Positions 1-64,000 of a stretch of DNA of 64,000 bases are shown here, in pieces (the stretch's first letter is position 1; every line of letters begins with the position of its first letter). Below the pieces are notes generated by a model that saw only the letters and a program-made list of their open reading frames with translations, did not search any database and was not told where the DNA came from. The stretch lies in the IMG/VR virus record IMGVR_UViG_3300029342_000002. One strand, written 5' to 3'. The translations under genes and the position numbers were made by a program. This stretch comes from a virus.

Positions 1-2
1 AT

Positions 3-3000
3 GCAGAGAAAGAGTTTGACAAGTTTATCGGTCAGCTTGCAGCAAGGTACAAGAAAGAATTTCCGAATATCGTCAACAGTACGCAGGAACAACAGGCGAT
101 GCAGACGATGCTGAAGAACTTTCTTGCGCTGAAGGGCGCGAGCGAGGAAGCCACCATGCAGATACGTTCGGCTCTGAACCGTGCGCTTGGCCTGGAGGAC
201 AAAGACATGGAACAAGCCTTCGCAAGCAAACTCATGAACATGGTGGACTCTGCCTTCCCCGAGATAGCGGACAGGATTCGCGGACACAAGGAACTGGACG
301 CGGAAAGCAAGCGTAAAGTGGAGAACCTTATGCGAGGTGCCGTCAGCGAGCTTAGCATCGCCTATCCGAAATGGGAGACGGAGCTGCAACGCCTCCTTGC
401 CAACTCGTCATTTGAAGCGAAGATCCTGCTTGTGTATGATACGGGAATGATAGACAACTTCGATCCGTTCACTGGACGCATATATAATAATGTGCTCGGC
501 TCAAATATCACACAATGGAAGGAGAATGCCGAGAAGTTCCAAGAGCTTAAACCTTTGCTGAAGGGAGTAAACGATATGTATACCGCCCGCAATAACGCAA
601 AGACCGAACTGGAGAAGCGTTATAACATATGGAAAGCAGAGGAGGACGCCAAAAAGAAGGGCAAGGGTGACGAGGCGACAAGACTGGCAGTAAAGAAGAA
701 ATACGAAGACCTCAGGAAAGCCGCCTACTTAGGACTTGGTTATGAATATGTCCCAGAGGACAAGAAGAGCAACAGAGTGCCTAAGGGTAAGGGTGACAAG
801 GAAGATAAGGTGCTGAAGGCTTGGGAGGAGCGTCTTAATGCGTTTAAGTCTGCCCGTCAGATGTATCAGAAGTATAAGGGGCTTCCCAACTGGGGAGCCA
901 AGAAGGCTGACGATATGGTCAGAGGGCTGTTTCCTGAGGTGGGCGACCTTAGCTTCGACAAGTATCTGGAGAGTCTGGAGAAGTTAGAGAAGGCGCTGAA
1001 GCCTACCACCACGGAGAGAAAGAAAGCCATTACCGCGCTGCATAGGGAGAGAAGCGAATGGAAATACTCCGAGATGCTGAAACCCGAGGCAGACCGACTG
1101 GCTGCTGACTTTGCGGAGATACTGGAAAGAGGCATCCGCCAGGCAGACCTCCATAAGGCGCTGATGGAGAAGACAGGAGATGAGAACTTCGCCTCACTTG
1201 CCTTCAGAGACGGCATGATGTGGGACGACCAGACCCGCGGTATGGCCCAGATGTTCGAGGAAATGACCGGCAGGAAGATAGATGGTCTGCTGGACGCTAC
1301 CGACGCCACAGCCAAGAAGGCATTGGAGGACAACACCGACGCCTATAACCTGTGGAAGAAGATAACCGACCTCGTCAGAAACAACTATACGGGTTACCTT
1401 GAGAAAGCCGCTGACGCCATCAAGGAGACGGCGACTTGGGAGGAGAAGCTGATTGCCGTGGACGCGAAGTGGGACGAGCGCATAAAGCAGGCTGACAGAC
1501 GCGGTGACACCTCCACCGCCGAGCGTTTCCGTCAGATGCGTGACAAGGAGAAAGGACAGGTAATGGACGCTCAGTTCAAGCAGAGCCAGGACTACCTGAA
1601 CTTCTTCGGTGCGATAACCGAGATGGGCGAAGTGAAGGCGCGTGAAGTGGCGGCAGAGATACGTCAGTATCTTAACACAGCCCTGAGAGACGGCAGCATC
1701 GACGCAAGAGAGTATGCAAAGCAGATACAGCAGATAGACGAGCAGCTGCGCAAACTGAGCGAGCGCAGAAAAGGCTTCTTCAACGGCGGCATCGTCGGCA
1801 TAGCCGAGCGTAAGACGGAAGAAGGTAACGCGAAAATCTCAATGGGCGCGACCAGCGTGGCGGCTGGCGAGGAGAAGATCCGCGAGGGCAGGATAAAGGG
1901 TGACATCGCCCTTGTGGCGGAAGGACTGAAGCTCAAGGTGACCGGTGAGGACCTTATCAGAACCGGCAAGAAGCTGGTAGAAGAGGGTATGACGCTGAAG
2001 AAGCGCTTCGAGAACATCGGCAGCGCCCTCGGCGAGATAGCCAATATCGCTAACGGTATCAACGACGCCTTCAACCAAGTCAAGGACATGGCAGACGCCC
2101 TCGGCATAGACACCGAGAGTGACGGATGGCAGGACGCACAGGCAGCGATGTCGTCGCTGACCTCTATCACGGGCGGCATCTCGAAAACCTTCAAAGCCGT
2201 GAAGAGCGGTGACATCGGCGGCGCAGTGAGCGGTGTGGCAAGCATCATAACTGGCCCGATAACCGCCTTCGCCAAGGCCCATGACGCTAAGAAGGAGCGT
2301 CAGATAAAGCTGGCAGAGCGCGAGCTGAAAGCCCTCGAAAACATGCAGACCACCATCAAGAACGCCATCGAGGACAGCTTGGGCGGCATCTACAACTACC
2401 GTATGGACGCGAAGACGACGGCGAAGATGAACAAGATAGTCAGCAGCTACGAGAATGGCGAGAAGAGCAACATCATGCGCATCGCCGGCATCAATCCGAG
2501 CGCCTACAGCAAGGAGACGTACGAGGCAGCACAGAAGAGCCTCGCTGACCCGACGGATGCCTATCAGGCAGAGCTGACGGGCCTGATGGCACAGCGAGAC
2601 CAGCTACAGCGTCAGCGTGCCAACGAGGACGCCAAGAAGAAGACTGACAAGGACAAGCTGGCCGACTACGACCAACAGATAGAGGAGATGGAACGCTCTA
2701 TAAAGAACGCCGCCAAGAACTTCCTCAAGGAGCTGTACGGCGTGGACATGAAGAGCTGGGCAAGCCAACTGACAGACGCCGTGGTGAGCGCCTGGGAAAA
2801 GGGCGAGGACGCCATCGACGCCTACAAGAAAAAGGCGAAGGAAATGGTGAAGGACCTCACGAAGAACATCATCTCGCAGAAGATAATGGAGCAAGCCCTT
2901 CAGAAGCCCCTCGACTTCCTGACACAGCAGATAGAGAAGAAGGGCAGACTGGACGAGTATGACGTGACACAGCTCGCCTCCGACCTCTACTCAGCCGGTG

Positions 3001-3362
3001 AGAACAGCGTGGCGAACATCACCGCTGTCCTTGAGGAGCTGAAGCGCAGAGGCTGGGATTTCTCCGAGAGCGGCAGTTCATCGACCACGAACACCATAAA
3101 GGGTGTGACGGAAGAGACCGCCGACCTCCTTGCCGCATATCTGAACGCCATCCGCCTGGATGTGAGCGTGAACCGCGAGAATATCAAGGCAATAGCCACG
3201 AACGTGTCGCTCCTCCCTGCGATGAGCGAGATACAGAAGAGTCAGCTTGCAGCCATGAACCAACTCGTGACGCTCGCCCAGGTGCGTAACGACCGCATAG
3301 ACGAGATAGTGACTTGGACCCGCAAGGTAAGCAACGGCTCATCAAAGATTTACGTGAAATAA
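3..3362 (+). CDS. tail tape measure protein, 5'-partial (frame open to window edge)
   Basis: No stop between nt 3 and the tracked ATG at 99, so the gene begins upstream of the window. More than 1087 aa of K/E/A/Q-rich helical, coiled-coil-like sequence. Directly precedes tail genes on the same strand. Confidence 0.8.
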   Translation, partial: AEKEFDKFIGQLAARYKKEFPNIVNSTQEQQAMQTMLKNFLALKGASEEATMQIRSALNRALGLEDKDMEQAFASKLMNMVDSAFPEIADRIRGHKELDAESKRKVENLMRGAVSELSIAYPKWETELQRLLANSSFEAKILLVYDTGMIDNFDPFTGRIYNNVLGSNITQWKENAEKFQELKPLLKGVNDMYTARNNAKTELEKRYNIWKAEEDAKKKGKGDEATRLAVKKKYEDLRKAAYLGLGYEYVPEDKKSNRVPKGKGDKEDKVLKAWEERLNAFKSARQMYQKYKGLPNWGAKKADDMVRGLFPEVGDLSFDKYLESLEKLEKALKPTTTERKKAITALHRERSEWKYSEMLKPEADRLAADFAEILERGIRQADLHKALMEKTGDENFASLAFRDGMMWDDQTRGMAQMFEEMTGRKIDGLLDATDATAKKALEDNTDAYNLWKKITDLVRNNYTGYLEKAADAIKETATWEEKLIAVDAKWDERIKQADRRGDTSTAERFRQMRDKEKGQVMDAQFKQSQDYLNFFGAITEMGEVKAREVAAEIRQYLNTALRDGSIDAREYAKQIQQIDEQLRKLSERRKGFFNGGIVGIAERKTEEGNAKISMGATSVAAGEEKIREGRIKGDIALVAEGLKLKVTGEDLIRTGKKLVEEGMTLKKRFENIGSALGEIANIANGINDAFNQVKDMADALGIDTESDGWQDAQAAMSSLTSITGGISKTFKAVKSGDIGGAVSGVASIITGPITAFAKAHDAKKERQIKLAERELKALENMQTTIKNAIEDSLGGIYNYRMDAKTTAKMNKIVSSYENGEKSNIMRIAGINPSAYSKETYEAAQKSLADPTDAYQAELTGLMAQRDQLQRQRANEDAKKKTDKDKLADYDQQIEEMERSIKNAAKNFLKELYGVDMKSWASQLTDAVVSAWEKGEDAIDAYKKKAKEMVKDLTKNIISQKIMEQALQKPLDFLTQQIEKKGRLDEYDVTQLASDLYSAGENSVANITAVLEELKRRGWDFSESGSSSTTNTIKGVTEETADLLAAYLNAIRLDVSVNRENIKAIATNVSLLPAMSEIQKSQLAAMNQLVTLAQVRNDRIDEIVTWTRKVSNGSSKIYVK

Positions 3363-3375
3363 GAAAGGAAACCAC

Positions 3376-3879
3376 ATGAAAGAAAGACAGTTATCCGACA
3401 AGATGAAGGCAGAGGCTATGGGACTGGGCCTCTGCCAGCAGTGGACAAACGAATGGGAGGACAACACCTCGAAGGACGAGATGGTGAGGAAGTTCGTGCG
3501 CGGTATAGACTTCTGCATAGACCACGACTGGCCCGACGTGAAGACCATAAAGCGTCAGTTCGGCGACGTGATACACAACCACGGCGTATGGGCGGACGAG
3601 AACGTCAGCGTGACGAACGCCCCGATGACCATCCTCAACGGAGAATGCGTATGCGACGCGACGTTCGACGGGACGGGCGCGGGCGAGGTGTACGTCCGTC
3701 ATGGGAGCGTGCTCAGAGTGAAGGCGACCGGCTACGCACGGGTGTTCGTGACGCTGAGGGATGCGGGAGAGGTGTATGCCGAGACGGAAGGTCACGCCAA
3801 GGTGTTCGTATACAGATACGGCGGTGAGGTGAGGCTGGCGGCAGGCGACGTGACGGTACGTGAGAAGAAGAAAGAATAA
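3376..3879 (+). CDS. hypothetical tail-module protein
   Basis: 167-aa ORF starting 14 nt after the tape measure stop, same strand. No family recognised. Confidence 0.6.
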   Translation: MKERQLSDKMKAEAMGLGLCQQWTNEWEDNTSKDEMVRKFVRGIDFCIDHDWPDVKTIKRQFGDVIHNHGVWADENVSVTNAPMTILNGECVCDATFDGTGAGEVYVRHGSVLRVKATGYARVFVTLRDAGEVYAETEGHAKVFVYRYGGEVRLAAGDVTVREKKKE

Positions 3880-3893
3880 AAAAATATCGGATA

Positions 3894-3948
3894 TTGCATA
3901 AATATTCACATCATAGTGTATATTTATGCAATATTTTTACTAATTTTG
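3894..3948 (+). promoter_or_regulatory. 12-bp perfect inverted repeat plus TAnnTTTG-like box upstream of next tail gene
   Basis: TTGCATAAATAT (3894-3905) pairs with ATATTTATGCAA (3920-3931). TAATTTTG at 3941-3948 lies 19 nt before the ATG at 3967 and matches the Bacteroidetes -7 consensus TAnnTTTG. Confidence 0.3.
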
Positions 3949-3966
3949 GGACTAAAATAGAGCAGT

Positions 3967-4422
3967 ATGCAATATTATAAAGTGTTGATGCAAAGAGAGA
4001 CGGCAGGAGCTGCCGTAACGGACACCATTTCGGCGTTCGGCATGTACTGCATGGACATTCCCTTCACGATGGCGGCCAAGGCAAAAGAGCCTTCGAAGCG
4101 CGAATGGAAGGACGAGGACGGCGACGACGAATACATACCCGCCGAAGGTCTGAAGATGAGCGCCTATGAGATGAGCGTGAAGTTCGGCATGAAGGGTGAC
4201 AAGGACACGGCGAACAAGAACCTGAAAGCCTTCCTCGACTATCTGCGCGGCGGCACGATGAAGCTGTATTGCGACTACACAAAGATAGGCAGGCAGAACG
4301 TGCGCTTCGTGAGCATCGGCGAAGACGCTACGCTTGTAAGAGACGCCAACGGCGACTTGCTGATAATAAAGATAACATTCAAGGTGAACGATCCTGTCAC
4401 CGACATAACCCTTACGATATGA
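3967..4422 (+). CDS. tail component, possibly distal tail protein (by position only)
   Basis: 151-aa ORF whose stop overlaps the next start (ATGA at 4419-4422). Occupies the slot after the tape measure. No motif confirmed. Confidence 0.55.
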   Translation: MQYYKVLMQRETAGAAVTDTISAFGMYCMDIPFTMAAKAKEPSKREWKDEDGDDEYIPAEGLKMSAYEMSVKFGMKGDKDTANKNLKAFLDYLRGGTMKLYCDYTKIGRQNVRFVSIGEDATLVRDANGDLLIIKITFKVNDPVTDITLTI

Positions 4423-7400
4423 AAGAGCGTATACGAGTGTACCATAAAGACGGAAGTCTTCTGAACGACATGGAAGGCAATGCCGTGGAGCTTAGCGCCG
4501 TGGAGATGACGGACGGCTGGATGGAGGACTGCTTCGTGCAGACCACCATCGAAAGCGCGTACCCCATAAACTTCTCCATCGGCGACTACATTGTATACCG
4601 TGGCGAGCGCTATGAGCTGAACTACGACCCCGGCAAGGCGAAGACAGCAAGAGCAGGCAGTGACAGAGGCGCTTTCAGATACGAGAACGTGAAGCTGAAC
4701 GCCTTGCAGGACGAGCTTGTGAGAGCGCAGTTTCTGGACGTGGTATTGGGAATGGAGAACACGGAAGAGCAGACGATACCCTACACAGCCCTTCCAAAAT
4801 TCGGCTTCTACGTGCAGACCGTGGACGACCTCCTGGACCGCATACAGGCGAACATGGACGAGCAGATGGGCGCAGGACTCTGGGCGCTGTACTCACGAAA
4901 CAAGGAGCGCAGTCTGCAACGAGGCTGTGACGGAACCGTATGGGAGGAGATGTATGGCAAGGGCACTACTGAGACCATCATAGACTCCGCCGCTCTGACC
5001 ATCGACAACCAGAACTGCTGGAACGCCCTCGCGTTAGTGAACTCGAAATGGGACATCAACTTCGTGGTGAGAGGACGCAACGTCTTCGTGGACACGACGG
5101 GGCTGGAGGTTCCGTACGAATTTGTCTACGGCAAGCGCAGGGGTCTGTACGAGATAACACAGACCGCTGATGACAGCCAAGCCGTGACCACCCGTCTGCG
5201 TGCCTACGGAAGTGAGAAGAACCTTCCGACACACTATTATGCCAATCTGTGCGTGGACGTGTTCGGAGAAACATCGAAGATAAGTCATCTTGCCTCCTCG
5301 ACGAACACCGTCCTGCATGTGACCATCCCGAGCCTTAGCTGGGCAGCAGCGGGCAGCTACTTCACGTCAGTGAGAGACGGATCGGCAGCGGAGAGCAGAG
5401 AATATAACGTGACGGTAAAGGCGGGCGACGTTGAAGGCAGAGGCTATGCCGTGTCGTCAGCACGAAAGGAGGGTGAGGGGACAGTCACGATAATCCTGAA
5501 CTCGTCAAACGACGAGTATGGAATGACGATGAATGACGTGGAGGACTTCTACACCGCAGTGATGAAAGAAAGAAAGGTGTACTTCCTTCAAGGCGTGAAC
5601 AAGCAGAGCTTCCCCTCGAAGAACATGATAGCCAATACGGACCAGATGCCGTCCCACATGGCAGTGACAAGGCTGATGCTGCCGGGATTTCCAAAGATGT
5701 CCGTAAAGGAATGGTGGGACACGCAGGCTACCGAGGAAGAGAAGGCTTGGATAAACCCGAGCGGCAAGGAGCACCTTCTTTCAGAACTGAAGAACCGTCC
5801 CTACGTGGACTCGGTGAACATCAAGGAGCTTGGCGTGAGAAACGGCAGCGTGATGTTCGATACGGAGAACAAGAAGGAAGGCATCATCGAGATATATCCG
5901 ACCATCGAAGAGATGACGGTGGACGGACAGCGCATAGACGAACTGAACAGCGGTTCTGCCATCAAAGACAACGGCATCTTCAAGGACGGACAGACCGTGC
6001 CTCCCTTCTCGGTGACGCTTTCCCCGAAGGTGAACTTCGACATAAACATGCTGAAGAAGGAGGACTTCACAATCAGCATGAAGGACGGCAAGTGTGGCGG
6101 CAGAGAGTTTAAGGTGAACGGATCAGTGAAGGAGAACGGCGTGTGGAAGCTGACCCTTGACCGTGTGAAAGACGATGCCTTAGAGCTGTACTTCCCGAAC
6201 AAGGACTTTCAGATGGAGAGCGGAGACCACTTCGTGCTGACCGGCATAGAGATGCCCGACTCTTACGTGGAAGCTGCGTCGGCAAAACTTCTGAAATACG
6301 CCCTCGCATGGCTGGACAAGAACGACTATACGCGATACGTGTTCGAGCCGAAGGTGGACGAGATATTCATGGCGTATCAGCATGACAAGGCGAAGGCAGA
6401 CACCACCGGCAAGACGGCGAGCCTTTACGAAACCCTCAAGGCAGGCAGTCTGCTGCACTTCAGCGACACAGACCTGAAGATAGACAAGAGCGGCGTCATA
6501 GAGAGACTCATCATCCGTGAGGAGCTTGGCAGCATCCCCACTTACGATGTGACCATCAAGGAAGACAAGGACGTGGGAACGCTGCAAAAGATGCAGGACG
6601 CCATAGACACGGTCACGATGAGCGTGAAGTCGGGTCTCTCGTCGGCGCAGATAGAAGGTCTGATACGCAGCAGGGGAGCGAAATACTTCCTCTCAAAGAC
6701 AGATCCCGACACAGCGCAGGACGTTATCCGCTTCCTTCGCGGTCTTACCGTTGGAAGGACTGGGGACGGATATGGCGTGACGGGCGAAGGGGCTGCTACG
6801 CTGAGCAGCTGTGTGGTGGAGAGCGTGCGCAACGCTGAGGCTACTGACGAGGACCGAACCATCGTGGGCGGCAAGGGCTTTGACCTCTATATGGGCAAGG
6901 ACGGCAAGAGCCACCTCTACATTGACTACCTGACGACACGCACGAAGTTCTTCGCAGCAAGCGCTGAGGTAAGAAAGGTGAGCTATTCGGGCGGTACTAC
7001 GCTCTTCTCAAACGCTGGCAGCACAATAATGAAGGTGGCTCACGTACTGGATGATGCAGGAGTGACTGTCGGCTACAAATGCTATGCTGCTGCTGATGAC
7101 GGCACAACACGGACGGCAAACTGGTGGCATGTGGGCATGATGGCGCTGTGCCAGACCTTTAATGTGAAGGCTGGTGAGACGGAGAACCTTCAGAACCGCT
7201 ACTACTGGCGCCTTGTGGTGGGCACGGGACAGGAGACGTTAGAGGACGGCAAGCTGTATGACTACGTGATACTGTCAAACAAGAGGGCGTTCATGGGCAG
7301 CGAGGCTTGCGTGCCGGTGACATCGCAAAGGGTGATAGGCGCTGACGGCAAGGCGTTAGTGTTCGGCGACGTGATGATACAGGTGACCACAACGGGCGAG

Positions 7401-10268
7401 AAGCAGAGCTTGGCGGCGGTGTTCGAGGAGCAGGAGGGCAAGACTACTGACGACGGCAACAACACCATAGCAAACCGCATGTTCTTCGGCTACGAGCCAT
7501 CCGCGGACGGTGGGGAGCCTGACGTGCCACAGCCCTACGACGTGATAGTACAGGCAGGAGACCAGATACAGTGGAACCGCTTCGGCAACCTCATCAAGCT
7601 AACGACATCTACGGAGGACGGAAGCGACAACGGAAACGCGCCCGCTATTGCGATGTATCATGCGATGGGTGCGCCTTACAAGGCGGGAGACACGGTGAAT
7701 CCGTATCAGTGGAAGACGCTGACTTCCTTAGATTCCCCTCTCCTTGTGCTCAAGAATGCCAAGAACTTCAAGTTCTTCACCGATGACAACCCTGACAATA
7801 TCATCGACCCTGTGACGGTGACTTACGACCTTGTACCATCCTCGGAATATATCATCCGCAAGCCGAACTCGCAGACGGCGACACCGAACGACGTGACCTT
7901 CACGCTGACAAAGCGCACGGGCAACGTGTCGGAAACGATGAAGGACGGATATTTGCTGACGGCAGACTACACTACCACGGACGGCGAAAGCAAGAGCGGC
8001 GTGGCGATAAACCGCCTGTCTGACATCGGCGTGAGCTTCTACCTCCTCGCTTCGGTGACGGTACGGGCAACTGTCAAGGCGGACCACACCACCGTGGCTC
8101 TGACACTTCCGATCCTCTCTGACGGCGCGAAGGGCGACACGGGCACAAGCTTCAAGGTGCTCGGCTACGCTCTTGCCCATGCCAAGACATACGCGGAGCT
8201 ACAGCAGATAACGCCCACCGAGAACGGCCTTTATCTCGTTGACGATACTACGGGCATGGAAGGTGGCAGCAAGCGTCCCTGTGTGGTGCAGTGGAAGAAC
8301 GGAAAATATATCGTGTGTGACTCAAACGACGGCGACTCATACAAGATAGGCGAAATACTCTGGACGAATACGGGCACGTACTGGCTGGACATAGGCAGCG
8401 TGAAGGGCGAGGGTGTGGTGATATCGGACATGAGCGTGACGTACGCCATATCTGACAGCGCTACGGTGACACCTACGGAATGGCAGTCGGCCATCATCGC
8501 CGCCACCGACGCGAAGCCCTATCTCTGGACGAGGACAACGGTGACCTACAAGGATTCGGAGGGAGAGCATACGACGGTGTCATACGCCATAGCCTACAAG
8601 GGCAAGGACGGCGACAAGGGAGACCCCGGAGCAAACGGCAAGGACGCGGTGGAGTTTATTCTAAAGAATGCGCCTCTTGTGTTTGACACAGACGAGAACG
8701 GCGTGGTATCGGCAAGTGTAAGCAAGACCGCCACCATACAAGTGATGCGTTCCGGTAAGAACATCACATCGGAGGTGAGCAATCTCTTCCCGAGCAACAG
8801 CAACATGGGCTGCGGAAAACCGACGCTGACAAAGCGGACTGACGGCATAGACGTGACGATATCGGGAGCTTCGATAAACAAAGACAGCAAGCTCGGTGTG
8901 AGTGTGACGAGCGGATACGTAATCGTGTATATGGCAATCGGAAGTACGCTATACTCTCAGCAGATACCCTTTTTGGTGAACTTGGCAAAGTTTACGGGGA
9001 CGATATCGGCTGACAACAAGAAGCTGCGGACGGATTATACGGAGCTGACGAACCGTGTAGGAGCAGTGGAGACGGACGTAAACGGAATCCCTATCAAGAC
9101 GCAGGAAAAGCTGACGAAATACACCTCGACCATTGAGCAGACGGCCCGTGAAATATCGCTGAAGGTGACGGAGGAGACCGTGAACATGGCACGTAACTGC
9201 ATCGTCGGCTCGGCGCTGAGGGAATATGACGAAATAACGCCAATCAACGGTACGAAGAACGTGACGATAATGACGCAGGGCGTGGGTGGCACTAACTATG
9301 CCCAATGCTACTGTATCGGAGCCACTGCAAACTCTTGGACGGGCCTGTACTTCAAGGACGTGCGCGTGAAGCCGCAGACAAAATACATATTCAGCGTATG
9401 GATGAGAATGACGGCAAAGCCCGACAATGGCAGCTACGTGGCTATAAAGACATACAACACCTCCGTGACTGGCACGGAGGTGGCACGCATCCCGTTCCCT
9501 GACAGTCAGACACTGAACGTTTGGGCATTGTACAAGGTGGCGGTGAGCGTTCCGGCAGCATGTAACCGCCTTCTGATAGAGACAGGCGTGAGAAAGAACG
9601 GAGCGATAGACCTGTGTCGTCCGATGCTGGAAGAAGGCGATACGTACCAAGGCTGGAGCCTCTCGCCTTACGACGTAACCATAGACGATGCAGTGGTGGC
9701 GACAGGCTTAGACATCAAGAACGGCATCATCAAGGCAACGGCTGATAAATTCGAGATAAGAAACAACAACGGCGAACAGACGGCTACCGTGAACGAGAAG
9801 GGACGCTTGGAGGTAAAGAGCGGTTTGTTTTCGGGTTTTATAGTGAAGAAGATGACGACACTCACTCCTGATAACATTTCCGAATATCTTAAAAGCTCAC
9901 AGAGCAATGGCTATTTAGACATAGACTTTTCGACGGCTGGCTCATACGTGTGCTTTACGGGCGCGATGAAGGCGAAATTTGGAGACAATTATCCTTCACC
10001 TGTACTTCCTTACTACAATATAGGCAGTATAAGTGCATCACTCGGCGTAACGGCGGAAGAAGCAATATCCTACATAGGACAAATCGTGATAATAGCGAAC
10101 AAGAGCGATACGACGGTAAACGTTGTTTGCGGAGGAACTATCAAGGGTGGCGGCACACAGTCGCAGTGGATAGAAACGGGCTACATGGCTGTGTTGACTT
10201 GCGAGTTCGAGTACACATCGGTAAAGAACTATAAAATAGTATGGAATGGATATTGTGTGAAAATATAA
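4419..10268 (+). CDS. giant tail/baseplate host-recognition protein (~1949 aa) with short collagen-like runs
   Basis: ATG at 4419 overlaps the preceding stop. The tracked start at 4269 would overlap the previous gene in another frame. G-X-Y runs at 8124-8150 (GAKGDTGTS) and 8601-8645 (GKDGDKGDPGANGKD). Size and position are typical of a tail-tip or receptor-binding protein. Confidence 0.75.
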   Translation: MKERIRVYHKDGSLLNDMEGNAVELSAVEMTDGWMEDCFVQTTIESAYPINFSIGDYIVYRGERYELNYDPGKAKTARAGSDRGAFRYENVKLNALQDELVRAQFLDVVLGMENTEEQTIPYTALPKFGFYVQTVDDLLDRIQANMDEQMGAGLWALYSRNKERSLQRGCDGTVWEEMYGKGTTETIIDSAALTIDNQNCWNALALVNSKWDINFVVRGRNVFVDTTGLEVPYEFVYGKRRGLYEITQTADDSQAVTTRLRAYGSEKNLPTHYYANLCVDVFGETSKISHLASSTNTVLHVTIPSLSWAAAGSYFTSVRDGSAAESREYNVTVKAGDVEGRGYAVSSARKEGEGTVTIILNSSNDEYGMTMNDVEDFYTAVMKERKVYFLQGVNKQSFPSKNMIANTDQMPSHMAVTRLMLPGFPKMSVKEWWDTQATEEEKAWINPSGKEHLLSELKNRPYVDSVNIKELGVRNGSVMFDTENKKEGIIEIYPTIEEMTVDGQRIDELNSGSAIKDNGIFKDGQTVPPFSVTLSPKVNFDINMLKKEDFTISMKDGKCGGREFKVNGSVKENGVWKLTLDRVKDDALELYFPNKDFQMESGDHFVLTGIEMPDSYVEAASAKLLKYALAWLDKNDYTRYVFEPKVDEIFMAYQHDKAKADTTGKTASLYETLKAGSLLHFSDTDLKIDKSGVIERLIIREELGSIPTYDVTIKEDKDVGTLQKMQDAIDTVTMSVKSGLSSAQIEGLIRSRGAKYFLSKTDPDTAQDVIRFLRGLTVGRTGDGYGVTGEGAATLSSCVVESVRNAEATDEDRTIVGGKGFDLYMGKDGKSHLYIDYLTTRTKFFAASAEVRKVSYSGGTTLFSNAGSTIMKVAHVLDDAGVTVGYKCYAAADDGTTRTANWWHVGMMALCQTFNVKAGETENLQNRYYWRLVVGTGQETLEDGKLYDYVILSNKRAFMGSEACVPVTSQRVIGADGKALVFGDVMIQVTTTGEKQSLAAVFEEQEGKTTDDGNNTIANRMFFGYEPSADGGEPDVPQPYDVIVQAGDQIQWNRFGNLIKLTTSTEDGSDNGNAPAIAMYHAMGAPYKAGDTVNPYQWKTLTSLDSPLLVLKNAKNFKFFTDDNPDNIIDPVTVTYDLVPSSEYIIRKPNSQTATPNDVTFTLTKRTGNVSETMKDGYLLTADYTTTDGESKSGVAINRLSDIGVSFYLLASVTVRATVKADHTTVALTLPILSDGAKGDTGTSFKVLGYALAHAKTYAELQQITPTENGLYLVDDTTGMEGGSKRPCVVQWKNGKYIVCDSNDGDSYKIGEILWTNTGTYWLDIGSVKGEGVVISDMSVTYAISDSATVTPTEWQSAIIAATDAKPYLWTRTTVTYKDSEGEHTTVSYAIAYKGKDGDKGDPGANGKDAVEFILKNAPLVFDTDENGVVSASVSKTATIQVMRSGKNITSEVSNLFPSNSNMGCGKPTLTKRTDGIDVTISGASINKDSKLGVSVTSGYVIVYMAIGSTLYSQQIPFLVNLAKFTGTISADNKKLRTDYTELTNRVGAVETDVNGIPIKTQEKLTKYTSTIEQTAREISLKVTEETVNMARNCIVGSALREYDEITPINGTKNVTIMTQGVGGTNYAQCYCIGATANSWTGLYFKDVRVKPQTKYIFSVWMRMTAKPDNGSYVAIKTYNTSVTGTEVARIPFPDSQTLNVWALYKVAVSVPAACNRLLIETGVRKNGAIDLCRPMLEEGDTYQGWSLSPYDVTIDDAVVATGLDIKNGIIKATADKFEIRNNNGEQTATVNEKGRLEVKSGLFSGFIVKKMTTLTPDNISEYLKSSQSNGYLDIDFSTAGSYVCFTGAMKAKFGDNYPSPVLPYYNIGSISASLGVTAEEAISYIGQIVIIANKSDTTVNVVCGGTIKGGGTQSQWIETGYMAVLTCEFEYTSVKNYKIVWNGYCVKI

Positions 10269-10279
10269 AATATTAAGAT

Positions 10280-10882
10280 ATGAAAAAGATACGTATAGGC
10301 AATGACATTAACTTCCGATGGACTGTCAAACGTGGCGGAGAGGCAGAAAGCTTTGAGGGGAAAACTGTCAAGGTTCTACTGCGTAATACGTATGGTCGTC
10401 ATTGTGATATTGACTGGCATACAGAACCAGGCGGTATCATCGCTGGCACGTGCTACGGCTCTACGCAGCATTACCTTGGAGCTTACACCCTCACATTAGT
10501 TGAGAACGACGGCGAACGAGGCATGAACACTGTAGATAAAATTGACGTATGGCAGCTTGTGGCACAGCAGGATAGTTCTGTTATGGAGACTAAAAATGAT
10601 TGTGTCGGTTCGCAAGTAGAAACCGTCACGGCTCTCATAGAGTCGGAAATAGGTCTTGGTGGAGCAGCGCAAGTGACAATAGATGTGGAATTAAACGAAG
10701 AGTCATACAACGCCATCGCCAATGCGTCTGTAACAAAGGCTTTCAAGGAAGTGCGTAAAGATGTTGATTCTTTGAATTTGGAAATGAAGGAACTGAAACC
10801 ACGTGTTGAGACGTTGGAAGAAGTTAAAACAGAAGCAATAGACCTAAAGGGCATTGATGATGCCTTTAACGATAGCATATAG
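10280..10882 (+). CDS. hypothetical tail-associated protein
   Basis: 200-aa ORF 12 nt after the giant tail gene. C-terminal helical segment. No family recognised. Confidence 0.6.
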   Translation: MKKIRIGNDINFRWTVKRGGEAESFEGKTVKVLLRNTYGRHCDIDWHTEPGGIIAGTCYGSTQHYLGAYTLTLVENDGERGMNTVDKIDVWQLVAQQDSSVMETKNDCVGSQVETVTALIESEIGLGGAAQVTIDVELNEESYNAIANASVTKAFKEVRKDVDSLNLEMKELKPRVETLEEVKTEAIDLKGIDDAFNDSI

Positions 10883-10946
10883 CATTACAATGAGATTTTT
10901 TACAATCTATATATCAATGTTTTATTAATTAATTTTTTTAAGAATT

Positions 10947-12143
10947 ATGGCAAAGTATTTAGACGAGAAAGGTCTGTCAAGACTCGTTGTGAAGACCAAA
11001 GAGTATGCGGATCATTCTTCCGCAGCAGTGAAGACAGCTGTAGATGGCTATACCATCAACGGCAAAAAGATTTCCACTAACCCAGTGATTGCAAAGGCTG
11101 ATGTGGGCTTGGCTAACGTGGACAACGTTAAGCAGATACCTGCATCGGAGAAGGGTAAGGCGAACGGCGTGGCAACTCTCGGCACTGACAGCAAACTTAC
11201 AGCGGCACAGATGCCGGCAATGAAGACAATTAACGGTGAGAGCGTCGTGGGTTCTGGTAACATCAAAATAGACCTGTCACTCTACAAGGTTGTTACTGAC
11301 TTTCCTACATCAAACATTGATGCCACGAAGATTTACTTGAAGCTTGCTTCAAGCACAGCTGAAAAGAATGTCTATGCGGAGTATATTTATACTGGTGACA
11401 CAACGGCAGCATACGACGCATCAAAGTGGGAAAAATTGGGTGAGGCGCAGACATCAATTATCGTGGATGCAGCATTCTCTACATCATCGACCAATCCGGT
11501 GCAGAACAAGGTTGTCACAGCTAAGATAAATACAATTCAGGACAATCTTACCGCCCACACCACCAACAACAAGAATCCGCACGGAGTCACCAAAGTTCAG
11601 GTAGGTCTTGGCAACGTAACAAACGAGGCGCAGATACCCTTAAGCCAGAAGGGTGCAAATAACGGTGTAGCTGCTCTTGACGGTGACGGGCACGTCAAGG
11701 ACAGCCACCTGTGGGATGCTTCGGAAGGTTTCCACGGTCTCATTTCAGCAGACGACTGGAAGAGACTTGATGATGTGTACGGTGTGTACGACAGCAAAAC
11801 CATGATGGTCAAAGAGGGTGCTATCCCCACATCCGCATACGGCGTAGTTGAGTTCGGCGGAATGACATCTGGAGAAAACGTCACCATGTCAGGTTCTACA
11901 ACACAAGGAAAGATAATGTTCAACACAACCAAGAAGTGTTTTGTTGAGGTTGTCGGCTCGACACAGTACGGTGCGCTTAGTGGCGGAAACATGTATGGCA
12001 CTCTTTCCGGCGGACTGATCAAGCCTACAGCAGGAAAGATTTACTCAATGGGCACAAGCCTGTATATGCTTGACGCTACGTCAGGCGGTCTTGTCCTTAT
12101 CAACGGCAGGATAGACGAGACCTACATCGAATCATTGTTCTAA
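10947..12143 (+). CDS. tail fibre protein
   Basis: N-terminus MAKYLDEKGLSRLV and internal STNPVQNKVV motif are both shared with the next ORF. G/T/S/N-rich sequence typical of fibres. Confidence 0.7.
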   Translation: MAKYLDEKGLSRLVVKTKEYADHSSAAVKTAVDGYTINGKKISTNPVIAKADVGLANVDNVKQIPASEKGKANGVATLGTDSKLTAAQMPAMKTINGESVVGSGNIKIDLSLYKVVTDFPTSNIDATKIYLKLASSTAEKNVYAEYIYTGDTTAAYDASKWEKLGEAQTSIIVDAAFSTSSTNPVQNKVVTAKINTIQDNLTAHTTNNKNPHGVTKVQVGLGNVTNEAQIPLSQKGANNGVAALDGDGHVKDSHLWDASEGFHGLISADDWKRLDDVYGVYDSKTMMVKEGAIPTSAYGVVEFGGMTSGENVTMSGSTTQGKIMFNTTKKCFVEVVGSTQYGALSGGNMYGTLSGGLIKPTAGKIYSMGTSLYMLDATSGGLVLINGRIDETYIESLF

Positions 12144-12198
12144 TTTTTAATTCATCGCTACGCTCACCTTATTGGTGGGCGTGGCTCAATTTTCTACT

Positions 12199-12915
12199 AT
12201 GGCATATCTTGACGATAAAGGACTCTCCCACCTTGTGACGAAGCTTAAGACAATGCTTTCGTCCTATTTCAACAAGGTAGAGACAATAGGTAGCGGAAAC
12301 GCCATCACTGATGTCACGATAGATGGCAACAAGCTAACCTTTAAGCGCAATACGACATTTGCAACAACCAACAATAACATAACGGTTGACTCGGCTCTCA
12401 GCAGTACATCCACCAACCCGGTGCAGAACAAGGTTGTCTATACGGCTCTCAACGGCAAGGCTTCGACAACACACAGCCACAACATCACATCCCTTAACAA
12501 CGTAAGCGTCACATTGAAGAATGTCACGACGGGAGGTTGGGAAGTTATCGGTTCGGACTATAGCACGGGCACATGGCTGAGGGTCATCAAAGGTGCCAAT
12601 AACGCTCCCGCATGGTACGCCCCAAAATACGCAAGCGGTCTTGCTTTCGGCGTAGGCGACATCAAGGGTGTGCTATCATTGTCGAACTCTCTGACAAAGG
12701 TCTGCTTCGCCTCCGGAGGCATTGCGCAAGGGACTCCAGGCTGGTATTTTACATTGACAGGAACAACCGAGAAAGAGTATAGTCTTGACAACATACCGAA
12801 AAGCAAAATGGCAGCGCAAGCAGAATTGTCTTCCTCAGCATCATTAACAACCGTAATAAACAAAGTAAACGCTATTATAAAAGCATTGAAGACGGCAGGA
12901 ATAATGAACTCTTAA
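12199..12915 (+). CDS. tail fibre protein (paralogous N-terminus)
   Basis: ATG at 12199 gives MAYLDDKGLSHLV, parallel to the previous gene. The tracked start at 12172 is TTG. Shares STNPVQNKVV. Confidence 0.7.
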   Translation: MAYLDDKGLSHLVTKLKTMLSSYFNKVETIGSGNAITDVTIDGNKLTFKRNTTFATTNNNITVDSALSSTSTNPVQNKVVYTALNGKASTTHSHNITSLNNVSVTLKNVTTGGWEVIGSDYSTGTWLRVIKGANNAPAWYAPKYASGLAFGVGDIKGVLSLSNSLTKVCFASGGIAQGTPGWYFTLTGTTEKEYSLDNIPKSKMAAQAELSSSASLTTVINKVNAIIKALKTAGIMNS

Positions 12916-12940
12916 AAAGGGATTTGGCAATGAACGATGA

Positions 12941-12980
12941 GCCTCAATGAGCCTTTCTAAGCCTATCTGTGCCGCTGCTT
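12941..12980 (+). repeat. 10-bp phased GCCT repeat array (locus 1 of 5)
   Basis: GCCTCAATGA GCCTTTCTAA GCCTATCTGT GCCGCTGCTT, in the gap between the fibre gene and the endolysin. Confidence 0.6.
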
Positions 12981-13027
12981 AATGGGCGCAAATAAGAAAC
13001 AATAACTGACAAATAACAAATAAGAAG

Positions 13028-13546
13028 ATGACACCTAAGGAATTTTGTAAATGGATGGCTCCTGCGGCTTATAATGCGGACATTTCGCCCGTGTTTATCA
13101 TTGCTCAGGCGGCACTGGAGAGCGGATGGGGCAAGAGCACCATCGGCAAGTATAATGTATTTGGTATAACGAGAGGCGGGTGGCCTGTGGAGAAATGCCT
13201 GCTTGTCACAACGCATGAGTATTTCAGGACTAAGACGGTGAGGTTCACGGCGCCGGAGAAGGTGGTGAAGATTGAGTATGTGGCTGGCAAGGGTCTGTAT
13301 AAGTATACTTGCAAGCGGCTGTTCCGAAACTACGCCACTCTTGGCGAGGCGCTGAGAGACCATGCGGCTGTGCTGAAGCATTCATGGCCGGAAGCTTGGG
13401 CGTACCGTATGAGTCCTGAGAACTACGTGAAGAAGATACAGGAGGGGCGGAAAAAGTATGCGACGGCTCCGAACTACGTGGAGACTATGGAGAGGATGTT
13501 CGGGACGGTGAGAAAGGCTATGAAGGAGGCTGGACTGAGCTGCTAA
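13028..13546 (+). CDS. endolysin, GH73 glucosaminidase/FlgJ-like
   Basis: AQAALESGWGKS signature of mannosyl-glycoprotein endo-beta-N-acetylglucosaminidase-type lysins. Followed by holin-like and spanin-like genes. Confidence 0.85.
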   Translation: MTPKEFCKWMAPAAYNADISPVFIIAQAALESGWGKSTIGKYNVFGITRGGWPVEKCLLVTTHEYFRTKTVRFTAPEKVVKIEYVAGKGLYKYTCKRLFRNYATLGEALRDHAAVLKHSWPEAWAYRMSPENYVKKIQEGRKKYATAPNYVETMERMFGTVRKAMKEAGLSC

Positions 13547-13616
13547 GCTTCTTGGCTTTTAGGAAGGATTATTCTTTTGTTTGGGATTTTTTGTTAATGT
13601 AAAAAAGATTGATTGG

Positions 13617-14093
13617 ATGGTTAATAACTTGACTACAAGTACGGGTAAGGCCGTCGTTTTGGGGACAATGGGAGGGGAGGCGCTGTCTGCGCTCTTCGAT
13701 TTGAGATGGATGTTGGTGCTGATAGTGGTGCTGATAGTGGCGGACTTCTGGTTCGGCGTGAGCGAGAGTCTGCATAAACATGAGCATTTCCGCTTTTCGA
13801 GAGCGGGCAGAAGAACGTGTAACAAGGCGGTGGACTATATCACGTATCTGATATTAGGTTCGGTGCTCGGTCTGGCTATCTTCGAGCCGTTGGGATGGAC
13901 GAATCATGTGGTGACGGCGGCGGTAGGACTTGGCTTTGGGTGTGTATGGGAGGTGGACTCTATCGTCGGGCATGTGTGTGAGCTGCACGGCGTGAAGAAC
14001 AGGTTCTCGATAAAGCGCTTCATTATAGCATTGATGAAGAAGAAAGACGAGGACATCGGCGAGGCTGTGGAGGAGGCGATGAAAAAAGAGTGA
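13617..14093 (+). CDS. holin-like membrane protein
   Basis: ATG at 13617 (tracked start 13581 is TTG). Three hydrophobic helices (LVLIVVLIVADFWFGV, ITYLILGSVLGLAIF, VVTAAVGLGFGCVW) and a charged C-tail. Lies next to the endolysin. Confidence 0.6.
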   Translation: MVNNLTTSTGKAVVLGTMGGEALSALFDLRWMLVLIVVLIVADFWFGVSESLHKHEHFRFSRAGRRTCNKAVDYITYLILGSVLGLAIFEPLGWTNHVVTAAVGLGFGCVWEVDSIVGHVCELHGVKNRFSIKRFIIALMKKKDEDIGEAVEEAMKKE

Positions 14094-14124
14094 AGGAAGA
14101 TAAAGTTTTTAAGGAGAAACGGTT

Positions 14125-14670
14125 ATGATGGACGAATTATATAGTAAATTTGTAGGAGCACTGTGGGGGATGCTGCTCTGCCTGATGGTCAGTATGCTGG
14201 CCGGCTGCGGCGCGAAGAAGCCCGCGGTGCTGACAAGAACGGACAGCGTGAGGGTGACGAAGGTGGCGAAGGACACTGTGTACTGGAACCGCATAGTGCT
14301 GAGATACGTGGAGAGGGCGAAGACGGACAAGACCGTGAACAGGGACTCGACGGCTACGACCGTGGACGAAGACGGAAACGTAAAGAAGACGGAGGCTTGG
14401 CACTGGAGGGACAGGTACGTGGAGAACTCGCTGAACACGCTAATGAAGGACAGCTTGGAGACGTACAAGGCGATGGTGGACTCGATGGCGAACATTGGCA
14501 GAAAAAACAATGACGTGCCTGTGCCGGTGGAGAGAAAGCTGAGCTGGTGGGAGAGAAACATAGAAAAGCCCATCGCGTCCTGCATCGTTGTCATAATAAT
14601 AGGCGCTGTGGTTCTGCTGACTCTCAGATATGCGAGAGGAAGGCTGAAGAACGGCGGGAAGAAAGAATAA
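14125..14670 (+). CDS. lipoprotein with C-terminal TM helix (unimolecular spanin-like architecture)
   Basis: Signal peptide with lipobox LAGC (MLLCLMVSMLAGCG) and a C-terminal helix IVVIIIGAVVLLTL. Last gene of the lysis cassette. Confidence 0.5.
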   Translation: MMDELYSKFVGALWGMLLCLMVSMLAGCGAKKPAVLTRTDSVRVTKVAKDTVYWNRIVLRYVERAKTDKTVNRDSTATTVDEDGNVKKTEAWHWRDRYVENSLNTLMKDSLETYKAMVDSMANIGRKNNDVPVPVERKLSWWERNIEKPIASCIVVIIIGAVVLLTLRYARGRLKNGGKKE

Positions 14671-14908
14671 AAAAGAAATTGTTTGGATTATTAGATATGG
14701 TTAATGGCTTTAGTTATTAGTTTTTTAATTTAAGGTTAATAGATTTGTTTCAGGTAAGCCTTGCCCGTCCGTAGAGGATAGGTAAGGCTTTAATTTCCAA
14801 ATTGTAATAATAAACCTTTTTTACATAACACTTTGCCACTTAAATCAAGTATGTATTAACTATTTGAAAAATTAACAGTTAAATTAACTGCATTCTGATA
14901 ATTTTTGC

Positions 14909-14916
14909 TATATTTG
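14909..14916 (+). promoter_or_regulatory. candidate Bacteroidetes -7 promoter box
   Basis: TATATTTG matches TAnnTTTG and lies 30 nt upstream of the ATG at 14946, within a 275-bp AT-rich gap. Confidence 0.3.
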
Positions 14917-14945
14917 CACAATATCAGATTTTAGACTAAACGATT

Positions 14946-15452
14946 ATGACAGAAGAAAAGAAAAAGGCACTCCTTTCTGTTTTAGACGGAATGGACGTGA
15001 GCGAGGTTATCTCGCTGTTAATAATGAGTGGTAACAGCTATTCAAGAAGATTGTTGAAATTCATCAAGTGGATAACTAAATGGCTACCTATATGTATAAT
15101 GGTGTGGCATAGTTTTGCCATGTTGGATTTCTCAAAGAATCCGAGAGAAATGTTTATCGTGCATTCCGAACACTGGCCAAGCTACGCATTTATATATGTG
15201 TTACTGTATGTATTACCACTTGTGCTCATACTGTTCAGTAGATTCTTCTGGCTGTGTTGGGTATACAGGATTCCGTTCTTTTATTACTTCGGTGTAAATG
15301 CTATACATCTCACTTATTGGTCTTGGTATACCACTAAAGAAATGGTAATGTCATGTATGTCTGTAATAGTAATGACAGGAGTATTTTACTTGTACTGGGT
15401 AATAGATTGGTTATTAACAAGAACAAGAATAGGTAAAAGGATTTTCTTCTAA
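14946..15452 (+). CDS. multi-pass membrane protein (paralog of 17749-18156)
   Basis: Four to five hydrophobic segments. Shares WV[YW]RIPF[FL]Y and an upstream YA.IYV.L motif with the 17749 ORF. Confidence 0.6.
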   Translation: MTEEKKKALLSVLDGMDVSEVISLLIMSGNSYSRRLLKFIKWITKWLPICIMVWHSFAMLDFSKNPREMFIVHSEHWPSYAFIYVLLYVLPLVLILFSRFFWLCWVYRIPFFYYFGVNAIHLTYWSWYTTKEMVMSCMSVIVMTGVFYLYWVIDWLLTRTRIGKRIFF

Positions 15453-15458
15453 AGCAAA

Positions 15459-15812
15459 ATGGCTATGAAAAGAAAAGTATTCAACTATTACACCTTGGCT
15501 CTCATTCTGAAATCTCTGTATGAGAGCTGTATGAAGGCATGGGAACAACAGAAGAATGGAGAAAAGGTAACAGCTTGTGGAATGTCAGATGAAGATATAG
15601 AAGAATTATGCGAAGACTATCTTCCGAATCTGATGAATCCTATGATGTCTAAAGAAGAAGTACAACGTAAGCTTGGTGTCAGTGAAGCTACACTCAACAG
15701 AATGGTAAAAAGAGGTGATATTCCAAACGGACAGCAAGACGTAGGAGGTCATGTTAGATGGTGGAAAAAATGGGATATACTACCATTCATAAGGAAAAAG
15801 CATAAGAAATGA
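15459..15812 (+). CDS. HTH DNA-binding protein (AlpA/excisionase-like C-terminus)
   Basis: Segment EVQRKLGVSEATLNRMVKRGDIP resembles a MerR/excisionase-type helix-turn-helix. Confidence 0.55.
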   Translation: MAMKRKVFNYYTLALILKSLYESCMKAWEQQKNGEKVTACGMSDEDIEELCEDYLPNLMNPMMSKEEVQRKLGVSEATLNRMVKRGDIPNGQQDVGGHVRWWKKWDILPFIRKKHKK

Positions 15813-15866
15813 TAGTATATGTTATCAACGTAAACAACTGAATTTCAGAGAATAATAAAAAATGTG

Positions 15867-15906
15867 AGCGTGTTATGGCTTTATTGGTCGTAACACGCTA
15901 ATTTTG
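15867..15906 (+). terminator. hairpin terminator candidate
   Basis: AGCGTGTTA (15867-15875) pairs with TAACACGCT (15891-15899), followed by AATTTTG. Confidence 0.45.
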
Positions 15907-15964
15907 TGCCTGTAACGTTACAGAATAGTGTTAGTTAATATTGAGGATTTAAAAAGATTGTATT

Positions 15965-16690
15965 ATGGAGATGACAGATGCAAAAGTAGTAGAGAAGAAA
16001 ATCTACGAAGAGGGAAAGAAGCACGATGATTATGCTTCTAAGGCAACAGGTAATGCTGGTCTTACCCTTGGTATCATCGGCACGGCACTCGGTGCTGGCG
16101 CTTGGTTGCTTGGCGGTAACAACCGCAGCGTGTTTGGTTCTCTCGGTGGCAGCAACATGCCTGAGAACGTGAACATCAACGCCTATGGGGCTAACGCAAG
16201 CTCAAATCAGCCAACCGCCTTGCAGGTAATGGAGAAGGAATGCGCTGATGAGGTGAAGCTGCTTACCGACATGTTCGGTTTGAAGCTCGACACCGCTAAC
16301 AAGTTCTACGCTATGCGTGAGACTGACATCGCAGAGAAGTTCTCTATGTACAAGGGTGCTAACGATGCTATCAACGCTGAGAACCGCCGTGCAATGCAGG
16401 CTGAGTTTGGTCTTTACAAGTCTCAGATTGATGCGGACTTCGGTCTGTACAAGAATCAGAGAGACCAGTATGACGCACTACAGGCTAAGTATAGTGACCT
16501 CGACAAGAAGGTAGCCGTGATGGAGGCTCTTACTCCTTACAAGGAGAAGCTGATGATGGCTTACGTTAACGAGAAGTGTTGCCGCAAGATAGATGGTCAG
16601 CTTGTGCTCCCTTCTACGCCAGTAGTTACTGGTTACGGCAGCTATTGCTGTAACGGTACTGCTCCTTCCACTCCCACTACAGGAGCGTAA
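15965..16690 (+). CDS. hypothetical protein with one TM segment and GLYK repeats
   Basis: 241 aa. Contains GLTLGIIGTALGAGAWLLGG and the repeated FSMYKG / FGLYKS / FGLYKN. No family recognised. Confidence 0.6.
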   Translation: MEMTDAKVVEKKIYEEGKKHDDYASKATGNAGLTLGIIGTALGAGAWLLGGNNRSVFGSLGGSNMPENVNINAYGANASSNQPTALQVMEKECADEVKLLTDMFGLKLDTANKFYAMRETDIAEKFSMYKGANDAINAENRRAMQAEFGLYKSQIDADFGLYKNQRDQYDALQAKYSDLDKKVAVMEALTPYKEKLMMAYVNEKCCRKIDGQLVLPSTPVVTGYGSYCCNGTAPSTPTTGA

Positions 16691-16813
16691 CAGAGCTGTA
16701 AGGAAGTCGGTTAGACGGACTAAGAAAAAATGAGTTGGTGAGGGGCGTTTGCCCTCGTTGGTGGATGCCCTCTCACCTCTCTATAACATATCACCAACTT
16801 AAAGATATTGATT

Positions 16814-17305
16814 ATGATGAATTTTGGAAACAGCCCATTATTGGATATGGGTACAGGCCAGCAGCATCCGCAGATGATGGATGCCGAGCTACAGAAGATG
16901 TATGAGGCAATACAGCAGAAGCGAGCATCTATCAATATGCAAGCACAGCAGTCTTCCACCCCTTTATGGGATGAGATTGACAAGATTGAAGACAATCTTA
17001 CGGGCGCACAACGTCAGTACTTGATGCAGAATCAAGAGTACGTTGACAGCTTGCAATATGTGTCAAAACTTGTGCAAGACGAGGAATTGCGCATCATACG
17101 TCCTCGTATTGAAAGCACTCAGCAAGGACAAGACGCATTGAAGAAACATCTATCATTGATGCAACGACTGAGAAAAGAAGTAGCGCAAGCAGAGGAACAA
17201 AAATCAGCTATGCTTAACGATTATATGACAAACCATAGTGACAAGACTTGGCAGGAATATCTTGCTATGGTTCAAGGAACGAAGAAGGGAGGGAATAAGA
17301 AATGA
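16814..17305 (+). CDS. hypothetical protein
   Basis: First ATG at 16814 (tracked start is TTG at 16808). Stop overlaps the next start. Confidence 0.55.
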   Translation: MMNFGNSPLLDMGTGQQHPQMMDAELQKMYEAIQQKRASINMQAQQSSTPLWDEIDKIEDNLTGAQRQYLMQNQEYVDSLQYVSKLVQDEELRIIRPRIESTQQGQDALKKHLSLMQRLRKEVAQAEEQKSAMLNDYMTNHSDKTWQEYLAMVQGTKKGGNKK

Positions 17306-17733
17306 ACTTACAAAAACTGAAAGAACGTCTTGCGCCGTCAATGGAAACCTGGATAGACGCAAGAATTGACGACATGATAAAAGGCAATCCGTCGCTTGCC
17401 ATACCTTCTGTGTATATGAAACGAGCAGCGCACAATATCGTTTGTCGTAACAAGGAAAAATGGGAAGAGAAAATTGACGATCTATCCCTGTTTGTCGCTG
17501 ATGAAAATGGAGTTGTTGATGCGGAATCTGTTTTCGAAGACGCGATGCAAATACTGAAAGCGATGGAGAAAAAGCCTTTTGATATCGGGCTTCTTCATGG
17601 CACAATAGGCGAAGGATGTATCTCTATTGATATGCCTGACGGTATTATCTCTGCCTTGTTGTTTGGCAGCAACAAGAGTATAGCCATTACCACAGATGAT
17701 ATTGCCGAATTAAAGAATATATTAATCACGTAA
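17302..17733 (+). CDS. hypothetical protein
   Basis: 143-aa ORF with a 4-nt overlap to the upstream gene. Confidence 0.55.
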   Translation: MNLQKLKERLAPSMETWIDARIDDMIKGNPSLAIPSVYMKRAAHNIVCRNKEKWEEKIDDLSLFVADENGVVDAESVFEDAMQILKAMEKKPFDIGLLHGTIGEGCISIDMPDGIISALLFGSNKSIAITTDDIAELKNILIT

Positions 17734-17748
17734 GATAAATTTAGCGGT

Positions 17749-18156
17749 ATGAAAACAATACAGACAAATACGCTTGCCGAAAAGCTGTTTTGGTTTTACA
17801 GAATCGGCATAAGAGTGATACCTATACTCCTTATGGTTTTACACTGGCTGGGTGTGCATTGGTTTCACCATAACGCCGCATCAATGGGCTTGGATCTGAA
17901 CGAGAACGCCGTTTTGGTGGTGTCGTTATACGCATTGGCGTATGTCGTACTGCCTGCCGTTCTGCTGCCGGCAAGCTTTCTTTTCAAGTTCGGCTGGGTG
18001 TGGCGAATACCGTTCCTGTATCTTGCAGGAGTTATTCTGATAAGGTTAGGGCACGGCACGCTGTGTATTTCAGAAACGACACGGATAGCGGACTATACGC
18101 TGATTGTTCTAACGTTACTGCTGTACGGTCGGGCGTTTACGTTGCAGGATAGATAA
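17749..18156 (+). CDS. multi-pass membrane protein (paralog of 14946-15452)
   Basis: Shares FGWVWRIPFLYLAGV with FWLCWVYRIPFFYYFGV of the 14946 ORF. Four hydrophobic segments. Confidence 0.6.
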   Translation: MKTIQTNTLAEKLFWFYRIGIRVIPILLMVLHWLGVHWFHHNAASMGLDLNENAVLVVSLYALAYVVLPAVLLPASFLFKFGWVWRIPFLYLAGVILIRLGHGTLCISETTRIADYTLIVLTLLLYGRAFTLQDR

Positions 18157-18157
18157 C

Positions 18158-18206
18158 AAAAAAACGCGCACGGACAACAAGATGTTACTCCTGCTGCCCG
18201 TGCGCG
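18158..18206 (-). terminator. hairpin terminator between convergent operons
   Basis: CGCGCACGG (18165-18173) pairs with CCGTGCGCG (18198-18206). The A7 run at 18158-18164 gives a T-run on the minus strand. The loop is long (24 nt). Confidence 0.45.
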
Positions 18207-18218
18207 GTTGACATCGGT

Positions 18219-18965
18219 CTACTCTCCGAAGTTTTCCGGTCTGTACTCCGGGTTCAGCTGCAACGCATACTCTCCTGCGCGGTCGTAGATGCCCTCGTTA
18301 GAGAGTTTCGTTATGATATTCTTCGCTGCCTGAACGCTGTCCGCATCGTCGTTGATGTCAATGTCCGGCATCCCCGGTATCGAGTTTATTACGGACTGCA
18401 TGGCGTTGTTCCAGTTGTGTTGCAAATCCAGAGCATTGCCTTCGTTGAAGTCCGGGCGCAAGTCTATTCCTATCCTCTTCTGGATATTGTCAAACAGGTT
18501 TCTGAACAGGCTTACCGCAACATCTATCAGCACCATTGCCGCCTCCATACGGGCGATGATTTTGCTCTTCGGCACATGGTTCTTCAAGAAATAGTTGTCG
18601 ATGCAGTAATAGAGCGTTTTGACGAGCGGTTTGAGTTCCGCCTCCGACGCGTCAGACAGGTCAAGCCAAAGCTGATAGCGGTCGGCAAGAACAAAGCGCA
18701 TCTTCGCATCCCATGTGTTGTATGCGGCAAGAGCCTTGTTGATGCTTTGCTTTGTCTTTTGACGATACAGCTTCTTGTCCTCTTTAATTGCGCCCCAAGC
18801 GTCTATCATAGCTGTCTGGGCAATATTGTACGCCGACCCCATTGTGATGTAATACAGCGAACAATAGCGGTCAATGCTCTTTAACAATTCCTCTTTCTGC
18901 TTTACGCTTGGCGCAATGACATACGGTCTTCTTGGGGTGCGGCTTATTAAATAGCTTGCGTTCAT
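18219..18965 (-). CDS. hypothetical protein
   Basis: ATG at 18965 lies 2 nt after the stop of the upstream gene. The longer tracked ORF would overlap that gene. No family recognised. Confidence 0.6.
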   Translation of the reverse strand: MNASYLISRTPRRPYVIAPSVKQKEELLKSIDRYCSLYYITMGSAYNIAQTAMIDAWGAIKEDKKLYRQKTKQSINKALAAYNTWDAKMRFVLADRYQLWLDLSDASEAELKPLVKTLYYCIDNYFLKNHVPKSKIIARMEAAMVLIDVAVSLFRNLFDNIQKRIGIDLRPDFNEGNALDLQHNWNNAMQSVINSIPGMPDIDINDDADSVQAAKNIITKLSNEGIYDRAGEYALQLNPEYRPENFGE

Positions 18966-18967
18966 GA

Positions 18968-19303
18968 TTATATCGCGTTTGTGATTTGTAAATCGTGCGT
19001 CTCGCCTATCACGCCGACAACCGGTATTCCGCAAGCGTCAGCCACACGGCGTTCTGTTTCACAGCCTTTGGAACAACGCCATCGGTTCGGTACGACAATG
19101 CCGTCGCAGCCGAGGAGCAGACGTAAGTCCTCTTTCATGTGCTCCGTGTGCGGCGCAGAGTCGGGCAGCGGTTTAGCCATGGGATTGACTGCCTTGTAGC
19201 CGAGGATTGTCAGTTCATTCTCGATCCGAGCGAAAAACTTGTGTCGCTCGTTGAGGTTGTAGCCAGTAATCGGCGATGATATGTATATTTTCTTTTTGCT
19301 CAT
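18968..19303 (-). CDS. DUF4406 / nucleoside 2-deoxyribosyltransferase-like protein
   Basis: N-terminus KKIYISSPITGYN....F......L...GY.AVNP is the pattern I associate with DUF4406 (NDT-like Rossmann fold). 111 aa. Confidence 0.55.
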   Translation of the reverse strand: MSKKKIYISSPITGYNLNERHKFFARIENELTILGYKAVNPMAKPLPDSAPHTEHMKEDLRLLLGCDGIVVPNRWRCSKGCETERRVADACGIPVVGVIGETHDLQITNAI

Positions 19304-19317
19304 TTTTGTTTATCAGA

Positions 19318-20328
19318 TTAAAATATCACTTCTTTGTAGCTTGATGTTGGCTTCTTGCCGGACAGGATTGCATTGCCACAAGTAATCAGTCCGTTGTCCT
19401 CGTCATACGACGGAACGAACACTATTACATCAAATCCGTTTGCCTTCAAATCTTCTTCCACTTTCTTGTACGGCACAAACGAGTCGTAACCTCCGCTTGT
19501 CTGAATATGGTTGGCTTCGCAGCTGTTCGTTCGGTGGAGCGGTGTAATCTTACACATGAACTTGCTTGGGTCGAACATGGACGCAAGTACCTTGCCGTCA
19601 ATGATAGAGTCGTCAGCAAGTGCGAAGTTAAGAGTGTACTTGCGACCGCGCGGAGTTTCGAGTGTGTCAGCAAGCTCTGCAATATCTTTCAATGGTAGAG
19701 CATTGCCCGAGAACAGGTATTCTCGCTGCGCGTCGTCGGTAGAGTTTATAGAGAACTGCAAGCCTGCGTTTCCGTTGTAGTCGGTATTCTTAACTCTAAC
19801 CCATTTGTGGATAAAATCATATAAGTTACAATTATGCTTCGGGAGCATTGTGCTTACTACAGGATGCACAAGTGAATTTCCGATGTAGGGAACAATATCT
19901 ACGCGCAAGAAGAAGCGCGCGTGCTCGATTACAGCCTCGTTCCATGTCGGCTCGCCCATGCGTGCATAGTGTACATTAAGGCGTTTGGTGTGATTAACCT
20001 CTGGGTGCATACTTAATGCCGTTGTTATCTCGTTGCGCAGGTCGTTCAGTGTCACGTTGCGTCCCGGTCCGACTTTCGGCACGTCACAGAACTTGCAGTT
20101 CATCGAACAGCCGTACTGGGTAGAGATTGTTATCACCCATTTTTCGGTTAGGGGCATTGGCGTTCCGTTCGGCACACCATTCAGCTCTCTTGTTATGCCG
20201 AGGAAGTCGGCTTTGATGTTTGCATCTTTCCCGTAGTCGGCTACTGTCAGAAACTCCAACACGCCTTTGTTTCCTTTTGCGGTGTAGATTTCACCTGTAG
20301 GAACTTTGATTTCTTTGAGTATTTGCAT
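19318..20328 (-). CDS. radical SAM enzyme, RlmN/Cfr-like
   Basis: ISTQYGCSMNCKFC (CxxxCxxC in the RlmN-like context SxQxGCxxxCKFC), MGEPTWN, LQFSINSTDDAQREYL, CKITPLHRTN, and C-terminal GFDVIVFV..DNGLITCGNA. These parallel RlmN blocks as I recall them. Confidence 0.65.
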   Translation of the reverse strand: MQILKEIKVPTGEIYTAKGNKGVLEFLTVADYGKDANIKADFLGITRELNGVPNGTPMPLTEKWVITISTQYGCSMNCKFCDVPKVGPGRNVTLNDLRNEITTALSMHPEVNHTKRLNVHYARMGEPTWNEAVIEHARFFLRVDIVPYIGNSLVHPVVSTMLPKHNCNLYDFIHKWVRVKNTDYNGNAGLQFSINSTDDAQREYLFSGNALPLKDIAELADTLETPRGRKYTLNFALADDSIIDGKVLASMFDPSKFMCKITPLHRTNSCEANHIQTSGGYDSFVPYKKVEEDLKANGFDVIVFVPSYDEDNGLITCGNAILSGKKPTSSYKEVIF

Positions 20329-20330
20329 TG

Positions 20331-20579
20331 CTATTTGATTTTGCGTGATGTTTTACTTTTAACTGCGCCAATTCTTATGCGCACGTATCGAGTTATTAGT
20401 TCTCTCGTACGATACCACCTAAGCACCTCGTACGTAATAAACACGCCGCACATTTTAGGGTATTGGCGTGGTTCTGTTTCGATTGATGTGCTTACCTTCT
20501 TAAACTTCACCTTAATAGTTTTATGGAACCACACACGAAACTTTAATTTGTAACGCTTCTTTGTTTTTCTAATCTTCAT
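20331..20579 (-). CDS. small highly basic protein
   Basis: ATG at 20579. 82 aa rich in K/R. Its stop lies 2 nt before the radical SAM start, so it fills the gap exactly. Confidence 0.45.
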   Translation of the reverse strand: MKIRKTKKRYKLKFRVWFHKTIKVKFKKVSTSIETEPRQYPKMCGVFITYEVLRWYRTRELITRYVRIRIGAVKSKTSRKIK

Positions 20580-20949
20580 TTTCTTTCTTTTTATAGTCCA
20601 AACAGCCTTCCTCCATTGTTGGCATGATACGGAAGCCGCCGTTCTCAGCATCATCAATAAGTTCTTCTGACGCATGAAACGAGTTGAACATTTTGGCGTT
20701 ATGGTACTTCAAGCATACATTTACATGAATTTCTTTTTCGTATTCATGTTCGCGCCCTGTTTGTGGATGAAACCCCGTCCTTGTAATAGTTGCGGTTTGC
20801 TCCGTTTCTTTGTACCACTTGCATGAATAGCAAGCGGCAAGATTGCAAGGTGATTTGCCGCAATACTTTTCCTCATGTTTTACGCAACCTCTTTCCGTAA
20901 GGAACAGCTTTCCGCAGTACGAGCAGCTGTATGCGTCTACTCTAATCAT
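20569..20949 (-). CDS. Cys-rich zinc-finger-like protein
   Basis: CSYCGKLFLTERGCVKHEEKYC plus further CxxC pairs. 126 aa. Confidence 0.6.
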   Translation of the reverse strand: MIRVDAYSCSYCGKLFLTERGCVKHEEKYCGKSPCNLAACYSCKWYKETEQTATITRTGFHPQTGREHEYEKEIHVNVCLKYHNAKMFNSFHASEELIDDAENGGFRIMPTMEEGCLDYKKKENED

Positions 20950-21079
20950 GCTCCACCTCCTTCTTAATGGCTTCGAGCTGCTGTATGATGTTGCCTATCG
21001 TCTTGCCGCTGTAATCAACGGCAATTTCTTTCAGTACGGCAATCTGTGCCGTCAGTCTGATGTAATCTGCCTGTTTCAT
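20942..21079 (-). CDS. small hypothetical protein (45 aa)
   Basis: Hand-translated as MKQADYIRLTAQIAVLKEIAVDYSGKTIGNIIQQLEAIKKEVEHD. Overlaps the next start by 8 nt. Below the ORF-track size cutoff. Confidence 0.4.
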   Translation of the reverse strand: MKQADYIRLTAQIAVLKEIAVDYSGKTIGNIIQQLEAIKKEVEHD

Positions 21080-21094
21080 TGTTGCTTTGTTTTA

Positions 21095-21238
21095 TTAAAT
21101 TTTCCGTGAACCATTCTTTGCTTCTCTGTTCGATAGCTTCAAAAGCTGTATAGCTTCGAGCATTGACATGCTGCTGCCACAGTCGAACCCTGCGTCTTTT
21201 AGTTTCTTTATATGCTGATTCTCCTCTTCATGTGTCAT
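21095..21238 (-). CDS. small hypothetical protein (47 aa)
   Basis: Hand-translated as MTHEEENQHIKKLKDAGFDCGSSMSMLEAIQLLKLSNREAKNGSRKI. ATGA overlap with the upstream ORF stop at 21235. Confidence 0.4.
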   Translation of the reverse strand: MTHEEENQHIKKLKDAGFDCGSSMSMLEAIQLLKLSNREAKNGSRKI

Positions 21239-21417
21239 TGTTCTCTGTTTTCGGGTTTGTGTTCTTCGTTCCATTCTTCCTGAAAGTCCGCGAGTTTTCT
21301 GATAATACCCATGAAAACGCTAATATTTATAGGTTCCGTGTTTGTCGGATCTGTAATTCTGACGTGTCTCTCATCGTCAGACATCCGAACTCTAAATGTT
21401 ATCGTTGTTTCCTGCAT
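21235..21417 (-). CDS. hypothetical protein
   Basis: 60-aa ORF in the operon, coupled by overlap on both sides. Confidence 0.5.
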   Translation of the reverse strand: MQETTITFRVRMSDDERHVRITDPTNTEPINISVFMGIIRKLADFQEEWNEEHKPENREQ

Positions 21418-21808
21418 CTTCGCCTCCTTTCTGCTTGTCGTGGATGTTGCCGATAATTATAAACCGAATGTATTTCAGTATCACTCCCAAAGGTATATCG
21501 TCACACTTTCCTTTTTCTCTTATGGGCCTTAAAGTGAACGCTCCGAGGTTTTCGGACCACTCCACTGCAAAGGTCGAGTTGTCATATCTAAGTATATCTC
21601 CCTCATATATTTCTTTGCCGTTTTTGTCTATGCAGCCTGTGAACTGGCAGACGGTATCGGGGTCAACCGTAAAGTAGTTGAATATAGTATCATGGTCGTG
21701 TTCAAATATTCTTACCGTTCCGTCGGGAAAAGTAAGGAGCGAGCCGCATGCTATCTTGCCTTTACATTTAGGGCAAGTGCACTCGCCCTTAAATTTGATT
21801 GTTCTCAT
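21392..21808 (-). CDS. YopX-family protein
   Basis: DKNGKEIYEGDILRY ... IIGNIHD is the characteristic YopX core and C-terminal motif. Confidence 0.7.
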   Translation of the reverse strand: MRTIKFKGECTCPKCKGKIACGSLLTFPDGTVRIFEHDHDTIFNYFTVDPDTVCQFTGCIDKNGKEIYEGDILRYDNSTFAVEWSENLGAFTLRPIREKGKCDDIPLGVILKYIRFIIIGNIHDKQKGGEDAGNNDNI

Positions 21809-21829
21809 TCTATAAATCCTTTTATGTTG

Positions 21830-22171
21830 TTATTTTGCTTCTAATAGTCTTTTCTCGCAAATCACACCGAGGCCTTCAATGAGGTCCAGACATGAGTCAC
21901 ATTCCAAGCAGAATGTAGAGCATACATGAGGGCTGTCTTGATAGTAAGGACAGCCCGTCGCCTTTTTCATATAAAGTTTTTTGTCCTTTACAAAGGCGTA
22001 GAATGCTTTTACAAGCCTCGTTGGCCTCTTTTCTTCGTTCAACTGACGTACCACATCGTTGTAGTCGTCCATGAGCTGATGCACACGATGCGCTAACACA
22101 ATGTTCTCTGCCTTCAGGTTGGCGATGACATAGGCAAGCGCCTCCATGCTTTTGTTTTCTTCTGTTTCCAT
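21830..22171 (-). CDS. hypothetical Cys-rich protein
   Basis: 113-aa ORF. No family recognised. Confidence 0.55.
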   Translation of the reverse strand: METEENKSMEALAYVIANLKAENIVLAHRVHQLMDDYNDVVRQLNEEKRPTRLVKAFYAFVKDKKLYMKKATGCPYYQDSPHVCSTFCLECDSCLDLIEGLGVICEKRLLEAK

Positions 22172-22204
22172 TGTTTTATATGTTTTTATAGATGCTCTTG
22201 GTAT

Positions 22205-22262
22205 AGGCAGCTCTAACGGGGCTATCTATTATAGAGGCTGGCGCCTTACTGGGGCTTTCTGT
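22205..22262 (+). repeat. phased GCCT/GGCT repeat array (locus 2 of 5, degenerate)
   Basis: GGCAGCTCTAAC GGGGCTATCT .. GCGCCTTACT GGGGCTTTCT, in an intergenic gap. Confidence 0.4.
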
Positions 22263-22266
22263 TGTT

Positions 22267-22467
22267 TCAGTTTCGGAAGAGCTTGATTCTCGTTACCTTG
22301 TTCTTGGCTCTTGGGTTCTGGCGTCGCCATTCTTCGGCGAGCTGACGTTCGAGCTGTTCGTGTCGTATGAAGCGGTCTCCGATGGGTATCTGGAAGACAG
22401 CCTGTAGGACGCTTCCATCTGAGAAATGGATGAGTCCGTGTCTGGTGATGGTGTGAGTGTATATCAT
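22267..22467 (-). CDS. hypothetical protein
   Basis: ATG at 22467 forms an ATGA overlap with the stop of the upstream gene at 22464. Confidence 0.5.
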   Translation of the reverse strand: MIYTHTITRHGLIHFSDGSVLQAVFQIPIGDRFIRHEQLERQLAEEWRRQNPRAKNKVTRIKLFRN

Positions 22468-22721
22468 TGTTTTATTTTTATGTTGAAGGGGGTGTGCTTG
22501 AGTATTTCCTGCCAATATTCTTCGGCGTTGCGGAAGGGGAGGTGAACATCATTCGGCTTTATACGAAAACAGTCTTGGTATGCCACAACCGAATCAAGAT
22601 TCAGTTCGTCCTTGTTGCCGTCTATGTCTATCCATCTTGAGCCGTTCTTGATTTGAATGGTCTTGCCTTCCGCAAATGCCAGTATCAGAGGAAGGACATT
22701 CTTTATTTGTTCTTTTGTCAT
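22464..22721 (-). CDS. hypothetical protein
   Basis: 85-aa ORF in the operon. Confidence 0.55.
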   Translation of the reverse strand: MTKEQIKNVLPLILAFAEGKTIQIKNGSRWIDIDGNKDELNLDSVVAYQDCFRIKPNDVHLPFRNAEEYWQEILKHTPFNIKIKQ

Positions 22722-22761
22722 AATATCTATTTTTTATACTTTTAATGAGTTTTCGTAGGGA

Positions 22762-23184
22762 TTAAGGTCTATCCAGTTCAAATTTACTATCCAAGCCCAA
22801 GCCAAATAAGAGGTGTTGGAACTGGTGAACATATTTTAGTTCTATAATACTATCACGATATTCAAAATCAGCGAAATAGAAAAATCTGTCAAACATATCA
22901 TATTGTATATACACTTCATCCTTGTAGTAGAGCAGAGTCCTATTGCTTGATTTACTTTTCTTCCACTTCCCATTCTCCTCCAGTATTTCGGGAGTTAGAG
23001 GAATAGGCTTTATATCTACAGGTCTTACTTCTATGGAAAAGTAAGCATCGTCATACTCAATATCAGGATTATAGTCATGATGGCATACTTTTATGAAATA
23101 ATTGGTCTTGTAGGTTTCCAAAACCCTTGCCAATTTTCTTCTGAATATAACCCAATCACCTGGGATGTATCTGTCTTTTTTCAT
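22762..23184 (-). CDS. paralog family member 1 (ILEKNGW ... VHxLQHLL family)
   Basis: PLTPEILEENGKW and KYVHQFQHLLFGLG, shared with 23323, 26469 and 30485. Confidence 0.65.
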   Translation of the reverse strand: MKKDRYIPGDWVIFRRKLARVLETYKTNYFIKVCHHDYNPDIEYDDAYFSIEVRPVDIKPIPLTPEILEENGKWKKSKSSNRTLLYYKDEVYIQYDMFDRFFYFADFEYRDSIIELKYVHQFQHLLFGLGLDSKFELDRP

Positions 23185-23189
23185 CCGTT

Positions 23190-23312
23190 TTACTTTTTAA
23201 TACTTTCTGAGCTATCCTCGCCCCTGTCATAAGGGCAATTAAACATCTGAGGACAAAGACCGCAACCTACAATATGCTTTAGGTCACATTTCTTTCTTGA
23301 TTTGTAACTCAT
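23190..23312 (-). CDS. small Cys-rich peptide (40 aa), tentative
   Basis: Hand-translated as MSYKSRKKCDLKHIVGCGLCPQMFNCPYDRGEDSSESIKK. Fills the gap between two genes. Confidence 0.3.
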   Translation of the reverse strand: MSYKSRKKCDLKHIVGCGLCPQMFNCPYDRGEDSSESIKK

Positions 23313-23322
23313 AAATTCTTTG

Positions 23323-23772
23323 TTAGACAATTATTTTTATGCTCTCCTTGGTGGCAGCGATGATATTCTGTATCTCGTGAAGGAAGGATATCTCGCACAA
23401 TTCACATGCGCAATAGAATGCGCTGTAGGCATCGTATTGAAGGTAATGCCAGATTTCCAAACAACTATCTTCATGCTCGTATTGACACCATTCAAAACCA
23501 TCTTCATCTATGTGATGTCTGACATTTTCGAAACCGTTCTTTCTGAGAAACTCACTGTTGATAGGAATACCCTCGATGTCATCGCACCAAACACCGTGAG
23601 AGAACTCCCATTCTTCCCTAACGATTTGAAGTAGATCTGCAAGTCCTTTCTTTTCTTCATGTGTCCGCTCGGAGTCTATGGCTACGACCTCACAAAGTGC
23701 TCCTTTGGGAAACATGCAGTTATCACTGCTGACCCTTACATAATTTCCTATTCTTAAATCTTCCGCTTTCAT
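23323..23772 (-). CDS. paralog family member 2 (divergent)
   Basis: N-terminus DLRIGNYVRV, GIPINSEFLRKNGF, and C-terminal ISFLHEIQNII. Confidence 0.6.
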   Translation of the reverse strand: MKAEDLRIGNYVRVSSDNCMFPKGALCEVVAIDSERTHEEKKGLADLLQIVREEWEFSHGVWCDDIEGIPINSEFLRKNGFENVRHHIDEDGFEWCQYEHEDSCLEIWHYLQYDAYSAFYCACELCEISFLHEIQNIIAATKESIKIIV

Positions 23773-23807
23773 AGTCTCTGTTCTTCCTTTGTCATTATTG
23801 TTTATTT

Positions 23808-24101
23808 TTATTGTTTATAATCCGATTCATCGTCAAGTATGTCGTTGAGCCTTTTGTTTTCCTTGCGATACCACTCCGATGTACGCTTTAGCTCTTCGTA
23901 ACGATTCTTTCTATCTTGCCATCGGGTGACGGGGGAAAGCAGGAAACCCGTGATTCTTTCTACGAAAATGAAGTATTCGTCGAAAACGAAATTGTCTGTC
24001 AGCCCCTTGAAGATGGCGAATGGGATGTAACCTATGAGCATTATGGTAAGGATAGGGGACAGAAGAATGGCACAGATGATTCTTGTAATGACTTGTTTCA
24101 T
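23808..24101 (-). CDS. small membrane protein
   Basis: Two hydrophobic helices (IICAILLSPILTIMLIGYIPFAIF). Confidence 0.55.
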   Translation of the reverse strand: MKQVITRIICAILLSPILTIMLIGYIPFAIFKGLTDNFVFDEYFIFVERITGFLLSPVTRWQDRKNRYEELKRTSEWYRKENKRLNDILDDESDYKQ

Positions 24102-24117
24102 GTTGTGTTACGTTTTG

Positions 24118-24408
24118 TTATTTATCACTTATACGGGCTTTAAGATTTTCGATTTTACACTCACATTGTCTGATTCTTTCCCGTAAGACAAAATAAGAGT
24201 CGTATTCGCCGACCCAATAAAGTCCACACTCCAACATGTTGGGGACGTAGAGATTATCAGCCTCTTGAGTAAAGGCATTTAAGGCAAGAATATATTTACT
24301 ATTGTGAGGATGATACATAAGATACTCCCAAGTCTTAAACTCTCCGTTGTGGATCCTTGTTATCGTGCAGCCGGGTGTCAGCTGTGATATGTCTTTTAAT
24401 TGCTTCAT
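24118..24408 (-). CDS. hypothetical protein
   Basis: ATG at 24408 (MKQLKDISQ...). The longer tracked ORF runs through the upstream hairpin CCTCTCCCCA..TGGGGAGAGG at 24425-24452. Confidence 0.5.
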   Translation of the reverse strand: MKQLKDISQLTPGCTITRIHNGEFKTWEYLMYHPHNSKYILALNAFTQEADNLYVPNMLECGLYWVGEYDSYFVLRERIRQCECKIENLKARISDK

Positions 24409-24464
24409 GTTTTCTTGTTTTTGCCTCTCCCCAGAGGATAGTGGGGAGAGGGTTGTTAGTTTTT

Positions 24465-24644
24465 CTATTTCGTAAACTCTATCATATATTGCGCGAGCAC
24501 GGCACTTACATAACATAAAGTCATAAGTATTGTAGCTACAGATGCAACTATAATGCTTACCGTTCTTACCTTTGGTGTTTCAGACCAAAATAATGCACTA
24601 ACTATCAGGAAAATAGTTCCTAAAATTGTCAATAATGTTACCAC
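24465..24644 (-). CDS. possible 59-aa two-TM peptide (GTG start), tentative
   Basis: Hand-translated as VVTLLTILGTIFLIVSALFWSETPKVRTVSIIVASVATILMTLCYVSAVLAQYMIEFTK. Its start lies 8 nt from the IS target duplication. Confidence 0.25.
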   Translation of the reverse strand: MVTLLTILGTIFLIVSALFWSETPKVRTVSIIVASVATILMTLCYVSAVLAQYMIEFTK

Positions 24645-24651
24645 ATTTCTA

Positions 24652-24660
24652 TCTATTTAT
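24652..24660. repeat. IS target-site duplication (left copy)
   Basis: TCTATTTAT immediately outside the left IR. An identical 9-mer is at 26293-26301. Confidence 0.8.
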
Positions 24661-24687
24661 TAGGGTGTCCAGTTCGTTGTACCAATT

Positions 24688-25872
24688 TTAGCTCACTTTT
24701 CTAAGCGTTTTGGTTCGTTCTGTAACCCAGTTTTTGGACAAGTGCTCGGTTGACCAAGTACTGATGTCCTTAAGTTTAACATTTACAATGCGCTCTTTGA
24801 AATTAATTGTTTTTGTAACGGATTCGTTCGAGACTTTTGAATATAACGGTATCGTCAGAACAAAAGACGTTACACCGTACAGCTTGTTCGGCGACTTTTT
24901 GCTCTTATAGATGCCAAAAGTAGATTCAATGATGTCGGATGATATATTGATGCTCATGTTAGCAGTGAGAAGTGCTTCTTCCCTATTGAAGTATTCAAGC
25001 ATCTTGATACCAGCATGTACCTGTCTGGAATGTGCATTTCCTAAGACATGAGTAATGATATGGAGCTTGCACTTCTTGCTCGTCATGATTGAGAAGCCTT
25101 CGTTCTTGCAGATGGCCTCGACGTGTCTTACAGCACAAAGTACAGCCTGCAGTTCCTTCAGCAGAGATTCATAATCCTTTATGAAGGCATACGCTTCCTG
25201 TATTTTCTCTGGTAGCGTGTCATAACAGTCAAGCATTTCATTACCCCAGAACACCCATGAAGACATATTCATGAACCGTGATATAGTTCTCATATTGGGA
25301 GGCAGCAAGTATGCCTTGTCGGTCAGATGATACTGCAATCGTTTCTTGCCAAGGAGTGTTGTAAACTCCACAAAATCAGATTGTTTCTCATAGACATTCT
25401 TGAGAATCACACCCATGGAATGACTGATGTCTGCATGATGTATATGCCTGGAGCCAGTGATGCCCTTGGTCAGATTATGACCATTGTCACTTATGATGTA
25501 ATCGGGAGCATTTCCTGCAGATTTCTCTGCTTCCTCTATTCTGCTTTGAACGTCATCGCCGTTGAAGCCCTTGCTAACCGACATGTCAAGAATTGTTACA
25601 TCCTCGTGTTTTATAGGGCGCCCCTGATGCTCGGAAGGAATTGCAAGAGTCAGGAGAAGCTTCTGCCCGTTTATGGCAATGCTTTCGTCTACGACCATTG
25701 CAAACTTCTTGTCCTTGCATGGCTGCTCATCCTGATAGACAGAGAGACCAAGTTTCTTCACCCAGTTTTCTACGGTGTTGTAGCACGGAACCTTTCCAAA
25801 TGTATCACCCAACAGCTCGGCGAAGATCTCCAGGATAGTCACGACTGTGCGCAGCCCACATGGTGTACGCAT
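24688..25872 (-). CDS. transposase catalytic ORF (orfB)
   Basis: 394-aa ORF inside the IS with D..D..E-like blocks (MVVDESIAING, YIISDNGHNL). Its frame stays open upstream as far as the A9 run. Confidence 0.7.
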   Translation of the reverse strand: MRTPCGLRTVVTILEIFAELLGDTFGKVPCYNTVENWVKKLGLSVYQDEQPCKDKKFAMVVDESIAINGQKLLLTLAIPSEHQGRPIKHEDVTILDMSVSKGFNGDDVQSRIEEAEKSAGNAPDYIISDNGHNLTKGITGSRHIHHADISHSMGVILKNVYEKQSDFVEFTTLLGKKRLQYHLTDKAYLLPPNMRTISRFMNMSSWVFWGNEMLDCYDTLPEKIQEAYAFIKDYESLLKELQAVLCAVRHVEAICKNEGFSIMTSKKCKLHIITHVLGNAHSRQVHAGIKMLEYFNREEALLTANMSINISSDIIESTFGIYKSKKSPNKLYGVTSFVLTIPLYSKVSNESVTKTINFKERIVNVKLKDISTWSTEHLSKNWVTERTKTLRKVS

Positions 25873-25898
25873 GTAGATAAAAACGCAAAGTTGAATGA

Positions 25899-26123
25899 CT
25901 ATAAGAGGGAATCTATGTCCGGGAACAGGCTCGAGAGTAATTGACTTTGTTCGTCGGTCAATGTTATCTTCCGAACGTCTTTTTTTTTAAGCTCCTTCTT
26001 GGTCTTGTCATACTTAGCCTTGATTTTGTCTTTTTGAGATGCAAGTTTCTTGTTCTCTTTACGAAGACGTTTCAGCTCCTCAAGGAGTGAGTCTTTATCT
26101 AGGTTTGAATCTAACTTTTTCAT
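25899..26123 (-). CDS. transposase orfA (coiled-coil/leucine-zipper-like)
   Basis: MKKLDSNLDKDSLLEELKRLRKENKKLASQKDK... An A9 run inside it links to orfB in the -1 frame. Confidence 0.55.
   Translation of the reverse strand: MKKLDSNLDKDSLLEELKRLRKENKKLASQKDKIKAKYDKTKKELKKKDVRKITLTDEQSQLLSSLFPDIDSLL
25980..25988 (-). promoter_or_regulatory. A9 slippery run: candidate -1 frameshift or transcriptional slippage site joining orfA and orfB
   Basis: Minus strand reads CTT AAA AAA AAA GAC. Hand translation of the -1 frame from the last A (AGA CGT TCG ...) runs without a stop into the orfB frame (..IVIQLCVFIYMRTPCGL). Confidence 0.45.
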
Positions 26124-26292
26124 TGATTTACATATTTTGAAATTATATTCAAAGTTACTAAAAATCAACGAGTTATGCAAATTTTCAAAGAACTATTTCG
26201 TTAATTGAAACGTTAAATATCAGAGCGTTATATTAATAACTTAACGGGTGATTTCAGCATCTGTTTTTCGGAACATCTAACTGGACACCCTA

Positions 26293-26301
26293 TCTATTTA
26301 T
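26293..26301. repeat. IS target-site duplication (right copy)
   Basis: TCTATTTAT immediately outside the right IR. Confidence 0.8.
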
Positions 26302-26313
26302 GCCCGAAGGCGG

Positions 26314-26466
26314 TTAAACTTCCAACATTCTATCAATAAATCTTTTCACAACTTCCACTGCCTTATACTCTTCTACTCTTATCCTTTTTTCGTATCTGTT
26401 ACAAAGCAAGTTCAATGAACCTCTAAGATTTATTAAATCTTCTTCAGCGAGCTTATCATTATTCAT
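26314..26466 (-). CDS. small hypothetical protein (50 aa)
   Basis: Hand-translated as MNNDKLAEEDLINLRGSLNLLCNRYEKRIRVEEYKAVEVVKRFIDRMLEV. Starts 2 nt after the upstream stop. Confidence 0.4.
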   Translation of the reverse strand: MNNDKLAEEDLINLRGSLNLLCNRYEKRIRVEEYKAVEVVKRFIDRMLEV

Positions 26467-26468
26467 AT

Positions 26469-26837
26469 CTACACCTCCATTTCTTCTTCAATCCGAAAAG
26501 CAAACAGGATATGCTGTAACTGATGAACACAAAAGATATAACCTCCCATAATGTCACCGTTTATTGAAACAGACCATTTGGTTTCATCTTCGTCTGTGCA
26601 AAGTTTAATTCTTGGAATCCGACTATGCGTAAAGTATACTTGCCCCTTATTCCAACCATTCTTTTCAAGGATAGCAGATGTAAGATCCACTGGTTTTATA
26701 TCCTCAACATCCACATAGCAGTACGTCAACCCTACTTTAGGACAATACAAGTCAAAGTGACTTCCATTTGGCTCTTTGATTACCATGATTTTGTTGTCAT
26801 ACGTGACAATATCATTAATAATATATTTCTGTTTCAT
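26469..26837 (-). CDS. paralog family member 3
   Basis: DLTSAILEKNGWNKG and FCVHQLQHILFAF. Confidence 0.65.
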   Translation of the reverse strand: MKQKYIINDIVTYDNKIMVIKEPNGSHFDLYCPKVGLTYCYVDVEDIKPVDLTSAILEKNGWNKGQVYFTHSRIPRIKLCTDEDETKWSVSINGDIMGGYIFCVHQLQHILFAFRIEEEMEV

Positions 26838-27252
26838 GCGCTTGGGTCTTTCTGTTTTCTACACTGTATACATTGTCGATGAATACTTTTGCGAGTTTTC
26901 GACTTGCTTTTATATAGAATGCTTGTTTTGTCGTTTTAGCCAAATCGACAAATGTTTTTTCCATGCTTTCGTTGTCTTCACGATCACAACAGAATCCAAT
27001 GCGTGCGGATTCAAGCATATCACGATCTCCACTCCTCTTGGCATATATGAGGTTAAGCGTCGGTTTGTCACGCCCCTCATACTTGGCAATATACGTACAT
27101 AGAAAGTATCCATTCAGTATGGGAGGGAGGAGATTTAATATTCTTTTTGTAGGTATGCACCAACGTAAGAAGTCGTCAGATGTCTGAAGGATTTTTCTTA
27201 TATCGTTGAATTCTTCTGCCCATCTTTCGATTTCATATTCTTCGATTTCCAT
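26815..27252 (-). CDS. hypothetical protein
   Basis: ATG at 27252 (MEIEEYEIERW...). The longer tracked ORF overlaps the upstream ASCH gene. Confidence 0.55.
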   Translation of the reverse strand: MEIEEYEIERWAEEFNDIRKILQTSDDFLRWCIPTKRILNLLPPILNGYFLCTYIAKYEGRDKPTLNLIYAKRSGDRDMLESARIGFCCDREDNESMEKTFVDLAKTTKQAFYIKASRKLAKVFIDNVYSVENRKTQAHETEIYY

Positions 27253-27290
27253 AATGATATGTTTTTTTATGATAGTGGGGATAGACGATT

Positions 27291-27908
27291 CTATGTGTTT
27301 GGAAGGGAGACTGTCTCGAAGTCGTAGACGAAGACGTAGGGGTTGGACTGCCATGTGCCTTTGCCGTTGATTTTGTCTATCAAGGCAGCGTAAGCTTCTC
27401 TTGCGGTTCTGTACGGTGAGTTTGCCAGTCCTGTGTACCAATATGTCACGCCTTCAAGTCCTACGTCATGCGCCTCCCAAATGCCTTCTGCCAGACAGTC
27501 TTTTTCGCTGATGTCTTGCAAGCGCTCAAAGCGAATATTAGTAATGCGGATATGATGGAGCATGTGGTCTGCACGGACGAACATCTTGTTGGCGTAGCCT
27601 TTGCTTTGTGACAGTTCGGGCTTAAGTTCGAGGTCAGCGCCGGTGGTCTTTCTGAGGTATTCTTGGATGGTTTTGTAGGACTGGGCGATGGATATGGTTT
27701 CGCCGAGCTTGTACCGAGCAGTTTTAAACTTATTGCCACAGAGTGTAAGCAGAGCCTGTCCGTTGTCGAGTTTTTTGAGTCGGAAATCTTCATTATCAAA
27801 CACAACAAACCCATTTTGCGTATAAGCGATTCTTCTTGTCTGCGTTTTTCTGCCTTCGAGGACGGCCTCACACAGGCCGTATCGGTCGTTGAACATAATT
27901 TTCTTCAT
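27291..27908 (-). CDS. ASCH domain protein
   Basis: N-terminus MFNDRYGLCEAVLEGRKTQTRR resembles the ASCH/YqfB-type motif (..ILxGRKTxTxR). Confidence 0.6.
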   Translation of the reverse strand: MKKIMFNDRYGLCEAVLEGRKTQTRRIAYTQNGFVVFDNEDFRLKKLDNGQALLTLCGNKFKTARYKLGETISIAQSYKTIQEYLRKTTGADLELKPELSQSKGYANKMFVRADHMLHHIRITNIRFERLQDISEKDCLAEGIWEAHDVGLEGVTYWYTGLANSPYRTAREAYAALIDKINGKGTWQSNPYVFVYDFETVSLPNT

Positions 27909-27923
27909 ATTTATTTATATCTC

Positions 27924-28190
27924 TTACCTTGTTTCATTTTTGGTTTTATCTAATAATGTCAAAATATCATCACTAACTATTTCGTCTGCATAACGCGAAG
28001 GAATGAAATCACTTTTATAGCCCCTTACGGCACAATTATTAACAGTAAGTCTATGATTAATTCTAAAAATTAACTCATGCACATCGTCGTCTGATTTACA
28101 TTTTCGTAACCCATCTGCTATATCTCCTCTAAGAAGGCACGGAACATCGTGGGTTTTTATGTAATTTAAAACTATTTCTTTGTAGCTCAT
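27924..28190 (-). CDS. hypothetical protein
   Basis: 88-aa ORF. Confidence 0.5.
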   Translation of the reverse strand: MSYKEIVLNYIKTHDVPCLLRGDIADGLRKCKSDDDVHELIFRINHRLTVNNCAVRGYKSDFIPSRYADEIVSDDILTLLDKTKNETR

Positions 28191-28345
28191 GTCAATTCAT
28201 TATGTCATTTTCAAACATCTCTCTTAAAATCTCCAGATATACCTTACACGCTATCCACCACCAATCAAATCCGTATCTCTATATTCTTCAATTTGATTAT
28301 AGCAAGATCCGCTCTCTGGCATTGTTACCGGTTTATTGTGTGTGA

Positions 28346-28531
28346 TTAATGTTTCTTACGATGTGTTTTCTTGTTCTTGTTTTTCTTGTGCCGCTTAGCG
28401 ACTTGCTTTCTGTAATAAGCTTCGTTCTTGGTCCTGCGGAATTTACACTTGCCGACATTGAAGTTTGGAAATGACGGCTTAAGATGAAAATAGTAATAGT
28501 CTGAGAATATATATGATAGTGATGAATCCAT
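28346..28531 (-). CDS. small basic protein, tentative
   Basis: 61-aa ORF with a K/R/H-rich tail. Confidence 0.35.
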   Translation of the reverse strand: MDSSLSYIFSDYYYFHLKPSFPNFNVGKCKFRRTKNEAYYRKQVAKRHKKNKNKKTHRKKH

Positions 28532-28615
28532 AATTACGATAATAATATTATATAGATTTATACATTGATTTTGTTAGCGCGTTCTTAATTTTCTGTTTCG
28601 TCGTTTTTGTTGAAT

Positions 28616-28786
28616 TTACTGATTATAATTATAATGACCTACTACAATGAGTAGAAAGACAAAGTTCGAGAAGGCCACAAAACCGCCATACTTTTCCGAT
28701 ATGTATACTAAGGCAAGTCCTAAGAACAAACTCATGCCAAGACATACTATTATTTTTCCCACTTCTTTTAAATCCTTATCTTTCAT
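28616..28786 (-). CDS. small membrane peptide (56 aa)
   Basis: Hand-translated as MKDKDLKEVGKIIVCLGMSLFLGLALVYISEKYGGFVAFSNFVFLLIVVGHYNYNQ. Two hydrophobic segments. Confidence 0.4.
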   Translation of the reverse strand: MKDKDLKEVGKIIVCLGMSLFLGLALVYISEKYGGFVAFSNFVFLLIVVGHYNYNQ

Positions 28787-28883
28787 TGCCTTTTAGTTTA
28801 AAGCACCCTGTCCTTAAGAGTAGTAAAAGACAGGGGCTTATTCAATTCATATTTGCCGGACCTCTTTACGAAACCACTTTGAA

Positions 28884-29597
28884 CTATTTAGACAGCTTGT
28901 CTTTTCCGTAGGCTTTGGGAAGCTTGCAGATGGTGGAGGAGCCGTAGCTGTCCTTGGTGAGGAGGACGAATTGGTGGACTGTGGTGGAGTCGTTGAGACT
29001 GATGCCTTTGTCTTTGCAGAAGCTCTCTCGTCCCATGCGGCACGAGCCGGTGAGAACGTGATGATAAGCGAAGAGGTCACGGTTCGGGTAAGGGGTGTCG
29101 TAGTCGGGGAATTTCTTGCGGAAAGCCTCGATTCGTTCCTCTTCGGTGCTGCCATCGTAGAGTTTCTCTTGCAGGGACATGAAGGCATCGTGCAGGGTGT
29201 CGCCGTGAGCGAAGTGGTTTTGTTCCTTGACGATGTAACATGGTTGTAGGGTAAGGTCATGATTTAGAATGAAGCCTTGTGCGATGTTGTCACGGACGGA
29301 TTTTATAATCGTTGGTACGCCGTCTATTACATAAACCTTGTCGCCATTCAGATCCTTTATGCCATCGCCAGAGCCATCGCCATCGCCAGAGCCATCGCCA
29401 GAGCCATAGCCATAGCCATCGCCATAGCCATCGCCATAGCCATAGCCAGAGCCATCGCCAGAGCCATCGCCATCGCCATCGCCATAGCCATAGCCATAGC
29501 CATCGCCATAGCCATCGCCATAGCCATCGCCATAGCCATCGCCATAGCCAGAGCTGATGTTTAAGAATGCTTTGATGCGTGTTTCTAACGTCTCCAT
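28884..29597 (-). CDS. protein with N-terminal (G-[YS]-G-D)n low-complexity tract and conserved C-domain
   Basis: ATG at 29597 (METLETRIKAFLNISSGYGDGYGDGYGD...). About 65 residues of GYGD/GSGD/GDGD repeats are followed by a globular 160-aa domain. Confidence 0.65.
   Translation of the reverse strand: METLETRIKAFLNISSGYGDGYGDGYGDGYGDGYGYGYGDGDGDGSGDGSGYGYGDGYGDGYGYGSGDGSGDGDGSGDGIKDLNGDKVYVIDGVPTIIKSVRDNIAQGFILNHDLTLQPCYIVKEQNHFAHGDTLHDAFMSLQEKLYDGSTEEERIEAFRKKFPDYDTPYPNRDLFAYHHVLTGSCRMGRESFCKDKGISLNDSTTVHQFVLLTKDSYGSSTICKLPKAYGKDKLSK
29366..29561 (-). repeat. hexanucleotide-periodic coding repeat (GCCATC/GCCATA/GCCAGA)n
   Basis: About 32 consecutive 6-nt units on the plus strand, encoding the GYGD/GSGD tract. 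They also generate spurious repeat ORFs on the other strand and frames. Confidence 0.85.
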
Positions 29598-29881
29598 GCT
29601 TTTACCTCCTCTATTGACTTGACGGCTTTGTCCGAGCAAGTGATAATCTCAATCGCATCGAGAATGGTGATGCTGTCTACTGAGACTGTGAACTTGCATT
29701 CTTGCGGTTTTGATGTTCCTTCTTGGGCGAGCTGTGAGAGTGAAGCTGCTCCAGCCCAGTACCAGATGCGTCGGGCGTTATGCAGGGTTACCTCTCTGCC
29801 GTTGTGTGCTACGAGTGTTCCGAACTCAACTCCGCTGCGGTCGCCGCGGATGATTACTTTCTTTCCAATGTTTGTTTCCAT
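29585..29881 (-). CDS. hypothetical protein
   Basis: 98-aa ORF with the motif RRIWYWAGAASLSQLA. Overlaps the next gene by 13 nt. Confidence 0.6.
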   Translation of the reverse strand: METNIGKKVIIRGDRSGVEFGTLVAHNGREVTLHNARRIWYWAGAASLSQLAQEGTSKPQECKFTVSVDSITILDAIEIITCSDKAVKSIEEVKAWRR

Positions 29882-29917
29882 TGTTTTGTTGTTTATATTT
29901 AATGATTGTAATATTTT

Positions 29918-30289
29918 TTATCTCCTTATGCTGCCGCTCATTGTTGAGCAATCACCTTCGATAATGTTACATCTGACGCTGCCGCTCATTGTTCCTACAT
30001 TACCCTTAACGGTCTGACAATGTACGCTGCCGCTCATTGTTTCGACATTTGTTACGTCACCTTGGACATGTACGATTCCGGTTGTGGTATTTATCGACTT
30101 GACGGAGCCTGTAATTTCGATTTTGAGCGGAATGTTGCTGTATTCTTCGACAGGTTTGCCATTGATGAATACCATGTTGTTTTTTACTCTGATTTCTTTG
30201 GCCGCACGTATAACGTTGCCGTTGATTATCACTTCTCCGTCTATGTCAGTTCCGAAGAACTGCTGACAGTTGTTGTCGAATATTTCCAT
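29918..30289 (-). CDS. hypothetical protein with three TMSGS[VI][HR] repeats
   Basis: VETMSGSVHC, VGTMSGSVRC and CSTMSGSIRR. At DNA level, CTGCCGCTCATTGTT occurs three times (about 29931, 29966 and 30028). Confidence 0.6.
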   Translation of the reverse strand: MEIFDNNCQQFFGTDIDGEVIINGNVIRAAKEIRVKNNMVFINGKPVEEYSNIPLKIEITGSVKSINTTTGIVHVQGDVTNVETMSGSVHCQTVKGNVGTMSGSVRCNIIEGDCSTMSGSIRR

Positions 30290-30293
30290 ATCT

Positions 30294-30482
30294 TTATTTT
30301 GTTGGTTTTAACGGTTTGGGAGGCTCAGTAAATTTGCGCACAATGCGTAGAGCACGAAGCAGACGTTGGTTCTCTAAGTGTAAAATCAAGTTGGGAATAA
30401 TATCTGTATTATACCCATTCCAATAATTAGCTTTATCACTTCTGTTCCTCTTGGTAATTTTCCTTGCCTGTCGAAGTTTCAT
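30294..30482 (-). CDS. hypothetical protein
   Basis: 62-aa basic ORF, tightly packed in the operon. Confidence 0.45.
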   Translation of the reverse strand: MKLRQARKITKRNRSDKANYWNGYNTDIIPNLILHLENQRLLRALRIVRKFTEPPKPLKPTK

Positions 30483-30484
30483 AG

Positions 30485-30922
30485 TTATATCTTTAAGTTT
30501 GCGTCCTCGCCGAGCGCCCAGAGGATGTGCTGTAGTTCGTGGACGTACTGGAGTTTATTCCCAAAACGATAAGTTGAGTCGGCTACAACAAACTCAAATC
30601 CTTCTTGTTTTTTATAAATACTTTGTTCTAAGCTTACATAAAAAGCGTCTTTGCCTTTTGAGTAAATATCGCAAGAAGAAGTTAGATCATGTCTCTTATT
30701 CCATCCGTTTTTTTCGAGGATGTCGGGGGTAAGGAGGATGCCTTCGATGTGGTCTCTGATGGTGTACAGGTCTTGTCTACAGTCAGATTCACTGGGGCTG
30801 CGGAGACCAATGTAAATTTCAGAGATGTCTATTACTACGAATATGTCGCCTTGCTTGTATTCGGGAAGGTCTACGGTGATCTGCACGAGGTCGCCGAGAC
30901 GTAGGTCTTTTTGATGAATCAT
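30485..30922 (-). CDS. paralog family member 4
   Basis: DLRLGDLVQI, LLTPDILEKNGWNKR and QYVHELQHILWALG. Confidence 0.65.
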   Translation of the reverse strand: MIHQKDLRLGDLVQITVDLPEYKQGDIFVVIDISEIYIGLRSPSESDCRQDLYTIRDHIEGILLTPDILEKNGWNKRHDLTSSCDIYSKGKDAFYVSLEQSIYKKQEGFEFVVADSTYRFGNKLQYVHELQHILWALGEDANLKI

Positions 30923-30950
30923 GTGATGGAATTTTTAGATATATATTTAA

Positions 30951-30990
30951 GCCTTTCTGGACCTTATTGAGCCTCTTTATGAGGCTGCTT
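30951..30990 (+). repeat. 10-bp phased GCCT repeat array (locus 3 of 5)
   Basis: GCCTTTCTGG ACCTTATTGA GCCTCTTTAT GAGGCTGCTT. Overlaps the stop region of the 30964 gene. Confidence 0.5.
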
Positions 30991-31374
30991 GCGGGCTGAC
31001 GCCGTTATCGGGAGAGGTGTTTTCGGGGGGGCGGGGTCGTTTTTCAGCATTTCGTGGCGGAGACCCATGAGCCATGAGCGGAGGTTGATGGTGGGCTTGT
31101 GGGTTAGGTTGGCTTCCCGCCATTCAGCGTACTGGTCGTAGGACATGTTGTACTCAAGGATGAGAACCATCTCGTCTGGGGCGAGAAAGTCGGTGTCTTC
31201 GAAATCGCAGAGTCCGCCTGGGGTGTCAAGTATCCAGTGAAATTCACGGGAATCCTCGAAGAGGCGGTGATTGATGCGTTCGGCGAGTTCGTTGCATACG
31301 TTGCTGAACTTTTCGCACAGGGCTAAGTTGGTGCAGTGCTCACGCATGTTGTCTATGATTTCCTGTTGTTTCAT
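30964..31374 (-). CDS. hypothetical protein
   Basis: 136-aa ORF. Confidence 0.55.
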   Translation of the reverse strand: MKQQEIIDNMREHCTNLALCEKFSNVCNELAERINHRLFEDSREFHWILDTPGGLCDFEDTDFLAPDEMVLILEYNMSYDQYAEWREANLTHKPTINLRSWLMGLRHEMLKNDPAPPKTPLPITASARKQPHKEAQ

Positions 31375-31376
31375 TG

Positions 31377-31898
31377 TTATACGTTTACGATATTGTCATA
31401 TATGTCGAGGTGGGTCCACCAGTGTTCTTTCTCTGCTTCTACGTATGGATTGACGGGTATGGGGAGACGATTGACCTCCTTGATAATCTCTTGCGGGATG
31501 TAGGCTCCGTAGGGTTGCAGGGAGGTGTCTTTTTCCGCTATGAGAAAGAGGGGACGGTATTGTTTCTGGAAGCGGTAGCAGAGGGCTATGTGTGATTCTT
31601 TGTGTGCCTCGCTTACGAAGAGGACCTTGTAGCGATTGCCGCGGTGGAGTGCAGCGAGGGCGTGCAGGAAATCCTCGTGTCCGACGTGCGTATGTCGCTT
31701 GCCGTTGAGTTCGTAGAAGTAACAACCGAAGAGGTCGCGGCGCATGAAATACCAGAGGTAGTCGAGGTCGTCGTCAGACATTTGGGGGATGCTCTTATAT
31801 ACGATGTCCCGCCAGACATGCTGACGAAGGTGACTGCCACGCGCGAATCCTTCCACTGCATAGAGGAAGTCGTGATGGTCGAGGTAGAGGGATATCAT
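31377..31898 (-). CDS. hypothetical protein
   Basis: 173-aa ORF starting 2 nt from the neighbouring gene. Confidence 0.55.
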   Translation of the reverse strand: MISLYLDHHDFLYAVEGFARGSHLRQHVWRDIVYKSIPQMSDDDLDYLWYFMRRDLFGCYFYELNGKRHTHVGHEDFLHALAALHRGNRYKVLFVSEAHKESHIALCYRFQKQYRPLFLIAEKDTSLQPYGAYIPQEIIKEVNRLPIPVNPYVEAEKEHWWTHLDIYDNIVNV

Positions 31899-31924
31899 AT
31901 TTATTACTTATTATTTTGTATTTG

Positions 31925-32689
31925 TTATTTGCCGGGGGCGTCGGTTGTGCCGAGAAGATGTTCGTTACCTTCGTAGGGGATGCACTGCTTGAAGGAGCAT
32001 CCAAAGCACTGATAAGGAAGAGTTGACCCCAGTTTAAGGAAAGCGAAGAATTCAGGACTCCAACATTGGTTGTCGTTATCGCGAACGAGCACACGGTCGT
32101 AGGGCTTGAATGTAGGTTCGGACGAGGGTTTTGGATGGGTGTTGGGCTTAGGAATGTCGAATTCGAGGGTTTCGGAGTTGAAACGACCTCCGTAGTGTTC
32201 TTCAGCGGCGGCGAAGAACTGCGCACGCTCATTGTCGGTGGCTTTGCGGAAGTCGAGAGTGTGGAACAGTCCGTAGAGCTTGACGCCCCAGATGTCCTCC
32301 TTATTGTCGTACTCGACTGTTGTACGGAATTCAGTGTAATCCTCAGAATTCCATCCTTCGAAGACTGCCGTGACGCCTAATCCGACGCAGACGACCACGT
32401 CGCCGCGTCGGAAGAACTTGGTCCATTCCTGCATTTCGAGGGAGGGTAAGAGGACGCATTCTCCGTTGGGAAAGATAACGTCGAAACGGCCCGTGGGGGT
32501 CAAAGAGAAGAGCTTGCGGTCTCTCGGATTTGTGTTTTGACAAACCGGTTTTAAGATGATTGGATGGTTAATACCAGGGCCTTCATCTATTGACTGAAGC
32601 TCAACCTTGCCGGCTATTCTCGAATAAAGAGGCGTTCCTGCCGGGCAGTCACGCAGGATGTCTGCGATGTTGATGTCAGAATTGTTCAT
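31925..32689 (-). CDS. hypothetical protein
   Basis: 254-aa ORF. Confidence 0.55.
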   Translation of the reverse strand: MNNSDINIADILRDCPAGTPLYSRIAGKVELQSIDEGPGINHPIILKPVCQNTNPRDRKLFSLTPTGRFDVIFPNGECVLLPSLEMQEWTKFFRRGDVVVCVGLGVTAVFEGWNSEDYTEFRTTVEYDNKEDIWGVKLYGLFHTLDFRKATDNERAQFFAAAEEHYGGRFNSETLEFDIPKPNTHPKPSSEPTFKPYDRVLVRDNDNQCWSPEFFAFLKLGSTLPYQCFGCSFKQCIPYEGNEHLLGTTDAPGK

Positions 32690-32787
32690 TGTTGTTCGTT
32701 TTTAGAATTGTTAACAGAATCTCTTCCTATGATAAACGCCACGGCTGCTACGATGATGTAGGAGATGGCTTCGGTGATTGCTATCAT
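32686..32787 (-). CDS. 33-aa single-TM peptide, tentative
   Basis: MIAITEAISYIIVAAVAFIIGRDSVNNSKNEQQ. ATGA overlap with the next start. Confidence 0.3.
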   Translation of the reverse strand: MIAITEAISYIIVAAVAFIIGRDSVNNSKNEQQ

Positions 32788-32802
32788 GTGTATAGGTGAT
32801 AT

Positions 32803-32937
32803 TTAGGGTTGACGTGTGTGTTTGTTGCCGCTGCACCACAGTTCGATTTCGATGCGGGCGCCTGCCCATATCGCTTCGCGTGGTGTGGCGTCGGGGTGTT
32901 GGCTGAGCCAAAGTTCGATGCGCTGACTGAGATTCAT
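32803..32937 (-). CDS. small hypothetical protein (44 aa), tentative
   Basis: MNLSQRIELWLSQHPDATPREAIWAGARIEIELWCSGNKHTRQP. ATGA overlap with the upstream stop. Confidence 0.35.
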   Translation of the reverse strand: MNLSQRIELWLSQHPDATPREAIWAGARIEIELWCSGNKHTRQP

Positions 32938-33809
32938 ACTGCCTTACGATTAAGAGACGTGACGCTCGGTGTCCAGCTTATACCGAGGCGATGTGTGAGT
33001 CCGCTCTGATAAGCCTGCAACGCAATCTGACCCTGTAGGGACTTTGGGTTTTGTTCGAAAGCCTCTATAGCATCGAGGATGCGGTTGCGCTGTGCTTCCT
33101 TGCGTGCCGCTTCGTTTTCTGCTGCTTGCTTCTTGCGAGCTTCCGCCTGCTGCTGAATCTGCTCGTCAGTGAGTTCGGGAGCTGGTGCGGGGGACTCTTC
33201 CTTCTGAACGGCAGCTGCGTAAGCCTTGAAGCTGCCGTCGAGGACACGTGAGAAATTCTCGGGGCGGAGAATCCAATCGAAATCGGCTACCCAGTGACGC
33301 TTGCCAGCTCCGTTGAGGTAAGGTGAGGCGAACGCCTGCTCGAAGGCGTCACGGATTTTGCGGGTGTCGCCGTCGTACTCGAGAAGACGAGCCTCGATGA
33401 GAGCTATGCGCGTGCGATTGAGACGATGGATCTGCGGCATGCGGGAGCCTGTCTCGCGGATGCGACGATTCCAATAAGCGATGAGACCTTCGGCATTAAA
33501 TGTGGGGTGCTGCTCTTTCTTCGCGGTCTTTCCTTTTCCCTTGGGGGTCTTTCCTTTCTTCGCCCAACGCTTCTGCGCATTCTCGCGATTCTTGCGGCAT
33601 CGCGCCTCGCGGGCGGCACGCTGCGCGTCGATGTCCTCCTTGATAAAGGCGAAGGCTACGTGGACCACCTGAGGGGCGTTGTCGCTGACAAGGGTGCTAT
33701 CCTTGGCATAGAGAAAGACGGCACGCATAAGGATGCCGAGCTGAAGGTCGGAGAGCTGGCTGACCGCCTCGTAATGGGCGATGTTGAGAGAAAATCTATT
33801 GTCTGACAT
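32934..33809 (-). CDS. putative replication-module DNA-binding protein (replisome-organizer/DnaD-like, tentative)
   Basis: ATG at 33809 (MSDNRFSLNIAHYEAV...). A basic linker (KRWAKKGKTPKGKGKTAKK) joins two helical domains. Lies directly downstream of the SSB/Exo/RecT genes. Confidence 0.4.
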   Translation of the reverse strand: MSDNRFSLNIAHYEAVSQLSDLQLGILMRAVFLYAKDSTLVSDNAPQVVHVAFAFIKEDIDAQRAAREARCRKNRENAQKRWAKKGKTPKGKGKTAKKEQHPTFNAEGLIAYWNRRIRETGSRMPQIHRLNRTRIALIEARLLEYDGDTRKIRDAFEQAFASPYLNGAGKRHWVADFDWILRPENFSRVLDGSFKAYAAAVQKEESPAPAPELTDEQIQQQAEARKKQAAENEAARKEAQRNRILDAIEAFEQNPKSLQGQIALQAYQSGLTHRLGISWTPSVTSLNRKAV

Positions 33810-33950
33810 AGGGGGAAGGATTTTGAAAGTTATACGGAACGGGTAAGAAAGAGATTTCGGGGTAAGAGAAAACCAAGGGGCGGCTAAGACCCCTTGGAAG
33901 CGTGAACTATACAAACATCAAAGCTTCTGAGGAAGCTGTTATTGATCAAA

Positions 33951-34364
33951 TCAAAAGGGCAGTCCGTCGGAGCCTCCTGCCGGTGCAACGGGTGCTGCTG
34001 AGGGGGGCGGGGGTGTGGGGATGCCGAGAGCCGACCCTGGTGCGCCTACGGGTGGGAGAACGGACGGCTGCGGCGTAACGACGGGCTGCGGTGCGCCGTG
34101 GAGCACGCTCCAGCAGCGGACGGCGTTGAACCAGCGTCCCTGGTATTCGTGTGCGTCGATGTCGAAGGAGACAGTAAGCGACTCTCCGACCTGTATGTTG
34201 AACTTTGCGATATTGTCCTGTCCGAAGACATCAAAGACCATCCGCTTGGGGTACTGGTCTTGCGTTTCGAGGACGTAAGTGGCGCTCTGCCACGGCTTGC
34301 CGCTCTTTGCAGAGACGCCAGACCGGATGGGCAGTGCGCAGATGATTTTTCCGAAGATTTCCAT
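33951..34364 (-). CDS. DUF3127-type single-stranded DNA-binding protein
   Basis: OB-like N-domain (GKPWQSATYVLETQDQYPKRMVFDVFG), a Pro-rich tail, and a terminal DGLPF resembling the SSB acidic tip. Confidence 0.65.
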   Translation of the reverse strand: MEIFGKIICALPIRSGVSAKSGKPWQSATYVLETQDQYPKRMVFDVFGQDNIAKFNIQVGESLTVSFDIDAHEYQGRWFNAVRCWSVLHGAPQPVVTPQPSVLPPVGAPGSALGIPTPPPPSAAPVAPAGGSDGLPF

Positions 34365-34379
34365 TATTAAGACTTGTGG

Positions 34380-35060
34380 TTAGACATTGAAAGTTTTGGC
34401 TATGTAATCGTTGGCGAGACGGACGCGCTCTTCGAGGAGGCGGATGTCGTCGTCGTTACGTTCTATATGGACGATATGGATGGGGGAGGAGAGCCATGCG
34501 CAGTAAGATACGAAATCGGCTGACGTGCAGCCTGTGCAGGACATCTCTGCCATCACTTGCCAGTAATACTCGGGCTTGACAGCCTTCAACGAGGCTGCAT
34601 CGTGTATCTCTGCGACATATCGTGTATGGACGGCGAGAGAGGGGCACTTGATTTCGAGGCACTTCTGCTCCTCTCCGCGGACTATTCCGTCGGGAGAGGC
34701 AGCAAAGTGCGGGATGATATCGTGTGCGCATGAGGAGACCTCGAAGACCTCCACATCGTCGTTAAGAGAGGAGTAGAGCTGGCGGGCGGACTCCTCTTGC
34801 TGGACGCCCCATTCCATAGCCCGCGTGGAGACGGCGACCTGGTCAAGATAAGACTGGAAAATGTCGTCGTCAGAAAGGAACTGGGGATTGAACAGCCTTT
34901 CGGCAGCTATCTGATAGATGTACGTCTTGGCTGTTTCGGACCAAGGCTCGTCTTTCTTGCGAGGATTGGTCATAAGCTTGTGGACCTCGGAACCTGTAAC
35001 AGAACCGAAGCGTGCGCGGAACCATGAGATTTCGCGCTGATTGGACTCGGTGTTAATCAT
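34380..35060 (-). CDS. YqaJ-type recombination exonuclease
   Basis: N-terminus SWFRARFGSVTGSEVHKLM plus PD-(D/E)xK-like blocks (ASPDGIV, CLEIKCP). Overlaps the annealase gene by 4 nt. Confidence 0.75.
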   Translation of the reverse strand: MINTESNQREISWFRARFGSVTGSEVHKLMTNPRKKDEPWSETAKTYIYQIAAERLFNPQFLSDDDIFQSYLDQVAVSTRAMEWGVQQEESARQLYSSLNDDVEVFEVSSCAHDIIPHFAASPDGIVRGEEQKCLEIKCPSLAVHTRYVAEIHDAASLKAVKPEYYWQVMAEMSCTGCTSADFVSYCAWLSSPIHIVHIERNDDDIRLLEERVRLANDYIAKTFNV

Positions 35061-35923
35061 TTCTTGTCCTCCTTCTTGTCCTCCTTCTTGGCGGCGGCAT
35101 TCTTGGCTGCTTCAGCTGCTGCGGCAGCGATGGTGTTCTTGGTTTCCTCTTTGCGGTAAGGTTTCATAAGCTCATCGACGGTTGTGTCGCCGTCGGTGAG
35201 TGACTGCGTGATGCCGAGGAGGAGGGCTATTTCGTTGGCCTTGATCTGATTGACGGTCTTCTTTCCGCAGAGCATTACCACCTCCTGCTCTGTGATGCCG
35301 AACTCGTCCTTGAAGTAATCAATGCACTTCTTTCTGCGGGCGATAATCTTATCCTCGTCAGAGAGGTCGCCGGTGATGCAGCGCTGCGCCGCCTGATAGA
35401 CCTTGTCGGTTATGGCTCGTGGGATGACTGAGAAAACGGCGTTGCGGTAGGCTATGGAGTTGGCAGCATTGCCTGTAACAGTAATCATGTCGTCAGAGAA
35501 GCGCTGTCCTGTACGTCCGACGATAGAGCGGCGTACTTCGAATGCCGTAGCGACGTTGTTTTCGAGGTCCCAACATGTGCCACGCGAGATGACCTGCTTG
35601 TCGGTAATCTGAACGACCTTGGCTTCGGCTCGAATGTTTCCATAATTGGAAACTATGAGTTTGGCGAGGTGAACGGACGGTCCGGTGATGGGTTTGCCGC
35701 CACGAGGAAGGGCGTAACCGCAAGACTGAGCTGTAGGAATGTCCATTGTGGCCATTGCTACGGAATTGTTGATGGCTCGGCGAAGGTCGCGCGGGTATTG
35801 CTTGGCTGTGGCAATCTGGGAATCTACGTTTGCGCGTTCGATGGTGTCGAGCTGAATGATGTTCTGGTCATGCTGGACCTGTGTCACTTCGTAAGCGTCA
35901 AGTGACTGTAAGCTGTTTTCCAT
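35057..35923 (-). CDS. single-strand annealing protein, RecT-like
   Basis: Position upstream of the YqaJ exonuclease. Blocks GYALPRGGKPITGPSVHLAKLI and AIAYRNAVFSVIPR resemble the RecT layout. K/E-rich tail. Confidence 0.6.
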   Translation of the reverse strand: MENSLQSLDAYEVTQVQHDQNIIQLDTIERANVDSQIATAKQYPRDLRRAINNSVAMATMDIPTAQSCGYALPRGGKPITGPSVHLAKLIVSNYGNIRAEAKVVQITDKQVISRGTCWDLENNVATAFEVRRSIVGRTGQRFSDDMITVTGNAANSIAYRNAVFSVIPRAITDKVYQAAQRCITGDLSDEDKIIARRKKCIDYFKDEFGITEQEVVMLCGKKTVNQIKANEIALLLGITQSLTDGDTTVDELMKPYRKEETKNTIAAAAAEAAKNAAAKKEDKKEDKK

Positions 35924-35926
35924 ATA

Positions 35927-36106
35927 TTAAAGTGTTTTGTATTTACAGAATTTGAAGCCGTTGGCGTTTTCGTGCCTTTCGCAGAAACCTTCCGCGTAGT
36001 CGGCTGCTACGGCTCGACGCTGCTTTTCTCTTGCCACTTCGTACGGCAAGTCCATGATGTCATGGAATCTGATTTGCAGCATTTCGACTGATATCTTCTT
36101 TCTCAT
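35927..36106 (-). CDS. small hypothetical protein (59 aa)
   Basis: Hand-translated as MRKKISVEMLQIRFHDIMDLPYEVAREKQRRAVAADYAEGFCERHENANGFKFCKYKTL. Confidence 0.4.
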   Translation of the reverse strand: MRKKISVEMLQIRFHDIMDLPYEVAREKQRRAVAADYAEGFCERHENANGFKFCKYKTL

Positions 36107-36117
36107 TCTGAGGGGTG

Positions 36118-36588
36118 TTATTCGTTATGGTCTTCTACGTCGAGTACGACGTCGATGACTTGTGTTTCGGAAATGGACACGATGCGATAGTCGATCATGG
36201 AGGAAGAGAGCACCTTGTCAATGTTCTGACGTGCCGTGTTGATGTCGTTGCACTGGACGAGATAATATATCGTCTGACGTCTTTCTCTTGCCGTCTTCTC
36301 GTCGTAGGTGATGAATATGACCTTCGCCTTGCAGAAGATTTCGCCCTTGTCGCAGTCTTCATCGACGAGGAAGACCTCTCGGTACGGGGCGATGGCAATC
36401 TTGGTGACCTCGGGTTCTTGTTCTGAGGGGAAGAGGCATACTTGGTCGGCGATGCGTTCCTCGGCTTCGGCAAAGGACTTTGCATCGAAGACGTATGTGT
36501 GGGACTTTCTGACAATAAGACCTTCCTCATTCTGAGGGAAGGTGAGGGCTGTGGCTTCGAACCACTTGGGTGATGTTTTTGTTCGCAT
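36118..36588 (-). CDS. hypothetical protein (DUF4494-like, tentative)
   Basis: 156-aa ORF with an internal two-fold pattern. Family assignment is from memory only. Confidence 0.5.
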   Translation of the reverse strand: MRTKTSPKWFEATALTFPQNEEGLIVRKSHTYVFDAKSFAEAEERIADQVCLFPSEQEPEVTKIAIAPYREVFLVDEDCDKGEIFCKAKVIFITYDEKTARERRQTIYYLVQCNDINTARQNIDKVLSSSMIDYRIVSISETQVIDVVLDVEDHNE

Positions 36589-36627
36589 AGATAGAATGTT
36601 TTTGTACTGAAATTATAACTGTTTCTG

Positions 36628-36765
36628 TTACTGATAACGCCACTCCCAGAACGGGCATTTGACGGGGGTGACCTTCCGTTGGGTCTCCGTGCGGGGACAA
36701 TCGGGGAAGTCGCGCCATAGGCAGTCGTCGCAATCGGCGTATAACGTGCGTCTGAATTTGTGCAT
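36628..36765 (-). CDS. small Cys-rich peptide (45 aa)
   Basis: MHKFRRTLYADCDDCLWRDFPDCPRTETQRKVTPVKCPFWEWRYQ. Confidence 0.35.
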   Translation of the reverse strand: MHKFRRTLYADCDDCLWRDFPDCPRTETQRKVTPVKCPFWEWRYQ

Positions 36766-36783
36766 GATGAAATAAATAATTAA

Positions 36784-36810
36784 TGCGGAACGGGAAGGAA
36801 TCGAACCTTC
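36784..36810 (-). other. tRNA 3'-end-like fragment (T-arm plus acceptor strand)
   Basis: Minus strand reads GAAGG-TTCGATT-CCTTC-CCGTTCC-G-CA. I could not find a matching 5' acceptor strand or an anticodon arm upstream. Confidence 0.4.
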
Positions 36811-36964
36811 GCTAAAACGGCATCCACGCCGTCGTCCCTCCAGGAATCACTTCCATTTTGCAATAAAAACTAATAATAACAACGTCCGGGATTTGCACCA
36901 GGATGAGACTCCTTGGGTCTCATTTTTAATGATTAATAAAAAAAATTGTATAGATGAAAGTTAC

Positions 36965-37591
36965 TTAAATAGCCGAGATAAACTTGATGCCGTACCGCCT
37001 GGAGAAATACTCTTCGTTGGGTGTGCGGCGTGTCTGTTCGTCGTAATGGAGTGTAAGACGGTCGGTTTCGCTTCGGAAATAGTTGTGTAGAGTGACGAGG
37101 CGCCGTATGCTGTTGCTTGTCTTTTTCGGCAATATTGATATCCGGAGCTTGGTCTGCTGACGCATGCCTGACATTATGCGGAACCTCTCCATGCGCATTG
37201 TCTTTCTGCGCTTGGCGGAGCGCTTGCTGATGATTTCGGGTGTATTGAGGTGTTCCGTCTTAATATTCTTGTATCTCTCCTTTCTCCTTTCTATTGTCTC
37301 GGGGGTGTGCTTGAGTTTCAGTTGTCTGGCCCATTGCCGTATGGTGGACTGTGGAACGCCGAACTTCTCCTCGAGTTCACGCGGGAGCATGTCGGGATAG
37401 TTCTGGATGATGACAGGCTTCAGACGGCTGCTTCGGCACAGAGGCGCTTCCGCCGTGACTATCCCGCTGAGAATGCGCGATACCGAACCCGACGAGATGT
37501 GGACTTTTTCGGCGATTTGCCGGTGTAAGAGTGTCCCTCTCAGACTGAGCACTTCGTCAATCTGCTGTTGCGTGATACGATGTCTTGTCAT
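36965..37591 (-). CDS. DNA-binding regulator with two HTH-like segments
   Basis: ATG at 37591. Contains LLHRQIAEKVHISSGSVSRIL and LEEKFGVPQSTIRQWARQL. Confidence 0.55.
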   Translation of the reverse strand: MTRHRITQQQIDEVLSLRGTLLHRQIAEKVHISSGSVSRILSGIVTAEAPLCRSSRLKPVIIQNYPDMLPRELEEKFGVPQSTIRQWARQLKLKHTPETIERRKERYKNIKTEHLNTPEIISKRSAKRRKTMRMERFRIMSGMRQQTKLRISILPKKTSNSIRRLVTLHNYFRSETDRLTLHYDEQTRRTPNEEYFSRRYGIKFISAI

Positions 37592-37842
37592 AAAGCACGT
37601 ATGTAGTTGGGGTTCTTGACGAGTCGGGCGTAAGCTTCGATTCCGAAGCGCTGCCACATTCCGTTGGAGAACTGTACGATGTAATCGCCTGCATTGGCCC
37701 GAAGGGAGCCGTTGGTGAGGTCCTTGGAGAGGACCACGACGAGTCCGTCGCCGTGGTCAGCCACAGCTACGACACAGGGCAGGGCGAGAAGCCTGTCCGT
37801 GTTGGCTTTGGTGACGTGTATGGAATCAATGACTTTTACCAT
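37588..37842 (-). CDS. hypothetical protein
   Basis: ATG at 37842 (MVKVIDSIHV...). ATGA overlap with the next gene. Confidence 0.5.
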   Translation of the reverse strand: MVKVIDSIHVTKANTDRLLALPCVVAVADHGDGLVVVLSKDLTNGSLRANAGDYIVQFSNGMWQRFGIEAYARLVKNPNYIRAL

Positions 37843-37870
37843 TGTGTATATCGTTTTAGTGGGTTCGTAA

Positions 37871-37903
37871 ATAAAAATCGGGTGCGACTCGCGCCGGACC
37901 CGA
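37871..37903 (-). terminator. hairpin plus T-run terminator candidate
   Basis: On the minus strand TCGGGT pairs with ACCCGA (37878-37903), followed by TTTTTAT. Confidence 0.45.
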
Positions 37904-38040
37904 CTAAGAAAGCTCTTTTGAATGAAAACAAAAATGCGTGTGGTGCGCCCTCGCTTGGGCAGCAAGTTGAATTAAAAATTTTTATGGAAAAAATCTTCTA
38001 ACAATTAATATCAATTTTATATTTATAACATTATGACGAG

Positions 38041-38104
38041 AAGGAGAGGCGGGACTCAAACCCGCATTCTTTGGTTATTGTACTGTCAGTTGTACGACTC
38101 TCCC
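38041..38104 (-). ncRNA. tRNA-like element lacking a normal anticodon arm
   Basis: Minus strand: GGGAGAG-TC-GTAC-AACTGACA-GTAC-(14 nt)-GCGGG-TTTGAGT-CCCGC-CTCTCCT-T. It has a 7-bp acceptor (one G-U), a 4-bp hairpin and a T-arm. Only 64 nt in total. Confidence 0.4.
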
Positions 38105-38245
38105 TATCCAACATATTATTTAAAAAAACGACAAAGAATTGCTGTTTTATACCGATTATGTATGGATTTGTGTGTGTGTGCTGTTTTATAGATCTCAGCA
38201 ATCTTGCCAGTGTCACGGGACGTCTGGCAGCCCGCTGCATTTCGT

Positions 38246-38258
38246 TTCTCTCCGCCTG
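38246..38258 (+). repeat. 13-nt copy of the tRNA-Ser 3' end/att core
   Basis: TTCTCTCCGCCTG is identical to 39982-39994. Confidence 0.4.
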
Positions 38259-38424
38259 CGCCAACATGGAGTGTGGCGTGGTTCGTTTGACGGTACTCGG
38301 AAGATGCGTTAGTGGGTCTTTCGTGGCGTGCGTTCCTTCATGGGTCGCGGCGTCCAAAACGCTGCCATTACTACTTTTACACGCTCACTGTATGTAACCA
38401 ATAAGTCAAAGAACAACAAGAAAA

Positions 38425-38521
38425 TGGTCGGCAGACGAGGAATCGAACCTCGCGGACTGGCTGTCAAGGGAATGAGATGGAAAGTGAATGTATTCAGCCT
38501 AATCCGCCGCCTGCTCTGCCG
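38425..38521 (-). ncRNA. tRNA-like element with encoded CCA and a 62-nt insert in place of the D and anticodon arms
   Basis: Minus strand: CGGCAGA-(62 nt)-CGAGG-TTCGATT-CCTCG-TCTGCCG-A-CCA. The 7-bp acceptor is perfect and the T-loop canonical. I could not build a D-arm or anticodon arm by hand. Confidence 0.45.
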
Positions 38522-38695
38522 TAAACTGGCGATTCTCACGAAGGGCCAGATCAATTCATGTCTTAAAATTTTTCACCTTGTTTCGCTAAACAAAGATTTG
38601 AAGAACGATAAATATCAACTTCTCAATTTTCAAAAAACTACTACCTAACCTAACAATCTCAAAATGAGAAAAATATATGAGTATGATCTGTGTTT

Positions 38696-38893
38696 CTAAT
38701 ACACTCGGTTTGCTGCGATGAGTCGGTCGATGTCGCGTTTGCGATAGAACACGGTCTTTCCGACTTTGGAGTAGGGAAGCTGTCCGTTGGCTCTGAGACT
38801 CTTGAAGAACTCCACCCCGACACCGAGGTATGCCTGCGCCTCCTTGTTGGATAGCCATATCTTTTCGATGGCTGTGACTGTCGCCTGTTTCAT
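38696..38893 (-). CDS. excisionase-family HTH protein
   Basis: IWLSNKEAQAYLGVGVEFFKSLRANGQLPYSKVGKTVFYRKRDIDRLI is typical of the excisionase/MerR-type HTH_17 pattern. Confidence 0.65.
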   Translation of the reverse strand: MKQATVTAIEKIWLSNKEAQAYLGVGVEFFKSLRANGQLPYSKVGKTVFYRKRDIDRLIAANRVY

Positions 38894-38943
38894 AATCTTT
38901 CTTGCTTTAAGTTTGGTTTATGTTGTGGCGGCAGTACCGCCGA

Positions 38944-39117
38944 TTACCATCGCTTGACGTACCCGAGTTCGTGTGCTCGTTTGCGTATGAGGTTCTGGAT
39001 GTCCGTGTCGGCGTCCCAAAGTAGGGCGCGTCGGACTGTCGCTACTCCGACTCCGCAGTCTTGCGCCAGCTTGACTTGGCATCCTCGTCGAAGTTTTATG
39101 GGTTTTCGCTTTGCCAT
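38944..39117 (-). CDS. Cro-like small HTH protein (57 aa)
   Basis: Hand-translated as MAKRKPIKLRRGCQVKLAQDCGVGVATVRRALLWDADTDIQNLIRKRAHELGYVKRW. Divergent from the CI-like gene. Preferred over the plus-strand ORF 38954-39148. Confidence 0.5.
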   Translation of the reverse strand: MAKRKPIKLRRGCQVKLAQDCGVGVATVRRALLWDADTDIQNLIRKRAHELGYVKRW

Positions 39118-39332
39118 TTGGATTTATTTCGTTATATTTGCATATTAAACATATAATGAGCGTTTAGCGAGCTGTTGGGTTTGTTTCGCTTGCGCTCTGT
39201 CAACGATTGCAAAGGTACAAAAAGTCAATAAAATATCAATACTAAATCAAGTTTAAAGTTGATTTATTTACATTTTTTGCATTTATAGTTGACTTAATAT
39301 TGATTTATAAACACTCGTTAACATATACAACT

Positions 39333-39851
39333 ATGGATGGAAAGATTACTTCAGTTGACTACGCTGTATCGGAAAGAATGAGGCTATTTATGTCGCACTC
39401 TGGTTACACCCAAGCTGCTATTGCCGAAGCGTGCAATGTTGACGTATCAACATTGAGCCGATGTATGAACAACAAAAAGCCGTGGTCAAGCAAAATGCTA
39501 CAAAAGATTGGTTCGGCTTTCAATGTTGCCTTCCTTTGGCTGCGTGATGGTGTAGGCAAAATGATAGCCGAGGAGAAAGCCATCGGCAAGGCGCAGTTTG
39601 CTGCCTTCAGCCAGATGCTCGACGCGAATACAAGCCCTGTGTCGCAGAATATCATCAGCGGCGATAACTATCAAGGCACGCAGACGATAAACGACACAGA
39701 GGGCGAAATAGTGGCATTGAGGCAGAAAGTGGAACTGTTGAAGCGTCTGCTTGACGAGAAGGACAAATTGCTTGAGGAGAAAGACAAGCTGATAAAAGAA
39801 AAAGACAAGCAGATAGACCTTATGTATATTCTTATCAACGACAAGAAGTAA
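39333..39851 (+). CDS. CI-like repressor (XRE-type HTH plus C-terminal leucine-zipper coiled coil)
   Basis: ATG at 39333. Contains GYTQAAIAEACNVDVSTLSRCMNNKK and C-terminal LLKRLLDEKDKLLEEKDKLIKEKDKQIDL. Confidence 0.65.
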   Translation: MDGKITSVDYAVSERMRLFMSHSGYTQAAIAEACNVDVSTLSRCMNNKKPWSSKMLQKIGSAFNVAFLWLRDGVGKMIAEEKAIGKAQFAAFSQMLDANTSPVSQNIISGDNYQGTQTINDTEGEIVALRQKVELLKRLLDEKDKLLEEKDKLIKEKDKQIDLMYILINDKK

Positions 39852-39931
39852 AATAGTGGTAAAGGTAGTGGACTTTGTAAAATAAAGAACCGCAAACAAA
39901 TAGTAATCAAGAAGTTACAGAAATAACAAAT

Positions 39932-39990
39932 CGCCTGGAAAGCGTGTAGGCGTCAAAAGCGTCTCGCAGGTTCGAATCCTGTTCTCTCCG
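39932..39990 (+). other. 3' two-thirds of a tRNA-Ser(GGA) gene (no 5' half): putative att core
   Basis: Anticodon loop CTGGAAA (GGA at 39937-39939), a long variable arm (AGGCG-TCAAAAG-CGTCT), T-arm GCAGG-TTCGAAT-CCTGT, acceptor strand TCTCTCC and discriminator G. No GGAGAGA 5' strand or D-arm lies upstream. An integrase gene starts 160 nt downstream. Confidence 0.7.
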
Positions 39991-39991
39991 C

Positions 39992-40011
39992 CTGATAATC
40001 AGTGAGTTACG
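39992..40011 (+). repeat. 20-bp direct repeat, copy 1
   Basis: CTGATAATCAGTGAGTTACG. Copy 2 at 41898-41917 differs at one position. Confidence 0.8.
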
Positions 40012-40149
40012 CAATTAAGACGATTCCTGTGGGATCGTCTTATTTTCGTTTTAGGCGGTTTGAAATGGTGTTTTTAGGCGGTTTTGAGGGGTTTTGGTGG
40101 ACTTATTGGTGGACTTTTTTAGTGGACTTTTAATCAAAAACCGATTGTT

Positions 40150-41334
40150 ATGAGGTATTTTATCAGTACTAAGGAGAGTAAAAGGAACGAGAGCGGGATG
40201 ATTCCCGTATCGGTGGTGTTCCGTCACGAGGGTAGGGAGTTTGCTGCTTCAACTGGCATAGCGGTGAAGTACGCAATGAACGGCATGGTGTTCTCGGCAG
40301 AGGAGCCTAATCTGAAAGCCAAGACAAGGAGGCTTATGTGTATCATGGACGAGGTGGATAGGTATGTCCTTGAGCACGTGGATTCGGATTATGAGCGGAT
40401 GAAGGAGGATTTGCGCTGCATCGTTACGGGCAAGGACCCGAGGGAAAAGAGGTCGCTTGCAAGTTTTGTGCGTGAGTTTGCCGAACTGAAGAGTGGGAGT
40501 ACAAGGAAAATATATCTCAGGACGGCGGCGTTGATTGAAGGCTATGCGCCTGAGGCGACGTTCGGTTCTGTGAACGGCTCGTGGCTTGACGGCTTCGTGC
40601 GGTCTATTGGCGAGAATGCAAGCGTGAACTATGCTGCCATCAACCTGAGGAATATACGTGCGGTGTTTAACTGGGCGATAGACAACGAATGGACATCGTG
40701 CTATCCGTTCAGACGCTACAAGATAAAGTCGGAGAAGGTGGCAATCAACAATATCTCGCTGGAGCAGCTGAGGGCGGTGCGTGACTTTCCTCTTGATGAC
40801 TGGCGTCGGATTTACCGGGACTTATTCATGTTGTCGTTCTATCTGTGCGGCATCAATCCTGCGGACTTGCTGCGATTGAAGGCGTCGGATATGAAAAACG
40901 GGCGTATTCGCTACAAACGGGCGAAGACAGGGCATTTGTTTGACATTCCAGTACCGAAGCCCGCTGAGGATATTATAAGCCGCTGGAGGGGCAGGAAATG
41001 GCTTCTATGCCCTCTTGACAACTATTCCGACTACAGGGGCTTTTATTGTCACTGGAATGCTGCTCTGAAGAAAATCGGCAGTCTAGAGCTTGCCCCGGAC
41101 AAGTCGGGTGGGTTGCGCAAGAAGGTCTGGCGTCCGATTGTGGAGGGTCTGACGACGTACACGGCTCGTTATACGTTTGCGAGCATCGCCGCGGAACTTG
41201 AGATTCCGCGTGAGACTATAGCTCTTTGTCTCGGTCATTCGTGGGCTGATGTGACGAGCCACTACATCGCCTATGACACTAAGCGCATAGATGATGCGGT
41301 GGCTCGGATTGTGGCTTACGTGGAGGGGAGCTGA
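40150..41334 (+). CDS. int: tyrosine recombinase / phage integrase
   Basis: C-terminal catalytic blocks (TYTARYTFASIAA, LCLGHSWADVTSHYIAY). 394 aa. Adjacent to the tRNA fragment. Confidence 0.8.
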   Translation: MRYFISTKESKRNESGMIPVSVVFRHEGREFAASTGIAVKYAMNGMVFSAEEPNLKAKTRRLMCIMDEVDRYVLEHVDSDYERMKEDLRCIVTGKDPREKRSLASFVREFAELKSGSTRKIYLRTAALIEGYAPEATFGSVNGSWLDGFVRSIGENASVNYAAINLRNIRAVFNWAIDNEWTSCYPFRRYKIKSEKVAINNISLEQLRAVRDFPLDDWRRIYRDLFMLSFYLCGINPADLLRLKASDMKNGRIRYKRAKTGHLFDIPVPKPAEDIISRWRGRKWLLCPLDNYSDYRGFYCHWNAALKKIGSLELAPDKSGGLRKKVWRPIVEGLTTYTARYTFASIAAELEIPRETIALCLGHSWADVTSHYIAYDTKRIDDAVARIVAYVEGS

Positions 41335-41699
41335 GGGTTGTCAAGCTCGATACTGACGTAGATTTGGCAGAAATCGTAGGCGAACTGCTTGAGTGGTTTG
41401 CCTGCGGCTTCTGCCTTTCTCGTTTCCTCGCTGAGAGTTTCGAGGTCGGGTGGCGGGAGCTGCGGCTGAGGGGTCAGCTGTAAGGCTTCGTCGTCGAAAC
41501 GGAGTGAGATGCGGATGAACTCGCGTTGGAGGTCGTCGTAGGATGTGATGTCGCCGGCTGCTGCTGCGTAGAGCGCTTCCATCGCGAGCTTGTCATACTT
41601 GCTGCGCAATGCTGCCATCTGCTTGGCTTCCGGCGGAAGATAGCTATGCAGCTCCTCGGCTCTGGCCTTGAGATTCTGTAGGTGTTCTTCGTTGTCCAT
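41316..41699 (-). CDS. hypothetical protein
   Basis: ATG at 41699 (MDNEEHLQNLK...). Convergent with int and overlaps it by 19 nt. Confidence 0.5.
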   Translation of the reverse strand: MDNEEHLQNLKARAEELHSYLPPEAKQMAALRSKYDKLAMEALYAAAAGDITSYDDLQREFIRISLRFDDEALQLTPQPQLPPPDLETLSEETRKAEAAGKPLKQFAYDFCQIYVSIELDNPQLPST

Positions 41700-41897
41700 A
41701 TCTGTTTTGCTGTTTAAAAAAAATAAAAAATTGACACACACGCTTCACAGCTCTCGCGTGCGAGAGTGTGAGTATATAGATGTTATGTATAGCTATTAGG
41801 ATATATGAATGTATATGAATATATACTAATAGCTATATATAATATCTATATATATATAGTGCAATCGCATGCAATCGCATAGGCATAATCGGACGTA

Positions 41898-41917
41898 CTG
41901 ATAATCAATGAGTTACG
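41898..41917 (+). repeat. 20-bp direct repeat, copy 2
   Basis: CTGATAATCAATGAGTTACG. Confidence 0.8.
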
Positions 41918-41996
41918 ACGATGGAAATACGTCGGGAAATACGTCGGATTATGCGATTTATGCGATCGCATTTTTCGCATGTTTTCGGAGGTGTTT

Positions 41997-43031
41997 TTAC
42001 TGGTCTTCGGGATAGTCTTTTCCGACCGCATGGAGGGCGTTCATTTCGCGTTCGGCGCGTTCTGCTCCGGGGAGCTGGAAGGCTGCGAATGTCTCGGGTG
42101 AGAGTCCGATTTCTCGGACGATGTACCGCTGCGTCATGGAGATGTTGGGGACGTTGCCTGACATGTGTCCCATGCAGAGGGCTATCTGTTCGATGGGGAT
42201 GCCTTTGATCGCGAGGTTGGTGGCGAAGGAGCGGCGACCGGTGTGTGAGGAGACGAACTCCCACTTGTGTCCTCTCTGCGTGCGTCCTGCGCGGAAGACC
42301 TTGGTGATGGTGTCTATTCCGCATGCCCGGCAGATGTCGCGTATGTTGTCGTTGTAGCACCTTACGGAGATTTCTCTCGGCTCGGTGGGGGAGGTCCGTT
42401 GCAGATAGATGCGCAGCCACGGATGGATGGGGACCTTGACGACGGTCTTGGTCTTGTGCGAGACGTATGTGATGATGCGTCCGTCCTCGCTGATGTTGTC
42501 CGGCGAGAGTGTGAGGCAGTCGGAGAGGCGTGCTCCGCACAGGCATTCGAGCATGAAGATGCGCTTGGCGTGCTTGGCTGCTTTGGTGCGTGGCGTGAAC
42601 TCGTGGATGCGCCGTATCTCGTCGTCGGTGAGCGCTACGGACTGCGACGGGACTTTCTTTGTGCGCAGGACTGTCCCGAAATTGAGTGACGGGACGGGCT
42701 TGGAGGAGTTTTCGCGTATGATGGCGTTGACTTCGGCGAAGATGGTCTTCGCTGAGTTTGGCGCGTATGATGACGCTATCTCCTCTCGGAAGTCCTGAAG
42801 GTTGTCGTCGGTGAGGTCTTCCCACATGGGCGGGCGTCCGACTATGCCCTTGAAGATGTTGACCACCTTTACTCGTCCCGGATGTTTCCATATCCAGGCT
42901 CCGTAGAAGGTGTGGCGCCAGGGATAGCCGTCGTATGTGGCGAAATAGCCTTGTCGGATGGCATTGGCGTACTTTTCCTGCTGTTCGGGAGTGAGCATCT
43001 CCTGCCAGCGTCTTGTCTTGAGTTGTGTCAT
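41997..43031 (-). CDS. second tyrosine recombinase
   Basis: GARLSDCLTL, SSHTGRRSFATNLAIKGIPIEQIALCMGH and MTQRYI correspond to the R..HxxR..Y catalytic blocks. 344 aa. Confidence 0.8.
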   Translation of the reverse strand: MTQLKTRRWQEMLTPEQQEKYANAIRQGYFATYDGYPWRHTFYGAWIWKHPGRVKVVNIFKGIVGRPPMWEDLTDDNLQDFREEIASSYAPNSAKTIFAEVNAIIRENSSKPVPSLNFGTVLRTKKVPSQSVALTDDEIRRIHEFTPRTKAAKHAKRIFMLECLCGARLSDCLTLSPDNISEDGRIITYVSHKTKTVVKVPIHPWLRIYLQRTSPTEPREISVRCYNDNIRDICRACGIDTITKVFRAGRTQRGHKWEFVSSHTGRRSFATNLAIKGIPIEQIALCMGHMSGNVPNISMTQRYIVREIGLSPETFAAFQLPGAERAEREMNALHAVGKDYPEDQ

Positions 43032-43172
43032 AATATGATGGATTAAGACTTCCTCATCTCTTTCCCTTTTGCAAAGGTATAATATTATAATATAATATGG
43101 ATGAGGAATGGATGGTTTAACTTGGTTTTAACATTGTGCGCATCTGGATGTGCTTTTTGGCATTAAACGGAA

Positions 43173-43213
43173 AATCCGCAATAAGGGACTTTTTGTGTCG
43201 GTTATTGCGGATT
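43173..43213 (-). terminator. hairpin terminator candidate downstream of the lipoprotein gene
   Basis: AATCCGCAATA pairs with TATTGCGGATT (11 bp), followed on the minus strand by a T-rich stretch. Confidence 0.45.
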
Positions 43214-43227
43214 CATTGGAATACGAT

Positions 43228-43827
43228 TTACTGGTTGTAAAACAGATTTTTGAGATGATATTTTTCTACGATGCTGTCTTGTAGAGCAACAAAGACACGC
43301 ATGGAATAAGTATCGTTTCCCCAACCTGGAGCAGCCTCAGACTTGGTTATGGTGAGAGAAACCGTTTTTGTAGGAGATTCCCATGTGTATTCTTGAGATT
43401 TCCTCTTAAACAGCTTCTGGTCGTCTTCTTCCGGTGAACCTACAGTCATTTTGTACTGGCGGGCAGACATGTACTTGAAGAATTTGGTTACATCGGACTG
43501 AAAAGCGTCTTTGTTGGCATAAGGATCGCTGATGTACGACAAGCTGTTGACACGACCATCCTTATGGCGTATTAAAGCCTGACATTTAAAGGCTATACCT
43601 GCAAATGTGTTGTCAGTAAGCAGATAGAAGTTTTCGTAGTCTATCTCTGGTACTGCCAATCCTTTCTTCACAAGATTAAGGACGGTGTCTCCCATCTGGA
43701 TTTTTTCATTCAGGTAAAGACTACTGTCTGCTTTTGGGAGGTTCTCGGCTTTTGATGGATTTCCTTCACAAGAGAACGACAGGGCAACAATGGCGAGCGG
43801 AATAAATGGAAGCTTTTTTGATTTCAT
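43228..43827 (-). CDS. lipoprotein
   Basis: MKSKKLPFIPLAIVALSFSCEG is a signal peptide with a lipobox Cys. Confidence 0.65.
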   Translation of the reverse strand: MKSKKLPFIPLAIVALSFSCEGNPSKAENLPKADSSLYLNEKIQMGDTVLNLVKKGLAVPEIDYENFYLLTDNTFAGIAFKCQALIRHKDGRVNSLSYISDPYANKDAFQSDVTKFFKYMSARQYKMTVGSPEEDDQKLFKRKSQEYTWESPTKTVSLTITKSEAAPGWGNDTYSMRVFVALQDSIVEKYHLKNLFYNQ

Positions 43828-43940
43828 AATTTTAAGATGATAATTGTTAAAAGTGTGGCCTCTGTAATTTCAAGATAGGTTGTTCTTTGCGCGAGACTAC
43901 AAAATATTTAAGAGAGGAAGTTTGCATAATAGTTGTAAGT

Positions 43941-44010
43941 GGCTCAGGTGGGCCTTACTGGGCCTATCTGAGCCTCTTTAGGTGATGGGCCTCGCTGGGC
44001 CTCTTTATCT
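43941..44010 (+). repeat. 10-bp phased GCCT repeat array (locus 4 of 5, longest)
   Basis: GGCTCAGGTG GGCCTTACTG GGCCTATCTG AGCCTCTTTA GGTGATG GGCCTCGCTG GGCCTCTTTA. Confidence 0.6.
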
Positions 44011-44373
44011 GATGTGGTCGGCTATGCGGAGGACCTTGTACTTGCGGTGGAGGTCGGCAATCTCGTCGCGGAGCTGTTCGATCGTGCGCTTCAATCCGGC
44101 GTTTGTGGCATCTCTGCGCTCGATTTCGGCATGGAGGGACTTGACGGTGTTCTGTAGTTTGCCGATGCGGTAATTGAGCATATTGTTATCGCTCTTCGCT
44201 TTTTCTGCCTGTCTTTGTAACTCGGCTTCGCCTGTATTGCTCTTTCGGAGGGTGTCGTTCTCTTTGCGAAGCATGCAGATGAGGTCGAGGAGCTTCTGGT
44301 AGTTGCGTAGGATGTGGAGCATCTGATGCTCGAATGGTACGTCTTCGTTGGTTTTGTTTTGTGGTCTAAACAT
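44005..44373 (-). CDS. coiled-coil protein
   Basis: 122 aa with heptad-like, L/E/K/R-rich sequence. Confidence 0.55.
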   Translation of the reverse strand: MFRPQNKTNEDVPFEHQMLHILRNYQKLLDLICMLRKENDTLRKSNTGEAELQRQAEKAKSDNNMLNYRIGKLQNTVKSLHAEIERRDATNAGLKRTIEQLRDEIADLHRKYKVLRIADHIR

Positions 44374-44448
44374 CTTTTGACTTGACCGTGATGTCGAGGG
44401 CTTGGTTAATGGTGCCAGGGCGAGCCTGGCGGTTTTAGACGGGACGGG

Positions 44449-45042
44449 TTAGACGAGGGTGACGGTGTAGGCGTGGTGTGGCAGCTGTTTGTATTGACCA
44501 AACCATGTCTTATATTTGCGCGAAACGATGAAGCCGAGCATCTTGAGAAGACCGATGGCATTGGTAGCGTATGGCTCGTCTATGACGATGAATGGGGAGC
44601 CTGCGGAATCGAGGTTGATAATGTCTCGCATGAATTGAGGGAACGGATATTCGTATTCGTCCCACTCTCTTGGTTGTTCGCAATCCAGATCGTACTCTCT
44701 TATGTGGCTGCGGCTGACGGTTTTCTCACCGTTTTCTATACGTTCTATGTTTACGGTATAGTATTTTATCATTTCGCCCCAAACGTTCTTTTTTTTCTTC
44801 CACTTTTTTTCATTGACAACGTAGTGTGTAATGATAGGGACAGTGGAAATGAAAAGGGGATTTTTGGGGGCGTTCTTGTAATCGAGAAAGCGCATTGTTC
44901 TGATTGTGAGCTTTGCGGACATATCGTTCTCGCGGAAGAACTCGACCACCGCGTTTTGGAATGCGGCGGTGTCGAAGGGTGGGGCTTTGAAGCCTTTTTC
45001 TTTAAGAATGTCCTGTGCTCGGACAAATTTGGTTACTGACAT
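44449..45042 (-). CDS. hypothetical protein (first gene downstream of the RT locus)
   Basis: 197-aa ORF with the array-type leader (plus strand CATAATTG..TTTGGTTGATAG) and an upstream hairpin. Confidence 0.6.
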   Translation of the reverse strand: MSVTKFVRAQDILKEKGFKAPPFDTAAFQNAVVEFFRENDMSAKLTIRTMRFLDYKNAPKNPLFISTVPIITHYVVNEKKWKKKKNVWGEMIKYYTVNIERIENGEKTVSRSHIREYDLDCEQPREWDEYEYPFPQFMRDIINLDSAGSPFIVIDEPYATNAIGLLKMLGFIVSRKYKTWFGQYKQLPHHAYTVTLV

Positions 45043-45256
45043 AATTGTTTTATTGTTTGGTTGATAGTGGCGGAGGAGGCGATGTGTGCGCCTCGCTACG
45101 CCTCTTCAGGCTGGCTGTGCTAAGATTGTGAATACAAAGGTAGTGATTTTTGCGATTATCGGACAGCCTTTTGGTGATGTTTTTTTCAAGGAAAAGCGGA
45201 CACGCTCTGAGGATGTGTTGCATTTCTGTAAGTGAATGATCGAAGACCGTTCTGAG

Positions 45257-45299
45257 AAACAGATCTATATCGACAGGTGCTGTCGATAAAGATCTGTTG
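45257..45299. ncRNA. 17-bp interrupted hairpin in the RT-downstream region
   Basis: AACAGATCT-at-ATCGACAG-gtg-CTGTCGAT-aa-AGATCTGTT. Confidence 0.4.
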
Positions 45300-45374
45300 A
45301 TGCAAACAGTCTGGAGTGAATGAATCCTCCTTGCGTGTCCTGTGGGATGCAATTCCCGTGGTGCGGACTTCTCA

Positions 45375-45460
45375 TGAGTGGCGGCACATGGCTGTAGGTG
45401 TGTGATGTGTCCAGAACGTGTGCGGGATGTGTGAGGCGGATGCCGCCTTGAACATCCCGC
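45375..45460. ncRNA. RT-associated structured module, copy A
   Basis: GGCGGCACATGG-CTGTAGGTGTGTGATGTGT (motif 45392-45410), then the nested hairpin GCGGGATGT..GGCGG-atg-CCGCC..ACATCCCGC (45422-45460), then GCTGAAC. Confidence 0.4.
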
Positions 45461-45558
45461 ATTAAAGCTCTGGATGCTGAACGGGACTCTCTTGAAGAAC
45501 GCTTCCCTGTGCTTGGGATGATTGAGAGGCTGAGCCTTTCTGAGGGGCGGCTGTGATG

Positions 45559-45680
45559 TCTTGGCACGTGTCTGTAGGTGAATGATGTTGCCTGCGTAGC
45601 AGAAGGCAGCGGTCCCAGTGGGTAACACTCGGGACCGTGCCTTCTTGCTATTGCCGGTATCTGAATGTGACATCCTTGCT
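45559..45680. ncRNA. RT-associated structured module, copy B
   Basis: GTCTTGGCACGTGT-CTGTAGGTGAATGATGTT (45572-45589), then the hairpin GAAGGCAgCGGTCCC..GGGACCGTGCCTTC (45602-45644), then CTGAATGTGACATCC. Confidence 0.4.
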
Positions 45681-45715
45681 CCGCGATGCCCTGTGCCGGG
45701 CTGGTGATGCGGCTC

Positions 45716-46981
45716 TTAGAGGTTGGCTACGATGGTGTCGTAGGCGGCTTTGCTGGTAAGCAGGGCCTTGCGGGCGCAGCCTAATGTGAGGTAGCCGGTG
45801 ATGATGGGGGCGGTCTTGCTGCGGTTGGCGGTGACGTTTCGTCCTCGTCCTCTCTGTATGCAGCCGACCTGCTGATTCTTGACGAACCCTATGCCTCCTA
45901 TCTTTCGCTTGCCCGTCTTGACGGCTCGGAGGCAGTCCATGACGAACGTGTTGAGCGTCTGGACGTCCTCTTCGACGTTTATGATGGGCAGGACCTGCGT
46001 GGACCATGAATGTCCTTCGTACCCCTTGTATAGATAGCGGTTGACGGAGTTTATGGCTTTTTGCAGGGTGACGTCACGCTTCTTGACTGTGCGCTTCTCG
46101 ATTTCCTTCTGAAAAGTCTTGATGCGCGTAGACGAGAGCGAGATGCTGCTGCCCTTGATGGAGAATCCGAGGAACTTGAACCAATGGTCAGCGTCGAGGA
46201 ATTCTACCTTCTTTGGATTGAGCTTCATCTGCATCTTCGCCAGCTCTTCCTCCATGATGCGCTTGGCTTCCTGCCAGTCCTCGCCCACGAAGATGGCGTC
46301 GTCCGAATAGCGGCAGTAGACGCCGCGGAGACGGGAGAGGCGCTCGTCAATGTGATAGAGGACCACGTCGGCAAGCCATGAGGCTACGCTGCATCCCTGC
46401 TTGAGCGACTGGTATTTCTCGGAGAGAGTGCCGTCGGTGTCGAAATAGAGATTGCAGTGGTAGTAAGCGCGTAGGACGTCTATCAGAGCGGAATGACCGT
46501 GACGAAGCTCTACCTGATCGAACGCCCAGTCGATGTACGACAGGAGCACCGTATCGAAATACTTGGACAGGTCGGACTTGAAGCCTCCGATGCGTCCTTC
46601 CGCGAAGGATATATGTCGGGATATGTTCTGTACGACGCGTCCGCATCCGATGCCCTTCTGATATGATGTGCAGCAGGGATGGACCATTTCGGGTGTCAGT
46701 TCGAAGAGGAGGTCGTTGGCAATGGAGAGGAGTATGCGGTCGGCAGGCTCGTTGATGTAGACGGTGCGGAATTCTCCGTTGTCCTTCGGTATAAGAGCCG
46801 TGTGAGGTGGCATTATCCTGTACTTGCCGTCGCGTATCTTCTGATACATCAAGGCACGTGCCTCGGGTGTGGTGAGCTGATAGAGCGTGGCTTTGTTGAT
46901 GTCCTTGTCGAGTCCTTTCTGTATGGCGTACTGCCAACGCTCGGACTGGAAGGCCATCTGTAAGATTTTGTCTTCTTTCAT
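45716..46981 (-). CDS. reverse transcriptase (stand-alone; class not assigned)
   Basis: ATG at 46981 with the array-type leader. RT motifs 1-7: FRTVYINEP/DRILLSIANDLL, FKSDLSKYFDTV, LKQGCSVASWLADVVL, YCRYSDDAIFVG, MKLNPKKVEF, FKFLGFSI. About 140 aa of thumb-like tail. No other domain recognised. Confidence 0.85.
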   Translation of the reverse strand: MKEDKILQMAFQSERWQYAIQKGLDKDINKATLYQLTTPEARALMYQKIRDGKYRIMPPHTALIPKDNGEFRTVYINEPADRILLSIANDLLFELTPEMVHPCCTSYQKGIGCGRVVQNISRHISFAEGRIGGFKSDLSKYFDTVLLSYIDWAFDQVELRHGHSALIDVLRAYYHCNLYFDTDGTLSEKYQSLKQGCSVASWLADVVLYHIDERLSRLRGVYCRYSDDAIFVGEDWQEAKRIMEEELAKMQMKLNPKKVEFLDADHWFKFLGFSIKGSSISLSSTRIKTFQKEIEKRTVKKRDVTLQKAINSVNRYLYKGYEGHSWSTQVLPIINVEEDVQTLNTFVMDCLRAVKTGKRKIGGIGFVKNQQVGCIQRGRGRNVTANRSKTAPIITGYLTLGCARKALLTSKAAYDTIVANL

Positions 46982-47084
46982 AATTCTTTGGATTTTATGG
47001 TTAATAGAGCGTGAAACATAATGTTTCACGCAGTTTCTGGCGGTGAGGCTCAGAGGAGCGGTGCCTGGATATAAACGGATGATC

Positions 47085-47150
47085 TGGTACTGTCATCTGT
47101 AGTGACGTCGCCGGGATGATATGGCCGGCGACGTCCCGATTGTGACAGTG
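47085..47150. ncRNA. RT-associated structured module, copy C1 (weaker motif)
   Basis: CTGTCAT-CTGTAGTGA overlaps an 11-bp perfect hairpin, GACGTCGCCGG-gatgatatgg-CCGGCGACGTC (47104-47134), extended by CTGTCA/TGACAG. Confidence 0.35.
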
Positions 47151-47209
47151 CCGATGAATGTTCTTCTGCCTCCTCACGGGAAGGACGACAAATCCTTTGC
47201 GGTGCAGCC

Positions 47210-47320
47210 GTGGGCTTGGAGTCTGGCTGTAGGCGAATGATCTGACGACTGCGGTTCGAGGTCAGGACCCAGCCACGGTAATCGACCTGGCTGGTTCCTG
47301 AGTCTCAGAGAGCAGCGTGT
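47210..47320. ncRNA. RT-associated structured module, copy C2
   Basis: GGCTTGGAGTCTGG-CTGTAGGCGAATGATCT (47227-47243), then the hairpin CAGGAcCCAGCC..GGCTGGtTCCTG (47263-47300). Confidence 0.4.
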
Positions 47321-47369
47321 GAACGATGCCCACCCACTGCACGGCGGTGACTTTCGGGGTGATGACGGA

Positions 47370-48380
47370 CTATCGGTCAGCCCACTCGTCAATCTTGTCG
47401 CTCACGGACATGTCTGAATCGGCGATGAGCTGCTTGAGCACGCCCAGCAAGCGCCATCCCTCATCTTCGCGGGCATACTCGGCAGCCTTGCTTTCGATAT
47501 GCTCAAGAGACTTGGCTTCGGACATATTGCGACGGCCCTGCTTGAAGTGTGCTCCGTGGAACAAGACCATGTTGCGCATGGTGAAGTAGGCGCCGGAACC
47601 CTTGTAGGCGTTGATGAACGCCTCGGACTGCTTGGTGTCGGCAGGGAGACGCTTCATAAGCTTGTTGAACTTGACAACAAGACGATAGAGACGTTCTCCG
47701 TTGACGTCATTCATTGCAAGGGCAAGGTCGCGGAAAGGGCTGTAAAGCTTGGACTCCAAGTCAGAGACGAAGATATTCTCTCTGCTAAGACGTACATAGG
47801 GCTTACCCTTGCAAGTGTGAGTGCCTTGGCGCAACAGCTTTTCGATGTAAGAGCGGAGCTTCTGAACATAGTCGAACGCCATGTATGAAGCTACCCTGCC
47901 GTTGAACCAAAGGGCACGCTGTTCGTAGCAGACCTTGTCCTTGTGCTTGAGCATCTTGTACTGGTCGAGCAGTTCCTTCTCAAGCATGCGCCACTGATAG
48001 GCGTAGCCCTTGTTCTGCAAGAGGGCGTTGAAGGAGACGTTCTGACGCTCCATGCGGTCGAGCATGTGGAACATCTGTGACATTACCCAACGGCGGTAGA
48101 GCGTGTAGTTGCGGATGTGACCCCCTCCTGCGATGCTCGCGAAGACGGGATCGTCGTCCGTAACCTGTACGGGGACTCCGTCAACGACCTTGACGACCAT
48201 CTCCTCTCCCATGGGAAAGTAGTTGGAAACGTCTACGCCTGCTGCCTTGAGAGCTGCGATGCGTGTTGCCGCTGACTTCGCCTTTGGCGCTGTTGTGTTC
48301 TGCGACTGTGCCTGTGTGTCGGCGTTAGCTACCTCTGTCATTGTGAACTCACCTGAAATGATAAGATTTCTCTTTTTCAT
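47370..48380 (-). CDS. hypothetical protein
   Basis: 336-aa ORF with the array-type leader and an upstream hairpin (GGCGAGGGGATGCCTCGTC). Confidence 0.6.
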   Translation of the reverse strand: MKKRNLIISGEFTMTEVANADTQAQSQNTTAPKAKSAATRIAALKAAGVDVSNYFPMGEEMVVKVVDGVPVQVTDDDPVFASIAGGGHIRNYTLYRRWVMSQMFHMLDRMERQNVSFNALLQNKGYAYQWRMLEKELLDQYKMLKHKDKVCYEQRALWFNGRVASYMAFDYVQKLRSYIEKLLRQGTHTCKGKPYVRLSRENIFVSDLESKLYSPFRDLALAMNDVNGERLYRLVVKFNKLMKRLPADTKQSEAFINAYKGSGAYFTMRNMVLFHGAHFKQGRRNMSEAKSLEHIESKAAEYAREDEGWRLLGVLKQLIADSDMSVSDKIDEWADR

Positions 48381-48480
48381 AATTCAAAGATTTAAAATTG
48401 TTAATAATGTTGGTTGATTGGTGGGCGAGGGGATGCCTCGTCCTGTTTTTTGGTGGTGAGAATGGCAGGGGATAGGATTG

Positions 48481-48520
48481 GCCTCACTGAGCCTCACTGA
48501 GCCTTACTAAGCCTTTTGGG
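48481..48520 (+). repeat. 10-bp phased GCCT repeat array (locus 5 of 5)
   Basis: GCCTCACTGA GCCTCACTGA GCCTTACTAA GCCTTTTGGG. Confidence 0.6.
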
Positions 48521-48526
48521 GCGTCC

Positions 48527-48982
48527 TTAATCTTCTTTTGACTTTGGCTCTACCCATTGTCGGAGGATAATGAGGTCCTTGTCGTTCGGGGACTGCCAAA
48601 ACCAGCTGCCCCACTTGCTCTGCCATTGGAGCTGTCCGTCAAACAACATGAGAAGGACGAAGACTTCGAGCTGGCAGCGTGCCACTTCGCGTGATACGCC
48701 GTAGAGCATGTCGTGGTCAGAGAGGTCTTTCTCAGGGAGAGCCTTGAAATAACTGCGTCGGTGTGACTCGGAGCGCTCAGAGGGGATGGAGTGCTTGTAC
48801 TGCTGGTAATACCTTTCGATTTCGCGGAGCATAACGGACCCGTTGAGAGGGAGGATGTTGACATCGTCGAGACTGACAAGCTCTCTGTCCAGACGGAGTG
48901 TGCGCTTCTCGAAATTGACGGTGAAACGTGAGCCGAGTTCTACGGCTTGTGAGATGTTCTGCATAAATTGCGTGTGTGTCAT
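48527..48982 (-). CDS. hypothetical protein
   Basis: ATG at 48982 carries the array-type leader (plus strand CATAACTCTTGATGTTTTGGTTTG). The tracked start at 49015 lies upstream of that leader. Confidence 0.55.
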   Translation of the reverse strand: MTHTQFMQNISQAVELGSRFTVNFEKRTLRLDRELVSLDDVNILPLNGSVMLREIERYYQQYKHSIPSERSESHRRSYFKALPEKDLSDHDMLYGVSREVARCQLEVFVLLMLFDGQLQWQSKWGSWFWQSPNDKDLIILRQWVEPKSKED

Positions 48983-49204
48983 AACTCTTGATGTTTTGGT
49001 TTGTTGGCGGTACACTCAAAGGGAATGTCGCATGACTATATGGCGTTGATGTTATCCCGTGTGAAGCACGCGGAGATGTCTGAGTGATAGCTTCAGACAT
49101 CTCGCGTATCTCGTACGGGAAACCAAATAATCCCTCCTTGTGTACCCATTCAGGCTGCGATACCTATTGCTGGTCCATAATCATGTTTTGATGGTTGATG
49201 ATGT

Positions 49205-49320
49205 GGCGTGACGAAGACTTGGCGCATTACTGTAGGTCGTTGATGTATCCAGCGGTAGACTCATCCGGGTAGTGTCCCGGATGAGACGCTGGAGACTGAA
49301 TCCTGTCTTCGCTCACGCCT
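49205..49320. ncRNA. RT-associated structured module, copy D (detached)
   Basis: Closing helix GGCGTGAcGAAGAC / GTCTTCgcTCACGCC. CTTGGCGCATTA-CTGTAGGTCGTTGATGTAT (49230-49248). Hairpin CCAGCG-gtaga-CTCATCCGGG-tagtgt-CCCGGATGAG-a-CGCTGG (49249-49292), then CTGAATCC. Confidence 0.45.
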
Positions 49321-49348
49321 GTTTAAGGCTGCGCTACCTTGGCTTAGG

Positions 49349-49570
49349 TTATAACTGCTGCCACTTGGTTGTGCCGTTGGCCTCCTCTGTGCGGTAGTAA
49401 TCTTGGTCTTCTTCGACTTCGATGCAGTTGTCTATATAATCGTCACTTGTCAGAACGATGTCGTTTTTGAGATAAGCATCTCTTATACGCTGTACAGCTT
49501 CTGCTTCGCTGTCGGCATTCACACTTACCACCTTGTTGAGAAACTCGGTGATTGATACATAATACTTCAT
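49349..49570 (-). CDS. hypothetical protein
   Basis: 73-aa acidic ORF with an array-type leader variant and a hairpin (CAGAGGGA..TCCCTCTG). Confidence 0.55.
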   Translation of the reverse strand: MKYYVSITEFLNKVVSVNADSEAEAVQRIRDAYLKNDIVLTSDDYIDNCIEVEEDQDYYRTEEANGTTKWQQL

Positions 49571-49624
49571 ATTTGTCTTTTTTTTATTTGGTTGAACTTG
49601 CAGAGGGATTGCTCCCTCTGAGGT

Positions 49625-49897
49625 TTAGGCGTAGATGTTGTGCGTCTCGATGAGGCGCTTGTACTTCTTAGGGAATTTGTCCCAACCGTAGTAGACCTGT
49701 ACAATCTGGCAGGAGGACCAGGAATTGAGAGCGTACTCGTAGATGTAGTAGCACTTCTTTTGTCCCGTGTCGTCATAGAGAATCCAATCGCCTGAAGCGA
49801 GTGAACCCTCGCTGAGGTGGATGGCATAACCGCCTGCATCCTCGTAGCGGAAGACGAGGTCGTCAACATAATGGTAGTCACATCTGAATTTTCTCAT
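49625..49897 (-). CDS. hypothetical protein
   Basis: 90-aa ORF with the array-type leader. Ends in GCC-TAA. Confidence 0.55.
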   Translation of the reverse strand: MRKFRCDYHYVDDLVFRYEDAGGYAIHLSEGSLASGDWILYDDTGQKKCYYIYEYALNSWSSCQIVQVYYGWDKFPKKYKRLIETHNIYA

Positions 49898-49989
49898 AAT
49901 TTATATAATATTTGGTTCTTATTGTTCCGTTGTCGGTGTCGCTCCGATTGTGGTTTCTTTCCCCAACGGATAAGCCATGCTACTACGTT

Positions 49990-50145
49990 TTAGGCAGGAG
50001 AAGCTCTGAAATCGAAAATATAGCCATTGTCGCGCATTTCACGTGCGTACTCCAATGCCTTACTTCTTGAACTGAATATCTGCGGAGTCATGCAATAACC
50101 CCACGAAGTCCACATCTCCAATTTTGTTCTGATAGGTTTTCCCAT
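49990..50145 (-). CDS. small hypothetical protein (51 aa)
   Basis: Hand-translated as MGKPIRTKLEMWTSWGYCMTPQIFSSRSKALEYAREMRDNGYIFDFRASPA. Array-type leader at 50145. Ends in GCC-TAA. Confidence 0.45.
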   Translation of the reverse strand: MGKPIRTKLEMWTSWGYCMTPQIFSSRSKALEYAREMRDNGYIFDFRASPA

Positions 50146-50202
50146 AATTCTTTAATTGTTGGTTAATAGCACTCTCCGCGAGGGAGAGTCTTTTTTTAGC
50201 TT

Positions 50203-50883
50203 TTACATGCGGGTAGGACTTACGATCCGCACGCTGTAATAAGGTGTATTGAAGGGGTATTTGACCTCGTTGACGCAATACATCACGGAGGGCGTGCTCA
50301 TAGTGAGCGTGTCTTGACAAATGACATTGGCGTTCATGCCGTGAGCCATGAGATTGAGGGCGCACATCTTGCAGGCTATGGGGTCAACGTCTTGTGCAAT
50401 GTATCGGAAACGGCGTCCTGCCGAATGGTCAAGACTGCTCTTCTCCATATAATGAGCGAGAAGGAGACGACCGCTGCCAGAGGCGCAGTCGTTGACTATA
50501 CCGCTCTGCTTTTCGTTCAACGAAGATATGCGTGACATGATGTCGGCTACGCTTGGCGGTGTGAAAAACTGTCCTGTATGGGACGCCTTGCCACGTGTGA
50601 GATACAGCTCCTCGTAAAGGATGCCGAACACGTCAATCCACTTGCCTTGCTCCATAGCTGTAGCAACGTCTGTGAGCCACAGGGTAGCGAGACCGGCAAA
50701 TTCGGGACACTTTTGTGTGCAGTCAAGAAGATGCTGATGATAGGTGTCGGGACCGGACTGGAAAGCCTTTACGCTGAAAAACTCGAGCAGATAGTCGAGG
50801 AAATCATTAAGAGCCAACTCGTGAGGACGATGGTTCTTGTCTGCCTGTGCAGAAATGATGTCGATGTACTTTTTCTTTTCCAT
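50203..50883 (-). CDS. HsdM/N6-adenine methyltransferase-like protein, truncated (no NPPF/Y motif seen)
   Basis: GQFFTPPSVADIM (motif X) and VNDCASGSGRLLL (motif I) are present. The protein ends about 25 aa after ..VICQDTL, with no recognisable catalytic NPP[FY]. Confidence 0.5.
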   Translation of the reverse strand: MEKKKYIDIISAQADKNHRPHELALNDFLDYLLEFFSVKAFQSGPDTYHQHLLDCTQKCPEFAGLATLWLTDVATAMEQGKWIDVFGILYEELYLTRGKASHTGQFFTPPSVADIMSRISSLNEKQSGIVNDCASGSGRLLLAHYMEKSSLDHSAGRRFRYIAQDVDPIACKMCALNLMAHGMNANVICQDTLTMSTPSVMYCVNEVKYPFNTPYYSVRIVSPTRM

Positions 50884-50958
50884 AATTCTTGTTTTTTAAT
50901 GGTTGATGGTGCCACGCACAAAGGCGTGGCGGTTTTCAGGCTGCTCCGTAAGTCTTTT

Positions 50959-51948
50959 TTAGGCTGTTTCGGAATCGACGTAGCTGCGTGCCGTATCGTA
51001 AATCTCGGCAATCTGTTTTTTGTCAAGACGATAGCAGCCTTTAATATTGTCCGAAAATTCTTCGAGCGTAAGCATCGGGTCGTTATAGAGGGACTCGCAA
51101 CAATATTCGAGACACTCGTCGTAATCCCAAGACGTGCAGTAACACTCCCAATAGTTGTCGCTGCCATAGCTGGCACAGCCGCATTCTTCGTCAGGTTCGT
51201 AAGGATAGACGGACGTGCAATGCTCTATGAGGTGGCAGACAAAGCTGTAACACTTCTGGACGTCCTCGATAACTGTGAACTCATGGTCGGTGTGCGGTTC
51301 GTAATAACCGCAGGACATATTGATGCACGATACGGTGACACCGTTTCTGCGCAATGCCTCGACATCGGTCATAAGACCCGTGCTGACGACATATCCGTAG
51401 CTTGTGCAGTCGGCATCCTTGATGAATTCGTCAGAACAGATGCTATCAAAGGAAATACTTGTGACCATATCGCTGTTGCCGCGACGGTCGATCTGAGCAC
51501 AGAAGCGACAATCGTTGAAGAAGCTGATGTCGGCAGCACTTGAGCCTACGCATCCAATCTCTTCGCCTACGAAGAACGCACACTTGAGAACGTCGTAACG
51601 CTCAAGGCATTGCAGGGCGATGAATATGCCGTTCTTGTCGTCAGCACCGAGACCGCACTGCTTGCGGACTTTTGGCGAGTAGCCAAAGATGACACCTTGA
51701 CTCTCAACGCACACGAAGTCCTTGGGATGAAGATGCTGCACCTGGTCCATGTGTGCGCACAGGCAAGGATAGCTCTCTGCTTCGCCTTTGGTGACGAAGA
51801 GATTGCCGTACTCGTCCTGTGTGACAATGGCTGAGGGAACAATGTTCTTGATGTGTTTCTTGATGAAACGACGCATGCGCTTCTCTTCGTCACTTGGCGA
51901 GAATACGCAATAAAGACTCTTGAGTAGGTCAAAATTCAATTCTTTCAT
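50959..51948 (-). CDS. M42/M20-type metallopeptidase-like protein with Cys/acidic C-terminal extension
   Basis: CAHMDQV, GLGADDKNG and FFVGEEIGCVGS resemble the metal-ligand blocks of M42/M20 aminopeptidases. Confidence 0.45.
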   Translation of the reverse strand: MKELNFDLLKSLYCVFSPSDEEKRMRRFIKKHIKNIVPSAIVTQDEYGNLFVTKGEAESYPCLCAHMDQVQHLHPKDFVCVESQGVIFGYSPKVRKQCGLGADDKNGIFIALQCLERYDVLKCAFFVGEEIGCVGSSAADISFFNDCRFCAQIDRRGNSDMVTSISFDSICSDEFIKDADCTSYGYVVSTGLMTDVEALRRNGVTVSCINMSCGYYEPHTDHEFTVIEDVQKCYSFVCHLIEHCTSVYPYEPDEECGCASYGSDNYWECYCTSWDYDECLEYCCESLYNDPMLTLEEFSDNIKGCYRLDKKQIAEIYDTARSYVDSETA

Positions 51949-52020
51949 AATTCTATTGTTTTTAAATCTAAATTGGTTGTACTTGGAAGGCAGGAGGAGG
52001 AAGGTCCTCCCGCCTTAGTT

Positions 52021-53676
52021 TTAGGCTACAACAACAAGAGCATGTTGTTTTCTGTACTCAGCTTCGGCTTTGTCGGCGCACTCCTCGGAGCAATAGAATT
52101 CACCGGTGATGTCTGAATAGCACTCGCCGTCATAATCGCCAGGATACCACTCGCCGCATTCGGCGCATTTGGTATCTCTACTACGGTCGAGATACGAATT
52201 GACCACGCCGCTCCATACGGCATTGTCCTCATGGATGTATTCGTCGTGATAGACGGACCATTCGCAGTCGTCCCTGAGCTGATATTCGCCGTCGATGTCC
52301 TCTTCGCAGTCTTTAAGGAGACGATAATCCTGCTCTTTCTCTACGTAGCAGCACTCGTCGTCGAACAGGTAAGCACTCTCGTATTCAGACCATGCCCAGC
52401 GACCGTCTTCGTCTATGCGGCTCTCGTTGATATGGATGCGTCTACCATGATATATGGCGTCTTCGCTTTGGCTGCTATACATCCAGTCTTCGTTGTAGTC
52501 GTCGTAAACGCTATCGTCTTCAGGAATAATGCACTCGTTCCAATCGGAATAATTACCTTCCGGCTCGAAATTTTCATCCGTGGAATCGAGTTCGTAATCG
52601 TAATACGCAGAAGAGTTGTTGCAGGACGTGTTGTCGTTGTAGTCGTAATAGACGAACGAATCCTGATAACTGAGAACGTCGCCATGTTCGAGACAGCAAT
52701 CAATGTGAAGTGTAAGGTCGCGCATTGACTCACCGTTGTTTCGAACAAAGTTCCTATTGTCGTGACAACTGGCACCGACACGCTTGTAGCCGTCAATCTC
52801 GCCTGCCTTGATAAGTTTGTCAACAAGTATCTGCTTGAGGACATCGTCTTGACCGGAAGAGTATTGACGCTCGGCGAGGCTGTAATGATTGTTGTTCTCG
52901 TCCCATACGTCAGTATAGACAATGCAACGGGCGACAATCATATCGTCTTCGTCGGTGATGTAGGCAGCCTTGGCTTTTATGGCGTCACGATAGAAGGTGT
53001 AATGTCCTTTGTCTGTCATGCAGCTTCCAAAGTCGCCAAGACAGCGGTCGCTATCATAGATAGCCTCGAAATCGTCGTCAACATGCAGGGTGTAATCGTT
53101 GCTGACACGCTGTTCTGCATAGACCTGCCAATCACGTGCGAACTCTTCGCCTATCCAGCGTTTGAGCTGTTCAGGCATATATTCGCGTGGGATGCGGCAC
53201 TCCTCGATACATCTGGTGATGAACTTGCCTGCCTTCATCTTGAAGATTCTTCCGCGCTCTATATTCTCGTAACGTATGGACTTGGAGTCTCCGTCGGTAC
53301 ATATACCATTGAGACTGTCAAGGCTTAGCGTAGTGGAATAGAGGGCGTAGGGGAAGTCGTTACCAAAATAAATCTGATACAATGTGTCTTCATTGTCTGG
53401 GTCGTTATATACAAGACTGCTTACCATGTGCTTGGCAAAAGTCTTCAGGTCGTCCATGTTGGTGGCACGAAGGTAGTCGTGGTTCTCATACAGGTATTTT
53501 TTGTCTGTTCTGTCGCACCACTCCTTGAAGCCGAGCCACCAGTGGAAGAGCTTTCCGTCCTTGAGGCAAGCCAAGAGAATCTTGTTCTTGCGTGACACAA
53601 CGCCGTTGCCGTGCTTTACGACACCGAACAACTGCTTGAACTCGTCGTAATTCTTGAAACTCTTAATGTAAATCAT
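52021..53676 (-). CDS. large acidic hypothetical protein with C-terminal Cys cluster
   Basis: 551-aa, D/E/Y-rich ORF ending in CAECGEWYPGDYDGECYSDITGEFYCSEEC. Array-type leader. Confidence 0.6.
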   Translation of the reverse strand: MIYIKSFKNYDEFKQLFGVVKHGNGVVSRKNKILLACLKDGKLFHWWLGFKEWCDRTDKKYLYENHDYLRATNMDDLKTFAKHMVSSLVYNDPDNEDTLYQIYFGNDFPYALYSTTLSLDSLNGICTDGDSKSIRYENIERGRIFKMKAGKFITRCIEECRIPREYMPEQLKRWIGEEFARDWQVYAEQRVSNDYTLHVDDDFEAIYDSDRCLGDFGSCMTDKGHYTFYRDAIKAKAAYITDEDDMIVARCIVYTDVWDENNNHYSLAERQYSSGQDDVLKQILVDKLIKAGEIDGYKRVGASCHDNRNFVRNNGESMRDLTLHIDCCLEHGDVLSYQDSFVYYDYNDNTSCNNSSAYYDYELDSTDENFEPEGNYSDWNECIIPEDDSVYDDYNEDWMYSSQSEDAIYHGRRIHINESRIDEDGRWAWSEYESAYLFDDECCYVEKEQDYRLLKDCEEDIDGEYQLRDDCEWSVYHDEYIHEDNAVWSGVVNSYLDRSRDTKCAECGEWYPGDYDGECYSDITGEFYCSEECADKAEAEYRKQHALVVVA

Positions 53677-53812
53677 ATTCTATTGTTTTTAAATGGTTGA
53701 TAATAGAAATCCCCACTCTCTTTGTTGAGGGTGGGGATTGAGTTTCAGGCGATAAGCTTTCTTAACACACTCTCCTTTTCGGGTGTGTCACACTTTTTGG
53801 ATTTGTTCAGAC

Positions 53813-54184
53813 TTAATAACCACGATACAGGATTCTCTTGACAAGCGGATATTCGTAATCTCCGTTCTGCGCTACGCAATAGGTAAAGCTTGGCTTGTTG
53901 TTCCAAAGCTCGACCCACAGACGGGAAAGTATACCACGGTTGAGTATTCTATTGTACTTCATGTTATAGAACACCGTGTCGTACTTTCTTTTCTGACAGC
54001 ACAGCGTATGGCAGAAGCCGTCAGACAGCTCACGTAGGGCGTCGTCGGTAAGCTCAAAATCAATCCACTCGCCGGACTTGCGGTCGTATATTCCCCGCTT
54101 GCTCAGAAAATCGTCCATTGTAAACTGCTTCTTGTCGTACGCTCTAAGCAAACCGGCAAGAGTCTTGTAAGTTCTTTTCTTCAT
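53813..54184 (-). CDS. hypothetical protein
   Basis: ATG at 54184 with leader CATAATCG..TTGGTTGG and the hairpin CCTGTGTG..CACACAGG. Confidence 0.55.
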   Translation of the reverse strand: MKKRTYKTLAGLLRAYDKKQFTMDDFLSKRGIYDRKSGEWIDFELTDDALRELSDGFCHTLCCQKRKYDTVFYNMKYNRILNRGILSRLWVELWNNKPSFTYCVAQNGDYEYPLVKRILYRGY

Positions 54185-54249
54185 AATCGTATGTTGGTTG
54201 GTAATGTTCCTGTGTGTTATCCACACAGGATGATTCGGGCAGCAATGTG

Positions 54250-54432
54250 CTAATCGTGATAAGCTATGCTCACGATTTCGATTATGGCGCGATGGAAGTC
54301 ACGCTCCGCGCGTGGGTCTTCGTAACCGGTCATGCGGTTGTTGTGCATCTTACGGGCTGCAATCTTGGCTCTGCTGATTTCTGCGAGCAGTGTGCGCTCG
54401 AAATTCTTGTCGCAATTTCTGTCTCTAAGCAT
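54250..54432 (-). CDS. hypothetical protein
   Basis: 60-aa ORF with the array-type leader. Confidence 0.5.
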   Translation of the reverse strand: MLRDRNCDKNFERTLLAEISRAKIAARKMHNNRMTGYEDPRAERDFHRAIIEIVSIAYHD

Positions 54433-54493
54433 AATTCAAATTGGTTTTTATGGTTTGTGTGTGCCTCCGTGAGGGGGAGGCTTTTCTGGTCGG

Positions 54494-54856
54494 TTACTTT
54501 TCGTCCGTGTTGTACTCGAAGATGATATTGCCAGAGCGTATGTCATTGAAGTACACGGCGATGGTGCTCAGCTTTGTGTTAGCATCAAGGGAATTTTCGT
54601 TGACACCGGTGCGGACGATTTCGAGCCATTGGCTAATCCGCGACTTGATGTCCGAGCTGAGAGGATGGTCGAGGACTTTGAAGCGTACGACGTTTGAGCC
54701 GTATATGTACGACATCTTGACAACGTGACGATGGACAAATCCTATCAGCACGCCGTGTCCGTCGCAGCAATACGCATTATCGTCGAAAAGGTCGTCGAAG
54801 AGAACGTCGCTGCATAGGTCTTTCTCGTTGATAGGGCATGGAATGTCTGTTTTCAT
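54494..54856 (-). CDS. hypothetical protein
   Basis: 120-aa ORF with the array-type leader and the hairpin CCTCCCCGAAGGGAGG (54885-54900) upstream. Confidence 0.55.
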   Translation of the reverse strand: MKTDIPCPINEKDLCSDVLFDDLFDDNAYCCDGHGVLIGFVHRHVVKMSYIYGSNVVRFKVLDHPLSSDIKSRISQWLEIVRTGVNENSLDANTKLSTIAVYFNDIRSGNIIFEYNTDEK

Positions 54857-54922
54857 AATTCTTGCGGTTTGTTGGTTATTTGTACCTCCCCGAAGGGAGG
54901 CGGTTTAGGTGGCTGTCTTGTC

Positions 54923-55228
54923 CTACGTGTATTTCAGAGAGTCGCGCTCAACTCTTCGCATACATTCATGGCAAGCGTCAAGGAATACTTTGTACGCAAC
55001 CTTGAATGTTGGCAGACTTTCTTTCCTGTCAGAGCAGATGGGAACAGCGTCATTATACACACGTCCCCATACTGTAAGGTCTGTATTAATGCCTACTGTG
55101 TACGACATCTTGCTTTCCTTACAGCGGAAGTGTAGGATGTACTCTTTGTTCTTACGTCTTTTCAGACGTGACAACGTCATTCCTAAATCGGGACGGACGT
55201 TAAAATCTTTGTCTTGTAGTATTTTCAT
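54923..55228 (-). CDS. hypothetical protein
   Basis: ATG at 55228 with an array-type leader (CATAATCC). Confidence 0.5.
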   Translation of the reverse strand: MKILQDKDFNVRPDLGMTLSRLKRRKNKEYILHFRCKESKMSYTVGINTDLTVWGRVYNDAVPICSDRKESLPTFKVAYKVFLDACHECMRRVERDSLKYT

Positions 55229-55297
55229 AATCCGTAATGTTTTAAGTGGTTGATAATTGTTAAGGATGCTACTTGCTGACAAATAGCATCCTTATGT

Positions 55298-55546
55298 TCA
55301 GGCGATGCGGTAAGCGGAAACGACATGGTCGTAAAAACCACGCGCGGTGTCTTCATCCATGAGAGGAGAGTCTACGAGCGCATGACCGATTTTGTCATTG
55401 ATACACACGCTGTATCTGTCTCCCCACGTCCATTTGATAATCTTCACGGTGTACTGATAGTTGGATTTCTCGTCTATCACGTCACAGGCGAGCAATGGGT
55501 CGTTCGTCAGGATTTCATCTAACTCATTTCTTTCCTTTTCTGTCAT
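55298..55546 (-). CDS. hypothetical protein
   Basis: 82-aa ORF with the array-type leader. Ends in GCC-TGA. Confidence 0.55.
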   Translation of the reverse strand: MTEKERNELDEILTNDPLLACDVIDEKSNYQYTVKIIKWTWGDRYSVCINDKIGHALVDSPLMDEDTARGFYDHVVSAYRIA

Positions 55547-55637
55547 AATTCTTGCGGTTTTGGTTTGTGTGTGATGGGGAATTTCATCCCCATCGTTTTA
55601 GGCTTTACAAACAGGATGTGTAGCCCGTACTGTAGAG

Positions 55638-56099
55638 TTACTTTTGCGGCGTTGTCAGCTGGTCGCAGATCGCGATGCGCTGACTGGCGCGGATAAGCTT
55701 CGGAAGATACTTGTCGAGGCTGTAGTTAGGAAAGCCTGTCATCTTGTTGAGTTTCTCTGTATGCCTGTTTATGAGTGGAGTACCGAGGATTTCGGCAACT
55801 TTGACCGCATCCTCATTGTAACACTCGTAATAATCGCCGACACGGAAAAGCAACAGGCAGTCGGGATGCTTCTCCCTAATTTCTGCCCATTTCTTGTATG
55901 GCGTCGGTTTCTCGGGCTGCGGAACATACGACTCCTCTGTGTGAGAAATCGCTTCTCCGCACATGTAGTAGATGTCACTCGAACGGTAGCCGAGAATGTC
56001 GTAGAGATAATACTCTATCTGCTCTGTCTCCCAGTCGTCGGGACAGCCCTTTATTGTTCGGACGGTGGCTGTCTGATAATCCATAATTGTTATTTCCAT
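55638..56099 (-). CDS. stand-alone MutS domain I (mismatch-binding domain) homolog
   Basis: KHPDCLLLFRVGDYYECYNEDAVKVAEILG...MTGFPNYSLDKYLPKLIRASQRIAICDQ aligns by eye with the E. coli MutS N-terminus, [29 protein letters not shown]...[28 protein letters not shown]. Only 153 aa, with no ATPase domain. Confidence 0.7.
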   Translation of the reverse strand: MEITIMDYQTATVRTIKGCPDDWETEQIEYYLYDILGYRSSDIYYMCGEAISHTEESYVPQPEKPTPYKKWAEIREKHPDCLLLFRVGDYYECYNEDAVKVAEILGTPLINRHTEKLNKMTGFPNYSLDKYLPKLIRASQRIAICDQLTTPQK

Positions 56100-56162
56100 A
56101 ATTCTTGATGTTTTGGTTCGTAGAAATCCTTACTCTTACGGGTAAGGATTGTTTTGGGCTTG

Positions 56163-56402
56163 TTAGTGTTTGTCGAACATGAGCATGTCTACCATTCTGT
56201 AGAATGTATATCCGTCAACTTGGTTGTAGATGAATCCGATGAAACGACGGCGGGATTCCATGTTCAATGAGCGGTAATAACTCTTGAAAGTGGAATAGTT
56301 CCCGTTTACCCATGCCTCCCAAATAAGGTCCATCATTTCCATCTCGTCATGTACTTCGTAGTACTTTGCCTGCTGGAGCAGCGTCTTGCTTCTTCTTGTC
56401 AT
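56163..56402 (-). CDS. hypothetical protein
   Basis: 79-aa ORF with the array-type leader. Confidence 0.5.
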   Translation of the reverse strand: MTRRSKTLLQQAKYYEVHDEMEMMDLIWEAWVNGNYSTFKSYYRSLNMESRRRFIGFIYNQVDGYTFYRMVDMLMFDKH

Positions 56403-56450
56403 AATTCTTTGTTTGTTGGTTCGTTGTGGGGGAGGCTGGCTCCCCTTGGG

Positions 56451-56864
56451 TTAGGCATAAATAATTGACCTGCCATGAGTATTACGTAATACTTTCAGGA
56501 GGTGCGGGTCTGAATTGTGATACTTACGTATATACTGCTCACACTTCTGCTTTGTATCAAAGTAGACAACTTCGTGTGGGTTGTTAGGCTTTACGCAAAA
56601 CCACATCCTACCACCGAAAACATCACCAATGCCACATGGCACCACTTCAAAGCGTGGGTAGACTTTTGTTTCTTCGGAATATACGTTATCGTAACATGCG
56701 TAAACCTCCATTGGAATACCATACACTTTTCTTTCGTCTGCATCATGGATAGCCTCCATTTTTGCAGAAGTACAATTATTGTTAGTTGCTGAATAACTGC
56801 ACAATACACCTCCGTCAGTTGGGTCGACGAGTACATAGCCCGTCAATTTTTTTGTTTGTTCCAT
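56451..56864 (-). CDS. hypothetical protein
   Basis: 137-aa ORF with an array-type leader variant. Ends in GCC-TAA. Confidence 0.55.
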   Translation of the reverse strand: MEQTKKLTGYVLVDPTDGGVLCSYSATNNNCTSAKMEAIHDADERKVYGIPMEVYACYDNVYSEETKVYPRFEVVPCGIGDVFGGRMWFCVKPNNPHEVVYFDTKQKCEQYIRKYHNSDPHLLKVLRNTHGRSIIYA

Positions 56865-56918
56865 ATTCTATAATTTTGTTGGTTAATAGTAGCGGAGTTG
56901 TATCTCCGCTTGTTTAGG

Positions 56919-57083
56919 CTATCTGCCGAAGTATTTGCGCTCGAAATCTTCGTAACTCTCGCAGTTGAAGACAATCGCAACGCATTTCAAACCACGGGCA
57001 ATTAAACTCTGTTTGACTTCTTTTGTAAGTTGTTCGCCTGTGTACACCTCAAAAGGAGGGAACACGAAATAATCCTGTGTCAT
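56919..57083 (-). CDS. small hypothetical protein (54 aa)
   Basis: Hand-translated as MTQDYFVFPPFEVYTGEQLTKEVKQSLIARGLKCVAIVFNCESYEDFERKYFGR. Array-type leader and the hairpin CCCCACGATCGTGGGG (57107-57122). Confidence 0.45.
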   Translation of the reverse strand: MTQDYFVFPPFEVYTGEQLTKEVKQSLIARGLKCVAIVFNCESYEDFERKYFGR

Positions 57084-57137
57084 AATAATTCTGTTTGGTT
57101 AATAGACCCCACGATCGTGGGGGTTTTAGGCTGTGGC

Positions 57138-57431
57138 TTACTTGCCGGCTTTCTCGTTCACGTAGGCTACAAGGCGCTCGAACTTTGCGTCGTTTTCTTC
57201 TGTGCTGTAGAACGGATTGAATGAGAAATACTCATTGTAAGTGAGGGAATCTACGTCTTTCTTGTCCTTATTGTAGCCAACGCAAACGCCGATTTGGGCA
57301 GATATGCAGGGATCTACCACAATAGATAGGCCCAGATGCTTGTCAAAAAATGTTCTTCTCTGCATCTCCTGTATTTTTGGGAGGATTACTTTGGCTATCC
57401 TCTCAGACTCTGTAAGCTTTTTCTTTTCCAT
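57138..57431 (-). CDS. hypothetical protein
   Basis: ATG at 57431 with the array-type leader. The tracked longer start lies inside the upstream hairpin region. Confidence 0.5.
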   Translation of the reverse strand: MEKKKLTESERIAKVILPKIQEMQRRTFFDKHLGLSIVVDPCISAQIGVCVGYNKDKKDVDSLTYNEYFSFNPFYSTEENDAKFERLVAYVNEKAGK

Positions 57432-57498
57432 AATTCTCTTGTTTTTATTGGTTATCTTGAGCCGTGACACGCACAATAATAGTGCTGCCACGGCATTT

Positions 57499-57633
57499 TC
57501 AGGCGATGAAGGCTACAGTGAGGAATTTTCCGTCATAACTAAGAAATTCAACGTGTGTATACATTTCCTGCATCTTTGCGAAAACTCTTTCCATAAATGC
57601 TGCACCTTTGCACTCAATTCTTCTTGTACTCAT
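57499..57633 (-). CDS. small hypothetical protein (44 aa)
   Basis: Hand-translated as MSTRRIECKGAAFMERVFAKMQEMYTHVEFLSYDGKFLTVAFIA. Array-type leader. Ends in GCC-TGA. Confidence 0.4.
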   Translation of the reverse strand: MSTRRIECKGAAFMERVFAKMQEMYTHVEFLSYDGKFLTVAFIA

Positions 57634-57690
57634 AATTCTGTGATTTTAATTGGTTTGCTGGAAGGTAGCCAAACGGCTACCCTTTTGAGA

Positions 57691-58014
57691 CTAACCTCGT
57701 TTTTCGAGGGCTACACTGACGAAATAAGGAAGACTCTCACATTTTACCTCGTTCCATTCGCAGTTAACAACGGCACTCACATACTTGCTCTCCTGCTTGT
57801 GAATAAGACGGGTAATTGTACTTCTGCTTATAGTGGAAGATTTTTCCACCTCAAAACTGGCGTGAGCCATATATCCGTCCTGTGAAAAATCAACAAGTCC
57901 CTGTCTTCTCGCTACTGCGACAATTCCGTGAAAAGCGTTGATAAAAACGTATTTCTCACCATCAAAATACACGTCGATGCGTGTGTGATTTTCTTGCGTC
58001 TTAAAGTATTCCAT
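57691..58014 (-). CDS. hypothetical protein
   Basis: 107-aa ORF with the array-type leader. Confidence 0.55.
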   Translation of the reverse strand: MEYFKTQENHTRIDVYFDGEKYVFINAFHGIVAVARRQGLVDFSQDGYMAHASFEVEKSSTISRSTITRLIHKQESKYVSAVVNCEWNEVKCESLPYFVSVALEKRG

Positions 58015-58076
58015 AATTCTGATTTTAGTTGTTAATGATGTGCGGACGCATCATTTGCGATACGTCCCTTTTAGGC

Positions 58077-58253
58077 TTAGAAACAACGCGGACGAGAGAA
58101 ATGACGTTCTATCTCCTTCGCTTTCCTGTCTGCTTTCGCAGCTCTCCGTGAATACTCGCGCTCGTCAAGGTGTCTTCTCTCACACTCAGCTGAAATAACT
58201 CTCTTGTAGCTTGCCACAATCGCAGCAAGAAACATTCTGTCTCCGTTTGTCAT
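58077..58253 (-). CDS. small hypothetical protein (58 aa)
   Basis: ATG at 58253 with the array-type leader. Confidence 0.45.
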   Translation of the reverse strand: MTNGDRMFLAAIVASYKRVISAECERRHLDEREYSRRAAKADRKAKEIERHFSRPRCF

Positions 58254-58311
58254 AATTCTTTTTGTTTTGGTTAATAGAGCCACCCAAATAAGAGTGGCGT
58301 TTTGGCGTGAA

Positions 58312-58578
58312 TTAGTCGCTGACATTGAAGAGCAGAACCTCTTCTTTGTCGTTGATACTCAGACGTAAGTCAGGAGTGAACCTTTCAATACTACCCATCC
58401 TTTCATGGTCCCATTTGTAGACCGCTATCCATATTCCAACGGGAAGCGAGTGATCTTCTTTCGTCCCGCAGACCACTTTTGTGCCCACATGGCTGAAATG
58501 CCAAAAGATATTCCACTGGCCATTGTCAAGCCCTTCACATCTGATTGCGTCAATCAATAAAAATGTCTTGTACTTCAT
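58312..58578 (-). CDS. hypothetical protein
   Basis: 88-aa ORF with an array-type leader (CATAATCC). Confidence 0.5.
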   Translation of the reverse strand: MKYKTFLLIDAIRCEGLDNGQWNIFWHFSHVGTKVVCGTKEDHSLPVGIWIAVYKWDHERMGSIERFTPDLRLSINDKEEVLLFNVSD

Positions 58579-58646
58579 AATCCTTTGTCTTTAATTGGTT
58601 AATTATCGTACTGCCCGACTTGCAGGCAGCTTTTAAGGCTGGAACT

Positions 58647-58841
58647 TTAGAAGCAGAAATCAACGTATACATTACGCGTACCGCCGAACTCGCTCCAATG
58701 ATTTACATTGTCGTACTTGTAGGCTTCGTACTTTCTCGAACTTCTGTTGTATTCGTCACGTACCCAAACAGGGGCGCTCTCTGATTCTGACAAGCGGAAA
58801 AATTCACCAACTCGTACTTTACGCAATTCTGTCTTTTTCAT
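58647..58841 (-). CDS. hypothetical protein
   Basis: 64-aa ORF with the array-type leader. Confidence 0.5.
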   Translation of the reverse strand: MKKTELRKVRVGEFFRLSESESAPVWVRDEYNRSSRKYEAYKYDNVNHWSEFGGTRNVYVDFCF

Positions 58842-58858
58842 AATTCTTTAAAGGTTTA

Positions 58859-59140
58859 ATTATCGTACTACCCCAAAACAGGGTAGCAATTAAGGCTCAA
58901 CACTTTCCAGGCACAATTTTCGTACTGCTCAGGATTCTGAACTCGGCTTGAGGAGGATCTTTTCCAAGCGCTCATTCTCACGCACGAAATTCTTGAAGAA
59001 TCCGTTGCCAATTTTCGTACTGCTCCAGAAATAGAGCAGAAACAATATGTAAAGGATTCCAAGCACACTGATTATCGTACTGCTTAAAATAAGCAGACAC
59101 GGAACAAGCTGAAGGTTTCCAAGCACAATTATCGTACTGC
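58859..59140 (+). repeat. array of five ATT[AT]TCGTACT[GA]C 13-mers (a sixth copy at 58602-58614), spacing about 57-95 bp
   Basis: Copies at 58859, 58916, 59011, 59071 and 59128. Three are preceded by TTCCA[AG]GCACA. Confidence 0.65.
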
Positions 59141-59165
59141 TACGTAAAATCTGTCTCTTTGTCAT
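58929..59165 (-). CDS. possible 78-aa hydrophobic repeat protein (coding status uncertain)
   Basis: Has the array-type leader at 59165, but the body consists of the 13-mer repeat units (SSTIIVLG / SSTIISVLG / SSTKIGNG). An alternative frame, 58868-59068, is also open. Confidence 0.35.
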   Translation of the reverse strand: MTKRQILRSSTIIVLGNLQLVPCLLILSSTIISVLGILYILFLLYFWSSTKIGNGFFKNFVRENERLEKILLKPSSES

Positions 59166-59225
59166 AATTCTGAATTTTTGATGGTTAACTGGAAGGTAGC
59201 CAAAAGACTACCCTTTTTAGGCGGA

Positions 59226-59405
59226 TTAGAAATACCTGTCATGCAGGTATAAAACATAGTTCTTGAATCTACTCATATATGGGTCGCGGGCTGCAAAACA
59301 ATAGTCAGCAAAATCCGCACGTGTCAAAAATCCCATGTTGTAGATTTCAATGGCATGCTCAATCTCTGAGTACATAGCCCATAAATTTACATTCGTTGTC
59401 TCCAT
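59226..59405 (-). CDS. small hypothetical protein (59 aa)
   Basis: ATG at 59405 with the array-type leader and the hairpin CCCCACAATCGTGGGG. Confidence 0.45.
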   Translation of the reverse strand: METTNVNLWAMYSEIEHAIEIYNMGFLTRADFADYCFAARDPYMSRFKNYVLYLHDRYF

Positions 59406-59521
59406 AATTCTTTTAGGTTTGGTTTGTAGACCCCACAATCGTGGGGAATTTTCTTAGGCTATACGGATTTGTAGAGCAGCCACAAGGACCGCTTTACTAC
59501 AAATCCAAACAGTTTCCCTTT

Positions 59522-59710
59522 TTAGGCTTGAGTTCTAAGGAACTCTACTTCTGACGGAGTTAGGGATAAGCCTATAACAAAAAAGTCAACTATCGACTTT
59601 TTAAAATTTGTACGCTTTAAGTCTGCTATCATTTCCGTATAGGTATCAATAGCATTGATGTCTGAGCCTGCATTTACTTTCTCAATCTTTTGCATAATTT
59701 GTTCTTTCAT
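59522..59710 (-). CDS. small hypothetical protein (62 aa), first gene of the array
   Basis: ATG at 59710 with the array-type leader. The tracked longer ORF extends into the non-coding leader. Confidence 0.45.
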   Translation of the reverse strand: MKEQIMQKIEKVNAGSDINAIDTYTEMIADLKRTNFKKSIVDFFVIGLSLTPSEVEFLRTQA

Positions 59711-60340
59711 AATTCTATAATTTAATTGGTTGTTAATTGGTAGAGCAGCCACAAGGACTGCCCTAATTTGCCTTAGGACGTGCATCTTGGCACCGCGTTT
59801 GTCGTTATTGTCTTCTCTCACGGCTCACGCCCTACCTGTAACGCTGAGGTGCGCCCTGTTTCCTAACAGCTGACAGGGAACTGCTTTTTCTCAATTTGGT
59901 ATGCCCTTTTGCGTATAGCTCACTGCAACCACCACGTTGCAGACGATTTAGCGAGTAACTAACTCGCACGCTCGTGACACGTTAGAATATGAATTATGAA
60001 TTATTTGATTTGTCCCGCTGCTCTCACGCCGAGCACGTTCTGCGAACCTTCGGTTTTGCCGTTCGTAATTCCGCTCTTCTTGCTTCGCTGCCTTCAGTCA
60101 TCGCTGCTTTCCCTTACGTCTTGTCAACTGCTAAGTTCCAGAGCTAAGGGCTTTTCGTGGTGGTGGATGTCTTTTCCACAAGTCACGGAAAACCCTGTCG
60201 GACAAATTGCCCAACCTGTGCCTGTGCGAGGAACAAACAAGAGAGTTTGTGTCGCTGAAACAATGGTTAACGGAATTTCAAACGGCTTTCCTAATGGTCG
60301 CTGCCGTCAGTGTTCCCAATAGGGAACGTATGATTATAGT

Positions 60341-60387
60341 CACACATAAGGGATTCGAACCCTTACAATAACGTTCCAAATGTGTGT
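60341..60387 (-). ncRNA. tRNA-like minihelix (acceptor stem plus T-arm only)
   Basis: Minus strand: CACACAT-(15 nt)-AAGGG-TTCGAAT-CCCTT-ATGTGTG-A. The 7-bp acceptor is perfect and the T-loop canonical. There is no room for D or anticodon arms. Confidence 0.4.
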
Positions 60388-60420
60388 GTGGGCGGAGCCT
60401 TCCACCCTGTGTGGGCGGAG

Positions 60421-60454
60421 CCAAAAAAAGGTAGCCACTTTTGGCGTGGCTACC
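60421..60454 (-). terminator. rho-independent terminator
   Basis: Minus strand GGTAGCCAC-gccaaaa-GTGGCTACC followed by T7, 24 nt after the stop of the 60478 gene. Confidence 0.75.
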
Positions 60455-60477
60455 TTTTAGATTGATGTAATGTTTTG

Positions 60478-61044
60478 TTACTTGCTTTCTTTCAACTCGG
60501 CTTCGAGTCGCTCAACTTCCGCCATAGCGGCGGCGGCGGCGGCTCGTTTGGCGGCTAATCTTTCCTCAGCAGAACGACGGGCGGCCTTTTGCGTGTCCGC
60601 CTGTTCTTTCGTTTTCTGATAGTCTTCTATCATGTCCGCCATAAGACTCGCAATTTTTGCGACTGACGAAACGTCCGCACAGCCTTCTTTTAGGGCGGCT
60701 AATTTGCCGTTATCCTGTGCCCACTTTACAAAGTTCTTGGAAAGTCCACGCATGTGGGCTACATTTTGTGCTGCAAAATCAATAGCGGGGTTAGCATACT
60801 TTGTAAAAGTTTCGCCACTCTGCCAAAGTACGTAACAAACGGCCTTGTCAAAGGCCTTTTTTGCGTCCTGTGCCTTTTCATACAGGGAATGAAGCGAATC
60901 GAAGGAGGGTTTTCGTTTGTCGTCGTCCTTTGCTGACTCTGCTATGACTAGGAGGCGGAGTTCATTACATACATCTGCGTTAGATGTCACAACCTCGCTC
61001 TCCTTGAGTACGTCTTGTACTTCTTTAACTGAATACTTAATCAT
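60478..61044 (-). CDS. hypothetical protein with Ala-rich coiled-coil tail
   Basis: 188-aa ORF followed by a clean terminator. Confidence 0.6.
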   Translation of the reverse strand: MIKYSVKEVQDVLKESEVVTSNADVCNELRLLVIAESAKDDDKRKPSFDSLHSLYEKAQDAKKAFDKAVCYVLWQSGETFTKYANPAIDFAAQNVAHMRGLSKNFVKWAQDNGKLAALKEGCADVSSVAKIASLMADMIEDYQKTKEQADTQKAARRSAEERLAAKRAAAAAAMAEVERLEAELKESK

Positions 61045-61293
61045 GTTGTCGTATTGTTATGTTATACCGCATTGTTTCCTGTGTGTGCGGTGCGGTGCGT
61101 GCCGTATACACACAGGGACGTGGCCACGGCACACATAGTGTGTGCCTAACTTTAGACCGCTGTCACCCTATAAAAAGCAAATATCATACCTATAAATATT
61201 GAATTAACATTTTTAACAATTAGCTAACTTGCTGATATATTGTAAGTTAGCAAGATTTTGATATGAATAAATATTCATCAAGTGTATAAAGAC

Positions 61294-61348
61294 TGACAAA
61301 GTGGCAAAATTAACTTAAAATACCTTAATTGTCAGTGACAAAGTGGCA
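61294..61348 (+). repeat. direct repeat TGACAAAGTGGCA x2 in an AT-rich divergent control region
   Basis: Copies at 61294-61306 and 61336-61348, 42 bp apart. The second is preceded by TGTCAG, the inverse of the CTGACA in the first. Confidence 0.55.
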
Positions 61349-62275
61349 GTTGTTAGAAAAGTTTAACTTTTGTGGAACATTTTGGTATGTATAAATATTC
61401 AGTCAGAGAAAATAATATAATGATATAATGTGTTGTAAATCAACGAGTTACAAAATATAATAATATGACGGAGTGTGAAACATTGAAATTATTACAAATT
61501 GGCGTTTTAACAAATATTATACCATATAATATGGACAAAAAGACCCCCCACACCCCCGGCAGCGGACGCCCAGCGCTTTGTAGTCACCTCACCTGAAAAT
61601 TTTTTCTTTTTTTTCTAACTTACTGACAACTAACACCTTATATTTGCCTTTTGGGTCTTTTAGTAGTGCATAAATAGTGAATATTAATACTGCGTGTTAA
61701 TTCGTTGTGAATGACTGTGAACGACTGTTAACTTGCATATATATACATATTGGGTTTTTGGGTTTTGGTTGGGGTCGTATGGTCGGGTGTCGGGAACATT
61801 GTTATGATGCGTTTTGTAATGATGCAGCTTATCTTGCATCGTATGGAGGGAATTATGCAGCAAATTATGTTGTTTTATCGGTATAGTGCAGTATTGAAGG
61901 ATTATTATTACGTATCTTTGTGTGTGCGTGTATGTAGGGTATAGGGATTTAAGCAGAATAGCTGCACCTACCCGACATATAGGGGGAAAAAGCTGCATCG
62001 GATGCTGCATAAGTCTTGTTGGGAACTGCATAGCTTGGAACGGCTTTGCGTGAACAATGTAAAAAGGCTTGCCAGTAGGTCTTATGACGTATGGTGATAG
62101 GTCTTATTGCGGGGACAAAGTTACCGATTTTTCTTTTGCTGTGCAATGGTCTTGCTGGATAGTCTGGTGTGGTTTGGATGTTAAAGTTTTTAACTTTTGC
62201 GTTTTGTGGCATGGCTGCTATGCGGTTGTGAAGAGATGGAGGAGATATGGGTACCGTTCAAAGAAAGGAGTAACA

Positions 62276-63067
62276 ATGATTAACAGAGAGGACATTAAGA
62301 AGGGCTTGAAGTTTAGGATGCCCAACGATGTAATCAGGAGGAAGTATCAAGTAGCGAGCTTTCGAGGTGCTACGGATATGTGTGAGTCTATCCAGTATCT
62401 GACAACGCTGAAAACTCCGCACGGAGACAAAAACTATGTGACACCCAAAGTGCCGCTTTTCGAGGTGTGCGTCGGTCCGAAACTGATAAGTTTCGCCGAT
62501 AAGAAAGACCCGTATTGCGCATGGGTCGGCGAGTACATCAAGGTGCGCAGCGATGCGCTCGGGAAGAAACCGCTCTACATATCCCTGTACGACGTGATGC
62601 AACACGGAAGACGTGCCATCGACGCTAATCTCTACCCTATTTTCAGTACGGAGAACCCGAAGAACAACTGGGCGTACAACACCTTTTTTGCCGGCAGTCG
62701 TAGCGGCTGTAAAAGATTCCGTCTGGAGTATTACGGATTTACCTCTGACCCAGTTGGCGTTCTTGCAAAGCCTTCCGCGTTTACTAAGCAGCCAACTGGA
62801 GATGCCGATGCCTTCCGCGACATTACCAACGGCATGTACGACACCTTCAAGGCTAAAAGTTCCGATTACGGCAATAGTTTCTCGGAATTGTTTGCGGAGT
62901 GCGGCATGACATACGCCTACGGACACATGGCAGAGAAGTTGAAGCGCGTGAAGTCACTGATGTCTGACGAGGCGAAGGTGAAGGGCGAGAGTATGAGAGA
63001 CTCATTGCTTGACCTCGCCAACTACGCGGTACTTACAATCATGGAACTTGACAAAACAAAGAAATAA
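62276..63067 (+). CDS. protein with C-terminal DUF1599-like (all-alpha NTP-pyrophosphohydrolase-like) domain
   Basis: ATG at 62276, preceded by AAAGGAG. The C-terminus KSSDYGNSF...AEKLKRVKSL...ESMRDSLLDLANYAVL matches my recollection of the DUF1599 pattern. Confidence 0.5.
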   Translation: MINREDIKKGLKFRMPNDVIRRKYQVASFRGATDMCESIQYLTTLKTPHGDKNYVTPKVPLFEVCVGPKLISFADKKDPYCAWVGEYIKVRSDALGKKPLYISLYDVMQHGRRAIDANLYPIFSTENPKNNWAYNTFFAGSRSGCKRFRLEYYGFTSDPVGVLAKPSAFTKQPTGDADAFRDITNGMYDTFKAKSSDYGNSFSELFAECGMTYAYGHMAEKLKRVKSLMSDEAKVKGESMRDSLLDLANYAVLTIMELDKTKK

Positions 63068-63089
63068 TTGCAACTTAAAATCTAATAAT

Positions 63090-63869
63090 ATGCAAGAGAT
63101 TGTATTTAGGAGTAGCGACAATCAGGCGCTGACAACGAGTGCGATTGTTGCGGAGAAGTTTGGCAAGGAGCATAAGCACGTCCTTGAAGCTATCAGAAGT
63201 ATTCTTTGTACGAGAGACGAAAATTCGGCTTTCGTTGATAGTCAGCAACTTGCGAAGATGTTTGCCCTTACTGAGGTGGAACAGCCGATGCCTGTTGGCG
63301 GCGGCGTGAAGAAAATCCCGGTGTATGTGATGAACAGGGATGGTTTTACTCTGTTGGCTATGGGCTTTACTGGAGCGAAGGCTTTGGCTTTCAAGCTGGA
63401 GTATATTAATGCCTTTAACGCCATGGAACAGCAGATACGTCAGAGCAGCGGAGTCCCTCAGTCGTTCGCTCAGGCTCTTATGCTTGCTGCCAAGCAGCAG
63501 GAGATGATAGAGGCTCAGCAGAAGCAGCTTGAGGTGCAGCAGCCTAAGGTGGAGTTCTTTAATGCTGTCGCTGAGAGCAAGACTGCGATTGAGATGAAGC
63601 TTATCGCGAACACTCTGCACTTCAAGAATGTCGGCAGGAACAAGCTGTTCTGCATCTTGCGTGAGCAGGGCATTCTCAACGGCGGCAACGTGCCTTACCA
63701 GAGATACATAGACTGCGGTTATTTCAGGACCATCGAGCAGAAGTATACGGTTCCGAGCGGCGAGACGAGGATCAACATCAAGACTCTCGTGTATCAGCGT
63801 GGCTTGGACTATATCCGCAAGATGCTGAAGCGGCTCGGATATGTGGAGGCTGAAGGTAGTTTATTTTAA
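63090..63869 (+). CDS. Rha-family regulator with KilAC/ANT antirepressor domain
   Basis: ATG at 63090. N-terminus LTTSAIVAEKFGKEHKHVLEAIRSI (Rha). C-terminus PKVEFFNAVAESKTAIEMKLIANTL...GRNKLFCILREQGIL (KilAC). Confidence 0.7.
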   Translation: MQEIVFRSSDNQALTTSAIVAEKFGKEHKHVLEAIRSILCTRDENSAFVDSQQLAKMFALTEVEQPMPVGGGVKKIPVYVMNRDGFTLLAMGFTGAKALAFKLEYINAFNAMEQQIRQSSGVPQSFAQALMLAAKQQEMIEAQQKQLEVQQPKVEFFNAVAESKTAIEMKLIANTLHFKNVGRNKLFCILREQGILNGGNVPYQRYIDCGYFRTIEQKYTVPSGETRINIKTLVYQRGLDYIRKMLKRLGYVEAEGSLF

Positions 63870-63891
63870 TCATTAATCAATTATAGAGAAT

Positions 63892-64000
63892 ATGAATACT
63901 AAGAACATTATCCTTGCATCGGCTTTGCTGGTGTTTGCCATCATCATCGGTACGTTGGTGGCGGGTTATTTCAGTTACAACAACCGCGAGATTTCGCTTC
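63892..64000 (+). CDS. membrane protein, 3'-partial at window end
   Basis: MNTKNIILASALLVFAIIIGTLVAGYFSYNNREISL.. runs off the window. Confidence 0.45.
   Translation, partial: MNTKNIILASALLVFAIIIGTLVAGYFSYNNREISL

What the first reader, a model, noticed from the sequence alone, without database searches (positions are those of the whole stretch)
44449..59760. Cassette-like array: ~27 consecutive small genes, each with the same leader, separated by sequence-variable hairpins
From 59710 down to 45042, almost every minus-strand gene starts with AGAATT-ATG (plus strand CATAATTCT). AACCAA (plus TTGGTT[AG]AT) lies 5-12 nt upstream, and immediately before it is a 7-11 bp hairpin whose sequence is never the same. 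Examples are CCCCACGATCGTGGGG at 57107-57122 and CCTCCCCGAAGGGAGG at 54885-54900. Eight unrelated ORFs (49625, 49990, 50959, 52021, 55298, 56451, 57499, 59522) end in Ala-stop (GCC-TAA or GCC-TGA) right at the hairpin foot. That suggests the junction itself is a conserved recombination or processing boundary. The hairpin-to-ATG distance (~25 nt) leaves no room for a separate promoter. The A at -3, -4 and -6 fits SD-independent initiation reported for Bacteroidetes. The architecture recalls the promoter-early-stem-loop (PeSL) modules of T4-type hyperplastic regions, but I have not seen it described for this kind of phage. The RT, the MutS-domain protein and the methylase-like protein are all cassettes in this array.
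Basis: partly seen in the sequence, partly recalled or inferred. Interest (0 to 1): 0.7.

Follow-up and report, generated by a model that had tools for sequence, protein, structure and literature searches.

The report
Shuffling gene-cassette junctions in Prevotella phages
A common group of gut Prevotella phages carries a row of about 30 small genes, each separated by the same three-part signal (stop codon block, RNA hairpin, fixed leader), and related phages swap, gain and lose genes exactly at these signals, which makes it a promoter-less counterpart of the 'PeSL' cassettes known from T4-type phages.

Summary
On the minus strand from 59765 to about 44000, 26 gene starts carry the same junction. 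Its parts are a stop codon in or near GCCTAAAA, a variable hairpin, NCTATT, AACCA(A), a 9-12 nt G-free A-rich stretch, and AGAATT-ATG.

The same junction fills arrays in more than 200 viral contigs and in Segatella copri, Leyella and Prevotella prophages. It occurs 599 times on one strand and once on the other.

The hairpins act as sense-strand RNA. Stem mismatches are 49 G·U against 3 A·C, and 43% of tetraloops are GNRA or UNCG. They lack a U-tract, with C at +2 in 98% of cases. No host-type promoter box occurs in the 16-kb array.

Between genomes that are 90-98% identical, 59% of 214 clean indels cross over at the AACCA core or leader, against 5.5% by chance. A second crossover zone is the GCCTAAAA block.

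The integrases are not integron-type, and crossover positions follow local identity. The element is therefore a homology-driven linker that also carries expression signals.

It is best described as a new, promoter-less, SD-less variant of PeSL-type regulatory cassettes. Whether the transcripts are polycistronic and processed, or started at each gene, cannot be settled without RNA data.

The parts
44005..59765 (-). Co-oriented array of about 31 mostly small genes (median about 80 aa). It includes RT, N6-methylase, an M42-like peptidase, a MutS-I fragment and about 20 ORFans.
   Evidence: Gene map. Identical gene calls on public contig L243. Pfam and PHROG.
59739..59836 (-). Head-of-array conserved non-coding element, a candidate structured leader RNA. 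GGUAGGGCG (59836-59828) pairs with GCUCUACC (about 59746-59739). It contains GGTGCCAAGATGCACGTCC at 59794-59776, and its last hairpin is the first junction hairpin.
   Evidence: Occurs once per contig in at least 119 viral stretches. Alignment and RNAalifold show 2-5 covarying pairs. No Rfam match.
59708..59765 (-). Junction 1: hairpin 59741-59765, core about 59727-59734, AGAATT-ATG (ATG at 59710).
59403..59456 (-). Junction: GCCTAAGAAAA block, hairpin 59431-59446 (CCCCACgattGTGGGG), core 59420-59424, ATG 59405. A remnant copy of the head hairpin lies just upstream, at about 59465-59490.
59163..59224 (-). Junction: CGCCTAAAA, hairpin 59193-59214, core 59182-59186, ATG 59165.
58839..58888 (-). 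Junction: hairpin about 58866-58888, variant core AAACC, ATG 58841. This gene (58841-58647) is absent from L023.
58576..58640 (-). Junction: GCCTTAAAA, hairpin 58610-58630, core 58596-58600, AGGATT-ATG 58578.
58251..58308 (-). Junction: CGCCAAAAC, hairpin 58279-58298, TCTATT, core 58268-58272, ATG 58253.
58012..58077 (-). Junction: TAA-GCCTAAAAG, hairpin 58044-58067, variant core AACAA 58029-58033, ATG 58014.
57631..57693 (-). Junction: hairpin 57662-57683, core 57651-57655, ATG 57633.
57429..57501 (-). Junction: GCC-TGA stop, long hairpin about 57461-57494, core 57449-57453, ATG 57431.
57081..57132 (-). Junction: AGCCTAAAAC, hairpin 57107-57122 (CCCCACgatcGTGGGG), TCTATT, AACCA, GAATTATT-ATG 57083.
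56862..56921 (-). Junction: TAG-CCTAAACA, hairpin about 56891-56910, ACTATT, AACCA, AGAAT-ATG 56864.
56400..56453 (-). Junction: GCC-TAA stop, hairpin 56429-56445, core 56417-56421, ATG 56402. L023 carries an extra 318-bp cassette inserted here, with the crossover in AACCAACAAACA.
56097..56160 (-). Junction before the MutS-I gene: AGCCCAAAAC, hairpin 56125-56150, TCTACG, core 56114-56118, ATG 56099.
   Evidence: MutS_I Pfam 80.7 bits.
55544..55604 (-). Junction: AGCCTAAAAC, hairpin 55573-55594, core 55561-55565, ATG 55546. Together with the previous junction it bounds the MutS-I cassette that L023 lacks, with the crossover in AACCAAAAC.
55226..55300 (-). Junction: GCC-TGA stop, 15-bp hairpin 55261-55294, core 55247-55251, CGGATT-ATG 55228.
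54854..54911 (-). Junction: CACCTAAACC, hairpin 54884-54901 (UUCG loop), core 54873-54877, ATG 54856.
54430..54481 (-). Junction: hairpin 54463-54481, core 54451-54455, TGAATT-ATG 54432.
54182..54230 (-). Junction: hairpin 54208-54230, core 54198-54202, ACGATT-ATG 54184.
53674..53750 (-). Junction: CGCCTGAAAC, hairpin about 53708-53739, TCTATTATC, AACCA 53694-53698, AGAAT-ATG 53676. Left boundary of the 2.8-kb two-gene block (551 aa and 329 aa) that L023 lacks.
51946..52023 (-). Junction: GCC-TAA stop, 12-bp hairpin 51987-52016, core 51973-51977, ATG 51948.
50881..50961 (-). Junction before the N6-methylase gene: GCC-TAA stop, a second AGCCTGAAAACC block, hairpin 50911-50930, ACCATC, core 50900-50904, ATG 50883. 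Right boundary of the L023 deletion, with the crossover in ATCAACCATT.
50143..50200 (-). Junction: hairpin 50171-50189, GCTATT, core 50160-50164, ATG 50145. L023 has an extra gene inserted here.
49568..49627 (-). Junction: GCC-TAA stop, hairpin about 49601-49620 (GCAA loop), core 49589-49593, ATG 49570.
48980..49028 (-). Weaker junction: hairpin 49012-49028, core 49001-49005, AGAGTT-ATG 48982.
46979..47031 (-). Junction before the RT gene: hairpin 47009-47031, TCTATT, core 46998-47002, ATG 46981.
   Evidence: In 48 loci the orthologous RT is preceded by at least 6 unrelated hairpins.
45040..45094 (-). Degenerate junction lying inside the end of the upstream ORF: core 45058-45062, ACAATT-ATG 45042.
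38891..38941 (-). Outlying junction-like site outside the array: hairpin 38927-38941, core 38914-38918, AAGATT-ATG 38893.
60423..60454 (-). Canonical intrinsic terminator (9-bp GC-rich stem followed by T7) after the 188-aa gene, upstream of the array. It shows what a real terminator looks like in this genome.
   Evidence: sequence
34380..35060 (-). YqaJ/RecE-like recombination exonuclease, a candidate phage enzyme for recombination on short homology.
   Evidence: Pfam PF09588 85.7 bits. PHROG exonuclease.
41997..43031 (-). Tyrosine integrase next to the array, with its own TACCTTTG -7 box at 43079. It is not integron-type.
   Evidence: PHROG integrase. TIGR02249 scores 20 bits against a cutoff of 265. 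Promoter box.

Best explanation
The array is the accessory, early-type region of a temperate Prevotellaceae (Segatella, Leyella, Prevotella) tailed phage. Every gene or small gene group in it is bounded by one composite junction.

Shown:
- The junction has a fixed anatomy: upstream stop codon in or near GCCTAAAA, a stable hairpin of variable sequence, N-C-U-A-U(-U), AACCA(A), a G-free A-rich stretch, and AGAAUU-AUG.
- The hairpin is selected to fold in the sense transcript.
- The stretch from AACCA to the AUG has the properties of an optimised Shine-Dalgarno-independent Bacteroidetes translation start.
- The two conserved blocks flanking the hairpin are the places where related phages have exchanged, gained or lost cassettes. 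The crossover point follows local sequence identity (median 28 nt), which points to homologous or microhomology recombination and not to a site-specific enzyme.

Inferred:
- The array has no host-type promoter boxes. The hairpins lack U-tracts and carry a near-invariant C at +2. A single conserved, apparently structured element sits only at the head of the array. From these three facts I infer that the array is transcribed as one long unit from its head.
- On this view the hairpins serve as cistron-end RNA structures. They would protect 3' ends, insulate the unstructured leader, and possibly mark processing sites. They would not be efficient terminators.
- Each incoming cassette needs only the uniform leader to be expressed.

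The result is a promoter-less, PeSL-like plug-and-play cassette platform.
For: Anatomy and enrichment: for the window. One search gives 599 strict motifs on one strand against 1 on the other in 118 loci, of which 118 are there by construction of the search.

Hairpin presence: 87% of 418 unique junctions have one, against 13% for shuffled sequence and 21% for coding controls.

Sense-RNA function: isolated stem mismatches are 49 G:T against 3 A:C, p = 1e-11. Of 70 tetraloops, 30 are GNRA or UNCG in sense orientation, against 5 in antisense and 4.7% expected, p = 1e-21. Compensatory changes occur within orthologous hairpins.

Not terminators: the 3' flank is N-C(0.98)-T-A(0.90)-T-T-A-A. Terminator-like sites in the array fall almost only on the antisense strand. 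A canonical hairpin plus T7 terminator exists at 60423-60454.

No sigma-A promoter: no TAnnTTTG occurs on the coding strand between 45142 and 61312. That motif precedes 81% of primary start sites in B. thetaiotaomicron (PMC7366714).

Leader: G is at most 0.03, A is 0.66-0.80 at -11 to -13 and 0.80 at -6. This matches A-3, A-6, A-12 and A-13 as positive determinants (PMC6847099). Non-array genes in the window have only the generic A-rich context.

Recombination: five indels against L023 have crossovers in AACCAAAAC, ATCAACCATT, AACCAACAAACA and TTAAAGA. 37% of breakpoint ends lie at junctions against 5.9% at random. 59% of 214 clean indels are centred at -10 to +30 of the core against 5.5% at random, with a median insert of 304 bp. 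One hairpin is joined to at least 5 unrelated upstream genes at GC(C)TAAAAA. There are 136 cassette families, with up to 11 different neighbours per family.

Head element. A phage YqaJ exonuclease is present.
Against: No transcript data exist, so polycistronic transcription, hairpin function and any processing are inferred only.

The NCUAU-AACCA block is more strongly conserved and more tightly tied to the hairpin (1-2 nt) than a simple unstructured leader would need to be. Some sequence-specific factor is therefore probably involved and has not been identified.

The absence of TAnnTTTG over 16 kb is only mildly unlikely by chance (about 3.6 expected).

No promoter for the head of the array could be identified either.

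Breakpoint events were de-duplicated but are not phylogenetically independent. Selection against breakpoints inside genes would by itself enrich intergenic breakpoints, although not specifically in the core as opposed to the hairpin.

The partner annealing protein of the YqaJ exonuclease was not identified.
Confidence: 0.6

Rival explanations
1. True PeSL analogue. Each junction is a terminator followed by a non-canonical promoter. NCTATT-AACCA would be read by host RNA polymerase with an alternative or phage-encoded factor. Every cassette would then be its own transcription unit with a 5' UTR of about 20 nt.
For: The order of parts matches PeSLs. The core starts 19-23 nt before the ATG, which equals the modal 5' UTR of 23 nt in B. 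thetaiotaomicron. The core is conserved beyond what a leader needs and is specific to the array. Self-sufficient cassettes would be the most portable.
Against: No -7 or -33 sigma-A elements are present. Everything upstream of NCTATT is a variable hairpin, so at most about 11 conserved bp are available. No sigma factor or RNA polymerase was recognised in the window. The hairpins lack U-tracts. A single dedicated head element exists.
Confidence: 0.2
2. RNA punctuation. The hairpin plus NCUAU-AACCA is a recognition site for a specific endoribonuclease, host or phage. The enzyme would cut a long early transcript into monocistronic mRNAs with hairpin-protected 3' ends and uniform 5' leaders. This refines the best explanation and is not exclusive of it.
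For: The hairpins are sense-RNA elements. The hairpin is fixed 1-2 nt from CUAU. The leader is G-free and AU-rich, the type of sequence RNase E, G and Y favour. The stop codon lies within 14 nt of the hairpin. Cleavage near the core would give a leader of host-typical length. From memory, stem-N-CUA resembles a tRNA stem-N-CCA end.
Against: No nuclease candidate was identified. Stem and loop sizes (6-13 bp, 4-nt loops) are unlike tRNA minihelices. No data on RNA ends exist.
Confidence: 0.25
3. The array-specific AGAAUU-AUG and/or AACCA blocks are operators for a phage translational repressor or mRNA-targeting nuclease, comparable to T4 RegA or RegB, that switches the whole early set off together.
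For: The exact hexamer abuts the AUG in 16 of about 31 genes and differs by one base in most others. It is absent from the other genes of the same phage. Coordinated shut-off of early genes is well established in T4 (own knowledge).
Against: No RegA- or RegB-like protein was detected. The conservation could equally be kept up by recurrent recombination.
Confidence: 0.15
4. Integron-like site-specific cassette system. The hairpins would be folded single-stranded DNA sites recombined by the adjacent tyrosine recombinase.
For: The array consists of co-oriented cassettes without visible promoters. Hairpins are conserved in structure and variable in sequence, with conserved flanks. The stop codon sits in a GCCTAA block that resembles the attC inverse core RYYYAAC. 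Two tyrosine recombinases lie next to the array.
Against: The integron-integrase model scores 20 bits against a cutoff of 265. The flanking blocks are not complementary, because A(-2) faces C(+2). Crossovers fall at varying positions that follow local identity, in either block. The loops are enriched for RNA-specific GNRA and UNCG tetraloops. The integrase has its own promoter and looks like an ordinary lysogeny integrase.
Confidence: 0.03
5. The hairpins are terminators against antisense transcription, because on the + strand each is followed by TTTTAGGC.
For: Terminator-like sites in the array are almost all on the + strand.
Against: The wobble asymmetry (49 G:T against 3 A:C) and the tetraloop orientation (30 sense against 5 antisense) show that the fold is selected on the coding strand. 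The A-run is largely stop-codon context.
Confidence: 0.03

Closest known systems
PeSL (promoter-early stem-loop) regulatory cassettes of T4-type phages (Arbiol 2010, PMC2839356; Comeau 2014, PMC4122927)
   Same: Both are composite intergenic elements with the order stem-loop, expression signals, ATG. Both are concentrated in a co-oriented region of small, mostly ORFan, non-structural genes. In both, near-identical genomes differ by single-gene insertions, deletions and replacements whose crossovers lie in the conserved part between the stem-loop and the ATG. Both are explained as linkers for homologous recombination on short homology.
   Different: No sigma-type -35/-10 (or -33/-7) promoter is present, and there is no room for one (25-28 nt). 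There is no Shine-Dalgarno sequence. A second conserved block contains the upstream stop codon. The host phylum is Bacteroidota and the phage is temperate with an integrase. Promoter activity, terminator activity and mini-circles are untested here.
Start-associated sequences (SAS/ESAS) of Cluster K mycobacteriophages (Pope 2011, PMC3203893)
   Same: Both are clade-specific asymmetric sequences placed a few bases before the ATG of many non-structural genes, in one orientation only. Both are often preceded by an inverted repeat. In both, the upstream stop codon sometimes lies inside the conserved sequence. The function of SAS/ESAS is unproven and is thought to be translational.
   Different: SAS contains an SD core. 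The ESAS inverted repeats are conserved in sequence, and the authors found that they do not support RNA pairing. Here the stems vary in sequence and show strong RNA signatures. No role in recombination was reported for SAS.
Integron cassette arrays and attC sites
   Same: Both are arrays of co-oriented cassettes that rely on outside or minimal expression signals. In both, the boundary elements are defined by structure more than by sequence. Both can have a stop codon inside the 5' boundary block.
   Different: No IntI-type integrase is present, the R''/R' boxes are not complementary, there is no fixed crossover point, and the hairpin is selected as RNA.
Intercistronic mRNA stabiliser hairpins (REP sequences in malEFG, puf operon stem-loops, T7 early RNase III sites); own knowledge
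   Same: All are stable stem-loops at cistron ends inside long transcripts that lack U-tracts. This is the role inferred here.
   Different: Those elements are not coupled to a conserved leader and are not known as cassette-exchange points. The function here is not shown by experiment.
Morons and 'boundary/linker' sequences of lambdoid phages; own knowledge
   Same: Both involve accessory genes added between core genes, with mosaic joints at short conserved sequences between genes.
   Different: Morons carry their own promoter and terminator and occur singly. Here a uniform junction is repeated about 26 times in one genome and thousands of times across the clade.

Membership tests
PeSL (T4-type phages) | Stem-loop in the intergenic space just upstream of the expression signals of the next gene | tested here: met
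   87% of 418 junctions have a stem of at least 6 bp ending 3-14 nt before the core. 26 such junctions occur in the window.
PeSL (T4-type phages) | Strong sigma-70-like promoter (-35 and -10 boxes) between the stem-loop and the ATG | tested here: not met
   Only 25-28 nt separate the hairpin from the ATG. No Bacteroidetes TAnnTTTG occurs on the coding strand from 45142 to 61312. Sigma-70-type matches do not coincide with the junctions.
PeSL (T4-type phages) | Shine-Dalgarno sequence and start codon at the 3' end of the element | tested here: not met
   The leader is G-free (G at most 0.03), so no SD is present. An A-rich leader typical of Bacteroidetes ending in AGAATT-ATG takes its place.
PeSL (T4-type phages) | Concentrated in hyperplastic regions of small non-essential or ORFan genes | tested here: met
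   Median ORF length is 81 aa in 136 families. 19 of 20 small window genes have no PHROG match. The junction is absent from structural and replication genes.
PeSL (T4-type phages) | Insertions, deletions and replacements between close relatives have crossovers inside the element | tested here: met
PeSL (T4-type phages) | The stem-loop terminates transcription, and recombination between elements yields mini-circles | not testable with these tools
   This needs reporter assays and inverse PCR. The sequence argues against efficient termination, because there is no U-tract and C is at +2.
Integron | IntI-type integrase | tested here: not met
   TIGR02249 scores 20.2 bits against a cutoff of 265 for 41997-43031, and gives no hit for 40150-41334.
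Integron | attC with complementary R''/R' boxes forming the base of the hairpin | tested here: not met
   The 5' flank ..CCTAAAA and the 3' flank NCTATTAACCA do not pair, because A at -2 faces C at +2.
Integron | Crossover at one fixed position (G/TT of R') | tested here: not met
   Crossover intervals lie from -45 to +20 relative to the core and also in the upstream block. They follow local identity.
Intrinsic (Rho-independent) terminator | GC-rich RNA hairpin on the transcribed strand | tested here: met
   Median dG is -12.2 kcal/mol. Wobble and tetraloop signatures are in sense orientation.
Intrinsic (Rho-independent) terminator | U-tract immediately after the hairpin | tested here: not met
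   The consensus is N-C(0.98)-U-A(0.90)-U-U-A-A. Almost no junction passes the terminator scan on the coding strand.
SAS/ESAS (Cluster K mycobacteriophages) | 13-bp GGGATAGGAGCCC motif with an SD core, 3-7 bp before the start, plus or minus a conserved 17-bp inverted repeat | tested here: not met
   The sequence is different, there is no SD, and the stems vary in sequence. The two are analogous, not homologous.
Diversity-generating retroelement (for the RT 'cassette') | Template and variable repeat pair with adenine-specific mismatches | tested here: not met
   No repeat of the RT-flanking non-coding regions occurs anywhere in the window on either strand.

The most novel reading that the evidence does not exclude
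The junction is a dedicated RNA 'punctuation mark'. A specific factor, such as an endoribonuclease or an RNA-polymerase or ribosome accessory, would read the hairpin plus NCUAU-AACCA. One structured head RNA would license a 16-kb early transcript that is then cut into uniform monocistronic mRNAs. The same signal doubles as the recombination linker. This would amount to an integrase-free, integron-like cassette platform, with its own expression grammar, in one of the most abundant groups of temperate phages of human-gut Prevotella.
Probability: 0.2. Interest if true: 0.8.

Novelty: new variant of a known kind. Interest (0 to 1): 0.6.

Why it matters
1. It extends the PeSL idea. Conserved expression signals acting as linkers for modular gene shuffling were known from lytic T4-type phages of Proteobacteria. 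Here the same idea appears in temperate phages of Bacteroidota, rebuilt with that phylum's own SD-less translation grammar and without a promoter.

2. The motif is a practical search handle. With it I recovered 1,835 small genes in 136 families from 209 loci. This is a ready catalogue of early or accessory phage genes (candidate host-takeover and anti-defence genes) for Segatella and Prevotella, a major human gut genus that has very few cultured phages.

3. The leader and the hairpin are naturally portable expression parts. They could serve genetic tools in Prevotella and Bacteroides.

4. The system offers a clean test bed for how internal cistrons are expressed and stabilised in bacteria whose ribosomes ignore Shine-Dalgarno sequences.

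Tried and rejected
- Antisense-terminator reading. It was suggested by TTTTAGGC on the + strand and rejected by wobble and tetraloop strand asymmetry.
- Integron or attC reading. Rejected by integrase typing, non-complementary flanks and variable crossover points.
- Ala-stop as a mere frame coincidence. Rejected: the block's TRA is the real stop in 63% of cases against 33% expected.
- Link between the junction system and the RT. Bacteroides phage BS-TP1, with a 65% identical RT, has no strict junctions.
- Bacteroides phage Versailles, which shares a radical-SAM protein with the window, also lacks the junction system: 1 strict motif in 50 kb and no array. Its sigma factor has no homologue in the window.
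- DGR nature of the RT. No template or variable repeat occurs on either strand.
- tRNA-like fragment at 60340-60386 as attP, which would place the array downstream of a host tRNA in lysogens. Not supported: contigs of 69.7 kb and 186 kb are colinear across it, and no tRNA occurs in the prophage loci held.
- Known RNA families. No Rfam match for the window or for the head region.
- Near or distant DNA matches to GenBank phages. Essentially none.
- Host-type promoter for the head of the array. None found.
- Identity of the 288-aa neighbour of YqaJ as an annealing protein. No Pfam or PDB hit, and the listed homologues are all at least 95% identical, so no useful alignment could be built.
- Identity of the 188-aa protein upstream of the array. 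No Pfam or PHROG hit.
- Literature searches for this system in Prevotella or Segatella phages. Nothing found.
- A covariance model was not built. The variable stem lengths align poorly with MAFFT, so explicit hairpin and regex scans with controls were used instead.

Full report
**What is in the window**

The window is a tailed, temperate phage or prophage. It carries a tape-measure protein (99-3362), a 1,999-aa virion protein, a tail fibre, an endolysin and a replication initiator. It also carries a YqaJ exonuclease, an Ant/Rha antirepressor and two tyrosine integrases.

The finding covers the minus-strand block from about 59765 down to about 44000. My gene map has about 31 genes there, most of 44-150 aa. 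An independent gene caller on identical public contigs (69.7 kb and 186 kb) called the same genes. Within gene families, substitutions fall 23/18/59% on codon positions 1/2/3, so the small ORFs are real genes.

**Check of the observation**

CATAATTCT with up to 1 mismatch occurs 36 times against 16.3 expected. 24 of these lie on the + strand between 45040 and 59716. The composite motif AACCA-N9-15-GAATTATG occurs 14 times on the minus strand, never on the plus strand, and never in 100 Markov simulations.

Lining up all intergenic regions gives a fixed anatomy on the coding strand:

1. The upstream stop codon, often inside a block (A/C)GCCTAAAA.
2. A hairpin of 5-15 bp with a 3-8 nt loop.
3. 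A spacer, most often 6 nt, with consensus TCTATT.
4. AACCA(A).
5. 9-12 nt that are A-rich.
6. AGAATT-ATG.

26 starts have all parts and four have part of them.

Two details need correction. Two hairpin pairs in the window are near-identical. The GCCTAAAA block is a third conserved element, and it is what generates the Ala-stop.

**It is a clade-wide system**

The exact 20-base pattern CTATTAACCAA-N6-12-AGAATTATG hits at least 118 stretches of IMG/VR contigs of 40-170 kb, where about one is expected. In those 980 kb the strict motif occurs 599 times on one strand and once on the other. 118 of the 599 are there by construction of the search.

In bacterial genomes, arrays occur in Segatella copri (including a complete chromosome), Leyella stercorea and Prevotella sp. 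One further array is in a gut MAG labelled 'Bacilli' (L141), which is probably mis-binned. The remaining genome hits are single chance matches. The host is therefore Prevotellaceae.

Two cultured Bacteroides phages lack the system. BS-TP1 has a 65% identical RT, and Versailles shares a radical-SAM protein with the window. I found no description of the system in the literature I could search.

**The hairpin**

Of 418 non-redundant junctions, 87% have a stem of at least 6 bp ending 3-14 nt before the core. The figure is 13% for shuffled sequence and 21% for coding controls. The set contains 163 distinct hairpin sequences.

Two independent strand-asymmetry tests show that the fold is selected on the coding strand, as RNA.

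- Isolated stem mismatches are 49 G:T against 3 A:C (p = 1e-11).
- 30 of 70 distinct tetraloops are GNRA or UNCG in sense orientation. Five are in antisense orientation and 4.7% are expected by chance (p = 1e-21 and 2e-5).

Orthologous hairpins show compensatory changes. The median stability is -12 kcal/mol.

The 3' flank is N-C(0.98)-U-A(0.90)-U-U-A-A, which is not a U-tract. A canonical hairpin-plus-T7 terminator exists just upstream of the array, at 60423-60454. In the array, terminator-like sites appear almost only on the antisense strand, because GCCTAAAA reads TTTTAGGC there. The asymmetry tests rule out that antisense reading.

The CUAU element stays 1-2 nt from the hairpin foot. AACCA follows it either directly or 4 nt later. 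Hairpin plus NCUAU is therefore the tight unit.

**The stop-codon block**

The upstream ORF ends 1-14 nt before the hairpin foot in 261 of 298 junctions. Where a C[CT]TRA block is present, its TRA is the real stop in 63% of cases against 33% expected (p = 3e-8). GCC-TAA is the commonest ending.

**The leader**

From AACCA to the ATG, G is almost absent (at most 0.03). A dominates at -13 to -11 (0.66-0.80) and at -6 (0.80). Positions -5 to -1 were fixed by my search pattern. In the window itself, 16 of about 31 genes have exact AGAATT and most of the others differ by one base.

In Flavobacterium johnsoniae, A at -3, -6, -12 and -13 raises translation (PMC6847099). Other genes of this phage have that generic A-rich context but lack AGAATT, AACCA and the hairpin. 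Those three features are specific to the array.

**Promoters**

The Bacteroidetes -7 box TAnnTTTG precedes 81% of primary start sites in B. thetaiotaomicron (PMC7366714). It does not occur on the coding strand between 45142 and 61312, where about 3.6 copies are expected. The integrase has one at 43079.

The hairpin-to-ATG distance of 25-28 nt leaves no room for a -33/-7 promoter. The core starts 19-23 nt before the ATG, which equals the modal 5' UTR of 23 nt in B. thetaiotaomicron. An RNA 5' end at the core, whether primary or processed, would give a host-typical leader.

**Head of the array**

Directly before the first junction lies a conserved non-coding element of about 100 nt (59836-59739). 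Its motif GGTGCMAAGATGCRCRTCC occurs exactly once per contig in at least 119 viral stretches. It precedes different first genes in different lineages.

RNAalifold proposes a closing helix, GUAGGGYG with YGCUCUAC, around three hairpins. The inner helix has two covarying pairs, and the closing helix is kept through wobble changes. Variation is limited, so the structure is only suggestive. It has no Rfam match. It is the best candidate for the control region of the whole array.

**Recombination**

L023 and L065 are 95-98% identical to the window. Five indels separate L023 from the window:

- Gene 58841-58647 is extra in the window. The crossover lies in TTAAAGA, just 3' of the core.
- L023 has an extra 318-bp cassette at about 56400. 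The crossover lies in AACCAACAAACA.
- The MutS-I gene (56097-55568) is extra in the window. The crossover lies in AACCAAAAC.
- The two-gene block 53683-50907 is extra in the window. The crossover lies in ATCAACCATT.
- L023 has an extra gene at about 50165. This crossover is less clear.

Across all pairs of loci, 37% of breakpoint ends lie within -10 to +35 of a core against 5.9% at random. Of 214 non-redundant clean indels, 59% have their crossover interval centred at -10 to +30, against 5.5% at random. The peak is at +5 to +10, the median microhomology is 28 nt, and the median insert is 304 bp.

Upstream of the orthologous RT gene, the same core and leader is joined to at least 6 unrelated hairpins. 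One identical hairpin is joined to at least 5 unrelated upstream genes at GC(C)TAAAAA. Both conserved blocks are therefore crossover zones, and the hairpin can travel with either neighbour.

The crossover position varies and follows local identity. The integrases are ordinary, with the integron model scoring 20 bits against a cutoff of 265. This points to homologous or microhomology recombination. The phage encodes a YqaJ/RecE-type exonuclease, but its presumed annealing partner could not be identified.

The pooled repertoire is 1,835 junction-led ORFs in 136 families, with up to 11 different neighbours per family. 19 of 20 small window genes have no PHROG match.

**Interpretation**

Four things are shown:

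1. The junction has a conserved tripartite form.
2. Its hairpin is a sense-RNA structure.
3. Its leader fits Bacteroidetes translation starts.
4. It is where cassettes are exchanged.

The rest is inferred. The array is probably one long transcription unit started at the head element. The hairpins probably serve as cistron-end stabilisers, insulators or processing marks, and not as terminators. The uniform leader probably makes any incoming cassette expressible.

The strong conservation of NCUAU-AACCA and its tight link to the hairpin suggest an unidentified sequence-specific factor. This keeps three rivals open: one non-canonical promoter per gene, a specific endoribonuclease, and a RegA/RegB-like regulator. 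Only RNA-end mapping can decide between them.

**Comparison with known systems**

The closest known system is the PeSL of T4-type phages. [quoted passage not shown] This junction fails the defining promoter and SD features, so it is an analogue and not a member.

SAS/ESAS of Cluster K mycobacteriophages are a second analogue. Their inverted repeats are conserved in sequence and do not support RNA pairing (PMC3203893).

Integron attC sites, intrinsic terminators and DGRs were tested and excluded.

**Verdict**

This is a real, widespread and apparently undescribed variant of a known kind of element. Interest is moderate to high. It generalises PeSL-type modular shuffling to temperate Bacteroidota phages with a different expression grammar. 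It also gives a motif-based handle on a large pool of unknown phage genes.

Noticed in passing
window 59739-59836 (minus strand): A conserved, probably structured non-coding element sits at the head of the array. It contains GGTGCCAAGATGCACGTCC and occurs once per contig in at least 119 viral contigs. Some covariation is seen and there is no Rfam family. It is a candidate leader RNA or operator controlling the whole array.
   Followed up: partly
window 45716-47371 (minus strand): The RT (RVT_1) scores best against group-II-intron RT at 96.8 bits, below the cutoff, with weak retron and Drt2/3 similarity. It is preceded by a 388-nt non-coding region that folds at -135 kcal/mol. No template or variable repeat exists, so it is not a DGR. 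It may be an undescribed phage RT plus ncRNA module. It is conserved at about 70% identity in about 60 contigs. Its homologue in Bacteroides phage BS-TP1 (gp79) is annotated as 'tail protein'.
   Followed up: partly
window 60340-60386 (minus strand): A tRNA-like 3' fragment (T-arm AAGGGTTCGAATCCCTT plus acceptor strand) scores 23.5 bits on the Rfam tRNA model, below the threshold of 29. It lies in a 768-nt gene-free gap between the 188-aa gene and the array. It is not the prophage end, because long contigs are colinear across it.
   Followed up: partly
window 48983-49348 (minus strand): Two adjacent long intergenic regions (about 170 and 180 nt) have very stable predicted folds (-60 and -65 kcal/mol) and no junction. 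A short repeat, ATCATTCRCCTACAG, is shared with the RT-upstream region (about 47224-47241) and with 45569-45586.
   Followed up: no
window 34380-35923 (minus strand): A YqaJ/RecE-like exonuclease gene overlaps a 288-aa gene of unknown family (phrog_3657). That gene has more than 4,500 close homologues in Prevotella assemblies. It may be a single-strand annealing protein, which would complete a Red-like recombination pair.
   Followed up: partly
window 59465-59490 (minus strand): After the first array gene lies a remnant copy of the head element's last hairpin (GCGGTCCTTGTGGCTGCTCTACAAATCC), followed by a normal junction. It looks like the scar of a cassette insertion at the head.
   Followed up: no
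window 20000-30000: A lower-GC segment (0.39-0.43, against 0.47-0.55 elsewhere) holds tightly packed minus-strand genes with the generic A-rich start context. It suggests a module of different origin.
   Followed up: no
window 19318-20328 (minus strand): A radical-SAM protein matches phrog_24834 at E = 8e-174 and is 73% identical to one in Bacteroides phage Versailles. That phage is otherwise unrelated at the DNA level.
   Followed up: no
L141 (CAAGQJ010000016.1, MAG labelled 'Bacilli bacterium'): This MAG carries a 7-junction array of the Prevotellaceae-phage type. The contig is probably mis-binned.
   Followed up: no
window 38891-38941 (minus strand): One junction-like site (hairpin, AACCA, AAGATT-ATG) lies outside the array, before a 65-aa gene at the start of the replication and recombination gene block.
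   Followed up: no

Follow-up and report, generated by a model that had tools for sequence, protein, structure and literature searches.

A complete UG27 reverse transcriptase system with six copies of a structured RNA unit in a temperate Bacteroidales phage

In the 64-kb stretch of DNA analysed here (the window), a reverse transcriptase (RT) gene lies between two hairpin-rich regions, which raises the question to which class the RT belongs and what its flanks stand for. The original prediction located the RT in a phage, described it as stand-alone and free of a fused effector domain, and could match it to no known class. The phage location and the palm gene itself are confirmed: a full RVT_1 domain is present at the predicted place (E 9e-17) and is the sole Pfam match, i.e. 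no second Pfam domain was found. The class reading in contrast does not hold. The protein matches the PADLOC profile RT_UG27 from end to end with 703 bits (E 2.6e-212, profile positions 2-420 of 420), the runner-up being RT_UG26 with 115 bits. It is a full-length UG27 RT of class 2 UG/Abi, and we regard the identity of the locus as a UG27 system as near-certain. UG27 was described in 2022 (Mestre et al., NAR) from phages of gut Bacteroidetes and Firmicutes together with a predicted ncRNA (PMC9226505). The locus is another copy of this system and not new as a discovery.

Other RT classes were tried and rejected. The group II, retron and Drt2/3/4 models of NCBIfam all scored far under their cut-offs. 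Regarding retrons, NF038233 (retron_St85_RT) gave 45.9 bits vs. a cut-off of 235 and PADLOC RT_Ec107-like only 48 bits. A group II intron is dismissed by TIGR04416 (96.8 bits vs. a cut-off of 300), by the absence of a GIIM domain in Pfam and by the lack of any group II ribozyme match in Rfam at gathering or permissive thresholds. Direct repeats of at least 25 nt were not seen near the RT besides the unit motifs described below, so no TR-VR pair of a diversity-generating retroelement was found; moreover the variation of the P2 hairpin (see below) retains pairing and is not adenine-specific. Membership in UG2 or UG28 is likewise rejected, as PADLOC Drt9 and Drt2 reach 84.6 and 47.4 bits vs. 703 for UG27, and Drt2 of NCBIfam 43.7 bits vs. 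a cut-off of 390. Among characterised RTs, Drt9 (UG28) is the closest profile (E 1.6e-24, HMM).

Nor does the RT stand alone. The genes upstream of it are the UG27 partners RTas337 and RTas346 (Table 1), both of which 76 of 80 related loci likewise encode on the RT strand. RTas337 has no match in Pfam or PHROG. Its AF2 model is mostly helical (pLDDT 80.5), and neither a comparison of this model with PDB folds (best E 0.48) nor a profile search against PDB sequences gave a significant match. The AF2 model of RTas346 (pLDDT 84.8) was also without significant match to PDB folds. For this gene the ORF list extends to a GTG at 49015, with homologues being 147-152 aa long. The window contains a second ORF of 336 aa; it is unrelated to RTas337 and the same length is a coincidence. 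The module is adjoined by a 73-aa ORF, which according to tblastn is mostly located just upstream of the RT in relatives.

The customary order in relatives is RT, array, RTas346, RTas337, whereas the window shows RTas346, RTas337, RT. The apparent sandwich is a circular permutation of the customary order and no new architecture, and it is this permutation that places units to either side of the RT. Two tyrosine integrases are encoded in the window. Taken together, RT, RTas337, RTas346 and six units make up a complete UG27 system, here encoded by a temperate Bacteroidales phage.

Table 1. Positions of the genes, repeat units and neighbouring signals of the UG27 locus in the window.
Feature	Position	Strand	Details
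TACCTTTG, putative -7 promoter element	45135..45142	-	ahead of the next gene (44449-45042)
U-rich tract GCUUUUCCUUG	45187..45197	-	immediately follows the unit A closing helix; read from sequence
Unit A	45198..45357	-	P0 45357-45344; P1a 45340-45333 / 45205-45198; P1b 45329-45324 / 45214-45209; ATTCA 45321-45317; P2 45312-45244; J3 45240-45215; pseudoknot 45352-45347 with 45223-45218
Unit B	45369..45518	-	P0 45517-45505; GTTCA 45482-45478; P2 45474-45410; J3 45406-45380; pseudoknot GCACA 45512-45508 with UGUGC 45388-45384
Unit C	45547..45701	-	P0 45701-45688; P1b 45674-45669 / 45560-45555; ATTCA 45666-45662; P2 45657-45591; J3 45586-45561; pseudoknot GGCAC with GUGCC 45567-45563
UG27 RT	45716..46981	-	421 aa from ATG; catalytic YSDD; without extra domain
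Perfect 7-bp palindrome GTGAAAC-ATTAT-GTTTCAC	47011..47029	-	30 nt upstream of the RT start
Unit D, degenerate	47043..47197	-	P2 47152-47086; J3 47083-47055
Unit E	47202..47356	-	P1a 47342-47336 / 47208-47202; P1b 47333-47328 / 47215-47210; GTTCA 47324-47320; P2 47318-47245; J3 47241-47216; pseudoknot candidate of 4 bp only
RTas337, UG27-associated	47370..48380	-	336 aa; PADLOC RTas337 E 4.3e-101
RTas346, UG27-associated	48527..48982	-	~151 aa; PADLOC RTas346 E 2.2e-50
Unit F	49205..49340	-	P0 49340-49325; P1a 49319-49314 / 49210-49205; P1b 49312-49305 / 49218-49211; P2 49293-49248; J3 49244-49219; pseudoknot GCGCA 49334-49330 with UGCGC 49226-49222
73-aa ORF adjoining the module	49349..49570	-	tblastn, RT strand, 71 of 80 related loci

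Both flanks (45043-45715 and 47033-47369) are free of credible genes, as had been suggested. An ORF of 207 aa (45050-45673, minus strand) runs across the repeat units; it was rejected as a gene because phages with 99%-identical RT differ in it by indels of 9-21 nt whose lengths are not multiples of three. All five predicted hairpins were recovered (45244-45312, 45421-45461, 45601-45645, 47103-47135 and 47262-47301), and the shared module is real. It is found at 45226-45240, 45392-45406, 45572-45586 and 47227-47241 and reads CTGTAGGYGAATGAT on the plus strand and ATCAYYCRCCTACAG on the RT strand. A degenerate copy is located at 47069-47083, a sixth copy at 49230-49244 and thus beyond the range considered originally. 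A cmsearch with Rfam, proposed along with the prediction, returned no family at gathering thresholds for the whole window, and permissive thresholds gave chance miRNA-like matches only (44900-49500). As a whole the observation of an RT flanked on either side by a structured non-coding element in multiple copies stands with its coordinates, while the reading as an unclassified, stand-alone RT does not; an RT of a known class next to which the RNA is then found, named by the prediction as its counter-case, is essentially what the locus holds.

Hairpins and shared module are parts of one repeated unit of ~135-185 nt, present in six copies: three follow the RT, two precede it and the sixth lies another 2.2 kb upstream. 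Within the window the units are confined to a module of 4.2 kb. Each is built of a constant scaffold, comprising a small hairpin P0, a two-part closing helix P1 (P1a, P1b) and the junction motifs RTTYA and ATCA-N6-TAYAG-N3-UGYGC, and of a long hairpin P2 enclosed by it. The 6-nt loop of P0 pairs with UGYGC in the 3' junction (J3), which results in a pseudoknot. Unit A shows compensatory changes at the tip of P2 compared to the related locus L001, and unit C begins 15 nt past the RT stop codon. In unit D, TATAT replaces TACAG and a pseudoknot partner is missing. This unit is found in the window and in L003 and is cleanly missing from L001, L002 and L004, whose RTs are 99% identical; CACCGC(C) borders the indel. 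Units D and E, both without a good pseudoknot, may be inactive. Unit F is located between the 73-aa ORF and RTas346, outside the region of the original prediction.

Every unit, folded alone, gives the common P1/P2 architecture. Compared to composition-matched shuffles, the downstream flank has a fold z of -11.6 on the RT strand and -7.2 on the opposite strand, the upstream flank -3.2 and -4.1, respectively. A paralogous MAFFT alignment of the units left the helices out of register (5-18 of 21 pairs per row). Covariation was read from purpose-made detectors and an orthologous alignment in place of a covariance model. P1 forms a perfect run of at least 7 bp in 59% of the units vs. 13% with mismatched flanks. 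The pseudoknot has at least 5 Watson-Crick pairs in 119 of 159 units vs. 11-14% in controls, and occurs in at least 12 covarying sequence types. In the orthologous alignment 84% of the cells are paired vs. 30-40% with partners slid, compensatory changes are found in 22 of 35 pairs, and the observed score was reached by none of 500 shuffles. The scaffold averages 0.88-0.92 identity and the third positions of RT codons 0.84, compared to 0.70-0.76 in the interior of P2, which thus changes more rapidly than third codon positions of the RT yet stays paired. With RTs down to 55% identity included, no part of the unit is better conserved than J3. Strand-informative wobble counts in P0, P1 and the pseudoknot are too small to point to a strand.

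About 110 related Bacteroidales phage and prophage loci hold 2-8 units, nearly always co-oriented with the RT. Of the units reported by a motif-plus-fold detector, 286 have the orientation of the RT and 4 the opposite one (80 related IMG/VR loci and the window). A relaxed pattern gave 140 co-oriented vs. 10 reverse units in 34 loci with RT identity down to 55%, 30 of these loci being bacterial genome records, with Alistipes, Bacteroides and Faecalimonas among them. In IMG/VR, RTs of 72-100% identity are encoded on contigs of 47-167 kb, and relatives are found in Segatella copri, Prevotella, Alistipes, Bacteroides and a few Firmicutes MAGs. The INPHARED phage genomes contain no near match.

Signals next to the units were evaluated in silico. 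The U-rich tract behind unit A possibly represents the end of a transcript comprising RT and array, judged from its sequence and place; a simple terminator scan did not report it. A scan for sigma-70 promoters and terminators gave nothing exceeding shuffle expectation. TACCTTTG, a putative promoter element, is an exact match to the Bacteroidetes -7 promoter consensus, TAnnTTTG. The palindrome upstream of the RT is kept in the closest relatives and could be an operator or a small hairpin.

How might such an array be used? The units would quite probably be transcribed on the RT strand within the RT operon, and the RT would very probably recognise the constant scaffold of each unit. It would bind each unit and use part of it as template. 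By analogy to the msd of retrons, the copied part could be the variable P2 hairpin, resulting in a set of small hairpin cDNAs, an assumption that we make tentatively and at somewhat less than even chances. RTas337 and RTas346 would then act on or with the cDNA product. The role would probably be counter-defence or inter-phage competition, a guess made because of the phage location and the absence of UG27 from defence islands. For the explanation as a whole, blending the UG27 identity with the template model, we see the chances as even. An extension, which we consider doubtful, is a multi-template cassette in which each P2 would be copied into a distinct hairpin cDNA. The hairpin repertoire would then be shaped by an arms race with the host, e.g. 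as decoys for or escape from nucleic-acid-targeting defences, and units would be gained, lost and shuffled as cassettes among related phages. A bioRxiv preprint (10.64898/2026.09.22.753630, 2026-09-24) appears, from its term counts, to cover the UG27 ncRNA. It contains the terms 'UG27' (74 times), 'UG27 ncRNA' (11), 'cDNA' (24), 'hairpin' (33), 'pseudoknot' (12) and 'cDNA hairpin' (2), whose attribution to UG27 is uncertain and whose support for our explanation is indirect.

The template might be located elsewhere in the unit. J3 (ATCA-N6-TAYAG) could be copied as in telomerase or DRT9 into short or reiterated DNA, with P2 serving as 5' template boundary and scaffold and the P0-J3 pseudoknot positioning the template. 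The strong conservation of J3 fits such a template equally well, P2 would be free to vary provided that pairing is kept, and Drt9 (UG28) is the closest characterised group. Moreover J3 sits between a helix and the pseudoknot in a closed loop, resembling the telomerase RNA core. We rate this model as unlikely: N6 within J3 differs between units, so its products would differ, and the preprint 10.64898/2026.09.22.753630 mentions 'cDNA hairpin', and apparently neither 'rolling circle' nor 'template switching' nor 'protein-primed'. A rolling-circle ORF as in DRT2 was rejected. TCA motifs do border P2, but the sequence is hypervariable and the periods of 56-82 nt are not multiples of three; a concatemeric ORF is therefore unlikely. 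Production of the units as RNA from the other strand, or selection for the fold of the complement, with the RT acting on antisense transcripts, is improbable. Stacked internal positions on the RT strand are A.C in 132 and G.U in 59 cases (45 vs. 26 dereplicated), 39 of 44 representative hairpins have the lower free energy on the complement, and its junctions read UGAU...UGAA in a tandem G.A arrangement; the upstream flank also has a marginally better z there. Measured against the shuffles, however, the main array stands out more on the RT strand (z -11.6 vs. -7.2), which leaves G+U composition as the main reason for the added stability of the complement. The RNAalifold consensus likewise amounts to -9.0 kcal/mol on the RT strand vs. 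-4.6 on the complement, the genes of the region all share the strand of the RT, and the array of most relatives is enclosed by two genes of one operon with no space for an antisense promoter.

Could the units do without the RT? A purely RNA-based function as host-protein decoys, processing signals or operon regulators, with the RT template located elsewhere, is quite improbable in our view. P2 changes rapidly, as a decoy in an arms race might, and CRISPR spacers against the UG27 intergenic region have been reported (PMC9226505). Against it, the linkage between units and UG27 RT is tight and their orientation shared over ~110 loci, even with permuted order. To our knowledge, moreover, all characterised class 2 relatives (DRT2, DRT9) use a template from an adjacent ncRNA, which we count against an RNA-only function. 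Finally, the flanks could be features of the DNA such as decayed genes, an iteron origin or miniature mobile repeats, lacking any function as RNA. This we find hardly credible. Unit D is indeed a clean presence/absence polymorphism flanked by a direct repeat of 6-7 nt, and the units spread over three intergenic gaps, but compensatory covariation is extensive and includes four helices as well as the pseudoknot, and the orientation of the units strictly follows the RT. Intact protein genes at this place in homologous phages, which the original prediction had considered, were not found, there being no protein homology or intact frame in the flanks across relatives.

The locus resembles published UG27 by the full-length RT profile match, the lack of a fused domain, the proteins of clusters 337 and 346, the gut Bacteroidales phage and a structured non-coding region with long stem-loops adjoining the RT (PMC9226505). 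The units are likened to the UG27 ncRNA by place and description, the published covariance model being absent from Rfam. In contrast to UG27 as described, the gene order is permuted and the RNA region is divided over three intergenic gaps. Moreover we find six repeats, a pseudoknot and a fast-evolving hairpin where the text of 2022 gives one ncRNA with three long stem-loops (PMC9226505).

Retrons share an RT without effector domain, accessory proteins alongside, an outer helix closing the unit (a1/a2) and a long variable hairpin (msd) beside conserved RT-recognition elements. However, the window RT is not a retron RT, the units mostly follow the RT, form tandem arrays of up to eight copies and contain a pseudoknot, a branching-G context was not identified, and UG27 is encoded by phages without enrichment in defence islands. 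DRT9 (UG28) and DRT2 (UG2) belong to class 2 UG/Abi as well and combine a single-domain RT with an adjacent structured ncRNA. Their ncRNAs are single-copy, upstream of the RT and in bacterial defence loci, whereas UG27 has a tandem array, two dedicated partners and a phage host. As a lead, the telomerase RNA core is also organised as a loop of an enclosing helix with a single-stranded conserved segment, a pseudoknot and a boundary helix, but a sequence or protein relationship does not exist.

The system has been named in 2022 (PMC9226505) and its ncRNA is apparently treated in the 2026 preprint. The analysis supplies an anatomy of the repeated RNA unit, in which a constant scaffold and a pseudoknot that covaries accompany a hairpin outpacing synonymous sites. 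It also indicates that RTas337 and RTas346 have no detectable fold relatives when their AF2 models are compared with the PDB. UG27 is one of the few RT groups carried mainly by phages and not by their hosts, and is abundant in Bacteroidales phages of the human gut; the anatomy of its unit supplies targets for mutagenesis and cDNA sequencing.

The RT of the window is a 421-aa protein in which Pfam finds a complete RVT_1 and no other domain, in agreement with the original prediction of an intact RT domain with no fused effector. The same prediction had regarded the RT as stand-alone and its class as unmatched, and neither view holds. PADLOC's RT_UG27 profile matches over positions 2-420 of 420 with 703 bits (E 2.6e-212), compared to 115 bits for RT_UG26 and 85 bits each for Drt9 (UG28) and RT_UG17. 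The NCBIfam models for group II introns, retrons, Drt2, Drt3a and Drt4 all stay far under their cut-offs. Moreover, the two genes directly upstream of the RT match the UG27-associated proteins RTas346 and RTas337 in PADLOC, and in 76 of 80 related IMG/VR loci tblastn finds both encoded on the strand of the RT. Neither protein has a match in Pfam or PHROG, and their confident AF2 models (pLDDT 80.5 for RTas337, 84.8 for RTas346) yield no fold relatives in the PDB.

UG27 is one of the class 2 UG/Abi groups and was described by Mestre et al. 2022 (PMC9226505). According to these authors its carriers are mostly predicted human-gut phages whose hosts are Bacteroidetes and Firmicutes, defence islands are not enriched in it, protein clusters 346 and 337 without recognisable domains accompany it, and the intergenic region adjoining the RT holds a predicted ncRNA whose stem-loops are three in number and long. 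Most relatives show the order 73-aa ORF, RT, an ORF-free stretch of 1.2-1.6 kb, RTas346, RTas337. The window, like its closest relatives, has instead 73-aa ORF, gap, RTas346, RTas337, gap, RT, gap. The 'sandwich' of the RT between two gaps is therefore a permuted form of the conserved module, and the locus is a UG27 member with permuted gene order.

Coordinates of the features in the window. Units, shared modules and the internal loop are given 5' to 3' on the RT strand.
Feature	Coordinates	Strand	Remark
RT	45716-46981	-	
RTas337	47370-48380	-	PADLOC E 4.3e-101
RTas346	48527-48982	-	PADLOC E 2.2e-50
Unit C	45701-45547	-	downstream of RT
Unit B	45518-45369	-	downstream of RT
Unit A	45357-45198	-	downstream of RT
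Unit E	47356-47202	-	upstream of RT
Unit D	47197-47043	-	upstream of RT
Unit F	49340-49205	-	between 73-aa ORF and RTas346
Shared module	45240-45226, 45406-45392, 45586-45572, 47241-47227	-	
Shared module, degenerate copy	47083-47069	-	
Shared module, sixth copy	49244-49230	-	absent from the original prediction
P1a/P1b internal loop, example	45332-45330 with 45208-45206	-	
Long ORF of downstream flank	45050-45673	-	
Palindrome	47011-47029		
10-nt tandem repeats	48481-48529, 45520-45550, 43952-43980, 30951-30979		
AACCAA..N..AAGAATTATG block, examples	46967-47005, 50869-50907, 57417-57455, 59151-59189	-	gene starts
N6 DNA methyltransferase-like protein	50203-50883	-	Pfam N6_Mtase E 1e-15
Peptidase-like protein	50959-51948	-	phrog_4191 E 3e-54
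12-nt tandem repeat	29325-29586	-	within ORF 28884-29639
AT-rich inverted repeat	41773-41852		
Tyrosine integrase gene	40150-41334	+	
Tyrosine integrase gene	41997-43031	-	

Neither RT flank holds a credible gene, as had been proposed. The sole long ORF of the downstream flank spans the repeats and is disrupted, among phages with 99%-identical RTs, by indels of 9-21 nt that are not multiples of three. All five hairpins listed before were recovered by a repeat finder and by folding, and the shared module (RT-strand reading ATCAYYCRCCTACAG) is real. The downstream flank folds far beyond its shuffles (z = -11.6, RT strand), the upstream flank with a moderate excess (z = -3.2). Hairpins and module turned out to be parts of one unit of ~135-185 nt, present in six copies (A-F), all in RT orientation.

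Read 5' to 3' on the RT strand, each unit begins with P0, a small hairpin with a 6-nt loop. It is followed by a closing helix consisting of P1a (usually 7-8 bp) and P1b (4-8 bp) with a 3-nt purine-rich internal loop between them, the 5' junction motif RTTYA, and P2, a long hairpin that measures 46-74 nt in the window and is interrupted by one or two internal loops. The single-stranded 3' junction J3 (24-29 nt, ATCA-N6-TAYAG-N3-UGYGC) leads to the return strands of P1b and then P1a. When 36 diverse units were folded one by one, all of them took this common architecture. Complementarity between the P0 loop and the UGYGC stretch in J3 of its own unit makes a pseudoknot. The internal loop is kept as RAG opposite WGA in most units (AAG/AGA, AAG/UGA, GAG/AGA), a sequence pattern that points to purine-purine pairs in tandem or to a site of protein binding.

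The fold is borne out by covariation. A perfect Watson-Crick run of at least 7 bp at fixed P1 geometry occurs in 59% of 206 distinct units, compared to 13% when flanks from different units are combined, and the P1 sequences are wholly different between units (GGACACGC, GACTTATC, AGGTACAC, GTCTTCA, GGCGTGA, GTCCCGAC and others). Of 159 distinct units, 119 have a pseudoknot of at least 5 Watson-Crick pairs, versus 11-14% in two controls. The pseudoknot exists in at least 12 covarying versions, including GCACA:UGUGC, UUGCAU:AUGCAA, GCACG:CGUGC, GCGCA:UGCGC, GUACG:CGUAC, UUGCC:GGCAA and UCGCA:UGCGA; units A, B, C and F of the window have it, E has a weak one and D lacks it. In an alignment of 37 orthologous units 84% of cells are paired, and sliding the partners lowers this to 30-40%. 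Two-sided changes occur at 22 of 35 pairs, and none of 500 shuffles reached the observed covariation score.

Orthologous units evolve unevenly. Mean pairwise identity is highest in the scaffold (0.88-0.92), followed by RT third codon positions (0.84) and the P2 interior (0.70-0.76). Where two loci have nearly identical RT genes, the P2 interiors of their first units differ considerably in 29% of pairs, and the alternative P2 stems are all self-complementary. Whole units are gained or lost as well: D is shared by the window and one close relative (L003); three other phages whose RTs are 99% identical lack it cleanly, with CACCGC(C) on the borders of the indel.

Across the window and the 80 IMG/VR loci, a detector requiring both junction motifs (3' and 5') with a hairpin filling the gap between them found 286 units in RT orientation versus 4 opposite. 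RT relatives of 42-75% identity occur in bacterial genome records of Segatella copri (one complete chromosome among them), Prevotella, Leyella, Muribaculaceae, Alistipes, Bacteroides, Butyricimonas and Barnesiella, and also in a few Firmicutes bins. By a relaxed pattern, nearly all of these loci have 3-8 tandem units straight downstream of the RT (140 in RT orientation versus 10 opposite). In a Faecalimonas bin the same unit, seen by eye, adjoins a 55%-identical RT. The longest array of the set lies in an Alistipes senegalensis MAG (positions ~750-1770), with at least 7 consecutive units at a regular period of ~170 nt.

The units are probably transcribed from the RT strand. All genes of the region lie on it, the array sits inside an operon in most relatives, and a U-rich tract after unit A is followed by TACCTTTG, which we take to be a Bacteroidetes-type -7 box, ahead of the next gene. 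The main array's z (-11.6 versus -7.2 on the complement) and the better RNAalifold consensus count for this strand, too. Against it, A.C juxtapositions exceed G.U at stacked helix positions (132 versus 59; dereplicated 45 versus 26), and the complement is more stable in 39 of 44 representative hairpins. This stability signal is in large part an effect of composition, since unpaired stretches of the RT strand are rich in A+C; it may also reflect a need for the complement, i.e. the cDNA, to fold.

Several further elements accompany the module. A perfect palindrome (GTGAAAC-ATTAT-GTTTCAC) just upstream of the RT start codon is kept in the four closest relatives and may be an operator or regulatory hairpin. 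Short 10-nt tandem repeats (RT strand AGGCTCAGTG / GGCTTAGTAA) in intergenic spacers of the module vary in copy number between the window and three relatives with 99%-identical RTs (L001, L003, L004). The conserved AACCAA block, preceding most '-' strand genes, probably serves as a start signal, specific to the phage, for translation or transcription. Just upstream of the module lie the methyltransferase-like and peptidase-like genes; only 8 of 80 relatives also have the methyltransferase close to their RT. Elsewhere, the 12-nt repeat encodes a GYGD/GSGD tetrapeptide run at the N-terminus of a 251-aa protein, and the 34-nt inverted repeat (91% complementary, 12-nt spacer) between the two integrase genes could be an attachment or recombination site.

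Judged by analogy with every characterised RT of the class and with retrons, the most likely action of the UG27 RT is to bind the constant scaffold and to copy a part of the unit. We favour P2 as the template, which would yield hairpin cDNAs, because P2 is conserved in pairing only, resembling a retron msd, and because the units are closed by an a1/a2-like helix. Term counts for a September 2026 preprint, evidently dealing with the 'UG27 ncRNA', may point the same way: 74 for 'UG27', 24 for 'cDNA', 33 for 'hairpin' and 2 for 'cDNA hairpin'. The terms 'rolling circle', 'template switching' and 'protein-primed' are apparently absent from it. The main rival is J3. Telomerase RNA carries a short template between a boundary helix and a pseudoknot, and J3 might serve likewise. 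A DRT2-like coding concatemer is unlikely; the flanking TCA motifs are spaced by 56-82 nt, not a multiple of three.

The 2022 publication already covered this class of RT with its partner genes and phage habitat, as well as the presence of a structured RNA next to the RT. Our analysis adds the finer anatomy, namely repeated units, pseudoknot, fast-evolving P2 and cassette-like gain and loss, which the preprint may or may not already contain. As UG27 is phage-borne and absent from defence islands, our guess is a role in counter-defence or in competition between phages.
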